The notes below the pieces were generated by a model. The model saw nothing but the letters and a program-made list of their open reading frames with translations, had not been told where the DNA came from and did not search any database. From Sphyrna mokarran (taxonomy: Eukaryota), in the NCBI GenBank assembly GCA_024679065.1, contig JAGIQG010000014.1, positions 6,448,001 through 6,512,000 of the forward strand: DNA of 64,000 nucleotides, in the 5' to 3' direction. Each line of letters starts with the position of its first letter. Position 1 is the stretch's first letter. Positions 1 through 64,000 of this stretch are shown in pieces. Made by a program: the position numbers and the translations under genes.

Positions 1-85
1 GGCCTCCAGAAATTTTATACCGCACTTCCTGTCTTTCTCGATGTCGCTGTTTTGATTTGACACCATGCTCAGAACAAATTCAAAA

Positions 86-159
86 CGGCACCGCTGAGAT
101 TTGAACTCAGGATGCCCCGATTACTAGGCAAGCGCTTTGACTAACTAAACAATTTGCAG
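86..159 (-). pseudogene. tRNA-Thr-derived pseudogene, AGT at anticodon position
   Basis: Reverse complement aligns to vertebrate tRNA-Thr (T arm CTGAG-TTCAAAT-CTCAG, 3' CGGTGCC, loop CT-AGT-AA), followed by TTTT; 5' acceptor strand and anticodon stem degraded. Confidence 0.75.
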
Positions 160-432
160 TTGCCGTTGCGCCGGAAAAGCTTCGGACTGCTTTGAGGTTT
201 GCATTTATTAATGACACTTATTGCATTGTGAAAACATTCGTGGAATTATAAAATGGTCAGAGATTGGTTTAACGAATTGCAAAATTATTGAATATGCGAT
301 TTGTCGTAAAATGCGATCCCATCTATTCTCTGTCATTCTTTCCCGTGAAATGTTAAGTAACATCAATCAACCGATTCTGTATTGAAAAAAAACAGAAAAT
401 GATGAAAAATTTTCTCTTTGGCGACCAGTAAC

Positions 433-1263
433 ATAGAACATAGAACACTACAGCGCGGAACATGCTCTTCGGCCCTCGACGTTGCGCCGACCAATTAGGA
501 AAAAGCAATGACCCTCCAACCTAAACCATTCCCTTTTCGTCCATAAACTTATCTACTAACCTCTTAAACGCCACCAAACGTGGCGCATCTACAACTGCAG
601 CAGGCAGGGCATTCCATGCCCCAACCACCCTCTGGGTGAAGAACCTACCTCTGATATTCGTCCTATAACTACCTTCCGTTAATTTAAAGCTATGTCCCCT
701 CCTGCTAGCTTTCTCCATCCTAGGAAAAAGGCTATCACTGTCCACCCTATCTAAACCTCTAATCATCTTATATGTTTCAATAAAGTCTCCTCTTAGCCAC
801 CTTCTTTCTAACGAAAGCAACCTCAAATCCATCAGCCTCTCTTCATAAGACCTGCCTTCTATACCAGGCAACATCCTGGTAAACCTCCTCGGTAACCTCT
901 CCAGTGCGTCCACATCTTTCTTATAATGCGGGGACCAGGACTGCGCACAAGACTCCAAGTGCGGCTGCACTAGAGTTTTGTACAGTTGCAACATGACATT
1001 GCGGCTCCGAAATTCAAACCCCCTACCTATAAAAGCTAAGACTCCATATGCCTTCTTAACAACCTTATCGACTTGATTGTCAGCTTTCAGGGATCTGTGC
1101 ACATATACACCAAGATCCCTCTGTTCTTCAACACTATTAAGAGTCCTACCACTAGCCCTATACTCTACACATTTGTTATTCCTGCCAAAGTGAATTACCT
1201 CACACTTTTCCGCATTAAACTCCATTTGCCACCTCTCGGCCCAGCTCTGCACTTGTCCAATTC
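433..1263 (-). mobile_element. Young 5'-truncated CR1 LINE (RT C-terminus + 3' UTR + (TTCTATG)n tail)
   Basis: ORF 521..1492 contains WQMEFNAEKCEVIHFG, LYKTLVQPHLE, FFTQRVVGAWNALP; absent at the homologous site in other units; TAAC at both junctions (429-432, 1264-1267). Confidence 0.93.
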
Positions 1264-1389
1264 TAACCAATGAACTCCCATGGGGATCAGTGCTGTGTCC
1301 GCAATTGTTTACAATACATGTTAATAAATCGGAGGTAGGAAGCGAATGCACCACATTGAAATCGATAGATAGCTCATATTTAGGACAAA

Positions 1390-2620
1390 ACGCTGATTGG
1401 GAGAATGATAAAAACATTTTATAACTTAGGTATATTAATGGAGTGGGAAAACATTGGGCAAATATTTTATAACGTAGGAAAATATCAACCATATAGCCTC
1501 AAGAAAATGTTTTGACTATCTCAGTGAATTTGATAAACTTATCCAAGAGCATTTCAAAAGTCATCGGTATTATGCCTTAGGAAGACGAACATTTTATTGT
1601 TGAGGGCCTATGCTAAGTTCACCAGTAGTCTGACAGAGTGATTCAGAAACCATTTCACGAATGAAGTAAAAAATGTTTAAAAAAACATTCCATGTTAGTC
1701 AATTCAACGCGAGATGTGAATCGTGTATGACAAATTAACAATACTTTTGAGCTATGTGGCCAACAACGCTGCAGTGGGATGAAATATTTGGCAGCTACAA
1801 TCCCATATTTTTGATTGCCTGGAGGTAATAATGTTTGGAATTTATTGCAAATTTTGTGGTTTACAGTTTGAAAGTTGGTACTGGTCAGAGCCTTGATGAT
1901 GCCATGGAGACAGGAGGAATCTATCCAGATTTAGAGGGGACTGAACTATGAATTGTTCGTCCCATGTTCCAATTTCTTTTTGACTTGAAACTGCAACACT
2001 GTAATAAATCCAGCTCTATATCTTCTATTGAAGGGTTCAAATAATATGTCTATTATCCGTTTTCCATACATCGGTGGAATGCATTGCAATCAGTCCTGGA
2101 ACAAGCAAATTTAAAACTTTTGTCAAGACTTTTGTACATCAGGTGGCCCGGTCGTGCATAGGTCGTTTTGACTTTGAAACTGGACTTTGTTAATATGAAA
2201 TAAGTCTTTTCAAAGAAATCAAATTAAAAAAAGAGAACGTTGAACAAAATTTTTAGCAGAGAAATTTGAAATGTGTGACACTGCTATTTTTAATGTTTTG
2301 TGGAGCCACTTGCTTCAAAAAATTAATGCCACCAGAAAACCATTGCCAAAGATTGCTGCAACTTCACTGAATGTTTCAGATTTGTTCGCATCAGTTAAGG
2401 GTATTGTCATGCGTGTTCAAAATGATTACAATTCAATGGAAGCAGAGGTACACTAACGCTAGCAAAAAAAAAAATCATGACCTTTGGATGACGAAAAGCA
2501 CGCAAGGCACAGGAAGTCAGTTTTTTTGATGAAACTAGAAACAATGGCACTGTTTTAGAACGGAAATAAAAGATCATCATTGAGACTATCAATGTTACTT
2601 GTGACCAAAGAATGATGAAA
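1390..2620 (+). mobile_element. Fossil hAT DNA transposon (ZMYM1-like transposase, disrupted)
   Basis: Fragmentary + frames across copies: YLSEFDKLIQEHF, ILVNSTRDVNRV (cf. FSIxVDSTPDxSH), LFIPCSN (cf. VPCAAHSLNL), HRWN, IRWPARA (cf. TRWSAR), DTAIFNVLWSHLLQKIN, RK..FFDE; many stops and frameshifts. Confidence 0.7.
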
Positions 2621-3029
2621 TTGCAGAATAGAATGAAATCCTGAACAAAACTGTAGACTTACCTTTGTGCATTTCGACAGATGTTGGGATGAGCATATCA
2701 AAGGCTACTGAAGTGAGACCGCAGTATAGAATATTCTTCTTGGCATCTCCAGATGAAGTAAGTGTCGATTTCAATTAGCAATTGCAGGCATGATTTTTGG
2801 AAGTAAAAAAAAAAGAACACGAAAGCAGTTCACCGGCAATGAACTGGCATACTATTGTGAACTATGCTTTTTTGTCCTCAGGACGATGGAGGGCGGGGCA
2901 TGGTGTCATTGGATTGATGGACATGATGTAATTGAGGTGGGGTTGGAGGTTGATGTCAAGGTGAAAAGTCCTTTTTGTTCAGTTATGGGATGGGGTCACT
3001 TCTGGTAGAATTCATAATTCACTATTAAT

Positions 3030-3200
3030 CCCAAATCGTCCTTACGAGAGCAGTTAGAGTCAAATAGATTGCTGTATACCTGGACTGACGTGCAGACGAC
3101 AGTAAGTAAGGATGGCATGTTTCCTTCCCCATTGGCATAAGTGAAACCGACAAGTATTTATGAAAATTCATTCATGATGATCACAGGATTTTTTAAAATG
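3030..3200 (-). mobile_element. Degenerate shark-type interspersed repeat (SINE/LINE-tail-like), present in all four units
   Basis: GCAGTTAGAGTCAA...GGATGGCATGTTTCCTTCCC...TTCATG resembles a common shark repeat; similar piece at ~50150-50260. Family not assignable by eye. Confidence 0.4.
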
Positions 3201-4512
3201 ATGATTGGTATTTCTGCACTCTGATGACAATTCACACCCAGAACTCCACAATATACGTTTTATGTCAGAATTTTACAACTGGGTTTCAATGCTTCAAAGC
3301 CAACTACCTTTGCTGCCTCAACAAACGTTACAGAATCAAGACACAGGACAAATTCTCAGTCACACAGGTACTCGGAAGATGCAGTCTGGTCAAGATTTTC
3401 TCAATGTTATGAGGAAAAGTGTTCTGATGAGTTGATGCAATCGCCAGAATGCCAGACAACTGATTTCATCTCAAATCTTCGGTGCCGAACTGAAGAATAG
3501 CGTACATTTCAGTGGCGCACAAAAGAAATGTTTCAAAACAACATTGCAAGTTATCATCCAAGACAACAAACATTTTCTCAAATTAAGTACTGGCCAAGTG
3601 ATCAGGGGAAACTTCTGCAAATACAATTTCAATGTATGAAATATCGTGCCCACTCGGCAAGGAACTATTTTCATCGCTTATTGATTGACTGAAATCTCAA
3701 AAAGGAAAAATATATCAATGCGCTCTGAAATTTTCTTTGCAGCTCGGTTGCATTGAGGTCAATCGCCAGCAGTAGCTTGCTGCCACTCGTTCAGAGTGAT
3801 GCAACGTGTCCATTAAGCTGTGTCAAGCTCTGGCTCTCAAATTCTTACTGGTGCGTCAGAGGGACGGTAAAGAATGAACAAAACCTAATCTATATTTCAC
3901 GGTTAGGCAAGAGACACTCTGAAATAGTATCACTTCAAGTTATGATTCATTTGCTCATACATATTGAAGTTCAATTAGCATTGATAATGATAGATTAACA
4001 CTAATGGAAAATTTGTAGTTTATTTCCAACAATTCAGGAAATTGGAAAGTAAGGTAATTGTTACAAATAATAACGGCTATTCATCACTAATTTTCACAAT
4101 GCCCATCAATGAAAAGTTATGGACACAGGAGCGAAATATACGTGAGCTGCACGTTAGATGCATCGTTTAAATACGTGCATGATGAAGCTGACAGAATCAA
4201 ATATTGTGTCCATGGTGATGGTCTATTCTGACTCCCGCGAGCCAGCGCAGAACACATGCGCTCCGGGATTCTTGCCTGATCACGGATGTCAATTGACGGA
4301 GCTTCATGGACTAACAGATTGTCGATTGGCCAACCGGATTACCTCTAGAGGAAAGGGATATTTTGATTTAATTTGCTGAAAGTGACGCAATTAGTGCGTA
4401 GCCTGATTTTTTTCGCCTCAGGGAATGTATTACAGTACAAAAGGCGACAGTCTAGCAATCTTTCGCACAACGGTGCATCGAGCAAAACGTTTGCATTCTT
4501 CTCGAAATCACA

Positions 4513-4582
4513 ATGGCCCGCCCATTAATTCTACAGGTCAATGAAGTTTTCTATCCCGTGCTGGCAGCTTTTGGTACGCCCG
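4513..4582 (+). CDS. GPR139/GPR142-like GPCR copy 1, coding exon 1 (MARPLILQVNEVFYPVLAAFGTP)
   Basis: ATG at 4513, supplies first half of TM1, ends CCCG|GTACGT phase 1; joins exon 2 in frame (G+CG = Ala; GTPANL); conserved in four copies. Confidence 0.88.
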
Positions 4583-4649
4583 GTACGTCAATTCACCGTG
4601 TTGTCTCACAGTTGCGGAGTACCGGGAATGGAGAGATATAGAAAACTGA

Positions 4650-5012
4650 TTTAAGATAGGCATCATGAGCCTTGGGTGTTCTCTGGGAAATGTGTAAATT
4701 GTCGATGATATTGATGTATTTGTTTTATCCTACAGGGACGTCGGTCCGCTTTGTATAACAAGGGGCATACACGCGATGGGACGTGAGAAGGCTGCTCTTT
4801 GATTTTTCAAGAGTAGCCTTTTGCTTCACCTGTTAGGTCCGCTGACCTGGGCCAGTGGATGGGTTAACACGACAGCTCAGTGACTATGATGTGATGGTGC
4901 GCGGTACATGGATGCGGGGCCTGTGCCTGTGGGAGTTTGCGCATTCTCCTCGTGCTGCGTTGGGTTTCTCCGGTGCACTGGTTTCCTCCCACATCCCAAA
5001 GATATGCTCTAA
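4650..5012 (+). mobile_element. CR1 3' end with embedded HE1-type V-SINE, 3' part removed by deletion (intron of copy 1)
   Basis: V-domain GGAGTTTGCGCATTCTCC...TTTCCTCCCACATCCCAAAGA; upstream part similar to 58300-58440. Confidence 0.8.
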
Positions 5013-5428
5013 GGTGATGTTAAATGTAATTAAATCGATATAGATGCAAGGAAGCTGATCCCAGATCACCCGGTTTATACAAGTCTCCGAAATCATAACT
5101 GATGCCATTTAAGGCTTGGGTTCTTTAGTTGTCGATGGTGCTGAGGAGATCTTTCCAATTAACATTCTGTAGACTGAATCTCGCGACCCTCCCCTCAACA
5201 TGTAGAAAAGAATATACTTCAGTTACTTCAACTGGGAGAACATCGCAGGTGCCTAAATATTGAGTTTATGGTGATCTATTTCAATAAATATATCACCTCT
5301 GCTATCTTGTACAATGGACTGAGTCCATGTCTATAACTGAGCAAAAGTGCATCTATTCATTTCACTGAAGTATACTGAGTGTAACCAAACTGTTTCCATG
5401 ATTTGGTTCTTCTCCATTGTTTTTACAG

Positions 5429-6360
5429 CGAATCTCGTGACCATCGTGATCCTCGCCAAAGGAAATTGCGGCCTTTCCAGATGTGTCTCTATCTACATGA
5501 TGGCCATGGCAATAGCAGATTTGTTAGTGATGCTTATCAATGTAATTTTGTACAACGTTTTGAGAAAACGTTTTCCAAATTCATTCCTCTCCTACACTGT
5601 TGTTTGCAAATTAATGATATATATGCTTTGTAATAACCTGTATATGTCAGTATGGTTTACAGTCTCATTCACGTTTGACCGATATATTGCTATATGTAGT
5701 CAGAAGTTTAAAACAATCTATTGCACCGCGAGAACAGCGGCTGCAGTTTTAACAACATCCTCAGTCCTTATCTATTTGCAGAACTTGTACGTTTGGTTTG
5801 CATTTAAACATAAAAGCATTATTAATGGTGTTCAATGGGGTGTCATCCCTAGGCAGGATTTTTATACTTCTCAAATTGGTGATGCAGTTGTCTTGTTACA
5901 AAGTATTTTATTGAACTTGATTCCCTTCAGTTTGATATTGTTATTTAATTTTTTGACAGTCAGAAGGATTTTGTTGTCCAGCAAAGCGCGTGCCGGCTTG
6001 AGGGGTCATAACAGTGAGAATCAGAATGATCCAGAGATACAGAAACGAAAGAAGTCCATTATTTTATTGTTCACTATTTCTAGTAGCTTTATATTGTTGT
6101 GGGCGACAAGAGCCATTAGTTATCTAGCCAGTCGGATGCTTGTTTATGTCCGGTCGGATTACACATCTGCAGCGTATATCGCCACCGAAACCGGAACGCT
6201 GCTCATTCATTTAAGTTCATGCACGAACACGTGCATTTATGCAGCTACACAAGATAAATTCAGGGAAGAGCTAAAGAACATGGTGAAATTCCCTTGGACC
6301 ATAATTCTGATGTTGCAAAAACATGTGAAATTAAACCTCGTCTTCCTGTTCAGGCAGTAG
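5429..6360 (+). CDS. GPR139/GPR142-like GPCR copy 1, exon 2 (full protein 333 aa)
   Basis: Pyrimidine tract + TTTTACAG acceptor; MAIADLLV (TM2), FTFDRYIAIC (DRY), RKKSIILLF (TM6), SSCTNTCIY (TM7), KFREEL (helix 8); intact to TAG. Confidence 0.93.
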
Positions 6361-6644
6361 TGAAGTACATGCTTGAATGTCGGCCTTCCTGCAACAAAAA
6401 TATAACGTGTTTCTTTAAATAAGGGACTCTAGAAGGGCTGGGCCATTCTTTGTTGTATCTTCTCATGCCTACTGCTATTCATCAGTAAGTTTTGGTGTTT
6501 CCTTCTGTAGCGGCTTACTCCAATCAGTGTGCAATCAGTGAAAATACGAATTATATCATTCAACAGTGGAGTAAAACGAGTTCGCATCAGTCCTAACTAC
6601 CGTACACTGTACGCAAAGTCTTCCACCGCATGTTCTACGTACAT

Positions 6645-8550
6645 CGCAGGTACTGCCTTGCAGCGCATCTATTGCCTTACATTGTAGGTGCTATCTTAAA
6701 CTATAGGAACTGCGTTGCACCATAGCTACTGTCTGCACCGCAGGTACTGACTACACTACAGGTGCAACATTACTCAGCAGGTATTGCTCACACCACAGGG
6801 GTTTTCTTATACTTTCTCCGAAGACTCACTGTAGATGCAGCCTCAAACCCGATGAACCACCTTCCAGCACAGGTGATGTATTGCACGGCAGGAATCGTCC
6901 TGCACTGCAGGAATCGTCCTGCACTGCAGGAAATACCTTGAAATCACACTACTGCCTTATGCGGCGACTTCTGCCTGATCCCGCAGCACTACCTTACACG
7001 TCACTGCCTTACATCGCAGGCAATGCATACACCACATTTTCTCCCTTAAACCGCAGTGACTGCCTTATACCACATACTGCCTTACGACACAGGTACCACA
7101 TTACACCGCAGGCATTACCTTGAACCGCGGACGCTGCATTGCACCACTGATGCGGCCTTGAATCAAAGATGCTGTTTCACACTTGAACTACTTCTTTACA
7201 CAACAGGTACACCGCAGGCAACTGCTTACTCAGTTCATTATATTAAAAGCACAGTCTTGCACCACGCGTTCCGGCTTACGCACAGGCGATCCACCGCAGC
7301 ACAGCTACTGCCATTCCTCTCATGTTCTTCCTTATAGAACAGATATGTCCTACACCGATCGTTCTGCCTTACACCGTAGACACTGCCTTTCACCAAAGTT
7401 TCTGGTTACAGCACAATTGCTGTCGAGCTCCGCACCCAATGTCTCAAACCACAGGTTCTCCTTGAAAACACATTCGCTCTCTTCCAGCACAATACTAACT
7501 TGAATCAAAGGTACTACCTTGAACCACTGATACCGCAGTGTACAACAGTTTTGACACGGAGGCTACTTCATTGCAAAAACGATACCGCCTTACGCCAGAA
7601 ATTTTATTGCGCAACAGATACTGCCTTGCACTACAGCTAATGATTTGCACAACAGATATTGCAGGTTCTTATGCCACAGGTTCTGCCTTACACTGCAGGT
7701 ACTCACTGACTCTAAAGGAACTAACTCACACTGCATACGTTGCTTAAAACCGCAGTGTCTATGTAAACCATAGATACTGTCCTGAACTTCAGAAGCTGCA
7801 TTACACAACAGGATTTAAACTGAAGCTACTTTCTGACACCATATGTATCATCTTTCATTGTAGGTGCTGCGTTCTACCTCAAGTTTTTTTTTATTTACAC
7901 TCCACTGCAGCAATGGCATGGCTTTCACCATAAGTATGCCTTCAACGTAGTCGCTGCCTTCATTGTAAGTACTGCCCTCCACCACATGTACTATTTCATA
8001 CCGCAGCTATTTTATACGCTTTCAAAGCGTATATTGTCTTTACTCCAGGAACTGCATTACAGTGCAGTAACGACACCAGTGATACTACCTTACACCGCGG
8101 GGAATGACTTCATCTCAGACACTTCCTTACATAAAGGCACTGCCGTCACCAGCACAGTGTAAAAGGCCTTTCATTGAGGCCTTACTCCACAGCTTTCGCC
8201 TTTCACGACAAGTACTTCCACAGGCTACAGGTACTTTCTTCACTGCAGGAATTGGTTTGCAGCACAGTTGTTGCCTTACACCTTAGTTGCTATCTACACC
8301 AAGCTGATGTTTTAAACCACAGCTGTTGCCTTACATCTTAGATGTTGTGTTACATTGAATCTACTTCCTTACAACATACTGCCGCTTTACATCGTAGGTA
8401 ATGCCCTGCACTGCAAGCACAACATAGCTCCACAGCTACTGCCTTACACCATAGATGCTCCCTTACAAAGCGGTTACTGTCTTATACCGCAGCTGCTACC
8501 TTAAACCACAAGTTTTGTGTTCTGACAGTTATACACTTTGCACCTCAAGG
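6645..8550 (+). repeat. Degenerate 19-bp minisatellite, block A (consensus ~TACTGCCTTACACCACAGG)
   Basis: 19-nt register visible, e.g. from 7076: TACTGCCTTACGACACAGG TACCACATTACACCGCAGG CATTACCTTGAACCGCGGA. Confidence 0.88.
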
Positions 8551-9411
8551 AACGTTTAATAATGCACAAATGACACTATTGTTCTTTAAGAAATGCAATT
8601 TAATCATGTTCTCTGCAGTAAGAAGCTGGCATTGAGCCGCCTCCTAAATGTCATTTAATTGTTCTTAACTTATTAAATTGTTTATTTATTTATTTTCAAT
8701 CTAGCGTAATGCATTCTTATGGAGTTTATGGCAATTTTGGAACTGCTGGGGGCAGATTTTTTGACAGGGCAAGCGGAAGAGTTTTATTTTTTCCTCGCAG
8801 AAATTCTTTCGCTTTCAGCTTCGCTTGCTGGTTTGTTAGAAGTTGTTTGGATTCCAGGCTGGATGCAGTGGTTTGTCCCTACCTGGCATTAAAAATTCTG
8901 CTGGCTCGTGGAAATAGACTCTCGTACTTTTCAGCATGAACATTTTGCTGTTGGTAATTTATTAGCTGGAGGAAAGCAGTGGCACTAAATGCGCAGTGTG
9001 GGAGTCTATGAACGCAGAAGGCAGTGTTTCATTTCTCCATCCAAAGGATCTACATGGTTTGTAGAACTGAAACGGCATTGAGCATTTGCATTTTCTGTAT
9101 TAAATCGAAATTAAGTGCATATGTTAGTAAAGTATGTTATTTTGGTACGGCACATTGTGCTCTGAAGATTGACAAATCATGGTTGTTTCTGTTATTGTTT
9201 GCGATTGGTAAAAGTTACTGCTAATTTTCTTTGTGACTGTTAACTGTACTCTGGAATTAAATTTTCTGATTAAAACTCACTGGTCTGTCGTTTAATTCAT
9301 ATCTGAGGTGAAGCATCTAATGGTTATCCAAACCAAATTCAAAACGCAAAACATAAGATTTTATGACTTCATAAAAGACATGAAATTTCTTACCTGGATT
9401 ATACCCAGGCA

Positions 9412-10215
9412 AGTACTGCCTTACACCGCAGTTGTTGCGTTACAAAGACAGGGGTTGCCCTACGCACATGCACTTGCTTACATCCTAACTTCGGCCTTAC
9501 ACTATTACTGGAGCTTTTCGCCAGCGCAGGAACTGATTGTACCAAAGGTATTGTATTGCATTATACTCACATCCTTACACTGCACGCATTGCTTTACACC
9601 ACAGGTATACCTTCCAAGTCCAAATACTGTCTTCACTGTACGACATTCCTCACAGAGCAGTGAAAATGACACATAGATGGTACTGTCTTACACCGTCGGA
9701 CAATATCTCACGCCATAGATACTGCCTTCACCAGAGGAACTGCCTGCTTTTCAATAGTGTCTTATATTGCAGGTACTGCACTATATCAAATGTTTATATA
9801 ACTGGTGCCGCCTACTACAGATATGTTGCCTTGCGCCGCAGATATATCTTAAACCGCAGGAAGCGTTTCATTTTGGACCACAGATATTGCCTTACATCAC
9901 AAAGTTATACCTTCCACCACAGTTCTGCCTTGCAGATCAGTTATCCTCTGAAACTGCTGGATCAGACTTAAATCACATGTGCCTTAACTGCTTATACCTC
10001 ATACCACAGCTAATGCATTACACCACAAGTGCTACCGGACACTGCGGTTTCCTCTAAAACTGTAGCAATTGTTTCAGACCTGATACTGCTTTATTGTGTG
10101 GATTGACTTACACTACAGTTGCTGTGTAACACAGAGTTAGTGCCTTCCACTACAACTGCCGCTTTCGACCACAGGCAGCATCAGACCACAGATACTTGCA
10201 TACGGCAGATGCCAC
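9412..10215 (+). repeat. Degenerate 19-bp minisatellite, block B (unit 1)
   Basis: Same monomer resumes after a ~860-bp non-repetitive interruption. Confidence 0.85.
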
Positions 10216-12329
10216 CTGATGATTCATGTGACGTAATGTCATTTCCCCAATTCAATGCCAGTTGAAGAGCTTAAAATGAATATAATCTTCCAGTTCTTTG
10301 TCATTTGTCTCCGATCCATCAGTTCATCCATGTAGTCTGCGTTCATCTATCCTGTTGTAGTTCTTCTCGTATGCATCACCTGATTAGAATTCGTCAACAT
10401 GCATGGACCTGATATCAATTCAGAACCTGCTGAATGTCAGTAGGCGCAGTTTACCCAGATGATTAATCGCTTGGTCCGGAAGATTACATTGTTTCTGCAT
10501 TCCTGAACAGCTCATAGTCGGTAATACAGTTTGGCAGCTGCAGCAATGAAAGGGGAAATGCAGGATAGATACCAGTCAAACTTCTTCAACCCCTCTATTG
10601 GGAATAGTTTGCCAGAAAATAAAAGAATGTTTCCTGTTCAGTGTCCTACACAGGCTGACCTTCACTGCTGCTGTGCATGTTAAATTACTGAACTAGACAT
10701 GAAACAGTCAAGATGTAATTTCGGCGTTGTCATAAACAGTTGTCCCAAAACACGCTCCATCATGTGGGCAATATCGCTGTAAGAAATTATTAATATAAGG
10801 AAGAAAGTGAGTACATACGTCAAACTCAACCGGAAGACTCAGGGCTCATATACATGTGATGGCAAATTGAATAAAGGAAGGGAGTATCCATTTGTGCGAC
10901 GGGGGAGCTGTTGGCCTCGGATACAATTTACTGTTCATCTCAAATGGCCCCTGAGAGAATATTTAGCAGTCAATTAGATTCTTCTGTGGTTCGAGAAAGG
11001 AAAAAAAAAAATGACCTGAAATATGTGTGCTTCTTCCATTCGCTTCAACAGAAGCAGATAAAAGTGCAAATAAACAGGCATAAATCCTCAACTATCACTT
11101 TTCCTTCAGGAAGAGAAGTTCGCGCAGTCTCACCACAGTCATTTCAGCAGAGCGCTCCAATCCTGAAAGCGATTAAACGAAGGCACCCAAAGGTTTGAAC
11201 ATGGCGCCCGAACAGTGCACAATGGGACTTTCGTATTGATAAGACGCGGATGTGCGACGCACAACTGTAGTGTAAGTCAATCCACAGAATAAAGCGTGAT
11301 TCTGTACGGAAGTTATGACCCAATAACTTGCTCATTTTTTGTGGTTTCCTGAAATTGAAAGCAGCGCCCATGCACTGAGTAGCACATTGAACCACCAGGT
11401 TTAATGTTTTATGGCCAATTTGATGCAGCATGCCTGCCTTCACTATTTGACTAAAGGCATGAATCTCGGTTTTATTTTCATATTCCGATCTTTGGTAATT
11501 TACACTCTCCAGCGCATTTGCTCTCACACTTCATTTTAGAAGTCGTCTGACTTTCACCTTGCCAGTAGTGTATGACGCGACATTTGCTGTTACCCATTGT
11601 CTGCACTGCTTCTTCAGCGGATTGGAAGATTGCATTAATTTTGGGGAAACAAAGAACCAGAGACGGATTGTTTGTGTCAGAAAGGGTTTTATTTGATGTT
11701 CGATGGGTTTGAGTGTCAATGCAGTAAACTGTGCTCTAAATTGAGTGAATCATAAGAGGTAGAAGTGTAAGTCGGTAGATCAATCCGAGTCTTAATCAAA
11801 TAAATTTCACTATTTATCCCTCCCGAGTCTTCCATATCTCACGCACAGTAACATAAATTGTTGCGTCCTTTATCACAGTTCTTGCGGCAACCATTCAACA
11901 CTTTGACTCTGCATTTGCAAAAACCTGCAACAAAAAGATCATAGTAAGTATGAATCTGGTGCAGCACATAACGGATCAAAACAGTTGAGTAGTGGTAGAC
12001 GACAGGTAAAAGAGATTTCCAAAAAACGTCACGGAACGCAAGCCAAAGGGAATTTTGATGATAGCATTAACGTTCACTTTAGCAGTGCAATGTAAGAAAC
12101 TGTGAATCGGAAGAAAGGTTAGAAATTTATGAAAGCAAAACATAAGAACGAAGGATAGATGTATTTGCGGAGGAGGTGCAACATTGGAACCAAACTGATT
12201 CAAAAAGGGAGGATAACTAACAAATTTGATACTAACGGACTATGGGCCTCCAGAAGTTTTATGCAGCATTTCCTGTCTTTCTCGATGTCGCTGTTTTGAT
12301 TTGACGCCTTGCTTAGAACAAATTCAAAA

Positions 12330-12402
12330 AGGCACCGCTGAAATTTGAACTCAGGATGCCCTGTTTACGAGGCAAGCGCTTTGACCAAGTAAGCAATTGC
12401 AG
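12330..12402 (-). pseudogene. tRNA-Thr-derived pseudogene, CGT at anticodon position
   Basis: Reverse complement ...TGGTCAAAGCGCTTGCCT-CGT-AAACAGGGCATCCTGAGTTCAAATTTCAGCGGTGCC then a T run; 5' acceptor strand does not pair. Confidence 0.75.
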
Positions 12403-12789
12403 TTGCCGTTGCGCCGGAAGAGCTTCGGACTGCTTGGACGTTTTCATTCATTAATGGCACTGTGAAGACATCAGTGGAATTATAAAATTGTCAGAGATTG
12501 GTTTAACGAATTGCAAAATTATTGAATATGCGATTTGTCGTTGTAAAGTGTGATCCCATCTATTCTTTGTCACTCTTTCCCATGTAATGTTAAGTAACAT
12601 CAATCAATCGATTCTGTATTGAAAAAAAACAGAAAATGATGAAAAAAATTCTCTTCGACGATCAGTAACCAATGAACTCCCATGAGATCAGTGCTGGGTC
12701 CCCAATTGTTTACAATACATGTTAATAACTCTGAGGTAGGAGGCGAATGCACCGCGTTCAAATTGATAGGTAACACATATTTCGGACAA

Positions 12790-14030
12790 AACTCCCATTG
12801 CGGGAATGATAAAAACATTTTTTAACTTAGCTATATTAATGAAGTGGGAAAACATTGGGCAAATATTTTATAACGTGGGAAAATATCAACCATATAGCCT
12901 CAAGAAAATGCTTTGACTATCTCAGTGAATTTGATAAACTTATCCAAGAGCATTTCAAAAGTCATCGTTATTATGCCTCAGGAAGACCAACTTTTTATTG
13001 TTGAGGGCCTATGTTAAGTTCATCACTAGTCCGACAGAGTGATTCAGAAAACATTTCACGAATGAAGTAAAAATGTTAAAAAACATTCCATATTAGTCAA
13101 TTCAACGCGACATGTGAATCGTGTATGACAAATTAACAATACTTTTGAACTATGTGGCCAACAACGCTGCAGTAGGGTAAAATATTTTGTGGCTACAATC
13201 CCATATTTTTTTGATTGTCTGGAGGTGATAATGTTTGGAATTTATTGCAAATTTTGTGGTTTACAGTTTGAAAGTTGGTACTGGTCAGAGCCTTGATGAT
13301 GCCATGGAGATGGGAGAAATCTATCCAGATTTAGAGGAGACTGAACTGTGAATTGTTCATCCCATGTTCAAATCTCTTTTTGACTTGAAACTGCAACGCT
13401 GCAATAAATCCAACTCTATATCTTCTATTGAAGTGTTCAAATAATATGTTTATTTTTCCGTTTCCATACATCGGTGGAATGTATTGCAATCAGTCCTGGA
13501 ACAAGCAAATTTAAAACTTTTGTCAAGAGTTTTGAATATCAGGTGGCCCGCTCGTGCATAGGTCGTTTTGACTTTGAAAATGAACTTTGTTAATATGAAA
13601 GAAGTCTTTTCAAAGAAATCAAATTAAAAAGAGAGAAAGTTGAACAAAATTTTTAGCAGAGAAATTTGAAATATATGATACTGCTGTTTTTAATGTTTCG
13701 TGGAGCCACTTGCTTCAAAAAATTAATGCCACCAGAAAACCATTGCTAAAGATTGATGCAACTTCACTGAATGTTTCAGAATTGTTCGCATCAGTTAAGA
13801 GTATTTTCATGCGTGTTCAAAATGATTACAACTCAGTGGAAGCAGAGGTACACTAACGCTAGCAAGAAAAAAAAATACATGACCTTTGGATGACGAAAAG
13901 CACGCAAGCACAGGAAGTCAGTTTTTTTGATGAAACTAGAAACAATGGCACCGTTTTCAGAATGAAAATAAAAGGTCATCATTGAGACTATCAATGTTAC
14001 TTGCGACCAAAGAATGATTAAATTGCAGAA
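12790..14030 (+). mobile_element. Fossil hAT transposase, unit 2 copy
   Basis: Collinear with 1390-2620. Confidence 0.7.
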
Positions 14031-15918
14031 TTGCAGAACCTCTGAAGAAAACTGTACACTTATCTTTGTGAATTTCGACAGATGTTGGGATGATTATACC
14101 AAAGACTACTGAAGTGAGACCGCAGTATTGAATATTCTTCTTGGCATCCTCAGATGAAGTAAGTGTGGATTTCAATTCAGCAATTACAGGCATGATTTTT
14201 GGAAGTAAAAAAAAACACGAAAGCAGTTCACCAGCAATGAACTTGCATAATATTGTGAACTGTGCTTTTCTGTCCTGTGGACGATGGAGGACGGCTCATG
14301 ACGTCAATGGAATTATGGGCATGATGTAATTGAGGCGGGGTTGGAGGCTGATGTCAAGGTGAGCAATCCTTTTTCTTCATTATGGGATGGGGACACTGCT
14401 GGTAGTAGTCATAATTCACCATTAATCCCAAATCGCCCTTAAGAGAGCAGTTAGAGTCAAGTAGGTTGCTATATATCGGGACCAGCATGCAGGCGACTGT
14501 GGGTGAGGATGACATGTTTCTTTCCCCATTGGCGTAAGTAAAACCGACAAGTATTTATAACAATTCATTCATGGTGATCACAGGAATTTTTTAAATGACG
14601 ATTTGTAATTCTACACTCTGATGACAATTCACACCCAGAACTCCACAATATACGTTTTATGTCAGATGTTACAACTGGGTTTCAATGCTTCGAAGCCAAC
14701 CATCTTTGCTGCCTCAACAAACGTCACAGAATCAAGGCACACGACAAATTCTCAGTCACACAGGTACTCGGAAGCTTCAGTCTGGTCAGGATTTTCTCAA
14801 TATTTTTAGCAAAACTGTTCTGATGAGTTGATGCAATCGCCAGAATGCCAGACAACTGATTTCATCTCAAATCTTCGGCGCCGAACTGAAGAATAGACTA
14901 CGCTTCAGTGGCGCACAAAAGACATGTTTCAAGGGAACTTTGCAAGTTATCATCTAAGACAACAAAGATTTGCTCAAATTAAATACTAGCCAAGTGATCA
15001 GGGGAGGCTTCTGCAAAATCAATTTCAATGGATGACACATCATGTCCACACGGCAAGGGACTATTTTCATCGTTTATTGATTGACTGAAATCTCAAATAG
15101 GTAAAATATATCAACGCACTCTGAAGTTTTCTTTGCAGCTCGGTTGCATTGAGATCTATCGCCAGCAGAAGCTTGCTGCCACTCGTTCAGAGTGATGCAA
15201 CGTGTCCATCAAGCTGTGTCAAGCTCTAGGTCTCAAATTCTTACTGGTACGTCAGAGGAACCATAAAGAATGTTACAAAGCCTAATCTATATTTCACGGT
15301 TAGGCAAGGGACACCCTGAAATAGTATCACTTCAAGTAATGATTCATTAGCTCATTATATTTAAGTTCAATTAACATTGATAATGATCGATTAACACGAA
15401 TGGTAAATTTGTAGTTTAGTTCCTACAACTTAGATTGTAGCAAAGACACTGGAAAGTAAGATAATTGTGACAAATAATAACAGCTATTCATTATTACTTA
15501 TCACAATGCACATCAAATGAAGTTATGGACATAGGAGTGAAATACACGTGAGCTGTACATTAGATACATGGTTTAAATAAGTGAATGATGAAGCTGACAG
15601 AATCAAAGATTGGGTCCATGGGGATGGTTCATTCTGTCTTCTGCGAGCCAGCGCAGAACACATGTGCTGTGGGATTCCTTCCTGATCACTCATGTTAATT
15701 GACGGAGCTTCATGGACTAACAAGTTTGTCGATTGGCCAACCCGGATTCCCTCCAGAGGAAAGGGATTTTTTGATTTAATTTGCTAAAGTGACTCAATTA
15801 GTGCGTAGCCTGATTTTTTCCCCTCAGGGAATGTATTACAGTACAAAAGGCGACAGTCTAGCAATCTTTCACACAACGGTGCATCGAGCGAAACATTTGC
15901 ATTCTTCGCGAAATCACC

Positions 15919-15988
15919 ATGGCCCGCCCATTAATTCTACAGATCAATGAACTTTTCTATCATGTGCTGGCAGCTTTTGGTACCCCCG
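15919..15988 (+). CDS. GPR139/GPR142-like GPCR copy 2, coding exon 1 (MARPLILQINELFYHVLAAFGTP)
   Basis: CACCATGG start context; donor CCG|GTAAGT, phase 1. Confidence 0.88.
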
Positions 15989-16049
15989 GTAAGTCAATGC
16001 ATCGTGTTGTCTCATAGTTGCGGTGTACCGGGAATGGAGCGATATAGAA

Positions 16050-16592
16050 AACGGATTTAAAATAGGCATCATGAGCCTTGGGAGTTCCCTGGGAAATGTG
16101 TAAATTGTCGATGATATTGATGTATTTGTTTTATCCTACAGGGACTTCGGTCCGCTTTGTATAACAAGGGGCATACACGAAAAGGTCCGTGAGAGGGCTG
16201 CTCTTCGATTTTTCAAAAGTAGCATTTTGCTTCGCTTTATTAGTGTACGCTTGACCTGGGCCAGTTGATGGGCAACACGACAGCTCAGTGACCATTGCTG
16301 TGCTGTGCAAATACATGGATGTCGGCCTGTGTCTCTGGGAGTTTGCGCATTCTCCCCGTGCTGGCGTGGGTTTTCTCCGGGTGCTCCGGTTTCCTGCCAC
16401 ATCCCAAAGATGTGCTCTTAGGCTGATTGGCAGAACAAATTCTCCCTCAATTGTCTCAAATTTGGTTCTAATGGATATATAAAAATAGACCGGGATAACA
16501 GGGATCATGGATAGAAGTGGGAACATCGAGGAGGCGGCGCGGGCTCGTTGGGCTGTTTCCCGAGCTGTTTTGTTTTTTGTTCTTTGTTCTTT
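16050..16592 (+). mobile_element. CR1 3' end with embedded HE1-type V-SINE (intron of copy 2)
   Basis: Degenerate SINE head GGGCAACACGACAGCTCAGTGA at 16270, V-domain, tail CGCGGGCTCGTTGGGC...(TTCTTTG)n. Confidence 0.85.
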
Positions 16593-17589
16593 GTCACTCA
16601 CTGCTCACTGACCCAGCAAACTGATTGCGAGAAGGTCATTATTGCAATGTCTTTCCTCTGCCGAGATAAATTGTTGAATATTAGTGAGCGTCTCAACGGT
16701 TGGCATGGCGTGTGAGCCGCGGTTCAGCTCAGAAGAATGTGACGCCTGAAGTTTAAATTCCCTCCCCACGTTAACGGAGATTGAGGCTGATACTCTTCCC
16801 TTCCGACAGTTCATAGATCTGTATGCGAATTATTTGCAGTGACAATCTGTATTCTTACGTCTTAAAAATGACAATACCTCCAAATTCGGCCTCTCCGGAA
16901 AGCAAAAATCACTGGAATGTATTTCAAGGAAAAAGAAAATCTGTTCAGGAGGCTGCTGCTCTCCTCAGGGTTGCAAATCAGTTCCGTTGTTTCCTTTTCT
17001 GTGCCCGACAGCTCCCTTCCACTGATGATAAACGTTAGAATCCCACCGCCTCGAATTAATTTCAATAGCTATTTTCTCATCTCACTGTTTTATTTGAAAG
17101 ACTATTATTATTTACATAATGAGTGGATATTACGGTTAGCGCTCTTGATATTGAACGCAAGCCTTGAAAGTAAACTTAAGACACTAAGTTAAATGGATTG
17201 CCCCACCGTGCCGCCGCGCTCACTTGTACAATTGGTCGGTGCATCACCTGACAGAAGCCTTGTGGTGGATGGATTGAGTTGTCAAAGCTGCAGCGCAGCA
17301 AATTACTGTAAAGAAATGAATCATTTGTTTGGTCGCATTCATTTTATTTATTTGTGTAATGTGGGCATTCATATCCTTTATTTTTCATTGTTCGCTGCTC
17401 TTCGGACGCGGGTGGTGAGTTGCCTTCCTGATTCGCTGCTTTCCAAGTTGTAAGTGTACCCACAGTGCTGGTAGAGGAACAGAGAGTTTCTAGATTTTGA
17501 CACAATAACAGTGAAAGAACAGCGATACATTTTCCACTCATTTCGTTGAGTGACTTTGTGACAACATTAAAATGTTGGTGTTCCCACAT

Positions 17590-18410
17590 ATCTGCTGCCC
17601 GTTACTTTTTAGATGATCGTGGTCGAGGCTTTGGTATAATGCTGTGTAAGTTGCGTGGTGAGTATCTGGAAATGCTGCTCACGGCCGCTATAGCGCGTTT
17701 GCCGTGGAGGTTGTTAACATTTTGTGGGCGGGTGAGCAATCCAACTGTCTGCTGCGTCCTTCATTGTCTTTAACAACTTGTGGGTCTTTGGAGCTGCCTT
17801 CGGGCAGGTAAGTGGAGAGTATTTCATCACTCCATCAACTTATAAACAGTGCACAGGATTTTGGGAGACAAGCGGTCTGTTACTCACCGCAGGATTCTAA
17901 ATTGCTGATCTGCTTCTGTGGACATTATTTATTTGCAAATGTTACCCAAATACAGTAAATGCTGAAATCTGAAATAAAGTAGGGAATGCAAGAAAAACTG
18001 ACGATTATTTTCTTCCCGACTGAAGCTGTCAGCCCTGCTGAGATTTTCTAATTTTTTTTTCATATGGCTCGCACAGTTCAGGTTGTGTTTATGGTTGATG
18101 CTAATAGATGCGGACGCAATGATGGCATCGAATGTCAAGGGCAAATGGTTAGATTATGTATTGCTGTAAGCGGTCATTTCCTGAAATTTGCGTGACGGAG
18201 CCATTCTTTCCCACTGGTCAGCCCAAATCTGGATGTTGTCCTGATCTTGCTGCATTTAGACACGGGCTGCTTCGGTATCTGCAGTCTCAAATCTGATACT
18301 TTACATTGTGTGGCCATCAATGATCATTCCCAATTCTGACCTTATATTGGAATAATATAGAAGGAGCTGAAGACGTTTGAGCCAGGACACTCACTGAGGA
18401 AATGACAAAA
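17590..18410 (-). mobile_element. Old LINE fragments in the GPCR intron (homologs ~31990-32790 and ~44990-45790)
   Basis: Homologous minus ORFs 32520..32843 and 45522..45845 read RSELGMIIDGCT...MQQDLDNIQIWADEW, an eroded FADD/RT thumb region. Confidence 0.65.
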
Positions 18411-18936
18411 TGTACAATTTATTGAGCAAATCGGCATTTCCTTCCTGAGGATTTCCCTTAGGGCACGCGGCATGAGGTTTGATTTCGACTTAGGTTGAAT
18501 GGAGTCTCAGGCCAGCTTCAGGAGTGATGCTCAATTTAATAAAATCGACATAGATGCAAGGAAGCTTATCCCAGGCCACCCGGTTTACACAAGTCTGCGA
18601 AATCATAATTGATGCCATTTAAGACTTGGGTTCTTTAGTTGTCGATGGTGCTGAGGAAAGCTTTCTATTAACATTCTGTAGACTGAATCTTGCAACCCTC
18701 CCCTCAACATGTAGAAAAGACTATACTTCAGTTACTGCACTGGGAGAACATCGCAGGTGCCTAAATATTGAGTTTATGGTGATCTATTTCAATAAATATA
18801 TCACCTCTGCTCGCTTGTACAATGGACTGAGTCCATTTCTATAACAGAGCAAAAGAGCATCCAAACATTTCACTAAAGTATACTGAGTGTAACCAAACTG
18901 TTTCCATTACTTGGTTCTTCTCCCTTGTTTTTACAG

Positions 18937-19868
18937 CGAATCTCGTGACCATCGTGATCCTCGCCAAAGGAAATTGCGGCCTTTCCAGATGTGTCTCTAT
19001 CTACATGGTGGCCATGGCCACAGCAGATTTGTTAGTGATGCTTATCAATGTAATTATGTTTAACGTTTTGAGAAAGCGTTTTCCAAATTCATTCCTCTCC
19101 TACACTGTTGTTTGCAAGTTAATGATATATATGCTTTGTAATAACCTGTATATGTCAGTATGGTTTACAGTCTCATTCACTTTTGACCGATATATTGCTA
19201 TATGTAGTCAGAAGTTTAAAACAATCTATTGCACCGCGAGAACAGCGGCTGCAGTTTTAACAACATCCTCAGTTCTTATCTATTTGCAGAATTTGTACGT
19301 TTGGTTTTCATTTGAACATAAAAGCACGATAAATGGTATTCAATGGGGTGTCGTCCCTAGGCAGGATTTTTATACTTCTCAAATTGGTGATGCAGTTGTC
19401 TTGTTACAAAGTATCTTATTGAACTGGATTCCCTTCAGTTTGATATTACTGTTTAATTTTTTGACAGTTAGAAGGATTTTGTTGTCCAGCAAAGCGCGAG
19501 CCGGCTTGCGGGGTCAAAACAGTGAGAATCAGAATGATCCAGAGATACAGAACCGAAAGAAGTCCATTATTTTATTGTTCACTATTTCTAGTAGCTTTGT
19601 ATTGTTGTGGGCGACAAGAGTCATTAGTTATCTAGCCAGTCGGATGCTTGTTTATGTCCGGTCGGATTATACATCTGCTGCATATATCGCCACCGAAACC
19701 GGAACACTGCTCATTCATTTAAGTTCATGCACGAACACGTGCATTTATGCAGCTACACAATCTAAATTCAGGGAAGAGCTAAAGAAGATGGTGAAATTTC
19801 CTTGGACCATAATTCTGATGTTGCAAAAATATGTAAAATTAAACCTAGTCTTCCTGTTCGGGCAGTAG
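18937..19868 (+). CDS. GPR139/GPR142-like GPCR copy 2, exon 2
   Basis: Acceptor TTTTACAG ends 18936; intact frame with DRY and NTCIY motifs; intron 2948 bp. Confidence 0.93.
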
Positions 19869-20144
19869 TGAAGTACATGTTTGAATGCCGGCCTTCCTGC
19901 AACAAGAATATAACGTGATTCTTTAAATAAGGGACTCTAGAAGGACTGGCCCATTCTTTGTTGTATCTTCTGATGCCTACTGCTATTCGTCAGTAAGTTT
20001 TGGTGTTTCCTTCTGTAGCGGCTTACTCCAATCAGTGTGCAATCATTGAAAACACGAATGTTACCATTCAACAGTGAAGTAAAATGGGTTCCCATCAGTC
20101 CTAATTATCGTACGCAAAGTCTTACACCGCATGTTCTCCGATAC

Positions 20145-22055
20145 ATCGCAGGTACTGCCTTGCAGCGCATCTATTGTCTAACATTGTAGGTGCTATCTTA
20201 AACTACAGGAACTGCGTTGCACCATAGCTACTGTCTACACCGCAGGTGCTGACTACACCACAGGTTCAAGATTACACAGCAGGTATTGCTCACACCACAG
20301 GGGCTATCTTATACTTTCTCCGCAGGCTCACCGTCGATACAGCCTCAAACCAGATGAACCACCTTCCAGAACTGGTGATGTATTGCATGACGGAAATCGT
20401 CCCGCAATGCAGGCACTATCTTGAATCACACTATTGCCTTACCCTGCCGTTTCTTTCCGATACCGCAGCACTACCTTACACGTCACTTGCATCGCAGGCA
20501 ATGAATACACCACAGTTTCCCCCTTAAACCAGAGTGGCTGCCTTGTACCACATACTGCCTTCCGACACAGGTACCACATTACACCGCAGGTATTACCAAA
20601 ACCGCGGACGCTGCATTACACCACAGATGTGGGCTGACACCAAAGATGCTGTTTCACCCTTGAACTACTTCCTTACACAACAGGTACAACAGGTACACCG
20701 CAGTCAACTGCTTACCCAGCAGCTAGTGCCGGAAACCGTACTACATTACATTTCAAGCACTGTCCTGCACCACCGGTTCTGCCTTACGCACAGGCGATCT
20801 ATCGCAGCACAGCTACTTCCATTCCTCTCATGTTCTTCCTTATAGAACAGATAAGTCTTGCACCGATCGTTCTGCCTTACACCGCAGATACTGCCTTTCA
20901 CCACAGTTTCCGGTTACAGCACAGTTGCTGTATAACTCCGCATCCAATGTCTCAGACCACAGGTTCTCCTTGAAAACACATTCGCTCTCTTCCAGCACAA
21001 TACTAACTTGAATCAAAGGTAGTACCTTGAACCACTGATACCGCAGTGTACAACAGTTTTGACACGGAGGCTACTTCATTGCAAATACGATACCGCCTTA
21101 CGCCAGGAATTTTATTGAACAACAGATACTGCCTTGCACTACAGCTAATGATTTGCACAACAGATATTGCAGGTTCTTATGCCACAGGTTCTGCCTTACA
21201 CTGCAGGTACTCACTGATTCTAAAGGAACTAACTCACACTGCATACGTTGCTTAAAACCGCAGTGTCTACGTAAACCATGGATACTGTCCTGAACTTCAG
21301 AAGCTGCATTACACAACAGGATTTAATCTGAAGCTACTTTCTGACACCATATGTATCACCTTTCATTGTAGGTGCTGCGTTCTACCACAAGTATTTTTTT
21401 ATTTACACTCTACTGCGGCAATGGCATGGCTTTCACCATAAGTATGCCTTCAGCGTAGTCGCTGCCTTCATTGTAAGTACTGCCTTCCACCACATGTACT
21501 ATTTCATTCTGCAGCTATTTTATACGCTTTCAAAGCGTATATTGTCTGTACTCCAGGAACTGCATTACAGAGCAGTAACGACACCAGTGATACTACCTTA
21601 CACCGCGGGGAATGACTTCATCTCAGACACTTTCTTACACAATGGTACTGTTGTCGCCAGCACAGTGTAAAAGGCGTTTCATTGAGACCTTACTCCACAG
21701 CTTTTGCCTTTCAGGACAAGTACTTCCACAGGCTGCAGTTACTTTCTTCACTGCGGGAATTGGTTTGCAGCACAGTTATTGCCTTACAGCTCAGTTGCTA
21801 TCTGCACCACAGCTGATGTCTTAAACTACAGATATTGCCTTGCATCATAAATGTTGTCTTACACTGAATCTACCTCCTTATAACATAGCCACTGCTTTAC
21901 ACCGTAGGTAATGCCCTACATTGCAAGCACAACATAGCTCGACAGCTACTGCCTTTCACCATAGATGTTCCATTATAAAGCGGTTACTGTCTTATACCTC
22001 AGCTGCTACCTTAAACCGCAAGTTTTGTGTTCTGCCACCGATACTACTTTGCACC
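20145..22055 (+). repeat. 19-bp minisatellite block A, unit 2
   Basis: Monomer order collinear with unit 1. Confidence 0.85.
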
Positions 22056-22926
22056 TCAAGGAACGTTTAATAATGCACAAGTGACGCTATTGTGCTTTAC
22101 GAAATGCAATTTAACCATGTTCTCTGCAGTAAGAAGCTGGCATTGAGCCTCCTCCTAAATGTTATTTAATTGTTCCTTTAGTCATTAAATTTCTTATTTA
22201 TTTACTTTGAATCTAGGCCTAATGCATTCTAATGGAGTTTATGGCAATTTTGGAATTGCTGGGGGCAGATTTTTGACAGGGCAAGCAGAAGAGTTTTATT
22301 TTTTCCTCGCAGGAATTCTTTCGCTTTCAGTTTCTCTTGCTGGTTTGTTTGAAATTGTTTGTACTCCAGGCTGGATGCAGTTGTTTGTCCCTACCTGGCA
22401 TTAAAAATTCTTCTCGCTAGTGGAAATAGACTTTTGTACTTTTCAGCATGAACATTTTGCTGTTGGTAGTTTATTAGTGGAGAAAAGCAGTGACACTAAA
22501 TGCACAGTGTGGGAGTCTCAGAATGCTGAAGGCAGTGTTTCATTTCTCCATCCAAAGGATTAACAACCACATGGTTTGCAGAGCTGAAATTTCATTGAGC
22601 GTTTTTATTTTCTGTGTTGAATGGAAATTAGGTGCATATGTTAATAAGTATGTTATGTTGGTACGGCACGTTATGCTCTGATGATTGCAAATCATGGGTG
22701 TTTCTGTTATTGTTTGCGATTGGTAATAGTTGCTGCTAATTTTCTTCCTGTCTGTTAACTGTATTCCGGAATTAAATTTTCTGATTAAAGCTCACTGGTC
22801 TGTCGTTTAATTCATATCTGAGGTGAAGCATCTCATGGTTATCCACACCAAATTCAAAACGCAAAACATAAGGTTTTATGACTTCATAAAACACATGAAA
22901 TTTCTGACCTGGATTTTAACCAGGCA

Positions 22927-23750
22927 AGTACTGCCTTACACCGCAGTTGTTGCGTTACAAAGACAGGTGTTGTCTTACGCACATGCACTTGCTTACATAA
23001 TAGCTTCGGCCTTACACTACTGGAGCTTTTTGACCGCGCAGGAAACGATTGCACCAAAGATATTGTATTGCGTTATAATCACATTGTGCCACTGCACGTA
23101 TTGCTTTGCACCACAGGTATACCTTCCAAATCCAAATACTGTCTTCACTGTACGACATTCTTCACAGAGCACAAACGATGTCACATAGTTGGTACTTTCT
23201 TACACCGTCGGACAATATCTCACCCCATAGATACTGCCTTCACCAGAGGAACTGCCTGCTTTTCAGTAGTGTCTTATATTGCAGGTACTGCACCATATCA
23301 GAGGTTTATGAAACTGGTGCCGCCTACTGCAGATATGTTGCCTTGCGGCGCAGATATATCTTAAACCGCAGGAAGTGTCTTACAACACATGTTCCACTTT
23401 GGACCACAGATACTGCCTTACATCACAAATGCTGCCTTGCACTTAAGTCAATACCTTCCACCACAGTTCCGCCTTGCACATCAGTTATCCTCTGAAACTG
23501 CTGGGTCAGACTTAAATTACATGCGCCTTAACTGGTTATGCCGAACACCACAGCTACTGCATTACACCACAAGTACTACCAGACACTGCGGTCTCCTCTA
23601 AAACTGTAGCAATTGTTTCTGCTTTATTCTGTAGATTAATTTACACTACAGTTGCAGTGTAACACAGAGTTAGTGCCTTGCAATACGACTGCCGCGTTCG
23701 ACTACAGGCAGCATCAGACTACAGATACTTGCACACGGCAGGTGCCACCT
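22927..23750 (+). repeat. 19-bp minisatellite block B, unit 2
   Basis: Collinear with 9412-10215 plus short extra segments. Confidence 0.85.
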
Positions 23751-24822
23751 GATGATTCTTGTGTCATAATGTCATTCCCTAATTCAATGCCAAATGTACT
23801 TAAAATGAATATAATCTTTCCGCTCTTTGTCATTTGTCTCCGATCCATCACATCATCCGATTAGTCTGCGTTCATCTATCCTGTTGTAGTTCTTCTCGTA
23901 TGCATCACCTGATCAGAATTCGTCAACATGCATGGTAGGATATCAATCCAGAAGCTGCTGAATGTCAATAGGCGCAGTTTACCCAGATGATTATTCTCTT
24001 GGTCCTGGAGATAACATTGTTTTTGCGTTACTGAACAGCTCATAATAGCTAATATAGTTTGGCAGCTGCAGCAATGAAAGGGGAAATGCAGGATAGATAC
24101 CAGTCAAACTTCTTCAACCCCTCTATTTGGAATAGTTTGCCAGAAAATAAAAGAATGTTTCCTGTTCAGTGTCCTACACAGGCTGACCTTCACTGCTGCT
24201 GTGCATGTTAAATTACTGAGCTAGACATGAAACAGTCAAGATGTAATTTCGGCGTTGTCATAAACAATTGCCCGAAAACACGCTCCATTATGTGGGCAAT
24301 ATCGCTGCAAGAAATTATTAATGTCAGGAAGAGAGTGAGTACATACGTCAAACCCAACCGGAAGACTCAGATCTTATATACATATGATGGCAAATTGAAT
24401 AAACGAAGGGCAGCAGTATTTATCCATTTGTGCGACGGGGGAGCTGTTGGCCTCGGATACAATTTACAGTTCATCTCAAATGGCCCCTGAGAGAACATTT
24501 AGCAGTCAATTAGATTTTTTTGTAGTTCGGGAAAGGAAAACAAACTGACCTGAAATATGTGTGCTAATTTCTTTCGCTTCAACAGAAACAAGAGTGCAAA
24601 TAAACAGGCATAAATCCTCAACCACCACTTTTCCTTCAGGAAGAGAAGGTCGCGCTGTCTCATCACAGTCAATTCAGCAGAGCGCTCCAATCCTGAAAGC
24701 GATTAAATGAAGGCACCCAAAGGTTTGAACATGGCGCCCTTACAGTGCAAAATGGGGCTTCCGTATTGATAAGACGCGTATGTGCGACGCACAATCTCCG
24801 TACGGCGTGATTCTGTACCCAA

Positions 24823-24848
24823 TGTTATGTGTTATGTGTTATGTGTTA
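24823..24848 (+). repeat. (TGTTATG)n short tandem repeat, not present at the homologous unit 1 site
   Basis: TGTTATGTGTTATGTGTTATGTGTTA read directly. Confidence 0.8.
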
Positions 24849-25734
24849 CTCAGTGTTATGACCCAATAACTTGCTCATTTTTTGTGGCGTCCTGAAACTG
24901 AAAGCAGCGCCCATGCACTGAGTAGCACATTGAACCCCCAGGCTAAATGTTTTATGGCCAATTTGAAGCAGCATGGCTGCCTTCACTATTTGACTAAAGG
25001 CATGACTTCCTCTTTTTATTTTCATATTGAGATCTTTGGTAATTTACCCTCTCCAGCGCTTTTCCCTCACATACAGACTGGCTTCTGGTTTTCTTAACTC
25101 TCAAGAGATGCTGTCAGGCCTGATACGATTTCTGAGCATGCTCTACAATTGCTTCAGATTGCAGCGTCTGCAATATTTTGCCCTTACTGCTCAATTTGTT
25201 CACTTGTGCTCAGCGATGGGCGCCAATAATTCAAAGCGCTTCCATAAGCATCACCATCCCAAGGCATTAATGATTCAGTCTGGTTGTTTTATGGTGGAAT
25301 ATCAGTCCAGAATTTTAGTTCGACTTCGTTAGTTTGATTTAAACTTCCAAACAGCTGTCTTTGTGTATTTTCTGGTTTTTCTTTACCGATTTAGGCTTTT
25401 GGCACTTTTTTTCTGTATTAAAAAAAACAAAGAACAAAGAAACTTGCGGCACAGAAACGCAGCTCTTCCAGCCTGCACCGACCATGCATAGATAACCCTA
25501 TAGGTTAATGCACTGATGCATCCACAATCTACTTCCAAATATCACAACTATTAACAAGGTTAATGTATTTCGAGAGGAACTGAAGATTAAGTAAGAATCT
25601 AATTCTTCAGTTACAGAGCACAATGGCAAGAAGCAGATTCCGGATATAGTGTGTGTTATTTGATTACTTGAGACTGATATTTCTTTTAGGGAAGAATACA
25701 AGACTCGTTTTCAACGTTTTAACGCAGAAGGCGT

Positions 25735-25985
25735 CCGACAAGTTCAACTCACACAAGGTTAAGTCATAAGATAAAGCTCATGGCATTCGTGTCAGTAAAC
25801 CATGGATAGTGGGTTGGCTAATGGGGAGGAAACAACGACTTGGGATAAGGGATCCCTTTTCTCTTTGGCGATCAGTAACCAATGAACTCCCATGGGGATC
25901 AGTGCTGGGGCCGCAATTGTTTACAATTCATGTTAATAACTCGGAGGTAGGAGGCGAATGCACCGCAGTCAAGTTGATAGCGAAC
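25735..25985 (+). mobile_element. Old CR1 RT fragment (homologs 39705-39955; shorter pieces ~12650-12775 and 1264-1375)
   Basis: WLMGRKQR...WRSVTNELPWGSVLGPQLFTI matches the RT motif VTSGVPQGSVLGP. Confidence 0.8.
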
Positions 25986-25989
25986 AATA

Positions 25990-26836
25990 GAACATAGAAC
26001 ATAGAACACTACAGCACAGAACAGGCCCTTCGGCCTTCGATGTTGCGCCGACCAATATAAAAAGAAATGCCCCTCCAAACTAAACCATTCCCTTCTCTTC
26101 CATATACTTATCAACTAACCTCTTAAACGCCACCAAACTTGGCGCATCTACAACTGCCGCAGGCAGGGCATTCCACTCCCTAACCACCTTCTGGGTAAAG
26201 AACCTACCTCTGATATCCGTCCTATAACTATCACCCCTTAATTTAAAGCTGTGTCCCCTCGTGCTAGCTTTTTCCATCATAGGAAAAAGGCTATCACTAT
26301 CCACCCTATCTATACCTCTAATCATCTTATATGTTTCGATTAGGTCCCCTCTTAGCCGCCTCCTTTCTAACGAAAAAAACCTCAAATCCCTCAGCCTCTC
26401 TTCATAAGACCTGCCCTCCATACCAGGCAACATCCTGGTAAACCTCCTCTGTACCCTCTCCAAAGCCTCCACATCTTTCTTATAATGTGGGGACCAGAAC
26501 TGCACACAATACTCCAAGTGCGGCTGCACTAGAGTTTTGCGGCCGCACTGCAATCATCCATGATTCAATATGATCATGGATGATCATCCACATCAATAGT
26601 TTAATCCTGCTTTCTCCCCACAACCTTTGATCCATTCGCTCCAAAAGAAACATATGACATGGTCAAGGGTATCACAGGGTAGCTGTAGGGCATTCTATGT
26701 TCTATGTTCTATTCTTTAAGAGGAGAATGAACAGCCAGAGGTTATGGGCGATATTTATAGCAATGATATAGAACATAGAACATAGAACAATTTAGCACAG
26801 AACAGGCCCTTCGGCCTTCGATGTTGTGCCGACCAA
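25990..26836 (-). mobile_element. Composite CR1 insertion: young CR1 3' piece (25990-26539) plus further CR1 3' fragments
   Basis: ORF 26080..26553 = RT C-terminus; + strand (TTCTATG)n at ~26693-26712; second - strand tail ~26768-26836; AATA at both ends; absent in other units. Confidence 0.88.
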
Positions 26837-26844
26837 AATATATC

Positions 26845-28100
26845 GGACAAATCTCGGATTGCGAGAATGATAAAAACATTTTATAACTTGGATATATTAA
26901 TGAAGTGGGAAAACATTTCGCAAGTATTTTATAACGTGGGAAAATGTCAGCCATATAGCGTCAAGAAAATGTTTTGAATATCTCAGTGAATTTGTTAAAC
27001 TCATCAAATAGCATTTCAAAAGTCATCGCTACTTCGCCTTAGCAAGACCGACGTTTTATTGTTGAGGGCCTATGCTAAGTTCATCACTAGTCTGACAGAG
27101 TGATTCAGAAACCATTTCACGAATGAAGTAAAAAATGTTAAAAAACATCCCATATTAGTTAATTCAACACGAGATGTGAATCGTGTAGGACAAGTTAACG
27201 ACACTTTTGAGCTATGTGGCCAATAACGCTGCAGTGGGATGAAATATTTTGCAGCTACAATTCCATATTTTTGATTGTTTGGAGGTAATGATGTTTGGAA
27301 TTCATTGCAAATTTTGTGGTTTACAGTTTGAAAATTCGTAGTGCTCAGAGCCTTGACGATGCCATGAAGGTGGCAGGATTCTTTCCAGATCGAGACAAGA
27401 TTGAACAATGCAAGACCCTGGGAATTGTTCATCCCATGTTCCAATCTGTTTTTGACTTGAAACTGCAACGCTGCAATAAATCCAGATCTGTGTCTTCTAT
27501 TGAAGTGTTCAAATAATATGTTTTTTTTTCGGTTTTCATACATCGATGGAATGTATTGTAATCAGTCCTGGAACAAGCAAATTTAAAAGTTTTTCAAGAG
27601 TTTTGAATATCAAGTGGCCCGCTCGTGCATAGGTCGTTTTGACTTTGAAAATGAACTTTGTTGATGTGAAAGCAGTCTTTTCAGACAAATCCGCATCAAA
27701 TTAAAAAGAGTGAAAGTTGAACAAAATGTTTAGCAGAGAAATTTGAAATGTATGATACAGCTGTTTTTAATGTTTTGTTGAGCCATTTGCTTCAAAAAAT
27801 TAACGCCACCAGAAAACTGTTGCTAAAGGTTGATGCAACTTTACTGAATGTTTCAGAATTGTCAGCATCAGTTGAGAATATTGTCATGCATGTTCAAAAT
27901 GATTACAGCTCAAAGGAAGCACAGGTACACGAACATTAGCAAAAAAAAAAAATCATGCCCCTCGGATGATGAAAAGCACGCAAGACACAGGAAGTCATTT
28001 TTTTGATGAAACTAGAAACAATGGCACCGTTTTCAGAACGGAAATAAAAGATCATCATTGAGATTATCAATGTTATTTGTGACCAAAGAATGATGAAATT
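26845..28100 (+). mobile_element. Fossil hAT transposase, unit 3 copy
   Basis: Collinear with 1390-2620; ORF 27748..27939 is a remnant. Confidence 0.7.
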
Positions 28101-28407
28101 CTTGACAGCTCAGTGACTATCGCTGTAGCTGCGCAGACACTTGGAATTGGGCCGGTGTCTGCGGGAGTTTGCACGTTCTCCCCGTGGTTGCGTGGGTTTT
28201 CTCCGGGCGCTCCGGTTTCCTCCCACATCCCAAAAATTCGCTCTTAGGCTGATTGGGAAAGAAATTGTCCCTACATTGAGGTTCTTCCATATTAGGAATA
28301 ACCTAAAATTAGAATAGGATAATGGAATTGTTACTATATAGTTATGACGGCGGCGCGGGATCGTTGGGCCGAAGGGCCTGTTTCCCGTGCTGTGTTGCTC
28401 TAAAAAA
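28101..28407 (+). mobile_element. 5'-truncated HE1-type V-SINE/CR1 3' UTR insertion, unit 3 specific
   Basis: Starts inside the degenerate head (GACAGCTCAGTGACTATCGC), V-domain, GGGCCGAAGGGCCTGTT tail; AAATT duplicated (28096-28100, 28408-28412); empty site at ~41210. Confidence 0.9.
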
Positions 28408-30294
28408 AAATTGCAGAATAGAATGAACCCCTGAAGAAAACTGCACTCTTATCTTTGTGCATTTCGAAAAATCTTTGGATGAGAAAACCAAAGGCTATCG
28501 AAGTAAGATCGCAGTATATAATATTCTTCTTGGCATCCTCAAATGAAGTAAGTGTCGATTTCAATTCAGCAATTACAGGCATGATTTTTAGAAATTAAAA
28601 AAAAGAAGCACGAAAGCAGTTCAACAGCAATGAACTTGCATACTACTGTGAACTGTGTTTCTCTGTCCTCTGGACGATGGAGGACGGGGCATGACGTCAT
28701 TGGAATGATGGGCATGATGTAATCGAGGCGGGGTTGGAGGCTGATGTCAAGATGAGCAATCCTTTTTCTTCAGTTATGGGATGGGGACGCTGCTGGTAGA
28801 AGTCATAATTTACTATCAGTCCTTACGAAAGCAGTTAGAGTCAAATAGGTTGCTGTATACCTGGACTGGCATGCAGACGACAGTAGGTGAGGATGGCATG
28901 TTTCCTTCCCCATTGGCGCAAGGGAAACCGCCAGGTATTTATGACAATTCATTCATGATGATCACAGAATTTTTTTAAATGACGATTTGTAATTCTACAC
29001 CATGATGACAATTCGCACCCAGAACTCCACAATATACGTTTTATGTCAGAATTTTGCGACTGGGTTTCAATGCTTCGAAGCCAATTACCTTTGCTGCCTC
29101 AACAAACGTCACAGAATCAAGTCACAGGACAAATTCCCAGACACACATGTACCCGGAAGGTCCAGTCTGGCCAGGATTTTCTCAATGTTATTAGGAAAAC
29201 TGTTCTGATGATTCGATGCAATCGCCAGAATACCGGACAACTGATTTCATCTGAAATCTTCGGTACCGAACTGAAGAACAGAGTACGCTTCAGTGGCGCA
29301 CAAAAGAAATGTTTCAAGGGAACTTTGCAAGTTATCATCCAAGACAACAAACATTTGCTCAACTTAAATACTGGTCAAGTAAACAGGGGAGACTTCTGCA
29401 AAAACAATTTCAATGTGTGAAGTATCGTGTCCACACGGCAAGGAAATATTTTCATCGCTTATTGGTTGACTGAAATCTCAAATAGGTAAAATATAGGAAC
29501 GCACTCTGAAATTTTCTTTGCAGCTCGGTTGCATTGAGGTCAATCGGCAGCAGTAGCTTGCTGCTAATCGTTCAGAGTGATGCAACATGTCCATCAAGCT
29601 GTGTCAAGCTCTAGGTCTCAAATTCTTACTGGTGCGTCAGATGGAAGGTAAAGAATGCTACAAAAACTAATGTATATTTTACGGTTAGGCAAGGGACACT
29701 CTGAAATAGCATCACCTCAATTAATGATTCATTAGCTCATACGTATTTAAGTTCAATTAGCATTGATAATGATAGATTAACACTAATGGTAAATTTGTAG
29801 TTTAATTCCTACAATTGAGATTGTAGTAAAGACACTGGAAAGTAAGATAATTGTTACAAATAATAACGGCTATTCATCACTAATTATCACAATGCACAAC
29901 AAATGAAAAGTTATGGACACAGGAGCGAAATACACGTGAGCTGTACATTAGATGCATGGTTTAAATAAATGCATGATGAAGCTGACAGAATCAAACATTG
30001 TGTCCATGGGGATGGTCTATTTTGTGTTATGCGAGCCAGCGCAGAACATATGTGCTGTGGGATTCATTTCTGATCACTCCTGTTAATTCGCAGAGCTTCA
30101 TGGACTGACAGTGTGTCGATTGGCCAACCCGGATTCCCTCCAGAGGAAAGGGATTTTTTGATTTAATTTGCTGAAAGTGACGCAATTACTGCGTAGCCTG
30201 ATTTTTCCCCTCAGGGAATGTATTACATTACAAACAGGGATCTGTCACACAACGGTGCATCGATTGAAACGTTTGCATTCTTCTCGAAATCATA

Positions 30295-30364
30295 ATGGCC
30301 CGCCCATTAATTCTACAGATCAATGATTTTTTCTATCCCGTGCTGGCAGCTTTTGGTACCCCCG
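30295..30364 (+). CDS. GPR139/GPR142-like GPCR copy 3, coding exon 1 (MARPLILQINDFFYPVLAAFGTP)
   Basis: ATG 30295; donor CCG|GTAAGT, phase 1. Confidence 0.88.
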
Positions 30365-30424
30365 GTAAGTCAATGCATCATGTTGTCTCATATTTGCGGA
30401 GTACCGGGAATGGAGCGATATAGA

Positions 30425-30982
30425 AAACCGATTTAAAATAGGTATCATGAGCCTTGGGAGATGTCTGGAAAGTGTCTATATTGTCGATGATATTGATGTA
30501 TTTGTTTTGTCGTCAGGTACTTCGGTCCGCCTTGTATAAGAAGGGGCATATCCGCGAAGGGCCGTGAGAGGGCTACTCTTGGATTTTTGGAGAGTAGCCT
30601 ATTGCTTCACATTGTTAGTGTATGCTTGACCTGGACCAGTTGATGGGCAACACGACAGCTCAGTGACTATTGTTGTGCTGCGCAGATACATGGATTTGTG
30701 CCTGTGCCTGTGGGGGTTTGAGCATTCTCCCCGTGCTTGCGTGGGTTTTCTCCGGGTGCTCCGGTTTCCTGCCACATCCCAAAGATGTGCTCTTAGGCTA
30801 ATTGGCAAAACAAATTCTCCATAAATTGTCTCAAATATAGTTCTAATGCATAGATCGATAAACATAGACAGGGATCACAGGAATCATCGGTAGAAGTGGG
30901 AACATCGAGGTGGCGGCGCAGGCTTGTTGGGCCGTAGAGCCTGCTTCCAGGGCTGTTTTGTTTTTTGTTCTTTGTTCTTTGT
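30425..30982 (+). mobile_element. CR1 3' end with embedded V-SINE (intron of copy 3)
   Basis: Homologous to 16050-16592. Confidence 0.85.
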
Positions 30983-33291
30983 CACTCACTGCTCACTGAT
31001 TCAGCAAACTGATTGCGAGAAGGGCATTACTACAACGTCTTTTCTCTGCCGAAATAAATTCTTGAATATCAGTGAGATTCTCAACGGTTGGCATGGACTG
31101 TGAGCCGCGGTTCAGCTCAGAAGAATGTGACTCCTGAAGTTTAAATTCCCTCCCCACATTTAGGGAGATGGAGGCAGATTCCATTCCCTTCCGACAGTTC
31201 ATAGGTCTGTATGCGATTTATTTGCAGTGACAATCTGTATTCTTCCCCCTTTAAGATGACAATACCACGAAATACAGCCTCTGCGGGAAGCAAAAATCAT
31301 TGGAATGTATTTCAAGGAAAAAGAAAACCTGTTCAGGGGGCTGTTGCTCTCCTCAAGGTTGCAATTCAGTTCCCTTGTTTCCCTTTCCGTGCCCGACAGC
31401 TCCCTTCCGCTGATGATAAACGTTAGAATCCCACTGTTTCGAATCACTTTCAATAACTATTTTCTCATTTCACTGTTTTATTTGAAGGACCATTTTTATT
31501 TACATAACGAGTGAATATTACGGTTAGCCCTCCTGATATTGCATGCTGCTCTTGAAAGTAAACTTAAGACGCCAAGTTCAATGGATTGCCCCACCGTGCC
31601 GCCGCGCTCTCTTATACAATTGGTCGGTGCATCACCTGACACAAGCCTCGTGGTGGATGGATTGAGTTGTCAAAGTTGCAGCACAGCGAATTACTGAAAA
31701 GAAATGAATCATTTGTTTGGTAGCATTTATTTTATTCATTTGTGTGATGTGGGCATCCATGTCCTTTATTTTTCATTCTTCGCTGCTGTTCGGATACGGG
31801 TGGTGAGTTGCTTTCCTGATTCGTTGCTGGCCAAGTTGTAAGTGCACCCACGGTGCTGGTAGAGGAAAAGAGAGTTCCAAGATTTTGACACAATTATAGT
31901 GGAGGAACAGCCATGTATTTTCCACTCAGTTCGTTCGTGACTTTGTGACAACATTAAAATGGTGGTGTTCCTACATATCTGCTGCCCGTTACTTTTTAGA
32001 TGATAGTGGTCGAGGGTTTGGTATAATGCTGTTTAAAGTGCCTGGTAAGTTCTTGTAAATGCTGCTTACGGCTGCTATAGCGCGTCTGCGGTAGAGGTAG
32101 TTAACATTTAGTGGGAGGGTTCGCAATCCAACTGCCTGCTTCGTCGTTCATTGTCTAGAAAATCTTAAGTGTCTTGGGAGCTGCCTTCGGGCAGGATAGT
32201 GACTTATAAGCAGTGCACAGGATTTTAGGAGATAAGCGGTCTCTTATTCACCGCAGGATTCCAAACCGCTGATCTGCTTTTGTGGACATTATTTATTTGC
32301 TAAAATTACTCAAATACAGTGGATGCTGAAATCTGAAATGAAGTATGTAATGCTGGAAAAAGCGCCGACTATTTCCTTCGCCACCGAAGCTGTCAGCCCT
32401 GCTGAGATTTTCTGAAGTATATTTTTCATATGGCTCGCACAGTTCAGGTAGTGTTTATGGTTGATGCTAATAGTTGCGGACTCAATGATGGCATTGAACG
32501 TCAAGAGGAAATTTTTAGATTACGTATGGTTGTAAGCGGTCATTCCCTGAAATTTGCGTGACACAGCCATTACTTCCCACTCGTCAGCCCAAATCTGGAT
32601 GTTATCCAGATCTTGCTGCATTTGGACACCGGCTGCCTCGGTATCTGAAGACTCAAAACTGATACTACACGTTGTGCAGCCGTCAATAATCATTCCCAAT
32701 TCTGACCTTATATTGGTATAATATAGAAGAAGCTGGAGACGTCTGAGCCGTGGGCACTCACTGAGGAAATGACAAAATGTACAAATTATTGAGCAAATTC
32801 TGAGGACTTCCTTCAGGGCACGCGGCATGAGGTTTGATTGCAACTTAGAGTGAATGAAGTTTCCGACCAGTGTCAGGGGTGATACTTAATGTAATAGATA
32901 GATATAGATGCAAGGAAGTAGATCCCAGATCACCCACTTTATACAAGTCTGCGAAATCGTAACTGATGCCATTTGAGACTTGGGTTCTTTAATTGTCGAT
33001 GGTGCTGAGGGGAACTTTCCATTAACATTCTGTCGACTGAATCTGGCGACCCGCCCCTCAACATGTAGAAAAGTTTATACTTCAGATATTGCAACTGCGA
33101 GAACATCGCAGGTGCCGAAATATTGCGTTTATGGTGATCTATTTCAATGAATATATCACCTCTGCTCGCTTGTACAATAGACTGAATCCATGTCTATAAC
33201 TGAGCAAAAGTGCATCCAAACATTTCACTAAAGTATACTGAGTGTAACCAGACTGTTTTCATTACTTGGCTCTTTTCCCTCGTTTTTACAG

Positions 33292-34223
33292 CGAATCTCG
33301 TGACCATCGTGATCCTCGCCAAAGGAAATTGCGGCCTTTCCAGATGTGTCTCTATCTACATGGTGGCCATGGCAACCGCAGATTTGTTAGTGATGCTCAT
33401 CAATGTAATTTTGTATTATATTCTGAGAAAACGTTTTCCAAATTCATTCCTCTCCTATACTGTTGTTTGCAAATTAATGATATATATGCTTTGTAATAAC
33501 CTGTATATGTCAGTATGGTTTACAGTCTCATTCACGTTTGACCGATATATTGCTATATGTAGTCAGAAATTTAAAACAATCTATTGCACCGCGAGAACAG
33601 CGGCTGCAGTTTTAACAACATCCTCAGTCCTTATCTATTTGCAAAACTTGTACGTTTGGTTTGCATTTGAACGTAAAAGCATTATTAATGGTGTTCAATG
33701 GGGTGCCATCCCCAGTCAGGATTTTTATACTTCTCAAATTGGTGATGCAGTTGTCTTGTTACAAAGTATCTTATTGAACTGGATTCCCTTCATTTTGATA
33801 TTACTGTTTAATTTTTTGACAATCAGAAGGATTTTGTTGTCCAGCAAAGCCCGCGCGGGCCTGCGGGGTCAAAACAGTGAGAATCAGAATGATCCAGAGA
33901 TACAGAACCGAAGGAAGTCCATTATTTTATTGTTCACTATTTCTAGTAGCTTCCTGTTGTTGTGGGCGACTAGAGTCATTAGTTATCTAGCCAGTCGGAT
34001 GCTTGTTTATGTCCGTCCGGATTACACATCTGCTGCAAATATCGCTGCCGAAACCGGAACACTGCTCATTCATTTAAGTTCATGCACGAACACATGCATT
34101 TATGGAGCTACACAAGCTAAATTCAGGGAAGAGCTAAAGAAGATCGTGAAATTTCCTTGGACAATAATTCTGATGTTGCAAAAATATGTAAAATTAAACC
34201 TAGTCATCTTATTCAGGCAGTGA
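33292..34223 (+). CDS. GPR139/GPR142-like GPCR copy 3, exon 2
   Basis: Acceptor AG ends 33291; intact 7TM frame to TGA; intron 2927 bp. Confidence 0.93.
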
Positions 34224-34494
34224 AGTAAATGTTTAAATGCCGGCCTTCCTGCAACAAAAAGATAATGTGTTTCTTTAAATTAGGGACTCTAGAAGGACTG
34301 GCCCATTCTTTGTTGTATCTTCTGATGCCTACTGCTATTCGTCAGTAAGCATTGGTGTTTCTTCCTGTAGCGCCTTACTCCAATCAGTGTGCACAGATAA
34401 TACGAATGATATCATTCAACAGTGGAGTAAAATGGGTTTGCATCAGTCCTAACTACGGTACAGTGTACGCAAAGTCTTACGCCGCATGTTCCAC

Positions 34495-36460
34495 ATCGCA
34501 GGTATTGCCTTGCAGCGAATCTATTGGCTTACAGAGTTGCTGGTATCTTACACTGCAGTACTAGCTTAAACTACAGGAACTGCGTTGCACCATAGCTACT
34601 GCCTACACCGCAGGTACTGACTACACTACAGGTGCAACATTACACAACAGGTATTGCTCATACCACTGGGACTATCTTATACTTTCTCCGCAGGCTCACC
34701 GCAGATACAGTCTTAAACCAGGTGTATCACCTTCCAAGCCAGGTGATTTATTGCATGACAGGAATCGTCCTGCACTGCAGGCACTACGCTGAATCACACT
34801 ACTGCCTTATGCTGTGATTTCTGCCTGATATCTCACCACTACCTTACACATCACTGCCTTACATCGCAGGCAATGCATTCACCACAGTTTCTTCCTTAAA
34901 TCACACTGGCTGCCTTGTACCACATACTGCCTTACACCACAGGTACCACTTTACACGGCATATATTACCTTGAACCGCGCACGCTGCATTACACCACAGA
35001 TGCGGCGTGCACAACAGATGCTGTTTTTTCACTTAAACTACTTCCTTACACAACAGGTACAGCAGGTACACAGCAGCTAGTGCCGGGAACCGGAGACACT
35101 GCATTAACAGTGCAAGCACTGTCTTGCAAAACTGGTTCTGTCTTACGCACAGGCGATGCACCCCATCACAGATACTGCCATTCCTCTCATGTTCTTCCTT
35201 ATAGAGCACCGGTGTTCCTTATCTTACACCGATCGTTCTGCCTTACACCGCAGATACTGCCTTACACCACAGTTTCTGGTTACAGAACCGTTTCTGTCTA
35301 ACTCCGCAGCCAATGTCTCACACCACAGGTTCTCCTTGACAACACATTCTCTTTCTTACACCACAATACTAACTTGAACCAAATGTATTACCTTGAACCA
35401 CTGATACCGCATTGTACAACAGTTTTTACACCGAAGCTACTTTCTTGCAAACACAATACCCCCTTACGCCACGGAATTTTATGGCACACCAGATACTTCC
35501 TTCCACTACAACTAATGATTTGCGCAAGAGATATTACAGCTACTGCCTTATGCCACAGGTTCTGATTACGCTGCAGCTACTCACTGACTCTAAACGGACT
35601 AACTCACACTGCATGCGTTGCTTAAAACCGCAGTGCCTATGTAAACCATAGATACTGCCTGGAATTTCAGAAGCTGCATTACACCACAGGATTTAAACTG
35701 AAGCTACTTTCTTACACCATATGCATCACCTTTCACTGAAAGCGCTGCCTTATACCACAAGTACTTTTTTTACATCGCCGCAGACTCTTTACACTGCACT
35801 TCAGCAATACTATGCCTTCCACCATAAGTATGCCTTCAGCGTAGTAGCTACCTTCATTGTGAGTATTGCCCTCCACCACATGTACTACATTACACTGCAG
35901 GCACTACCTTTCAAAGCATATATTGCCTTTACTCCAGAAACTGCATTACAGCGCAGTTACTACACTAATGGTACTATCTTACACCACGAGGGATGACTTC
36001 ATCTCAGACGCTTCCTAACACAAAGGTACTGTCTTCACCAGTGATTGATGGCGCAGGATAGAAGGTCTTTCATTGAGGTACTGCCTTACTCCACAGCTTT
36101 TGCTTTTCATAGGCTGTAGATACTTTCTTCACTGCGGGAATTGGTTTCACCACAGTAGTTGTCGTGCAGCACAGTTATTGCCTTACACCTCAGTTGCTAT
36201 CTACACCACAGCTGATGTCTTAAACCATAGATGTTGCCTTACATCATAGATGTTGTCTTACACTGAATCTATTTCCTTACAACATAGCTACCGCTTTACA
36301 CCGTAGGTAATGCCCTGCACTGCAAGCACAACATAGCTCCACAGCTACTGCCTTACACCATAGATGCTCCCTTACAAAGCGGTTACTGTTTTATACCGCA
36401 GCTGCTACCTTAAACCACAAGTTTTGTGTTCTGCCACCGATGCCACTTTGCACCTCAAGG
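34495..36460 (+). repeat. 19-bp minisatellite block A, unit 3
   Basis: Collinear with the other copies. Confidence 0.85.
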
Positions 36461-37340
36461 AACGTTTGCACAAGTGACGCTCTTGTGCTTTAAGGAATGC
36501 AATTTAATCATGTTTTCTGCAGTAATAAGCTGGCCCTGAGCCTACTCCGAAATGCGATTTAATTGCTCCTTAAATTATTAAATGGTTTATTTATTTATTT
36601 TCAATCTAGGCCTAATGCATTCTCATGAAGATTATGGCAATTTTGGAATTGCTGGGGCAGATTTTTGACAGGGCAAGCGGAAGAGTTTTACTTTTTCCTC
36701 GCAGGAATTCTTTCACTTTCAGTTTCGCTTAATGGTTTGTTAGAAATTGTCTGGACTCCAGGCTGGATGCAGTGGTTTGTCCGTACCTGGTATTAAAAAT
36801 TCTGCTGGCTATTTGATGTTTACTTTCATAATTTTCAGCATGAACATTTTGCTGTTGATGGTTTATTAGCTGGAGGAAAGCAGTGGCACTATATGCACAG
36901 TGTGGGAGCCTCAGAATGCAGAAGGCAGTTTTTCATTTCTCCATCCAAAGGATTAACGAACACGGTTTGCAGAGCTGAAACATCATTGAGCATTTATATT
37001 TTCTGTGTTAAATCGAAATTAGGTGCATTTGTTAGTAAGTATGTTATGTTGGTACGGCACATTGTGCTATGAAGATTGACAAATCATGGTTGTTTCTGTT
37101 ATTGTTTGTGATTGGTAAAAAATACTGCTAATTTTCTTTCTGTCTGTTAACTGTACTCTGGAATTAAATTTGTGAGATAAAAGCTCACCGGCCTGTCGTT
37201 TAATTCATATCTGAGGTGAAGCAACTCATGGCTTTCCGCACCAAATTCAAAATGCACAACATAAGGTTTTATGACTTCATAAAATAAGTGAAATTTCTGA
37301 CCTGGATTATACCCAGGCAAATACTGCCTTACACTGCAGT

Positions 37341-37446
37341 AAATACGGACAAGGATCACAGGCAGAAGTAGGAACATCTGGGTGGTGGCGCGGGCTCGTT
37401 GGGCCGAAGGGCCTGTTTCCCGTGCTGTTTTGTTCTTTGTTCTTTA
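37341..37446 (+). mobile_element. Short retroposon 3' tail replacing minisatellite block B
   Basis: GGCGCGGGCTCGTTGGGCCGAAGGGCCTGTTTCCCGTGCTG...(TTCTTTG)n; flanks correspond to ~9432 and ~10248 of unit 1. Confidence 0.85.
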
Positions 37447-38697
37447 TCCTTAATTCAATGCTAAATGTAAGAGTTTAAAATGCCTATAACCTTTCCATTC
37501 TTTGTCATTTGTCTCCGATCCATCAGTTCATCCAAGTAGTGTGTGTTTATCTATCCTGTTCTATTTCTTCTCCTATACAATCACTTGATCAGAAAATGTC
37601 AACATGCATTGACCTGACATCTATTCAGAACCTGGAGAATGTCAAAAGGCGCAGTTTAACCACTTGATTAACCGCTTCTTCCAGCGGTAAATTACATTGT
37701 CTTTACATTACTGAGCAGCACAAACTAGATGATATAGGTTGGCAGCTGCAGCAATGAAAGGGGAAATGCAGAATAGATACCAGTCAAACTTCTTCGACCC
37801 CTCCATCTAGAATAGCTTGCCAGAAAATAAACGAATGTTTCCTGTTCAGTATTGTGCACTGATTGACCTTCACTGAGGCTGTGCATGTTAAATTACTGAA
37901 CTAAACATGAAACAACCGAGATGTAATTTACGTGATGTTGTTTTTGTTTTCTTCCATTTGTGATATCCTTCTTCGTTCACTTTTTCAGACTCAGTAGCAA
38001 AGAATTGTCACATAAAATCAACAGTTACCAAGACGGACACTGCATCAAGGGTTAGTGTCAGAATTAACATGAAACCTATATAAAATATAGCTTTCCATAC
38101 ACACATATAAGCTTCAGAAAAGGAAACATAATTTTTGATAACTTCTGAAAAGCAAGTGATTTGTCAAACACAATTTTAATTGACAGGGATGAAAAAGGAG
38201 ACTAGCAATATTTATAACAAAACAATTTGCTGAATTACAATTCAGTATGTAACATGTTACAATCAGCGTGTTGATTTTGCATTTGCGAAAGCCTGCAACA
38301 AAAACAAAATAATAAGTATAAATCTGCTGCAGCAAATAACGGGTCAAAAGAGATGTACAGTGGTAGATGACAGCTGACAGATTTCCCAAATACATCACAG
38401 AACGCAAGCCAAAGGGAATTTTGATGATATCATTAAAGTTCATTTCTGCAGTGCAATGTAAGAAACTGTGTGAATCGGAAGAAAGGTTGGAAGTTTATGA
38501 AAGCAAAACATAAGGACATAGGAGAGATGTATTTGCGGAGGACGTGCAACATTGGAACCAAACTGATTCAAAAAGGGAGGATAACTAACAAATTTGATAC
38601 TAACAGAGTATGGGCCTCCAGAAGTTTTATACAGCATTTCCTGTCTTTCTCGATGTCGCTGTTTTGATTTGACGCCATGCTTCGAACAAATTCAAAA

Positions 38698-38770
38698 AGG
38701 CACCGCTGAGATTTGAACTCAGGATGCCCTGTTTACAAACAAGGGCTTTGACCAACTAAGAAATTTGCAG
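38698..38770 (-). pseudogene. tRNA-Thr-derived pseudogene, TGT-like anticodon with 1-nt shorter arm
   Basis: Reverse complement ...AAAGCCCTTGTTTGTAAACAGGGCATCCTGAGTTCAAATCTCAGCGGTGCC then a T run. Confidence 0.7.
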
Positions 38771-39959
38771 TTGCTGTTGCGACAGAAAAGCTTCAGACTG
38801 CTTTGAGGTTTGCATTTATTAATGACACCTATGGTATTGTGAAAACGTCCATGGAAGAATAAAATAGTCAGAAATTGGTTTCACGAATTGCAAAGTTATT
38901 GAATATGCGGTTTGTCGTTGTAAAGTGCTATCCCATCTATTCTTTGTCACTCTTTCCTTTGTAATGTCAAGTAACATCAATCAATCGATTCTGTATGTAA
39001 AAAAAAAACAGAAAACAATGAAAAATATCTGGCGATTCGACGAAAAGTGGACACGTAAACTTGGTTCTCTTAAGAGATGCTGTCAGGCCTGATACGATTT
39101 CTGAGCATGCTCTACAATTGCTTCAGATTGCAGCGTCTGCAATATTTTGCCCTTACTGCTCAATTTGTTCACTTGTGCTCAGCAGTGGGCGCCAATAATT
39201 CAAAGCGCTTCCATAAGCATCACCATCCCAAGGCACTAATGATCCAGTCTGGTTGTTTTATGGTGGAATATCAGTCCAGAATTTTAGTTCGACTTCGTTA
39301 GTTTGATTTAAACTTCAAAACAGCGGTCTTTGTGTATTTTCTGGTTTTTCTTTACCGATTTAGGCTTTTGGCACTTTTTTTCTGTATTAAAAAAAACAAA
39401 GAACAAAGAAATTTGCGGCACAGAAACGCAGCTCACCCACCCTGCACCGACCATGCATAGATAACCCTATAGGTTAATGCACTGATGCATCCAAAATCTA
39501 TTTCCAAATATCACAACTACTAACAAGGTTAATGTATTTCGAGAGGAACTGAAGATTAAATAAGAATCTAATTCTTCAGTTACACAGCACAATGGCAAGA
39601 AGCACATTCCGAATATAGTGTGTTATTTGATTATTTGAGACTGATATTTCTTTTTAGGGAAGAATTCAAGGCTCGTTTTCAACGTTTTAACGCAGAAGGC
39701 GTCCGACAAGTTCAACTCACACAAGGTTGAGTCATAAGATAAAGCTCATGGTATTCGTGTCAGCAAACCATGGATAGAGGGTTGGCTAATGGGGAGGAAA
39801 CAACGACTTGGGATAAGGGTTTCCTTTTCTCTTTGGCGATCAGTAACCAATGAACTCCCATGGGGATCAGTGCTGGGGCCGCAATTGTTTACAATTCATG
39901 TTAATAACTCAGAGGTAGGAGGCGAATGCACCGCATTCAAGTTGATAGGGAACAATATA

Positions 39960-41215
39960 TAGGACAAAACTTTGATTGCGAGAATGATAAAAACATTTTA
40001 CAACTTGGATATATTAATGAAGTGGGAAAACATTTCGCAAATATTTTATAACGTGGGAAAATGTCAGCCATATAGCGTCAAGAAAATGTTTTGAATATCT
40101 CAGTGAATTTGTTAAACTGATCAAAGAGCATTTCAAAAGTCATCGCTACTGCACCTTAGGAAGACCAACGTTTTATTGTTGAGGGCCTATGCTAAGTTCG
40201 TCACTAGTCTGACAGAGTGATTCAGAAAACATTTCACGAATGAAGTAGAAAATGTTAAAAAGCATTCCATATTAGTTAATTCAACACGAGATATGAATCG
40301 TGTTTGACAAATTAACGGTACGTTTGAGCTATGTGGCAAACAACGCTGCAGTGGGATGAAATATTTTGCAGCTACAATTCCATATTTTTGATTGTCTGGA
40401 GGTAATGATGATTGGAATTCATTGCAAATATTGTGGTTTACAGTTTGAAAGTTCGTAGTGCTCAGAGCCTTGATGATGCCATGAAGATGGCAGGATTCTG
40501 TCCAGATCGAGACAAGATTGAACAATGCAAGACCCTGGGAATTGTTCATCCCTTGTTCCAATCTTTTTTTGACTTGAAACTGCAACGCTGCAATAAATCC
40601 AGATCTGTATCTTCTATTGAAGTGTTCAAATAATATATTTTTTTTCGGTTTTCGTACATCAGTGGAATGTATTGCAATCAGTCCTGGAACAAGCAAATTT
40701 AAAAGTTTTTCAAGAGTTTTGAATATCAGGTGGCCCGCTCGTGCATCGGTCGTTTTGACTTTGAAAATGAACTTTGTTGATGGGAAAGAAGTCTTTTCAG
40801 ACAAATCTGCATCAAATTAAAAACAGTGAAAGTTGAACAAAATTTTTAGCAGAGAAATTTGAAATGTATGATACTGCTGTTTCTCATGTTTTATGGAGCC
40901 ATTTGCTTCAAAAAATTAATGCCACCAGAAAACCGTTGCTAAAGGTTGATGCAACTTCACTGAATGTTTCAGAATTGTTAGCATCAGTTCAGAATATTGT
41001 CATGCGTGTTCAAAATGATTACAGCTCAATGGAAGCAGAGGTACACTAACATTAGCAAAAAAAAAATCATGCCCTTCGGATGATGAAAAGCACGCAAGAC
41101 ACAGGAGGTCATTTTTTTGATGAAACTAGAGACAATGACACCGTTTTCAGAAAGGAAATAAAAGATCATCATTGACATTATCAATGTTACTTGTGACCAA
41201 AGAATGATGAAATTG
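39960..41215 (+). mobile_element. Fossil hAT transposase, unit 4 copy
   Basis: ORFs 40617..40820 (NIRWPARASVVLTLKMNF) and 40864..41049 are remnants. Confidence 0.72.
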
Positions 41216-41753
41216 CAGAATAGAATGAACCCCTGAAGAAAACTGCAGTCCTATCTTTGTGCGTTTCGATAAATGTTTGGATGAGAAAATCAAAGTCTAT
41301 AGAAGTAAGATCGCAGTGTAGAATATTCTTCTTCGCATCCTCAGATGAAGTAAGTGTCGATTTCAATTCAGCAATTACAGGCATGATTTTTAGAAATTAA
41401 AAAAAGAAGCACGAAAGCAGTTCAACAGCAATGAACTCTCATACTATTGTGAACTGTGTTTCTCTGTCCTCTGGACGAAGGAGGACGGGGCATGACGTCA
41501 CTGGAATGATGGGCATGATGTAATTGAGGCGGGGTTGGAGGCTGATGTCAAGGTGAGCAATCCTTTTTCTTCAGTTTTGGGATGGGGACGCTGCTGGTAG
41601 AAGTCATAATTCACTCTTAATCTCAAATAGTCCTTACGAGCGCAGTTAGAGTCAAATAGGTTGCTGTATACCTGGACAGGCATGCAGACGACAGTAGGTG
41701 AGGATGGCATGTTTCCTTCCCCATTGGCGCAAGGGAAACCGCCAGGTATTTAT

Positions 41754-41977
41754 AGAACATAGAACATTACAGCACAGAACAGGCCCTTCGGCCTTCGATG
41801 TTGCGCCGACCAATATAAAAAGCAATGCCCGTCCAAACTAAACCATTCCCTTCTCTTCCATATACTTATCAACTAACCTCTTAAACGCCACCAAACTTGG
41901 CGCATCTACAACTGCTGCAGGCAGGGCATTCCACTCCCGAACCACCCTTTGGGTAAAGAACCTACCTCTGATATCCG
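41754..41977 (-). mobile_element. Young CR1 3' fragment, unit 4 specific
   Basis: Nearly identical to 25995-26219; (TTCTATG)n tail; absent in units 1-3. Confidence 0.9.
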
Positions 41978-43298
41978 ACTTGTAATTCTGCACCATGATG
42001 ACAATTCACAACCAGAACTCCACAATATACGTTTTATGTCAGAATTTTCCGACTGGGTTTCAATGCTTCAAAGCCAACTACCTTTGCTGCCTCAACAAAC
42101 GTCACAGAATCAAGACACAGGACAAATTCTCAGACACTCATGTACTCGGAAGATCCAGTCTAGTCAGGATTTTCTCAATGTTATTGGGAAAACTGTTGTG
42201 ATGAGTTGATGCAATCGCCAGAATACCGGACAACTGATTTCATCTGAAATCTTCGGTGCCGAACTGAAGAACAGAGTACGCTTCAGTGGCGCACAAAATA
42301 AATGTTTCAAGGGAACTTTGCAAGTTATCATCCAAGACAACAAACATTTGCTCAACTTAAATACTGGCCAAGTGAACAGGGGAGACTTCTGCAAAAACGA
42401 TTTCAATGGATGAAATATCGTGTCCACACGGCAAGGAAATATTTTCATCGCTTATTGATTGACTGAAATCTTAAACAGGTAAAATATATCAACCTACTCT
42501 GAAATTTTCTTTGCAGCTCGGTTGCATTGAGGTCCATCGCCAGCAGTAGCTTGCTGCTACTCGTTCAGAGTGATGCAACATGTCCATCAAGCTGTGTCAA
42601 GCTCTAGGTCTCAAATTCTTACTGGTGCGTCAGAGAGAAGGTAAAGAATGCTACAAAAACTAATGTATATTTCACGGTTAGGCAAGGGACACTCTGAAAT
42701 AGTATCACTTCAAGTAATGATTCATGAGCTCATACATATTTAAGTTCAATTAGCATTGATAATGATAGATTAACACTAATGGTAAATTTGTAGTTTAATT
42801 CCTACAATTGAGATTGTAGTAAAGACACTGGAAAGTAAGATAATTGTTACAAATAATAACGGCTATTCATCACTAATTAACACAATGCACATCAAATGAA
42901 AAGTTATGGACACAGGAGCGAAATACACGTGAGCTGTACATTAGATGCATGGTTTAAATAAGTGCATGATGAAGCTGACAGAATCAAACATTGTGTCCGT
43001 GGGGATGATCTATTCTGTGTTATGCGAGCCAGCGCAGAACATATGTGCTGTGGGATTCATTTCTGATCACTCCTGTTAATTGGCAGAGCTTCATGGACTG
43101 ACAGTGTGTCGATTGGCCAACCCGGATTCCCTCCAGAGGAAAGGGATTTTTTGATTTAATTTGCTGAAAGTGACGCAATTACTGCGTAGCCTGATTTTTC
43201 CCCTCAAGGAATGTATTACAGTACAAAAGGCGACAGTTTAGGAATCTTTCACACAACGGTGCATCGAGCGAAACGTTTGCATTCTTCTCGAAATCATA

Positions 43299-43368
43299 AT
43301 GGCCCGCCCATTAATTCTACAGATCAATGATTTTTTCTATCCCGTGCTGGCAGCTTTTGGTACCCCCG
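43299..43368 (+). CDS. GPR139/GPR142-like GPCR copy 4, coding exon 1 (MARPLILQINDFFYPVLAAFGTP)
   Basis: ATG 43299; donor CCG|GTAAGT, phase 1. Confidence 0.88.
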
Positions 43369-43427
43369 GTAAGTCAATGCATCATGTTGTCTCATATTTG
43401 CGGAGTACCGGTTTTGGAGCGATATAG

Positions 43428-43984
43428 AAAACTAATTTAAAATAGGTATCATGAGCCTTGGGAGTTGCCTGGAAATTGTCTATATTGTCGATGATATTGA
43501 TGTATTTGTTTTGTCGACAGGTACTTCGGTCCGCCTTGTATAAGAAGGGGCACATCCGCGAAGGGCCTGAGAGGGCTGCTCTTGGATTTTTGGAGAGTAG
43601 CCTATTGCTTCACATTGTTAGTGTATGCTTGACCTGGACCAGTTGATGGGCAACACGGCAGCTCAGTGACTATTGCTGTGCTGCGCAGATACATGGATTT
43701 GTGCCTGTGCCTGTGGGAGTTTGCGCATTCTCCCCGTGCTTGCGTGGGTTTTCTCCCGGTGCTCCGGTCTCCTCCCACATCCCAAAGATGTGCTCTTCGG
43801 GTAATTGGCAAAACAAATTCTCCATAAATTGTCTCAAATTTGGTTCTAATGCATAAATCGATAAACATAGATAGAGATCACAGGAATCATAGGTAGAAGT
43901 GGGAACATCGAGGTGGCCGCGCGGGCTCGTTTGGCTGAAGAGCTTGTTTCCAGGGATGTTTTGTTTTTTGTTCTTTGTTCTTTG
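43428..43984 (+). mobile_element. CR1 3' end with embedded V-SINE (intron of copy 4)
   Basis: Homologous to 30425-30982. Confidence 0.85.
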
Positions 43985-46294
43985 CACCTCACTTCTCACT
44001 GATTCAGCAAACGGATTGCGAGAAGATCATTACTGCAATGTCTTTTCTCTGCCGAAGTAAATTGTTGAATATCAGTGAGAGTCTCAACGGTTGGCATGGA
44101 CTGTGAGCCGCGGTTCAGCTAAGAAGAGTGTGACACCTGAAGGTTAAATTCCCTCCCCACATTTAGGGAGATGGAGGCAGATTCCATTCTCTTCCGACAG
44201 TTCATAGGTCTGTATGCGATTTATTTCCAGTGACAATCTGTATGGTTTAAGGTGACAATACCTCGAAATACAGCCTCTCCTGGAAGCAAAATCATTGGAA
44301 TGTATTTCAAGGAAAAAGAAAACCTGTTCAGGAGGCTGTTGCTCTCCTCAAGGTTGTAATTCAGTTCCCTTGTTTCCCTTTCTGTGTCCGACAGCTTCTT
44401 TCCGCTGATGATAAACGTTAGAATCCCACTGTTTCGAATTACTTTCAATAACTATTTTCTCGTCTCACTGTTTTATTTGAAGGACTATTTTTATTTACAT
44501 AGCGAGTAAATATTACGGTTAGCCCTCCTGATATTGGATGCAGCTCTTGAAAGTAAACTTAAGACGCTAAGTTCAACGGATTGCCCCACCGTGCCGCCGC
44601 GCTCTCTTATACAATTGGTCGGTGCATCACCTGACACAAGCCTCGTGGTGGATGGATTGAGTTGTCAAAGTTGCAGCACAGCGAATTACTGTAAAGAAAT
44701 GAATCATTTGTTTGGTAGCATTTATTTTATTTTATTTGTGTGATGTGGGCATCCATGTCCTTTATTTTTCATTCTTCGCTGCTGTTCGGATACAGGTGGT
44801 GAGTTGCTTCCCTGATTCGTTGCTGGGCAAGTTGTAAGTGCACCCACGGTGCTGGTAGAAGAAAAGAGAGTTCCAAGATTTTGACACAATTATAGTCTAG
44901 GAACAACGATATATTTTCCACTCAGTTCGTTAGTGACTTTGTGACAACATTAAGATGGCGGTGTTCCTACATATTCTCTGCCCGTTACTTTTTAGATGAT
45001 AGTGGTCGACGGTTTGGTATAATGCTGTTTAAAGTGCCTGGTAAGTTCTTGTAAATGCTGCTTACGGCTGCTATAGCGCGTCTGCGGTAGAGGTAGTTAA
45101 CATTTTGTGGGAGGGTTCGCAATCCAACTGCCTGCTTCGTCGTTCATTGTCTAGAACATCTTGAGGGTCTTGGGAGCTTCCTTCGGGCAGGATAGTGACT
45201 CACAAACAGAGCACAGGATTTTGGGAGACAAGCGGTCTCTTATTCACCGCAGGGTTCCAAACCGCTGATCTGCTTTTGTGGACATTATTTATTTGGTAAA
45301 ATTACCCAAATACAGTGGATGCTGAAATCTGAAATAAAGTAGGGAATACTAGAAAAATCGCCGACTATTTTCTTCGCCACCGAAGCTGTCAGCCCTGCTG
45401 AGATTTCATATGAAAAAAGTACATTTTTCATATGGCTCGCACAGTTCAGGTAGTGTTTATGGTTGATGCTAATAGTTGCGGACTCAATGATGGCATTGAA
45501 CGTCAAGAGGAAATTTTTAAATTATGTATTGTTGTAAGTGGTCATTCCCTGAAATTTGCGTGACACAGCCATTACTTCCCACTCGTCAGCCCAAATCTGG
45601 ATGTTATCCAGATCTTGCTGCATTTGGACACTGGCTGCCTCGGTATCTGAAGACTCAAACCTGATGCTATACGTTGTGCAGCCATCAATAATCATTCCCA
45701 ATTCTGACCTTATATTGGAATAATATAGAAGAACCTGGAGAAGTTTGAGCCTAGGATACTCACTGAGGAAATGACAAAATGTACAATTTACTGAGCAAAT
45801 TCTGAGGACTTCCTTTAGGGCACGCGGCATGAGGTTTGATTGCAACTTAGAGTGAATGAAGTCTCCGACCAGTGTCAGGAGTGATACTTAATATAATTAA
45901 ATCGATATAGATGCAAGGAAGTAGATCCCAGATCACCCACTTTATACAAGTCTCCGAAATCATAACTGATGCCATTTGAGAATTGGGTTCTTTAATTGTC
46001 AATGGTGCTGAGGGGTACTCTCCATTAACTTTCTGTCGACTGAATCTGGGGCCCCACCCCTCAACATGTGGAAAAGATTATACTTCAGTTATTGCAACTG
46101 GGAGAACATGGCAGGTGCGTAAATATTGCGTTTATGGTGATCTATTTCAATGAATATATCACCTCTGCTCGCTTGTACAATAGACTGAGTCCATGTCTAT
46201 AACTGAGCAAAAGTGCATCCAAACATTTCACTAAAGTATACTGAGTGTAACCAGACTGTTTTCATTACTTGGCTCTTTTCCCTCGTTTTTACAG

Positions 46295-47226
46295 CGAATC
46301 TCGTGACCATCGTGATCCTCGCCAAAGGAAATTGCGGCCTTTCCAGATGTGTCTCTATCTACATGGTGGCCATGGCAACCGCAGATTTGTTAGTGATGCT
46401 CATCAATGTAATTTTGTATTATATTCTGAGAAAACGTTTTCCAAATTCATTCCTCTCCTATACTGTTGTTTGCAAATTAATGATATATATGCTTTGTAAT
46501 AACCTGTATATGTCAGTATGGTTTACAGTCTCATTCACGTTTGACCGATATATTGCTATATGTAGTCAGAAGTTTAAAACAATCTATTGCACCGCGAGAA
46601 CGGCGGCTGCAGTTTTAACAACATCTTCAGTCCTTATCTATTTGCAAAACTTGCACGTTTGGTTTGCATTTGAACATAAAAGCATTATTAATGGTGTTCA
46701 ATGGGGTGTCCTCCCCAGTCAGGATTTTTATACTTCTCAAATTGGTGCTGCAGTTGTCTTGTTACAAAGTATCTTATTGAACTGGATTCCCTTCATTTTG
46801 ATATTACTGTTTAATTTTTTGACAATCAGAAGGATTTTGTTGTCCAGCAAAGCCCGCGCGGGCCTGCGGGGTCAAAACAGTGAGAATCAGAATGATCCAG
46901 AGATACAGAGCCGAAGGAAGTCCATTATTTTATTGTTCACTATTTCTAGTAGCTTCCTGTTGTTGTGGGCGACTAGAGTCATTAGTTATCTAGCCAGTCG
47001 GATGCTTGTTTATGTCCGTCCGGATTACACATCTGCTGCAAATATCGCTGCCGAAACCGGAACACTGCTCATTCATTTGAGTTCATGCACGAACACATGC
47101 ATTTATGGAGCTACACAAGCTAAATTCAGGGAAGAGCTAAAGAAGATCGTGAAATTTCCTTGGACAATAATTCTGATGTTGCAAAAATATGTAAAATTAA
47201 ACCTCATCATCTTGTTCAGGCAGTGA
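46295..47226 (+). CDS. GPR139/GPR142-like GPCR copy 4, exon 2
   Basis: Acceptor AG ends 46294; intact 7TM frame to TGA; intron 2926 bp. Confidence 0.93.
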
Positions 47227-47504
47227 AGTAAATGTTTGAATGCCGGCCTTCCTGCAACAAAAATATAACGTGTTTCTTTAAATAAGGGACTCTGGAAGGA
47301 CTGGCCCATTCTTTGTTGTATCTTCTGATGCCTATTGCTATTCGTCAGTAAGTATTGGTGTTTCCTTCTGTAGCACCTTACTCCTATCAGTGTGCACAGA
47401 AAATACGAATGATATCATTCAACAGTGGAGTAAAATGGGTTTGCATCAGTCCTAACTACGGTACAGTGTCCGCAAAGTCTTACGCCGCATGTTCTACGAT
47501 GCAT

Positions 47505-49460
47505 CGCAGGTACTGCCTTGCAGCGAATCTATTGGCTTACATTGTTGCTGCCATCTTACACTGCAGTACTAGCTTAAACTACAAGAACCGCGTTGCACCA
47601 TAGCTACTGCCTACACCGCAAGTACTGACTACACTACAGGTGCAACATTACACAACAGGTATTGCGCACACCACAGGGACTATCTTATACTTTCCCCGCA
47701 GGCTCACCGCAGATACAGTCTTAAACCAGGTGTATCACCTTCCAAGCCAGGTGATTTATTGCATGACAGGAATCGTCCTGCACTGCAGGCACTTCCCTGA
47801 ATCACACTACTGCCTTATGCTGCGATTTCTGCCTGATACCGCACCACTACCTTACACATCACTGCCTTACATCGCAGGCAATGCATACACCACAGTTTCT
47901 TCCTTAAATCACACTGGCTGCCTTGTACCACATACTGCCTTACACCACAGGTACCACATTACACGGTATATATTACCTTGAACCGCGCACGCTGCATTAC
48001 ACCACAGATGCGGCGTGCACCAAAGATGCTGTTTTTTCACTTAAACTACTTCCTTACACAACAGGTGCAGCAGGTACACAGCAGCTCGTGCCGGGAACCG
48101 GAGATACTGCATTAACATTGCAAGCACTATCTTACAAAACTGGTTCTGTCTTACGCAGAGGCGATGCACCCCATCACAGATACTGCCATTCCTCTCATGT
48201 TCTTCCTTATAGAACAAATATGTCTTACACCGATCGTTCTGCCTTACCCCGCAGATACTGCCTTACACCGCAGTTTCTGGTTACAGCACCGTTTCTGTCT
48301 AACTCCGCAGCAAATGTCTCACACCACAGGCTCTCCTTGACAACACATTCTCTTTCTTACACCACAATACTAACTTGAACCAAAGGTATTATCTTGAACC
48401 ACTGATACCGCATTGTACAACAGTTTTTACACCGAAGCCAATTTCTTGCAAACACGATACCGCCTTACGCCACGGAATTTTATGGCACAACAGATACTGC
48501 CTTGCACTGCAGCTAATGCTTTGCACAACAGATATTACAGCTACTGCCTTATGCCACAGGTTCTGCCTTGCGCTGCAGCTACTCACTGACTCTAAACGGA
48601 CTAACTCACACTGCATGCGTTGCTTAAAACCGCAGTGCCTATGTAAACCATAGATACTACCTGGAACTTCAGAAGCTGCATTACACCACAGGATTTAAAC
48701 TGAAGCTACTTTCTTACACCATATGCATTCACCTTTCACTGTAAGCGCTGCCTTATACCACAAGTACTTTTTTTACATCGCCGCAGACTCTTTACACTGC
48801 ACTTCAGCAATACTATGCCTTCCACCATAAGTATGCCTTCAGCGTAGTAGCTATCTTCATTGTGAGTACTGCCCTCCACCACATGTACTACATTACACTG
48901 CAGGCACTACCTTTCAAAGCATATATTGCCTTTACTCCAGAAACTGCATTACAGCGTAGTAACTACACTAATGGTACTATCTTACACTACGAGGGATGAC
49001 TTCATCTCAGACGCTTCCTAACACAAAGGTACTGTCTTCACCAGCGATTGATGGCGCAGGATAGAAGGTCTTTCGTTGAGGTACTGCCTTACTCTACAGC
49101 TTTTGCTTTTCATAGGCTGTAGGTACTTTCTTCACTGCGGGAATTGGTTTTACCACAGTTGTTGTCGTGCAGCACAGTTATTGCCTTACACGTCAGTTGC
49201 TATCTACACCACAGCTGATGTCTTAAACCACAGATGTTGCCTTATATCATAGATGTTGTGTTACACTGAATCTGTTTCCTTATAACATAGCTACTGCTTT
49301 ACACAGTCGGTAATGCCCTACACTGCAAGCACAACATAGCTCCACAGCTACTGCCTTACACCATAGATGCTCCCTTACAAAGCGGTTACTGTCTTATACC
49401 GCAGCTGCTACCTTAAACCACATGTTTTGTGTTCTGCCACTGATGCCACTTTGCACCTCA
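47505..49460 (+). repeat. 19-bp minisatellite block A, unit 4 (block B lost in deletion at ~49797)
   Basis: Collinear with unit 3; at ~49797 sequence jumps from the equivalent of ~36795 to ~37909. Confidence 0.85.
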
Positions 49461-52400
49461 AGAAACGTTTGCGCAAGTGACGCTCTTGTGCTTTAAGGAA
49501 TGCAATTTAATCATGTTCTCTGCAGTAATAAGCTGGCCCTGAGCCTACTCTTAAATGTCATTTAATTGCTCCTTACATTATTAAATTGTGTATTTATTTA
49601 TTTTCAATCTAGGCCTAATGCATTCTCATGGAGTTTACGGCAATTTTGGAATTGCTGGGGCAGATGTTTGACAGGGCAAGCGGAAGAGTTTTATTTTTTC
49701 CTCACAGGAATACTTTCACTTTCAGTGTCGCTTGCTGATTTGTTAGAAATTGTCTGGACTCCAGGCTGGATGCAGTGGTTTGTCCCTGAATGGTATTAGA
49801 AACAACCGAGATGTAATTTACGTGATGTTGTCACAGATCATTGCTCAAAAACATGCTCCATCATGTGGGCAATATCGCTGCAAGAAGTTATTAGTATCAG
49901 GAAGAGAGTGAGTACATACGTCAAACCCAACCGGAAAACTCAGGTGTTATATACGTGTGATGGCATATTAAGTAAACGAAGGGCGGCAGTTTTTATCCAT
50001 TTATGGGATGAGGGAGGTGTTGGCCTCGGATACAATTTGCTGTTCGTCTCAAATGACCCCTGAGAGAACATTTAGCAGTCAACTAGATTCTTGTGTGGCT
50101 GGAGAAAGGAAACAAAAAAATATAAGATATGTTTAATTTGTCATTGAGCGTTCGTGAACTGGATGGCTATTTACGACAATCCATTCATGGCCATTTCAGA
50201 GCTTTTGAACAATTATTGATTTCAAGTTCCACAACATGAATGTATTCGAACCCAGAATCCCCCAATAAACGATTGGTATCTGCATTTCCATTACTACTTT
50301 GCAATGCCACAATGTCATGTGCATTTACGGTTACCCTCTAACTTACCAATAGTATGCCTATTGTTTTTGTTTTCTTCCATTTGTGATATCCTTCTTCGTT
50401 CACTTTTTCAGACTCAGTAGCAAAGAATTGTCACATAAAATCAACAGTTACCAAGACGGACACTGCATCAAGGGTTAGTGTCAGAACTAACATGAAACCT
50501 ATATAAAATATAGCTTTCCATACACACATATAAGCTTCAGAAAAGGAAACATAATTTTTGATTACTTCTCAAAAGCAAGCGATTTGTCAAACACAATTTT
50601 AATTGACAGGGATGAAAAAGGAGACGAACAATATTTATAACAAAACAATTTGCTGAATTACAATTTTATTTATCAAAATCGAAAATATCTTTCAATGAAC
50701 AACTTAATCCATTTGGCAAACGGGCATATAATTGGCTTTACCCTGAAATAAATTTTCAACATTGGAAAAGAGAATGAAGTGAATTTTAAAATTTATATGT
50801 GAAAATCGGCGAAGCGTGACCGAGGAGCAATTGTCGCTTTGAACTGTCATAATATTTCAGATGAACTTAACACGCGCGAGATCCAAAAGCCCAAATTTTA
50901 CTATGAGAATATGCTTGCAATCGACGCCTTGTAAGTGCATGTTTAATTGTCAAAGCAAGACAGGGATGAAAAGTAAAGGAAATCCTATCAATGCTCACGA
51001 AGCAGACTGAAGCAGATATGATTGCATGTTCGTTCCTCCACATAATCTGAATGGTTCAATCTCTTAAAAATGATAATGTAGAGAATTTGTATTGATTCAA
51101 TTCGTGATACTGAGCTATTGATTTTCTTCATTTACTGTTTTAGCCTAAGAAAAAATCTAAATTAGATTCATAGCACATACATTGTAAACTGAAACTGGAG
51201 TTGCGCAAAATCACTCAAAACAGCCAAAATGTTTCATAACTGTAGTAGAGGCTGATTCCTTTCTGGTAATAATAATGCTGTTTTAACATCACACTTGTCA
51301 GGGTCACTTTTTCCCTGTTATGTTCAGAGTATGGCTTTGATACTCTGATAAGTGATAACTTGAAAGGAACGTTCATTCCTCCTTCCCTATTGTTTAGCTA
51401 ATCAACGTTGCAATAACATTCAGTACGTTCTGTCCTTACGTCTTTCCCTGAGAATTCAGAGGAAAAGCACTCTGCACCATAGGAGGTAGATCGTCAAACT
51501 GGGCGATAACAAAGCAGGCACAATGACTGCTGCTTTCTATTAACATTCATGATGATGGATGTCAGGTGTGCTGTTGACAAACTGGGCAATCTGATGACTC
51601 CCATTTCGCCCCACTGCATTAGAAATGTTTGTTTCTAGCCCTCTTTGTTGTTCCAATGTTGATCTATTCGAAATACCCTTCTCTGTTGCATGATTATAGT
51701 ATATTTTCGTTCGGTCTTCCAGAGATAATGTACGCGTTAATGTTCTGATTAGTAAACGAAATACATATATCTCAGAGTCAGTTTTCTGTGTCAGCCCTCA
51801 ATTACTCAGCAAAAGTCTTTGAATATCGTAGTAAAAATATCAGTTATCTCCGAGATGTGTTGTTACCTTTCCGTGTCCTACGATATGAGCTAATGTAAGA
51901 TCTTCATTTTTTTTGACAGGTCATAACATGTAGAGGCATACGTGGGACATTTTAGTTCTGAACATGGGATCACAGGGAAAACTGTGAGACAGTTATTCTG
52001 ATAATGGCATTCACAATACGATCAATACACGTTGTCATCATTTGCTGTATTTGTCTTGGAACTGACTTTCATCCTTTGGTGCCCAGTAACATTAGAAAGT
52101 AGCTGTGGTGCTCCGCATAAGACACACTTCCTTTTTTTCTAGGGTACAAAATCGCCTTTACTGTTTCAGAGACTTTGAACAATTATCTTCGAAAGCAGGC
52201 AGAATTGATTTGACCCAGGGATATTCAAATTTCACCTCTGAAAAATTAAAAGAGGATATTGCATTTTAACATCACTTCCCATGATCTACAATGACAAGGA
52301 AAGCTGAGTATTAGAGCAATCATGAACTTCCTGGCTTGCTCATCTGCCTTGCGACGCTCATTGGCACAATAGGCGATTCCAGCTGGAATGTAATTGAATC

Positions 52401-52663
52401 CTCATTGAATCATAGAATCTTTACTGTACAAAAAAACCTTATGCCGCCCATCAACATTATAATACCCCATTTACTGCCATTGAGAAGATAATGGTGAACC
52501 TGTTCTCACTTATATCTACTGAGATGATAAGGCAGTTTTCCAGTTTTTTGCTGACTCTGCAACAGTGAAGATGTCAATGCATTTCCAAGCTGGTATATTT
52601 TGTGGCTTCGGGTGAACTTGATGGTAATAATTTTGCCAATGCTTTGCTCTTTTGATCTTTTAT

Positions 52664-52757
52664 ATGGTAGTTTTCGGGTATTTTGAACGTGCGGTGGAAA
52701 AGACCGTCCAGATGGTACATTTCGGGCATTTTGAATGTGTTGTGGAAGAGATTTTGA
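52664..52757 (+). repeat. Imperfect 48-bp direct tandem duplication
   Basis: ATGGTAGTTTTCGGGTATTTTGAACGTG at 52664 versus ATGGTACATTTCGGGCATTTTGAATGTG at 52712. Confidence 0.65.
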
Positions 52758-53207
52758 CAAGTTAAGGAAGCGCATTTCACAAATAGTATATGCTGCCATA
52801 GTGCCCCCGTCGTAGACAGTGCGGAAATTTAAGGTGGTTGTTGCGTGAGCAGGAGGCAGTGCTTTACTGTCGCAGAGTAGGGAAGGGTGCGGGCAGGAAC
52901 CTGGTGCTGGGCACAGTTGGAGTGTATTTGGGTGACAGCAGTTTTCTGTTACTCGGTTGCATCAAACCTATATTATTGAAACAGCAAACATCCCACCTAT
53001 TCTCTGTGCCACCTGCAAAGAAGGAATATATTTGCTTCTGAATCTAAACAAGTTAGTACGTTTAGGAGGAAATTTAATGATTTGGAAACCAGGCGAGACA
53101 CTACAGTTCTGATATGGGTGGATCATCCAGAAACATGACTCTCGCATTCAAATCTCCTCAGGGGTTTGTGATCTAGAGGAAAATGTATAGAAATGACTGA
53201 ATAGGTC

Positions 53208-53340
53208 CATAAAACAATAAGATCGTAAGACGTAGGAGCTGACTTAGGTAATTCGGCCCATCGAATGTATTCTGCCATTCCATCGAGGATCACAAGATAT
53301 TTAGTCACATTGCCCTGCCGTTGAACCCTTCACCTACTTC
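53208..53340 (-). mobile_element. Degenerate CR1-type 3' UTR fragment
   Basis: ATAAGA..GTAGGAGC..ATTCGGCCCATCGA..CTGCCATTC pattern typical of the reverse strand of a CR1 tail. Confidence 0.5.
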
Positions 53341-54309
53341 CAACACTAACTGCAGTTTGCACTTTGTTTTATTTTAGTGCATTACCGTCCTCACTTACGA
53401 AGATGAGGGGAATCCGAAGGCGAATCGGAAGTTAGAGATTTCACAGAATAGCCGTGCAAATGTACGCTCATCTACCCTTTGACTCGAACTGAGCTTCCTC
53501 CCCGTGACAAGGCGCGTTTTTCCTGTCTAGAATCTTCACGCTGACTCTTCATAAGGTCTGGTCCGATGCTGTAACCCTCAATACATCGTTCTTCTAAAGG
53601 CAGAACATTATCACTTCCCTTGCACCAAATTGCTGAATTCACCTATAACCGGAAGAAAAGGAACAACAATAGAAGTACATGTAGACATAAGTAGCGGAAA
53701 AACACAGCAAGGAGACCCCAGCATTAAAAAAAAACTCATTCACAAAGCTGATCAGTCCAGAGATTTCCACTTATTGGACGACCATTTCAACTCGGTTGTG
53801 AATCCTTTGGTGAATATAGAATCAGGACATGCAGATGCAAAGGACAAGCTCATCAGTCCTGGATGAACATTCTTCACAGTAGCTACTGCCACCTTTGCTT
53901 CAGAAACCATGCTTTGCCTCGGCTCTACGTTACTACCTTTAGATCAGAAACTGTCATAGAAAAGGGGAACGCAGGACTTCTTATATGTTGGTCGCATGCA
54001 TCAGGCGCAACTATCTATCTCAATTAATCATCATGCCTTTTTTTTGCACATTCACCTTGTACATTTATAAAAGGGGTGTCAAGTTCTTTTTTAAATTTTG
54101 GACCAACCGCATCCATGTTGGTCCAACTCCAACATCCCTAACGCTAAATGAATCATCAAGTTGCCAAAATCTGAACTTTTATCGAGCCGTGATTTATTAC
54201 TGAGAGAATCTCCTAGACTCCACGATTTCGGCCAATTCTGCAAACACCAAACACATGCGTATATAATTCAGCTGCAATTCACCCGTGATTGCATTCAAGG
54301 AAACATGGA

Positions 54310-54625
54310 ATGATAGAACCACTAAGGACGGAAAAGGCCATTCCGTCAATCGAATTTGCATCGACTCCAACAGTGTATCTTAACAAAGCTCTCCTATCCT
54401 TCCTATCCCCGTAAAACCACGCATTTTTTTCATGGCTAATCCATCTAATCTACAGATGATGGAGCAATTTCACATGGCCAATCCCCTAATCTGAACACCC
54501 TTTTGCTATGGGATGAAACCAGAACACCCAGATATTGCCAACACTAACATGGGCAAAAACCTGGCAAACGGTCAGAAATTCAACCAGTGTATCTGAATCT
54601 GTGAAGGAGCAGTGCTAACCATTGT
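54310..54625 (-). mobile_element. Degenerate HE1-type V-SINE
   Basis: Reverse of tail (AAAGGCCATTC), V-domain remnant (GGGATGAAACCAGAACACCC) and tRNA head (GCAGTGCTAACCATTGTGC). Confidence 0.65.
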
Positions 54626-54664
54626 GCAACTATATCGGTCACTCGATGTGGTATCCTCAGAATG

Positions 54665-54995
54665 ATAGAACACTTATAGTTCAGAAGTACGCCAGTTGGT
54701 CCATGGGTTTGGCATCGACCCTCCAACAGAGCACCCCAGCCAAGGTAACCCTTTGCACTAACTGCGAAATCCACATATTTACTCCACTAATTCCCATATC
54801 ATTGTTTATATTGGGACACTAAGGAACAATTCAGCATGGTCAATTCACCTAAACTGCACGCCTTTACATTGTGGGAGGAAATTGAAGCACCAGGAAGACA
54901 TTCACACAGACACAAGGAGAATGTGCAAACTTCACTCGAATGTCAACTAAGGCTGGAATCGACTACTGATCCCTGGGAGCTTGGGAACCGTGCTG
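54665..54995 (-). mobile_element. Degenerate HE1-type V-SINE (second, tandem)
   Basis: TGTGGGAGGAAATTGAAGCACCAGG...GGAGAATGTGCAAACT is the reverse V-domain. Confidence 0.7.
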
Positions 54996-55575
54996 GGAGA
55001 TACCGTATGACATCACAAAAACATACCTAACTTAAAGGAAATGTCTGATGGGCCTCTTTCATTTTCCTCAATGATTATGGCGCTTATACATCTAGCTCAG
55101 ATAAACAGCTGGATGATGGGTGGTAAGGGGCTGACCGACCCTGGCGAATACGGTTTCACTTCACACATTTTTGAACTTCCTCTGCTGGAAATGCTGCGCA
55201 ATTTTCTTCAAATCAGTTCTCTGTAATATCATTTTTGGCAAAAATCTATTGCAACCTCTCAAAGATGACGGTAGCCTTTGTAAACTTTATTAGTTGAACA
55301 TTCAGCTATTTAGAATGTACGTGAGCTGTCATGAGGAAGATTTATTCCATGAGCAGTCTTGCCCAGGGCGGATCCCACCATTCCCATGGATGCAAATTTG
55401 CTGGAAGTGGCAATGACTGCTGGACATCATATCTCGAACAATGACTGACCTTTGGTGGGGAGACAGAGGGAACTGGGAGTGGGAGAGAGATGAGCGACAG
55501 GGTAAGTCCAGAGGGTAGGAAGGAGGATCAGAGAGGGCCTGAGGGTCTTCAGTGCATGTGTTTTAATGCAGGAGT

Positions 55576-58454
55576 GTGACTGGAAAAACAGATGAACTGA
55601 AGGTAATAATGTTCACGAGGAAGTTAGAGGTGGTGGCGGTGACTGAGACGTGGATAAAGGAGGGGCAGGATTGGCAATTGAATATTCCAGGGTATATGTG
55701 TTTTAGGCATGACAGAGATGGTTTGAAGAGAGGAGGGGGAGTGGCGTTATTAGTTAAGGATCACATCATAGCAGTGCAGAGGGAGGGTGGTATGGATGAT
55801 TCAGGAATTGAGACGCTGTGGGTGGAGTTGAGGAATAGGATGGGAGAGGTTACTATGTTGGCTGTATACTACAGACCGCCCAACAGCCCGCGGGCCATGG
55901 AAGAAGGGATATGCAGGGACATTTTAGATAAGTGTAGGAAGAATAGGGTGGTTGTAGTGGGAGATTTCAATTTCCCCGGTGTAGATTGGAAGGTGCCCAG
56001 AGCGGAAGGTGCGGACGGGGAGGAATTTGTACCGTGTGTTTTGGAAGGGTCCTTGGAGCAGTATGTGGATCGCCCGACTAGAGAGGGGTCTATACTGGAT
56101 TTGGTTCTGGGGAATGAGCCAGGGCAGGTGGTTGACGTTGTAGTAGGAGAGCACGTGTCAAATAGTGACCACAACTCTGTCTGCTTTAGGATATCAATGG
56201 AAAAAGATGAAGTCTGCCTTAAGAGGAGGGTGTTAAACTGGGAGAGGGCTAGATACAGCCAGATTAGGCAGGATCTTAAGGATACCGACTGGGATAAGCT
56301 GTTCGAGGGTAGGTCGACGCTGTACATGTGGGAGTCTTTCAAGGGAAAACTAAAATCTTTGCAGGAATGTCACATGCCAGTAAGGAGGAAGGATGGGAAA
56401 GGTAGGATTAGAGAACCGTGGGTTACTAGGGATATTGAGGACTTGGTCAGGAAGAAGCGGGAGGCGTACGTTAGATCTAGGCAACTGGGGACAGAGACAG
56501 CGCTGGAAGAATATAGAGAGTGTAGACGGGATGTTAAAAGGGGTGTCAGAAAGGCACAAAGGGGCCATGAAATGGCTTTGACAGATAGGATTAAGGAAAA
56601 TCCTAAGGCATTGTACTCCTATGTAAGGAGCAAAAGAATGGTTAGAGGGAAGATTGGACCTCTCAGGGACAGAGGAGGTGAAGTATGCTTAGAGCCTGAG
56701 GGAATGGGGGAGATCTTGAATGAATACTTTGCGTCGGTATTCACGCGGGAGAGGGATCTGATGTTCCGTTAAAGGAAATAATCGTTACGAGGGAAGAGGT
56801 GTTGGGGCTTTTAGGCAGCATAAAGACTTATAAAGCTCCGGGGCCTGATGGCATTTACCCCAGGCTGCTAAGGGAGGTGAGAGATGACCTTGCTGGGCCT
56901 CTGACGCAAATCTTTGTCTCTTCTTTGGACACAGGTGAGGTCCCAGAGGACTGGAGGATAGCAAATGTAGTACCGTTGTTTAAAAAGGGTCAGAGGGATA
57001 ACCCAGGGAATTATAGGCCAGTGAGCTTGACTTCAGTTATAGGTAAACTAATGGAGAGGATCCTCAGGGATAGGATGTATGAGCATCTGGAGCACTGCAA
57101 TCTGATCAGGGATACGCAGCATGGCTTCGTTAAGGGGACGTCGTGCCTTACGAATCTAGTGGAAATTTTTGAAGAGGGGACAAAAACAGTTGATGAAGGA
57201 CAAGCTGTTGATGTCTTCTACATGGATTTCAGTAAGGCGTTTGACAAGGTTCCTCATGGTAGGCTGATAGAAAAGTTGAAGGCGCATGGGTTACAGGGCC
57301 AGGTATGTAGATGGGCTGAGAACTGGCTTGGGAGAAGGAGACAGCGGGTAGTAGTGGAAGGCTCTTGTTCCAACTGGAGGTCTGTCACTAGTGGTGTGCC
57401 ACAGGGCTCAGTAGTAGGACCTCTTCTATTTGTGGTTTATATAAATGACATGGAAGAGGGGGTAGATGGTGTGATCAGCAAATTTGCTGATGACACTGAG
57501 ATGCTTGGATTGGCGGGAACTGAGGAGCAGTGCCAGGCAATACAACAGGACATAGATAGGCTGGTAGATTGGGCAGATAGATGGCAAATGGAATTTAATC
57601 CGGATAAATGCGAGGTGATGCATTTTGGCCGGAATAATGTAGAGGGGAGTTATAGGATAAAAGGTAAAACTATCCGGAGTATAGAGACGCAGAGACACCT
57701 GGGGGTGCAGGTTCACAAGTCTCTGAAAGTGTCAGTACAGGTGGAGAATGTGATAAAGAAAGCGTATGGTATGTTAGCCTTCATAGGAAGGGGTATAGAA
57801 TACAAGAGTAGGAGTCTGATGTTGCAAGTATATAGAACGTTGGTTAGGCCTCACTTGGAGTACTGCGTCCAGTTCTGGTCGCCGTACTACCGGAAGGATG
57901 TGGAGGCCCTGGAGAGAGTGCAGAGGAGATTTACCAGGATGCTGCCTGGTATGGAAGGTCTGTCTTACGAGGAAAGATTGAACACACTGGGGTTGTTTTC
58001 CCTTGAAAGACGTCGGCTGAGAGGGGATCTATTAGAGGTATATAAGGTTATGAGGGGTATAGATAGAGTAAATGGTGGTAAGCTTTTTCCACCATTAGAA
58101 ATGAATAGAACGAGAGGTCACGGCCTTAGGGTGAGGGGGGCTATGTATAAGACGAATATTAGAGGGCAGTTTTTCACACAAAGGGTAGTGAGGGTGTGGA
58201 ATGCACTACCGAGTAAGGTGGTGGGAGCAGGTTCGCTAGGGTTGTTTAAGGGTCTCTTGGACAGCCATATGAGCGGTCTACAGGTAGAGGGATATAGCAG
58301 GACTGTCGAAATATCTTATTTGTTTCCAGAGGTTATTCGGTCCATGCATTCGGCAGGTCGTGCGAGGGCTGCTCTTGGATGTTGCTTCAGGAGTGGCCTA
58401 GTGCTTCACGTCGTTAGTGTATGCTTAAACTGGACCATCAGATGGGCAACATGA
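55576..58454 (+). pseudogene. Disrupted CR1 ORF2 (ORFs 55576..56772 EN and 56799..58454 RT)
   Basis: Two consecutive ORFs in different frames make up one canonical ORF2. Confidence 0.9.
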
Positions 58455-58727
58455 CAGCTCAGAGACTATCGCTGTTGCTGTGCAGACACATGGATTTGGG
58501 CCTGTGTCTGCGGGAGTTTGCGCGTTCTCCCCGTGGTTGCGTGGGTTTTCTCCGGGTGCTCCGGTTTCCTCCCACATCCCAAAAATGTGCTCTTAGGCTG
58601 ATTGGGTAACAAATTTTCCCTATATTGGTCCCTATATGTCATTAAGACGTTAGGACGGCGGCGGGGGCTCGTTGGGCCGAAGGGCCTGTTTCCCGTGCTC
58701 TGTTGCTCTTTGTTCTTTGTTCTTTAT
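58444..58727 (+). mobile_element. HE1-type V-SINE moiety forming the end of the CR1
   Basis: Degenerate head without GTTCRA B box, V-domain ~58510-58590, stem-loop tail GGGCCGAAGGGCCTGTT. Confidence 0.85.
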
Positions 58728-60269
58728 TTTGATTTCTTTATTCATGCCCAGCCACCAAATGTAATTTCTGGCAAGGGCGTTTTCACTTTACTTTGCCTGG
58801 GGAGAGAGACCTGCAGTCAATTCCAGCAAAAATAGTCGACAGAATAAGATTGTATCCTCTCATGTTATCTCCAAACTATGGTACAGGAAAGGTCTAATTT
58901 GCGCTATTGTAGCGCCATTTTGCATCGTATGTCTCCTATCACTTAAGAACACTGAGTCCATGTCGGTCTTACTGTTTTTTTATATATGAGTAACTTGGAC
59001 TAATCGACTCTCCTCATGTTCAGTACCAGCACTATTTCTTATGATGCAGCGGTGACAGTTCACACTGACAGGGAGGCTGCTGAGAGAATCCACATTTATT
59101 AATTGCGTTCCTGCTTTATTCTGGAAAGGGTAGCTGTATTTAGATAGCAATAATGGCCACCTCATATCTTCGCAGAGGCAGCTGGTGGCTTTAGCTTATC
59201 CTATCGAGGAAAACCCAACCAAGACTAGTGTTATCTTAATTGTTTACCGTGCAGATGCAGATAAAATTTCATTAGTGCATACATTGCTACCAAATGTTTG
59301 ATTGACAAACAGAGAACATGTTCTCAGCAGCTGATGTTGCCATTGACACAAATGCGACTGCTACCTCCTGCCATCCACATGGTGAAAAATCCCTATCAAT
59401 AGTTTGATGGGATCACATTCTTCAATAGTGCTGACAACTGTAAATGAAGCCGATGCATAAATTCATGAGCATGCAAAGTGCAACTCTCGTCTTTCAAACG
59501 GACGCTCATTTCATTAAAAAACCTCTTCTCATTTTGCCCCTTCCTCATGCTGGGACGCTCCCGTGATTAGCAAGTCATCCCAGTACATCACAAGTTGAGA
59601 AACGCCCTCCAATGAAGTTTACAACATTTGTTCGAAATAGCACAGTCCAAAATGCCCCAACACGTATGGTTGTATACCAATATCATGCTTTATATGATAT
59701 AATGGGATTTGGTGCTAACTTATGACCTGGAATCTTCAGCGAAAGCCATCTGCTGAATGGCGTGACTGATTTCTAACCAGGTACACTAAATGTTCGCTGC
59801 TGAATGGGCATAGCTATCGTCAATTATGAGAAAGGTGTATCTACCTATCTCAGATTGTTAGTTCACAGTTCATTTATAATGCCCACGTGCTGTTACAGTG
59901 AGTTTTTTTTTAATACGGAGTATGCGCACACAGCACATTCAGAAAACTGTAGAGCTCTTACGACACCTGAAGGTTCCGATCTTCACAAGTCCACTTCTGT
60001 CTTATCACCGAGGGCATACAGCATTGTGCAGACACGAAAAAAAGTAGAAATTGCCTGGGCATTCAAATAATTATGACTTTCACCCTTTTATTCTTACTGA
60101 TTCCTTCCGGAAAAACGCTGAGCGCCTGTAAAGTAGCTGCTGAAATGTTCCATTCCGATTGTTTAGTATCTCGTCGACATAATTTTATTTGCTTCAACTA
60201 CCCTTTACTTCTGACACTGGATCTGTGATTCTCAATGACTCAACAAGTAAATGTGCTGTTTAAACTTTG

Positions 60270-61400
60270 GTTAGGGTGCTGTAACATTAGCTGACCCTAC
60301 CGTCTTCAACGAGGTGATCTTTTCCCGTCAAATCTGCTTTAAATCTCCTGTCCCTTAGTTTAAATCTTTGGCCGCCTGGTTACTCACCCCTCTTATCAGG
60401 AGAAACATTCTGTCCTTTTTACCCTATAGATATCCCCCATTTTTTTTACACCTCTGTCATGTCACCTCTCAGCACTCTCTATTACAGCCCCAACTTACTA
60501 GCCGCTCTTTATAGCTAAAGTACGCTAGGCCAGGCAAGAAACTGGTGAACATCCCCTGCACCCTTACTTATGCGGTCACGTCGTTCTTATAGTGCGCTAG
60601 CCAATATTACAAACAATATGCTAACTATGGACTAACGGGCGTTTTTTTTTTCAGTACATACCAACCTTTTATTCAACATGCAAATCTTGTATTCAGGCAA
60701 TCGTCTATGTTCTGCATTTAGTTTGTTAATCGCTGAAGCCCAAACATTTTTACATTTGGTACTCCAACTATTGTGGCAAGCCAACTTGTAAATGTATCTT
60801 CTTTCCTATTCAATGATTTTTTTCTCTATTTTTAATTCCCAATTCGTCTTAATGTGTTAAACCATATCCCATACATTTTAATAGTGAGTTAAAACTCTTG
60901 GGGCTATTTTAGTGAATGCTTCCTGGCAATCCAAATGCAGCACACTTACTTGTTTCCACCTTATCTTTCTTCCTAAACATATCCTCAATAATCGCTCCGA
61001 AGAAGTGATTTTCGAAGAAGCGAAGAAGAAGCGAAGAAGAGCAGGAAATTTTTCTTGCTCCGTTTTTTCTTCATAAGTTCTATGATTTTCATAGCATCTA
61101 AATTCAATTTTGCCTAGCAGTGATGTAAAGCTATCTGACCTGCAGTTTCCCTTTATCTCCCTGGGATCTTCTTAAATAACGGGATTAAGACCATTATTAC
61201 AATCATTGCGAACACTTCGACAATCCAATTAATTCTAAAAGAGTAAATGCAATTCAAACTCTACCTCGTTGATACCTCATTAGAAAACGCTGAACAGTCA
61301 TTCGAACACTTTGTTCCCGCCAATCCCAAGGATCCCTGCAGTAGTGTTTCCTTGTTGATGCTAATACCGGAATTCCTTAGTTTTAGTAGATATTTGCTTT
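60270..61400 (-). mobile_element. Old, heavily degraded CR1 fragments
   Basis: Reverse-strand CR1 ORF2-like motifs (GTCACCTCTCAGC, AGGCAAGAAACTGGTGAAC, CTGCAGTTTCCC); no long ORF. Confidence 0.55.
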
Positions 61401-62337
61401 CACATTGCCTTTGAGTTGATTCTGAACGTTCGCTTAAACTCCCGTTCACCTTTGTCTAATGGCTACTGTCGCGATTTTCTTCTCCTTATCTATTTTCAAG
61501 AAACATTTACAGATAATTTGTGCACTAGGTTTTGAAGTATATTCTGTTTAATTTATCCTTAACAATTGTTGATCACATTTTCTTGAACGCTGAAATCTTC
61601 TTCAGTTTTGCAACTCCATTTGGCGATGTAATCGTATCATTGACTATTCTTGATAGTCAGGTTCAATGTTACTTATCTCATAGGAGGTGTTGTGTCTGAA
61701 ATGAATGTATATGTATTTAAAATTGTGTGCTAACTATTTTATGGTTGTAATTTCGTGTCTACAAACATTTAGTTTCAAATGCTCTATCAAATTCTTCATT
61801 TGAGATCTCATAGTCCAGTACTACGCCATTTGCTAAGATGGGGTTTATGGCGCCAGACTCAGAGGTAGCTAAATCACATTTCAACACAAAGCAAATTGCT
61901 ATCATATTAATTGCAGTTTTCCTAAGAAACAAATCTATTTTAAGATTACCCCTGAAGCTTTCGTTTTTACAAACCACGGTAGACTTTCTCTGCTTGGTTT
62001 GCCTGTACACTATTTTATAAGACTATCTTGAACGAATTTCATTAAATTTATGAATGAGGTATATTTCCTCTGGAACCTCTTTCTGTTTATCACTTCTATC
62101 GACAGGAGGTTTCCTGATTGACATGTTCAAGTTTGTCACTGAGGTTTTGAATGGACCAAAGTAGAACAGTGTTTTGTTTGTTTACTGACTGTCACTCACG
62201 GCAGGTATTGTGCAAGCGGTATTTTTTTTTCTCTCAGCTGCGCATGGATTGTTCTATAAAGGAGGACTGGGAGAGCTCGCAGAAACTTTCTAATGGGAGC
62301 TGTAAAACGGAAGACACAGCGAAAAATATTGGAAACA

Positions 62338-62407
62338 ATGGAATGGCCGTTAATTCTACAGATCAAGGATATTTACTATCCCGTGCTCGTCGCCATTGGT
62401 ACACCAG
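62338..62407 (+). CDS. Coding exon 1 of a fifth, divergent GPR139-like paralog (MEWPLILQIKDIYYPVLVAIGTP); exon 2 not in window
   Basis: Same 70-bp length and phase as exon 1 of copies 1-4; PLILQI, YPVL and GTP conserved; donor CAG|GCAAGT. Confidence 0.8.
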
Positions 62408-63039
62408 GCAAGTCAGTATATCCTGCTGCTGAATAGGTGCTTAATATGTCATTGTTAATGGTTCTGTATTGAAGAGAGAATGTGTTTGCAGAGTCATTTT
62501 ATTTCTAGCGAGTTAGCGTAGTGAACATTAACGCAATTCGGAGCCCACACAGCCTCTGAGACGTTCTGCTGCTCGGCAGAATGAGGAACCTCGACTTTGC
62601 TGCCTGTAATAAAATGAGTGAAATCCCCACCACTCTAGAAGTATAATAAATCACAAAGGAATGTGTTTTGATTTATTATTTCAAGGTATTGGAGCGGCGT
62701 TGACATGACAAGGATTCGTTACCCACTTTCAATTGATGAGTAGATGATGACGATCTTTGTATTTACCCATTGATTTCTTTGACCTCTGATTACAGCCCCT
62801 TAATAATTATTCATAGAATAATTACGGTTATGAGACTTTGATTTTTTTTGACACACATTTTGTTTGTTCCCATGCCAATTCCGGTTCCACTAGTTCACTT
62901 TCAGCTCACGCTCTTCTCCCGCTTCTCCCTCTCGTACATTATAAAGGGAAAGAGAGAAGTGTTTCAAATGATATTCAATTACCTAAAGTGAAGGTTTTAT
63001 TTGAATGGATATAGAACAACCACCAAGGAACAGCGAAAG

Positions 63040-63810
63040 GTACAGCGTAGCAACGGGCCCGTCAGCCCTCCAAGCCTGTGCTGATCAAGCATATGCACTG
63101 AATCATTCCGTTCACATTATCTTCATGTATTAGTCTCGTCGCCCCTTAAATGCTCCTCCCATCACATCCCTGGCCAGCGCGTTCCAGACATTCAATACAC
63201 TCACTGTAAAAAAAATGCCTCATTCATCTCCTCTGAAAATTTCCTCGTACATGTGAAACCCAAATCCCCGAGTACTTGACTTCTTTGCCCCAGAAAAGAG
63301 GTTCGGACTCTCCACTCTGTCCATGCCACTCATAATCATGTAAACTTCTATCATGTCACCCCTCAACGTTCATCTTTCCACTGAGAACAAACTGTTTATC
63401 AAATCTCTCCTCACAGCTAATGCCCTTCAGGCCAGACATCATCCTCGTAAACCTCTTCAGTACCGCCTCTAAAGCATCCACATCCTTCCGGTAGTGTGGC
63501 GACCAGAATTGTAGACAATGTTCTAAATGACGTCTAACTATTGTTCTGTATAGCTGCAGCATGACATGGGTATTCATTTAATGAACGACGCGATCAATGA
63601 AGGCAAACATGTCATATGCCTTTTTGAGTATCCACCTGTACTGCAGTTTAGTGATCGATGGACTTATATCCCAGGTCTCTCTGCATGTCAATATTCAAAG
63701 AACAAAGAACTCGTGAGGGTTCTACCATTTACTGTATAATCCTAACATGCATTGGATTTTCCAAAATGCATCATCTCACGCTTGTCCGGATTAAACTTAC
63801 ATTTCCAGTT
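63040..63810 (-). mobile_element. Degraded CR1 3' fragment
   Basis: ORF 63356..63577 MLQLYRTIVRRHLEHCLQFWSPHYRKDV; tail-like sequence near 63040-63090. Confidence 0.85.
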
Positions 63811-64000
63811 ACTATGTGAGAATTTTGTTGAATGCTATGTCTCTCTATTTTTGCCGCTGGTTTTCAAATAGATTAAGCGAATTACACGTAAAATTGTATA
63901 ATTTGTTCCATTCATCTCCTGTGGCTACATCGAAACATGGCTCCCTGGATCATACTGTACATGTTTCAGGAGGGATGTTCTTCCCACCCTGAACAGCATA

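Follow-up and report, generated by a model that had tools for sequence, protein, structure and literature searches.

The window analysed here is a stretch of 64,000 nucleotides from the shark Sphyrna mokarran (contig JAGIQG010000014.1, positions 6,448,001 to 6,512,000), and it contains four similar receptor genes in a row. What are these genes, from which receptor do they descend, and what could a shark use them for? A preliminary description had presented them as four intact two-exon genes encoding 7TM proteins of 333 amino acids. All four predicted junctions were found at the proposed positions, with GT donors and AG acceptors, and each predicted exon join gives a stop-free protein of that length (Table 1). 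The first exon is 70 bp as proposed, although it holds 23 codons, the ATG among them, and one further base, not the ATG plus 23 codons. The N-terminus had been said to lack a glycosylation sequon, and in fact none of the four proteins has an N-glycosylation sequon anywhere.

Table 1. Positions of the receptor genes and duplication units in the window.
Feature	Positions	Strand	Remarks
Copy 1, exon 1	4513..4582	+	70 bp; start codon, short N-terminus, first half of TM1, phase-1 donor
Copy 1, intron	4583..5428	+	846 bp
Copy 1, exon 2	5429..6360	+	Remaining TM1 to stop
Copy 2, exon 1	15919..15988	+	
Copy 2, exon 2	18937..19868	+	Intron 2,948 bp
Copy 3, exon 1	30295..30364	+	
Copy 3, exon 2	33292..34223	+	Intron 2,927 bp
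Copy 4, exon 1	43299..43368	+	
Copy 4, exon 2	46295..47226	+	Intron 2,926 bp
Four tandem duplication units	1264..49802	+	11-14 kb, one gene each; DNA identity 86-95%
Fifth, more distant family gene, exon 1	62338..62407	+	GC-type donor; overlooked in the preliminary description

The coding sequences are all 1002 bp. It had also been claimed that the frames stayed intact amid duplicated DNA rich in indels, and this holds for pairs 1-2 and 3-4. There are 29 gaps in their 6,730 aligned flank and intron bases and none in the coding DNA, where 8.6 were expected (P ~2e-4). Each of the remaining four pairs has one gap (equal-length coding sequences aligned, end gaps free), which is probably an alignment artefact near the end. 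Divergence is 5.1% in coding DNA versus 8.3-9.8% in the flanks. The dN/dS ratio is 0.21-0.25 in five of the six pairs and 0.47 in the closest pair, and purifying selection on the window genes is confirmed. Because matching short N-termini are present in database relatives, the exon 1 model is supported by homology; they occur in 69 of the 120 relatives listed (the best 120 of 654), with exactly 23 residues in 63 of these 69. The fifth gene has a TATA box ~80 bp upstream of its exon 1; its exon 2 is open, shares 55% identity with copy 1 and is located 3.8 kb past the end of the window. Six further long ORFs in the window had no Pfam match, and an Rfam search of the window returned no match.

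The four genes are confirmed to be class A G-protein-coupled receptors, with seven TM helices, the 7tm_1 profile and the core microswitches. Matches to PF00001 (7tm_1) scored 62.9 and 59.9 bits against a cut-off of 30.5, and copy 1 has a weak Pfam Srw match beside it. The predicted structure is a seven-helix model (pLDDT 80.8), for which a fold search returned a class A fold. Among 58 family proteins, N1.50, D2.50, R3.50, P5.50 and Y7.53 are present in every one and C3.25 in 57, while P6.50 is kept in only 8 and P7.50 in 4.

The genes had been placed with GPR139 and GPR142. Among solved structures, the brain receptor GPR139 is indeed the best match by sequence (E 2e-11); in the fold search 7VUG comes 18th, and GPR139 does not stand apart from other peptide receptors. 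In the ESM Atlas, the matches are chordate clusters labelled 'probable GPR139' and 7TM clusters from invertebrates, with taxa no finer than that. True GPR139 and GPR142 are each present once in the same genome and carry the intron of the family; a pattern search located exon 1 of the shark GPR139 a little past the 80 kb covered at first. This phase-1 intron just before N1.50 is shared by GPR139, GPR142, two single-copy genes (X1 at G000:C805:46.8 Mb and X2 at C1104:25.0 Mb) and 58 of 58 sampled family loci. Like GPR139 and GPR142, class A orphans activated by Trp and Phe (PDB 7VUG, 9M42), the family mostly does without proline at 7.50. The window copies retain R6.51 and an acidic residue at 7.36, as do GPR139, GPR142 and the single-copy sisters. 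In contrast to the family, GPR139 and GPR142 both lack C3.25. At the GPR139 agonist positions F3x33, H5x43, W6x48 and N7x38, copy 1 has C, Q, W and T, so that W6.48 alone is kept and F3.33, H5.43 and N7.38 are replaced.

A tree of 43 rows puts the family in a sister lineage outside GPR139 and GPR142, together with single-copy vertebrate orphans and amphioxus genes. Support is 95/93 for the family with X1, 98/93 with X2 added and 96/91 with amphioxus added, and monophyly of the family with GPR139/GPR142 is rejected (AU p = 0.008). Thus, the GPR139/142-like placement does not stand in its strict sense. The affinity can be kept for the closest solved structure and the intron position, but not for the clade and mostly not for the Trp/Phe pocket. 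The stem branch of the family is long (0.96). The next-closest outgroup consists of protostome FMRFamide/MIP/proctolin-type receptors, relatives of 7TM_GPCR_Srw, which the weak Srw match of copy 1 also recalls. They differ in their longer N-termini and known peptide ligands, and their rows in the tree are mostly unnamed proteins.

The family is shown to descend from the lineage of the single-copy vertebrate orphan, not from GPR139 or GPR142. X1 and X2 are its closest relatives. X1 has the intron in common with the family and an exon 1 of 24 codons. The single-copy sister is retained in sharks, fishes, amphibians and reptiles (among the best 120 of 145 matches), and differs from the family in its one copy and fixed pocket. 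From its tree position and taxa, it is probably the 'GPR210' of Rinne et al. 2019 (PMC6504862). In that paper, orphans next to GPR139/142 in non-mammalian vertebrates are described as GPR210A/B and a third subtype, and an 'Orphan 139-like' table row elsewhere places orphans beside GPR139/142 in the same animals (PMC5207463). X1 and X2 fit these descriptions. The two papers cover bony vertebrates, and their passages on these orphans mention no expansion.

The four window genes are recent duplicates within a much larger shark-and-ray family, which numbers many hundreds of receptors. A single TM7 motif gave 686 genomic matches versus 2 for a control, and the family size is best read as a rough range of at least 686 motif-bearing loci. 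A first look at the genome gave 2,460 candidates, and the 128 that were scored were all 44-100% identical. Within 664 kb around the window there are 43 family loci. An acceptor and an open exon 2 are present in 37 of these, exon 1 was located for 36 of the 37, and the other six loci are broken. Of the 58 sampled family loci, 27 had no exon 1 match within 8.9 kb, and neither did X2; longer introns or divergence are the likely cause. Family loci are spread over many contigs. Members were found in many other species of sharks and rays (among the best 120 of 654 relatives), and deep branches of the tree are common to both groups. A lineage-specific birth-and-death family had been proposed. Birth and death is borne out by the broken loci and by a family far beyond four genes, but among the matches listed the family is common to sharks and rays and is not lineage-specific. 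No description of this expansion was found in the literature searched, and a bamboo-shark genome paper says nothing on GPCRs.

Part of the cluster may have been assembled twice. A 35-kb block, bounded by a scaffold gap and window position 5018, has an inverted twin at 99.85% identity. The intron of copy 1 lacks ~2.1 kb that is present in copy 2, and the joint (~5014-5018) falls at the boundary of this block. Further twins of 30 kb (99.3%) and 11 kb (99.6%) are nearby. The four copies themselves are ruled out as assembly duplicates of each other, with pairwise differences of 1.3-6.5% in coding DNA and 4-12% in the flanks.

The predicted binding pocket is shown, by comparison of the proteins, to vary across the family while the signalling core is fixed. 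In 58 family proteins, entropy is 2.59 bits in the pocket and 1.35 at the remaining TM positions (p = 2e-8). In the single-copy sister (18 orthologues) the corresponding values are 0.59 and 0.80. A variable pocket in the family, together with a fixed one in the sister, fits a chemoreceptor repertoire. Among 23 distinct subclade genes, the outer half of the receptor has 187.5 replacement and 105.5 silent changes versus 118 and 126 in the inner half (Fisher p = 3e-4). Positive selection was rejected as an established fact, and relaxed constraint is possible because the pooled dN/dS is nowhere above 1 (highest region 0.75).

The large clustered family, its birth and death, its variable pocket and its very short N-terminus are all points that fit a chemoreceptor class. 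The OR, TAAR, V1R/ORA, V2R/OlfC and T2R families share these traits and are likewise found in tandem clusters with a nearly intronless 7TM region. The shark family differs in its independent origin, and its proteins had no Pfam match to the OR, TAAR, V1R, V2R or T2R profiles at E 0.001. We give an even chance to the reading that it is an overlooked chemosensory repertoire, in which the receptors are predicted to differ in the small molecules or peptides that they bind. The narrower reading, an olfactory receptor family of about a thousand genes recruited from a GPR139-like orphan lineage and unrecognised in sharks and rays, is put forward more tentatively. The 11-14 kb units would have multiplied by unequal crossing-over and inverted segmental duplication. 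Expression in sensory cells, with olfactory neurons the likeliest, would depend on a short promoter immediately 5' of exon 1. A ligand bound from the outside would then switch on a G protein by way of the conserved positions D2.50, R3.50, N7.49 and Y7.53. The four window copies, 2-9% different, probably overlap in specificity. Since they keep R6.51 and the acidic 7.36 of the ancestral receptors, our guess is an amino-acid-like or peptide ligand, outside the Trp/Phe profile of GPR139.

Six motifs were tried on 28 family promoters and 50 control stretches. A strict O/E-type site is present in 5 of the 28 and in none of the controls (p = 0.005), a modest excess given six motifs. The canonical O/E palindrome was absent from all 28 family promoters, and the homeodomain core was not significantly enriched (21/28 versus 27/50, p = 0.055). 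A TATA box is found in 17 of the 28 versus 12 of the 50. In copy 1, the promoter lacks both a strict O/E site and a canonical TATA box. In mouse, odorant receptor promoters typically have O/E sites and usually lack a TATA box (PMC5318403). No GPCR is among the 50 genes most specific to a catshark brain-plus-olfactory library, which is weak counter-evidence because known V2Rs are absent from the list too (PMC11979771).

Other explanations can be weighed against this evidence. Tandem arrays and variable pockets also typify immune and somatosensory receptor families, and EBF factors (EBF1) also work in B cells. An immune or barrier surveillance repertoire, with leukocyte or epithelial receptors for microbial or damage-derived peptides and metabolites, would also explain birth and death and the variable pocket, has mammalian analogues in the formyl-peptide and Mas-related receptors, and could have its O/E-type sites read by EBF1. 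To our knowledge, immune GPCR families are far smaller than 700 or more genes, and we consider this role unlikely, even though peptides are the ligands of the related protostome receptors (PMC12208981). Sensing of nutrients, irritants or reproductive cues outside the nose, in gut endocrine cells, somatosensory ganglia, electrosensory organs or the gonad, seems similarly unlikely. The nearest studied relatives do sense amino acids inside the body (PMC5430874), and the window copies share R6.51 and acidic 7.36 with GPR139, GPR142 and the sisters. However, R6.51 is retained in only 5 of the 58 family proteins, and hundreds of receptors with different pockets would rarely be needed for internal ligands.

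Two further explanations are given less weight. If an unstable region had amplified for the most part neutrally, and duplicated assembly had inflated the gene counts, this would account for the near-identical twins of 35, 30 and 11 kb in or near the cluster. Such a history is quite improbable, given four copies that have diverged in coding DNA and flanks, purifying selection on them, and loci on many contigs and in many other species with deep branches spanning sharks and rays. A dosage role, in which the genes are additional GPR139-type Trp/Phe receptors, would agree with the database label 'probable GPR139', the best solved-structure match and the common intron. This was rejected and is given hardly any weight, with only 24-33% identity to the shark's own GPR139, monophyly with GPR139/142 rejected and three of the four key agonist residues changed.

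Cartilaginous fishes have been described as GPCR-poor (PMC8455134), and, for all their many olfactory neurons, 20-62 complete olfactory receptor genes are reported for them (PMC10869828). These animals are credited with about 44 olfactory receptor genes. At least several hundred intact, pocket-diverse receptors sit under the automatic label 'probable GPR139', which conflicts with the GPCR-poor description (PMC8455134) whatever the function of the family. Through the single-copy sister and its fixed pocket, the ancestral ligand could be approached in fish or frog. If the family is expressed in the nose, it would alter the picture of olfactory gene counts (PMC10869828). If the olfactory reading is true, the family would be more than 10x all known shark and ray olfactory families together, would mean that a vertebrate smell repertoire arose independently, and would explain how these animals have large olfactory organs with seemingly few receptors.

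The four splice junctions named in the preliminary description are real: a 70-bp exon 1 and a 932-bp exon 2 together encode, in every case, a stop-free protein of 333 aa without an N-glycosylation sequon. Exon 1 had been given as ATG plus 23 codons plus G; the length stands, and it consists of 23 codons, start included, and one base. It is not hidden, as had been thought, since databases do show it. Among the 120 relatives listed, a matching short N-terminus occurs in 69, and in 63 of these the junction is preceded by exactly 23 residues. Copies 1 and 4 were identified as 7tm_1 (Pfam). Exon 2 of copy 1 was modelled with AlphaFold as a helical bundle (mean pLDDT 80.8) with a structural match to class A peptide receptors. 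Divergence is lower in the coding DNA than in the flanks (5.1% vs 8.3-9.8%). The contrast drawn earlier between intact coding regions and indel-rich flanks was borne out, with pairs 1-2 and 3-4 free of coding gaps against an expectation of 8.6.

Features in and around the window (plain positions are window positions; G000:C446 is the contig of this genome that holds the window, at 6448001-6512000)
Feature	Position	Strand	Remarks
Copy 1, exon 1 / exon 2	4513-4582 / 5429-6360		
Copy 2, exon 1 / exon 2	15919-15988 / 18937-19868		
Copy 3, exon 1 / exon 2	30295-30364 / 33292-34223		
Copy 4, exon 1 / exon 2	43299-43368 / 46295-47226		
Fifth family exon 1	62338-62407	+	GC-type splice donor; TATA box ~80 bp upstream; open exon 2 at G000:C446:6515784, outside the window
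Near-complete LINE ORF2	55567-58451	+	Endonuclease and reverse transcriptase (Pfam); split over two frames near 56740
Similar LINE elements	524-1498 and 26083-26553	reverse	Shorter 3' pieces
Minisatellite-like DNA	6400-9900 and matching stretches after each gene		Degenerate, 18-19 bp; 3' of every copy
35-kb inverted twins	G000:C446:6418053-6453018 vs 6794005-6759034		99.85% identity; one end at a 100-base gap, the other at window 5018
Second inverted twins	G000:C446:6572963-6603287 vs 6636563-6606194		99.3% identity

These copies belong to a large class A receptor family. With copy 1 as the query, 2,460 first-look candidates were found in this genome, and the 128 that were scored were all 44-100% identical. 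A TM7 motif pattern had 686 matches in the genome and 2 with the reversed control. Judged by eye, the pattern caught 35 of the 43 loci close to the window and, of the more distant family proteins, 9 of 24. Together, these figures suggest roughly 850-1,800 loci, with pseudogenes and any doubly assembled copies included and with both catch-rate samples biased. Of the 43 family loci within the surrounding 664 kb, 37 combine an acceptor with an exon 2 that is open over 289 aa or more, and six are broken; exon 1 was located for 36 of the 37. Among 58 loci from other clusters, picked as stop-free, all had the acceptor and 31 had exon 1 within 8.9 kb. At two loci, L119 and L126, the N-terminal coding sequence seems to be longer, with short repeats 5' of the usual exon 1. 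Sharks and rays account for all of the best 120 of 654 database relatives, which are 52-65% identical, save two at 46 and 49%; the host is accordingly a cartilaginous fish. Most of these relatives bear the automatically assigned name "probable G-protein coupled receptor 139."

Among solved structures, human GPR139 is the best match (E 2e-11). A single true GPR139 and a single GPR142 are present in this genome; identity of the family to the former, which is 98% identical to a shark protein, is only 24-33%. A phase-1 intron before N1.50 is common to GPR139, GPR142, and the family, which supports their common descent. Closer relatives were sought by a profile search of 50% cluster representatives. 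It yielded a coelacanth protein, with 210 bits on the family profile vs 113 on that of GPR139/142, as well as proteins of anchovy, lamprey, and amphioxus. Orthologues of this coelacanth gene, X1, were found in sharks, sturgeon, teleosts, amphibians, turtles, and squamates; none from a mammal or bird was named among the 120 of 145 matches listed. It is single-copy here (L102 / L172, G000:C805:46.80 Mb; 63% identity, with the family next at 28-36%). Two X1 database entries are labelled as TMEM183A isoforms, which suggests that X1 adjoins TMEM183A. A second single-copy orphan, X2 (L103 / L173, G000:C1104:25.01 Mb), groups with an anchovy protein and with a lamprey protein whose ECL2 carries a long repeat-rich insert.

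From an 83-row FastTree set, 43 rows were chosen and analysed with IQ-TREE under a mixture model, and the family came out as a single clade (100/100). X1 is its sister (95/93), followed by X2 with the lamprey member (98/93) and amphioxus (96/91). GPR139 and GPR142 together are sister to all of these (95/86). Thus, "GPR139/142-like" holds for the nearest solved structure and the shared intron but not for placement inside the GPR139/142 clade, as constraining the family together with GPR139 and GPR142 was rejected (p-AU 0.008). The exact sister is less sure than this exclusion because the family stem is long. Rinne et al. named two bony-vertebrate receptors beside GPR139/142 as GPR210A and GPR210B, together with a third subtype (PMC6504862), and the table of a review has a row "Orphan 139-like" (PMC5207463). 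X1 and X2 probably correspond to these.

The copies are not assembly duplicates of each other, since pairwise differences amount to 1.3-6.5% in the coding sequence and 4-12% in the flanking DNA. The two pairs of inverted twins each touch or flank a scaffold gap and represent either genuine palindromes or haplotype duplicates. The end of the 35-kb twin at window 5018 coincides with a 2.1-kb deletion within the copy 1 intron. For copy 1, a genuine deletion or recombination and a local misjoin are both possible origins, and under each the reading frame and splice sites remain intact. No twin of copies 2-4 above 96% identity was found in the region.

It would be duplication of 11-14 kb units that gives new receptor genes, and selection would retain the signalling core and let the outer pocket change while some copies die. 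Neutral or artefactual amplification is improbable. Between window copies, dN/dS is 0.21-0.25 in five of six pairs and reaches 0.47 in copies 3-4, which have 10 differences; for 23 distinct intact subclade genes, the value is 0.41. Replacement to silent changes in the subclade are 187.5:105.5 in the outer half vs 118:126 in the inner half (p = 3e-4), mostly from ECL2 and ECL3, and no pooled region has dN/dS above 1. At 27 pocket positions taken from generic class A numbering, the entropy of 58 family proteins is 2.59 bits vs 1.35 at other TM positions. For 18 X1 orthologues it is 0.59 vs 0.80; X1 is conserved from sharks to reptiles, with a fixed predicted pocket. A GPR139-like role in dosage is very improbable. 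Four residues are required for GPR139 activation (PMC5430874), and copy 1 retains only W6.48 of these. It also retains R6.51 and an acidic 7.36, two features that are invariant in the single-copy relatives and variable in the family. The ECL2 cysteine, present in 53 of 58 family proteins, is gone in copy 1; with this loss, the usual disulfide cannot form in the subclade as in the rest of the family. At residue 162 (ECL2) of the window copies, the subclade lacks this cysteine, keeps C3.25, and has another cysteine at 3.33.

The product of the family is most likely a sensing repertoire. External chemosensation, mainly smell, is given an even chance, with tissue, ligand, and G protein all putative; immune surveillance and internal sensing are each unlikely, to an equal degree. 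Promoters were compared over 300 bp upstream of the start codon, using consensus motifs, in 28 groups of unrelated promoters and 50 control stretches. A TATA box was found in 17/28 (12/50 controls), usually 60-105 bp upstream, which makes exon 1 the probable true first exon. O/E-type sites in their strict form were present in 5/28 vs 0/50, or 9/28 vs 5/50 with one mismatch. The canonical O/E palindrome was in none of the 28 groups, and homeodomain cores were not significantly enriched over the controls. By eye, a bZIP-like element recurs ~35-45 bp upstream of the TATA box in nine loci (L118, L122, L124, L134, L140, L144, L163, L164, and L165), with a palindrome between the two; we take these to be C/EBP-ATF-like and O/E- or AP-2-like, respectively. 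In mouse, odorant receptor promoters contain O/E and homeodomain sites and are mostly without a TATA box (PMC5318403). The predicted sites lend weak support to olfactory expression.

No description of this expansion was found in the literature searched, which covers few subscription journals. It is not mentioned under the terms searched in the accessible text of PMC11979771 (main text), PMC7677710, and PMC12208981. Cartilaginous fishes are described as GPCR-poor (PMC8455134) with 20-62 olfactory receptor genes (PMC10869828), and catshark olfactory receptors as dominated by ~34 V2Rs (PMC10116579). The family is a real and large expansion of a known receptor class, apparently undescribed.
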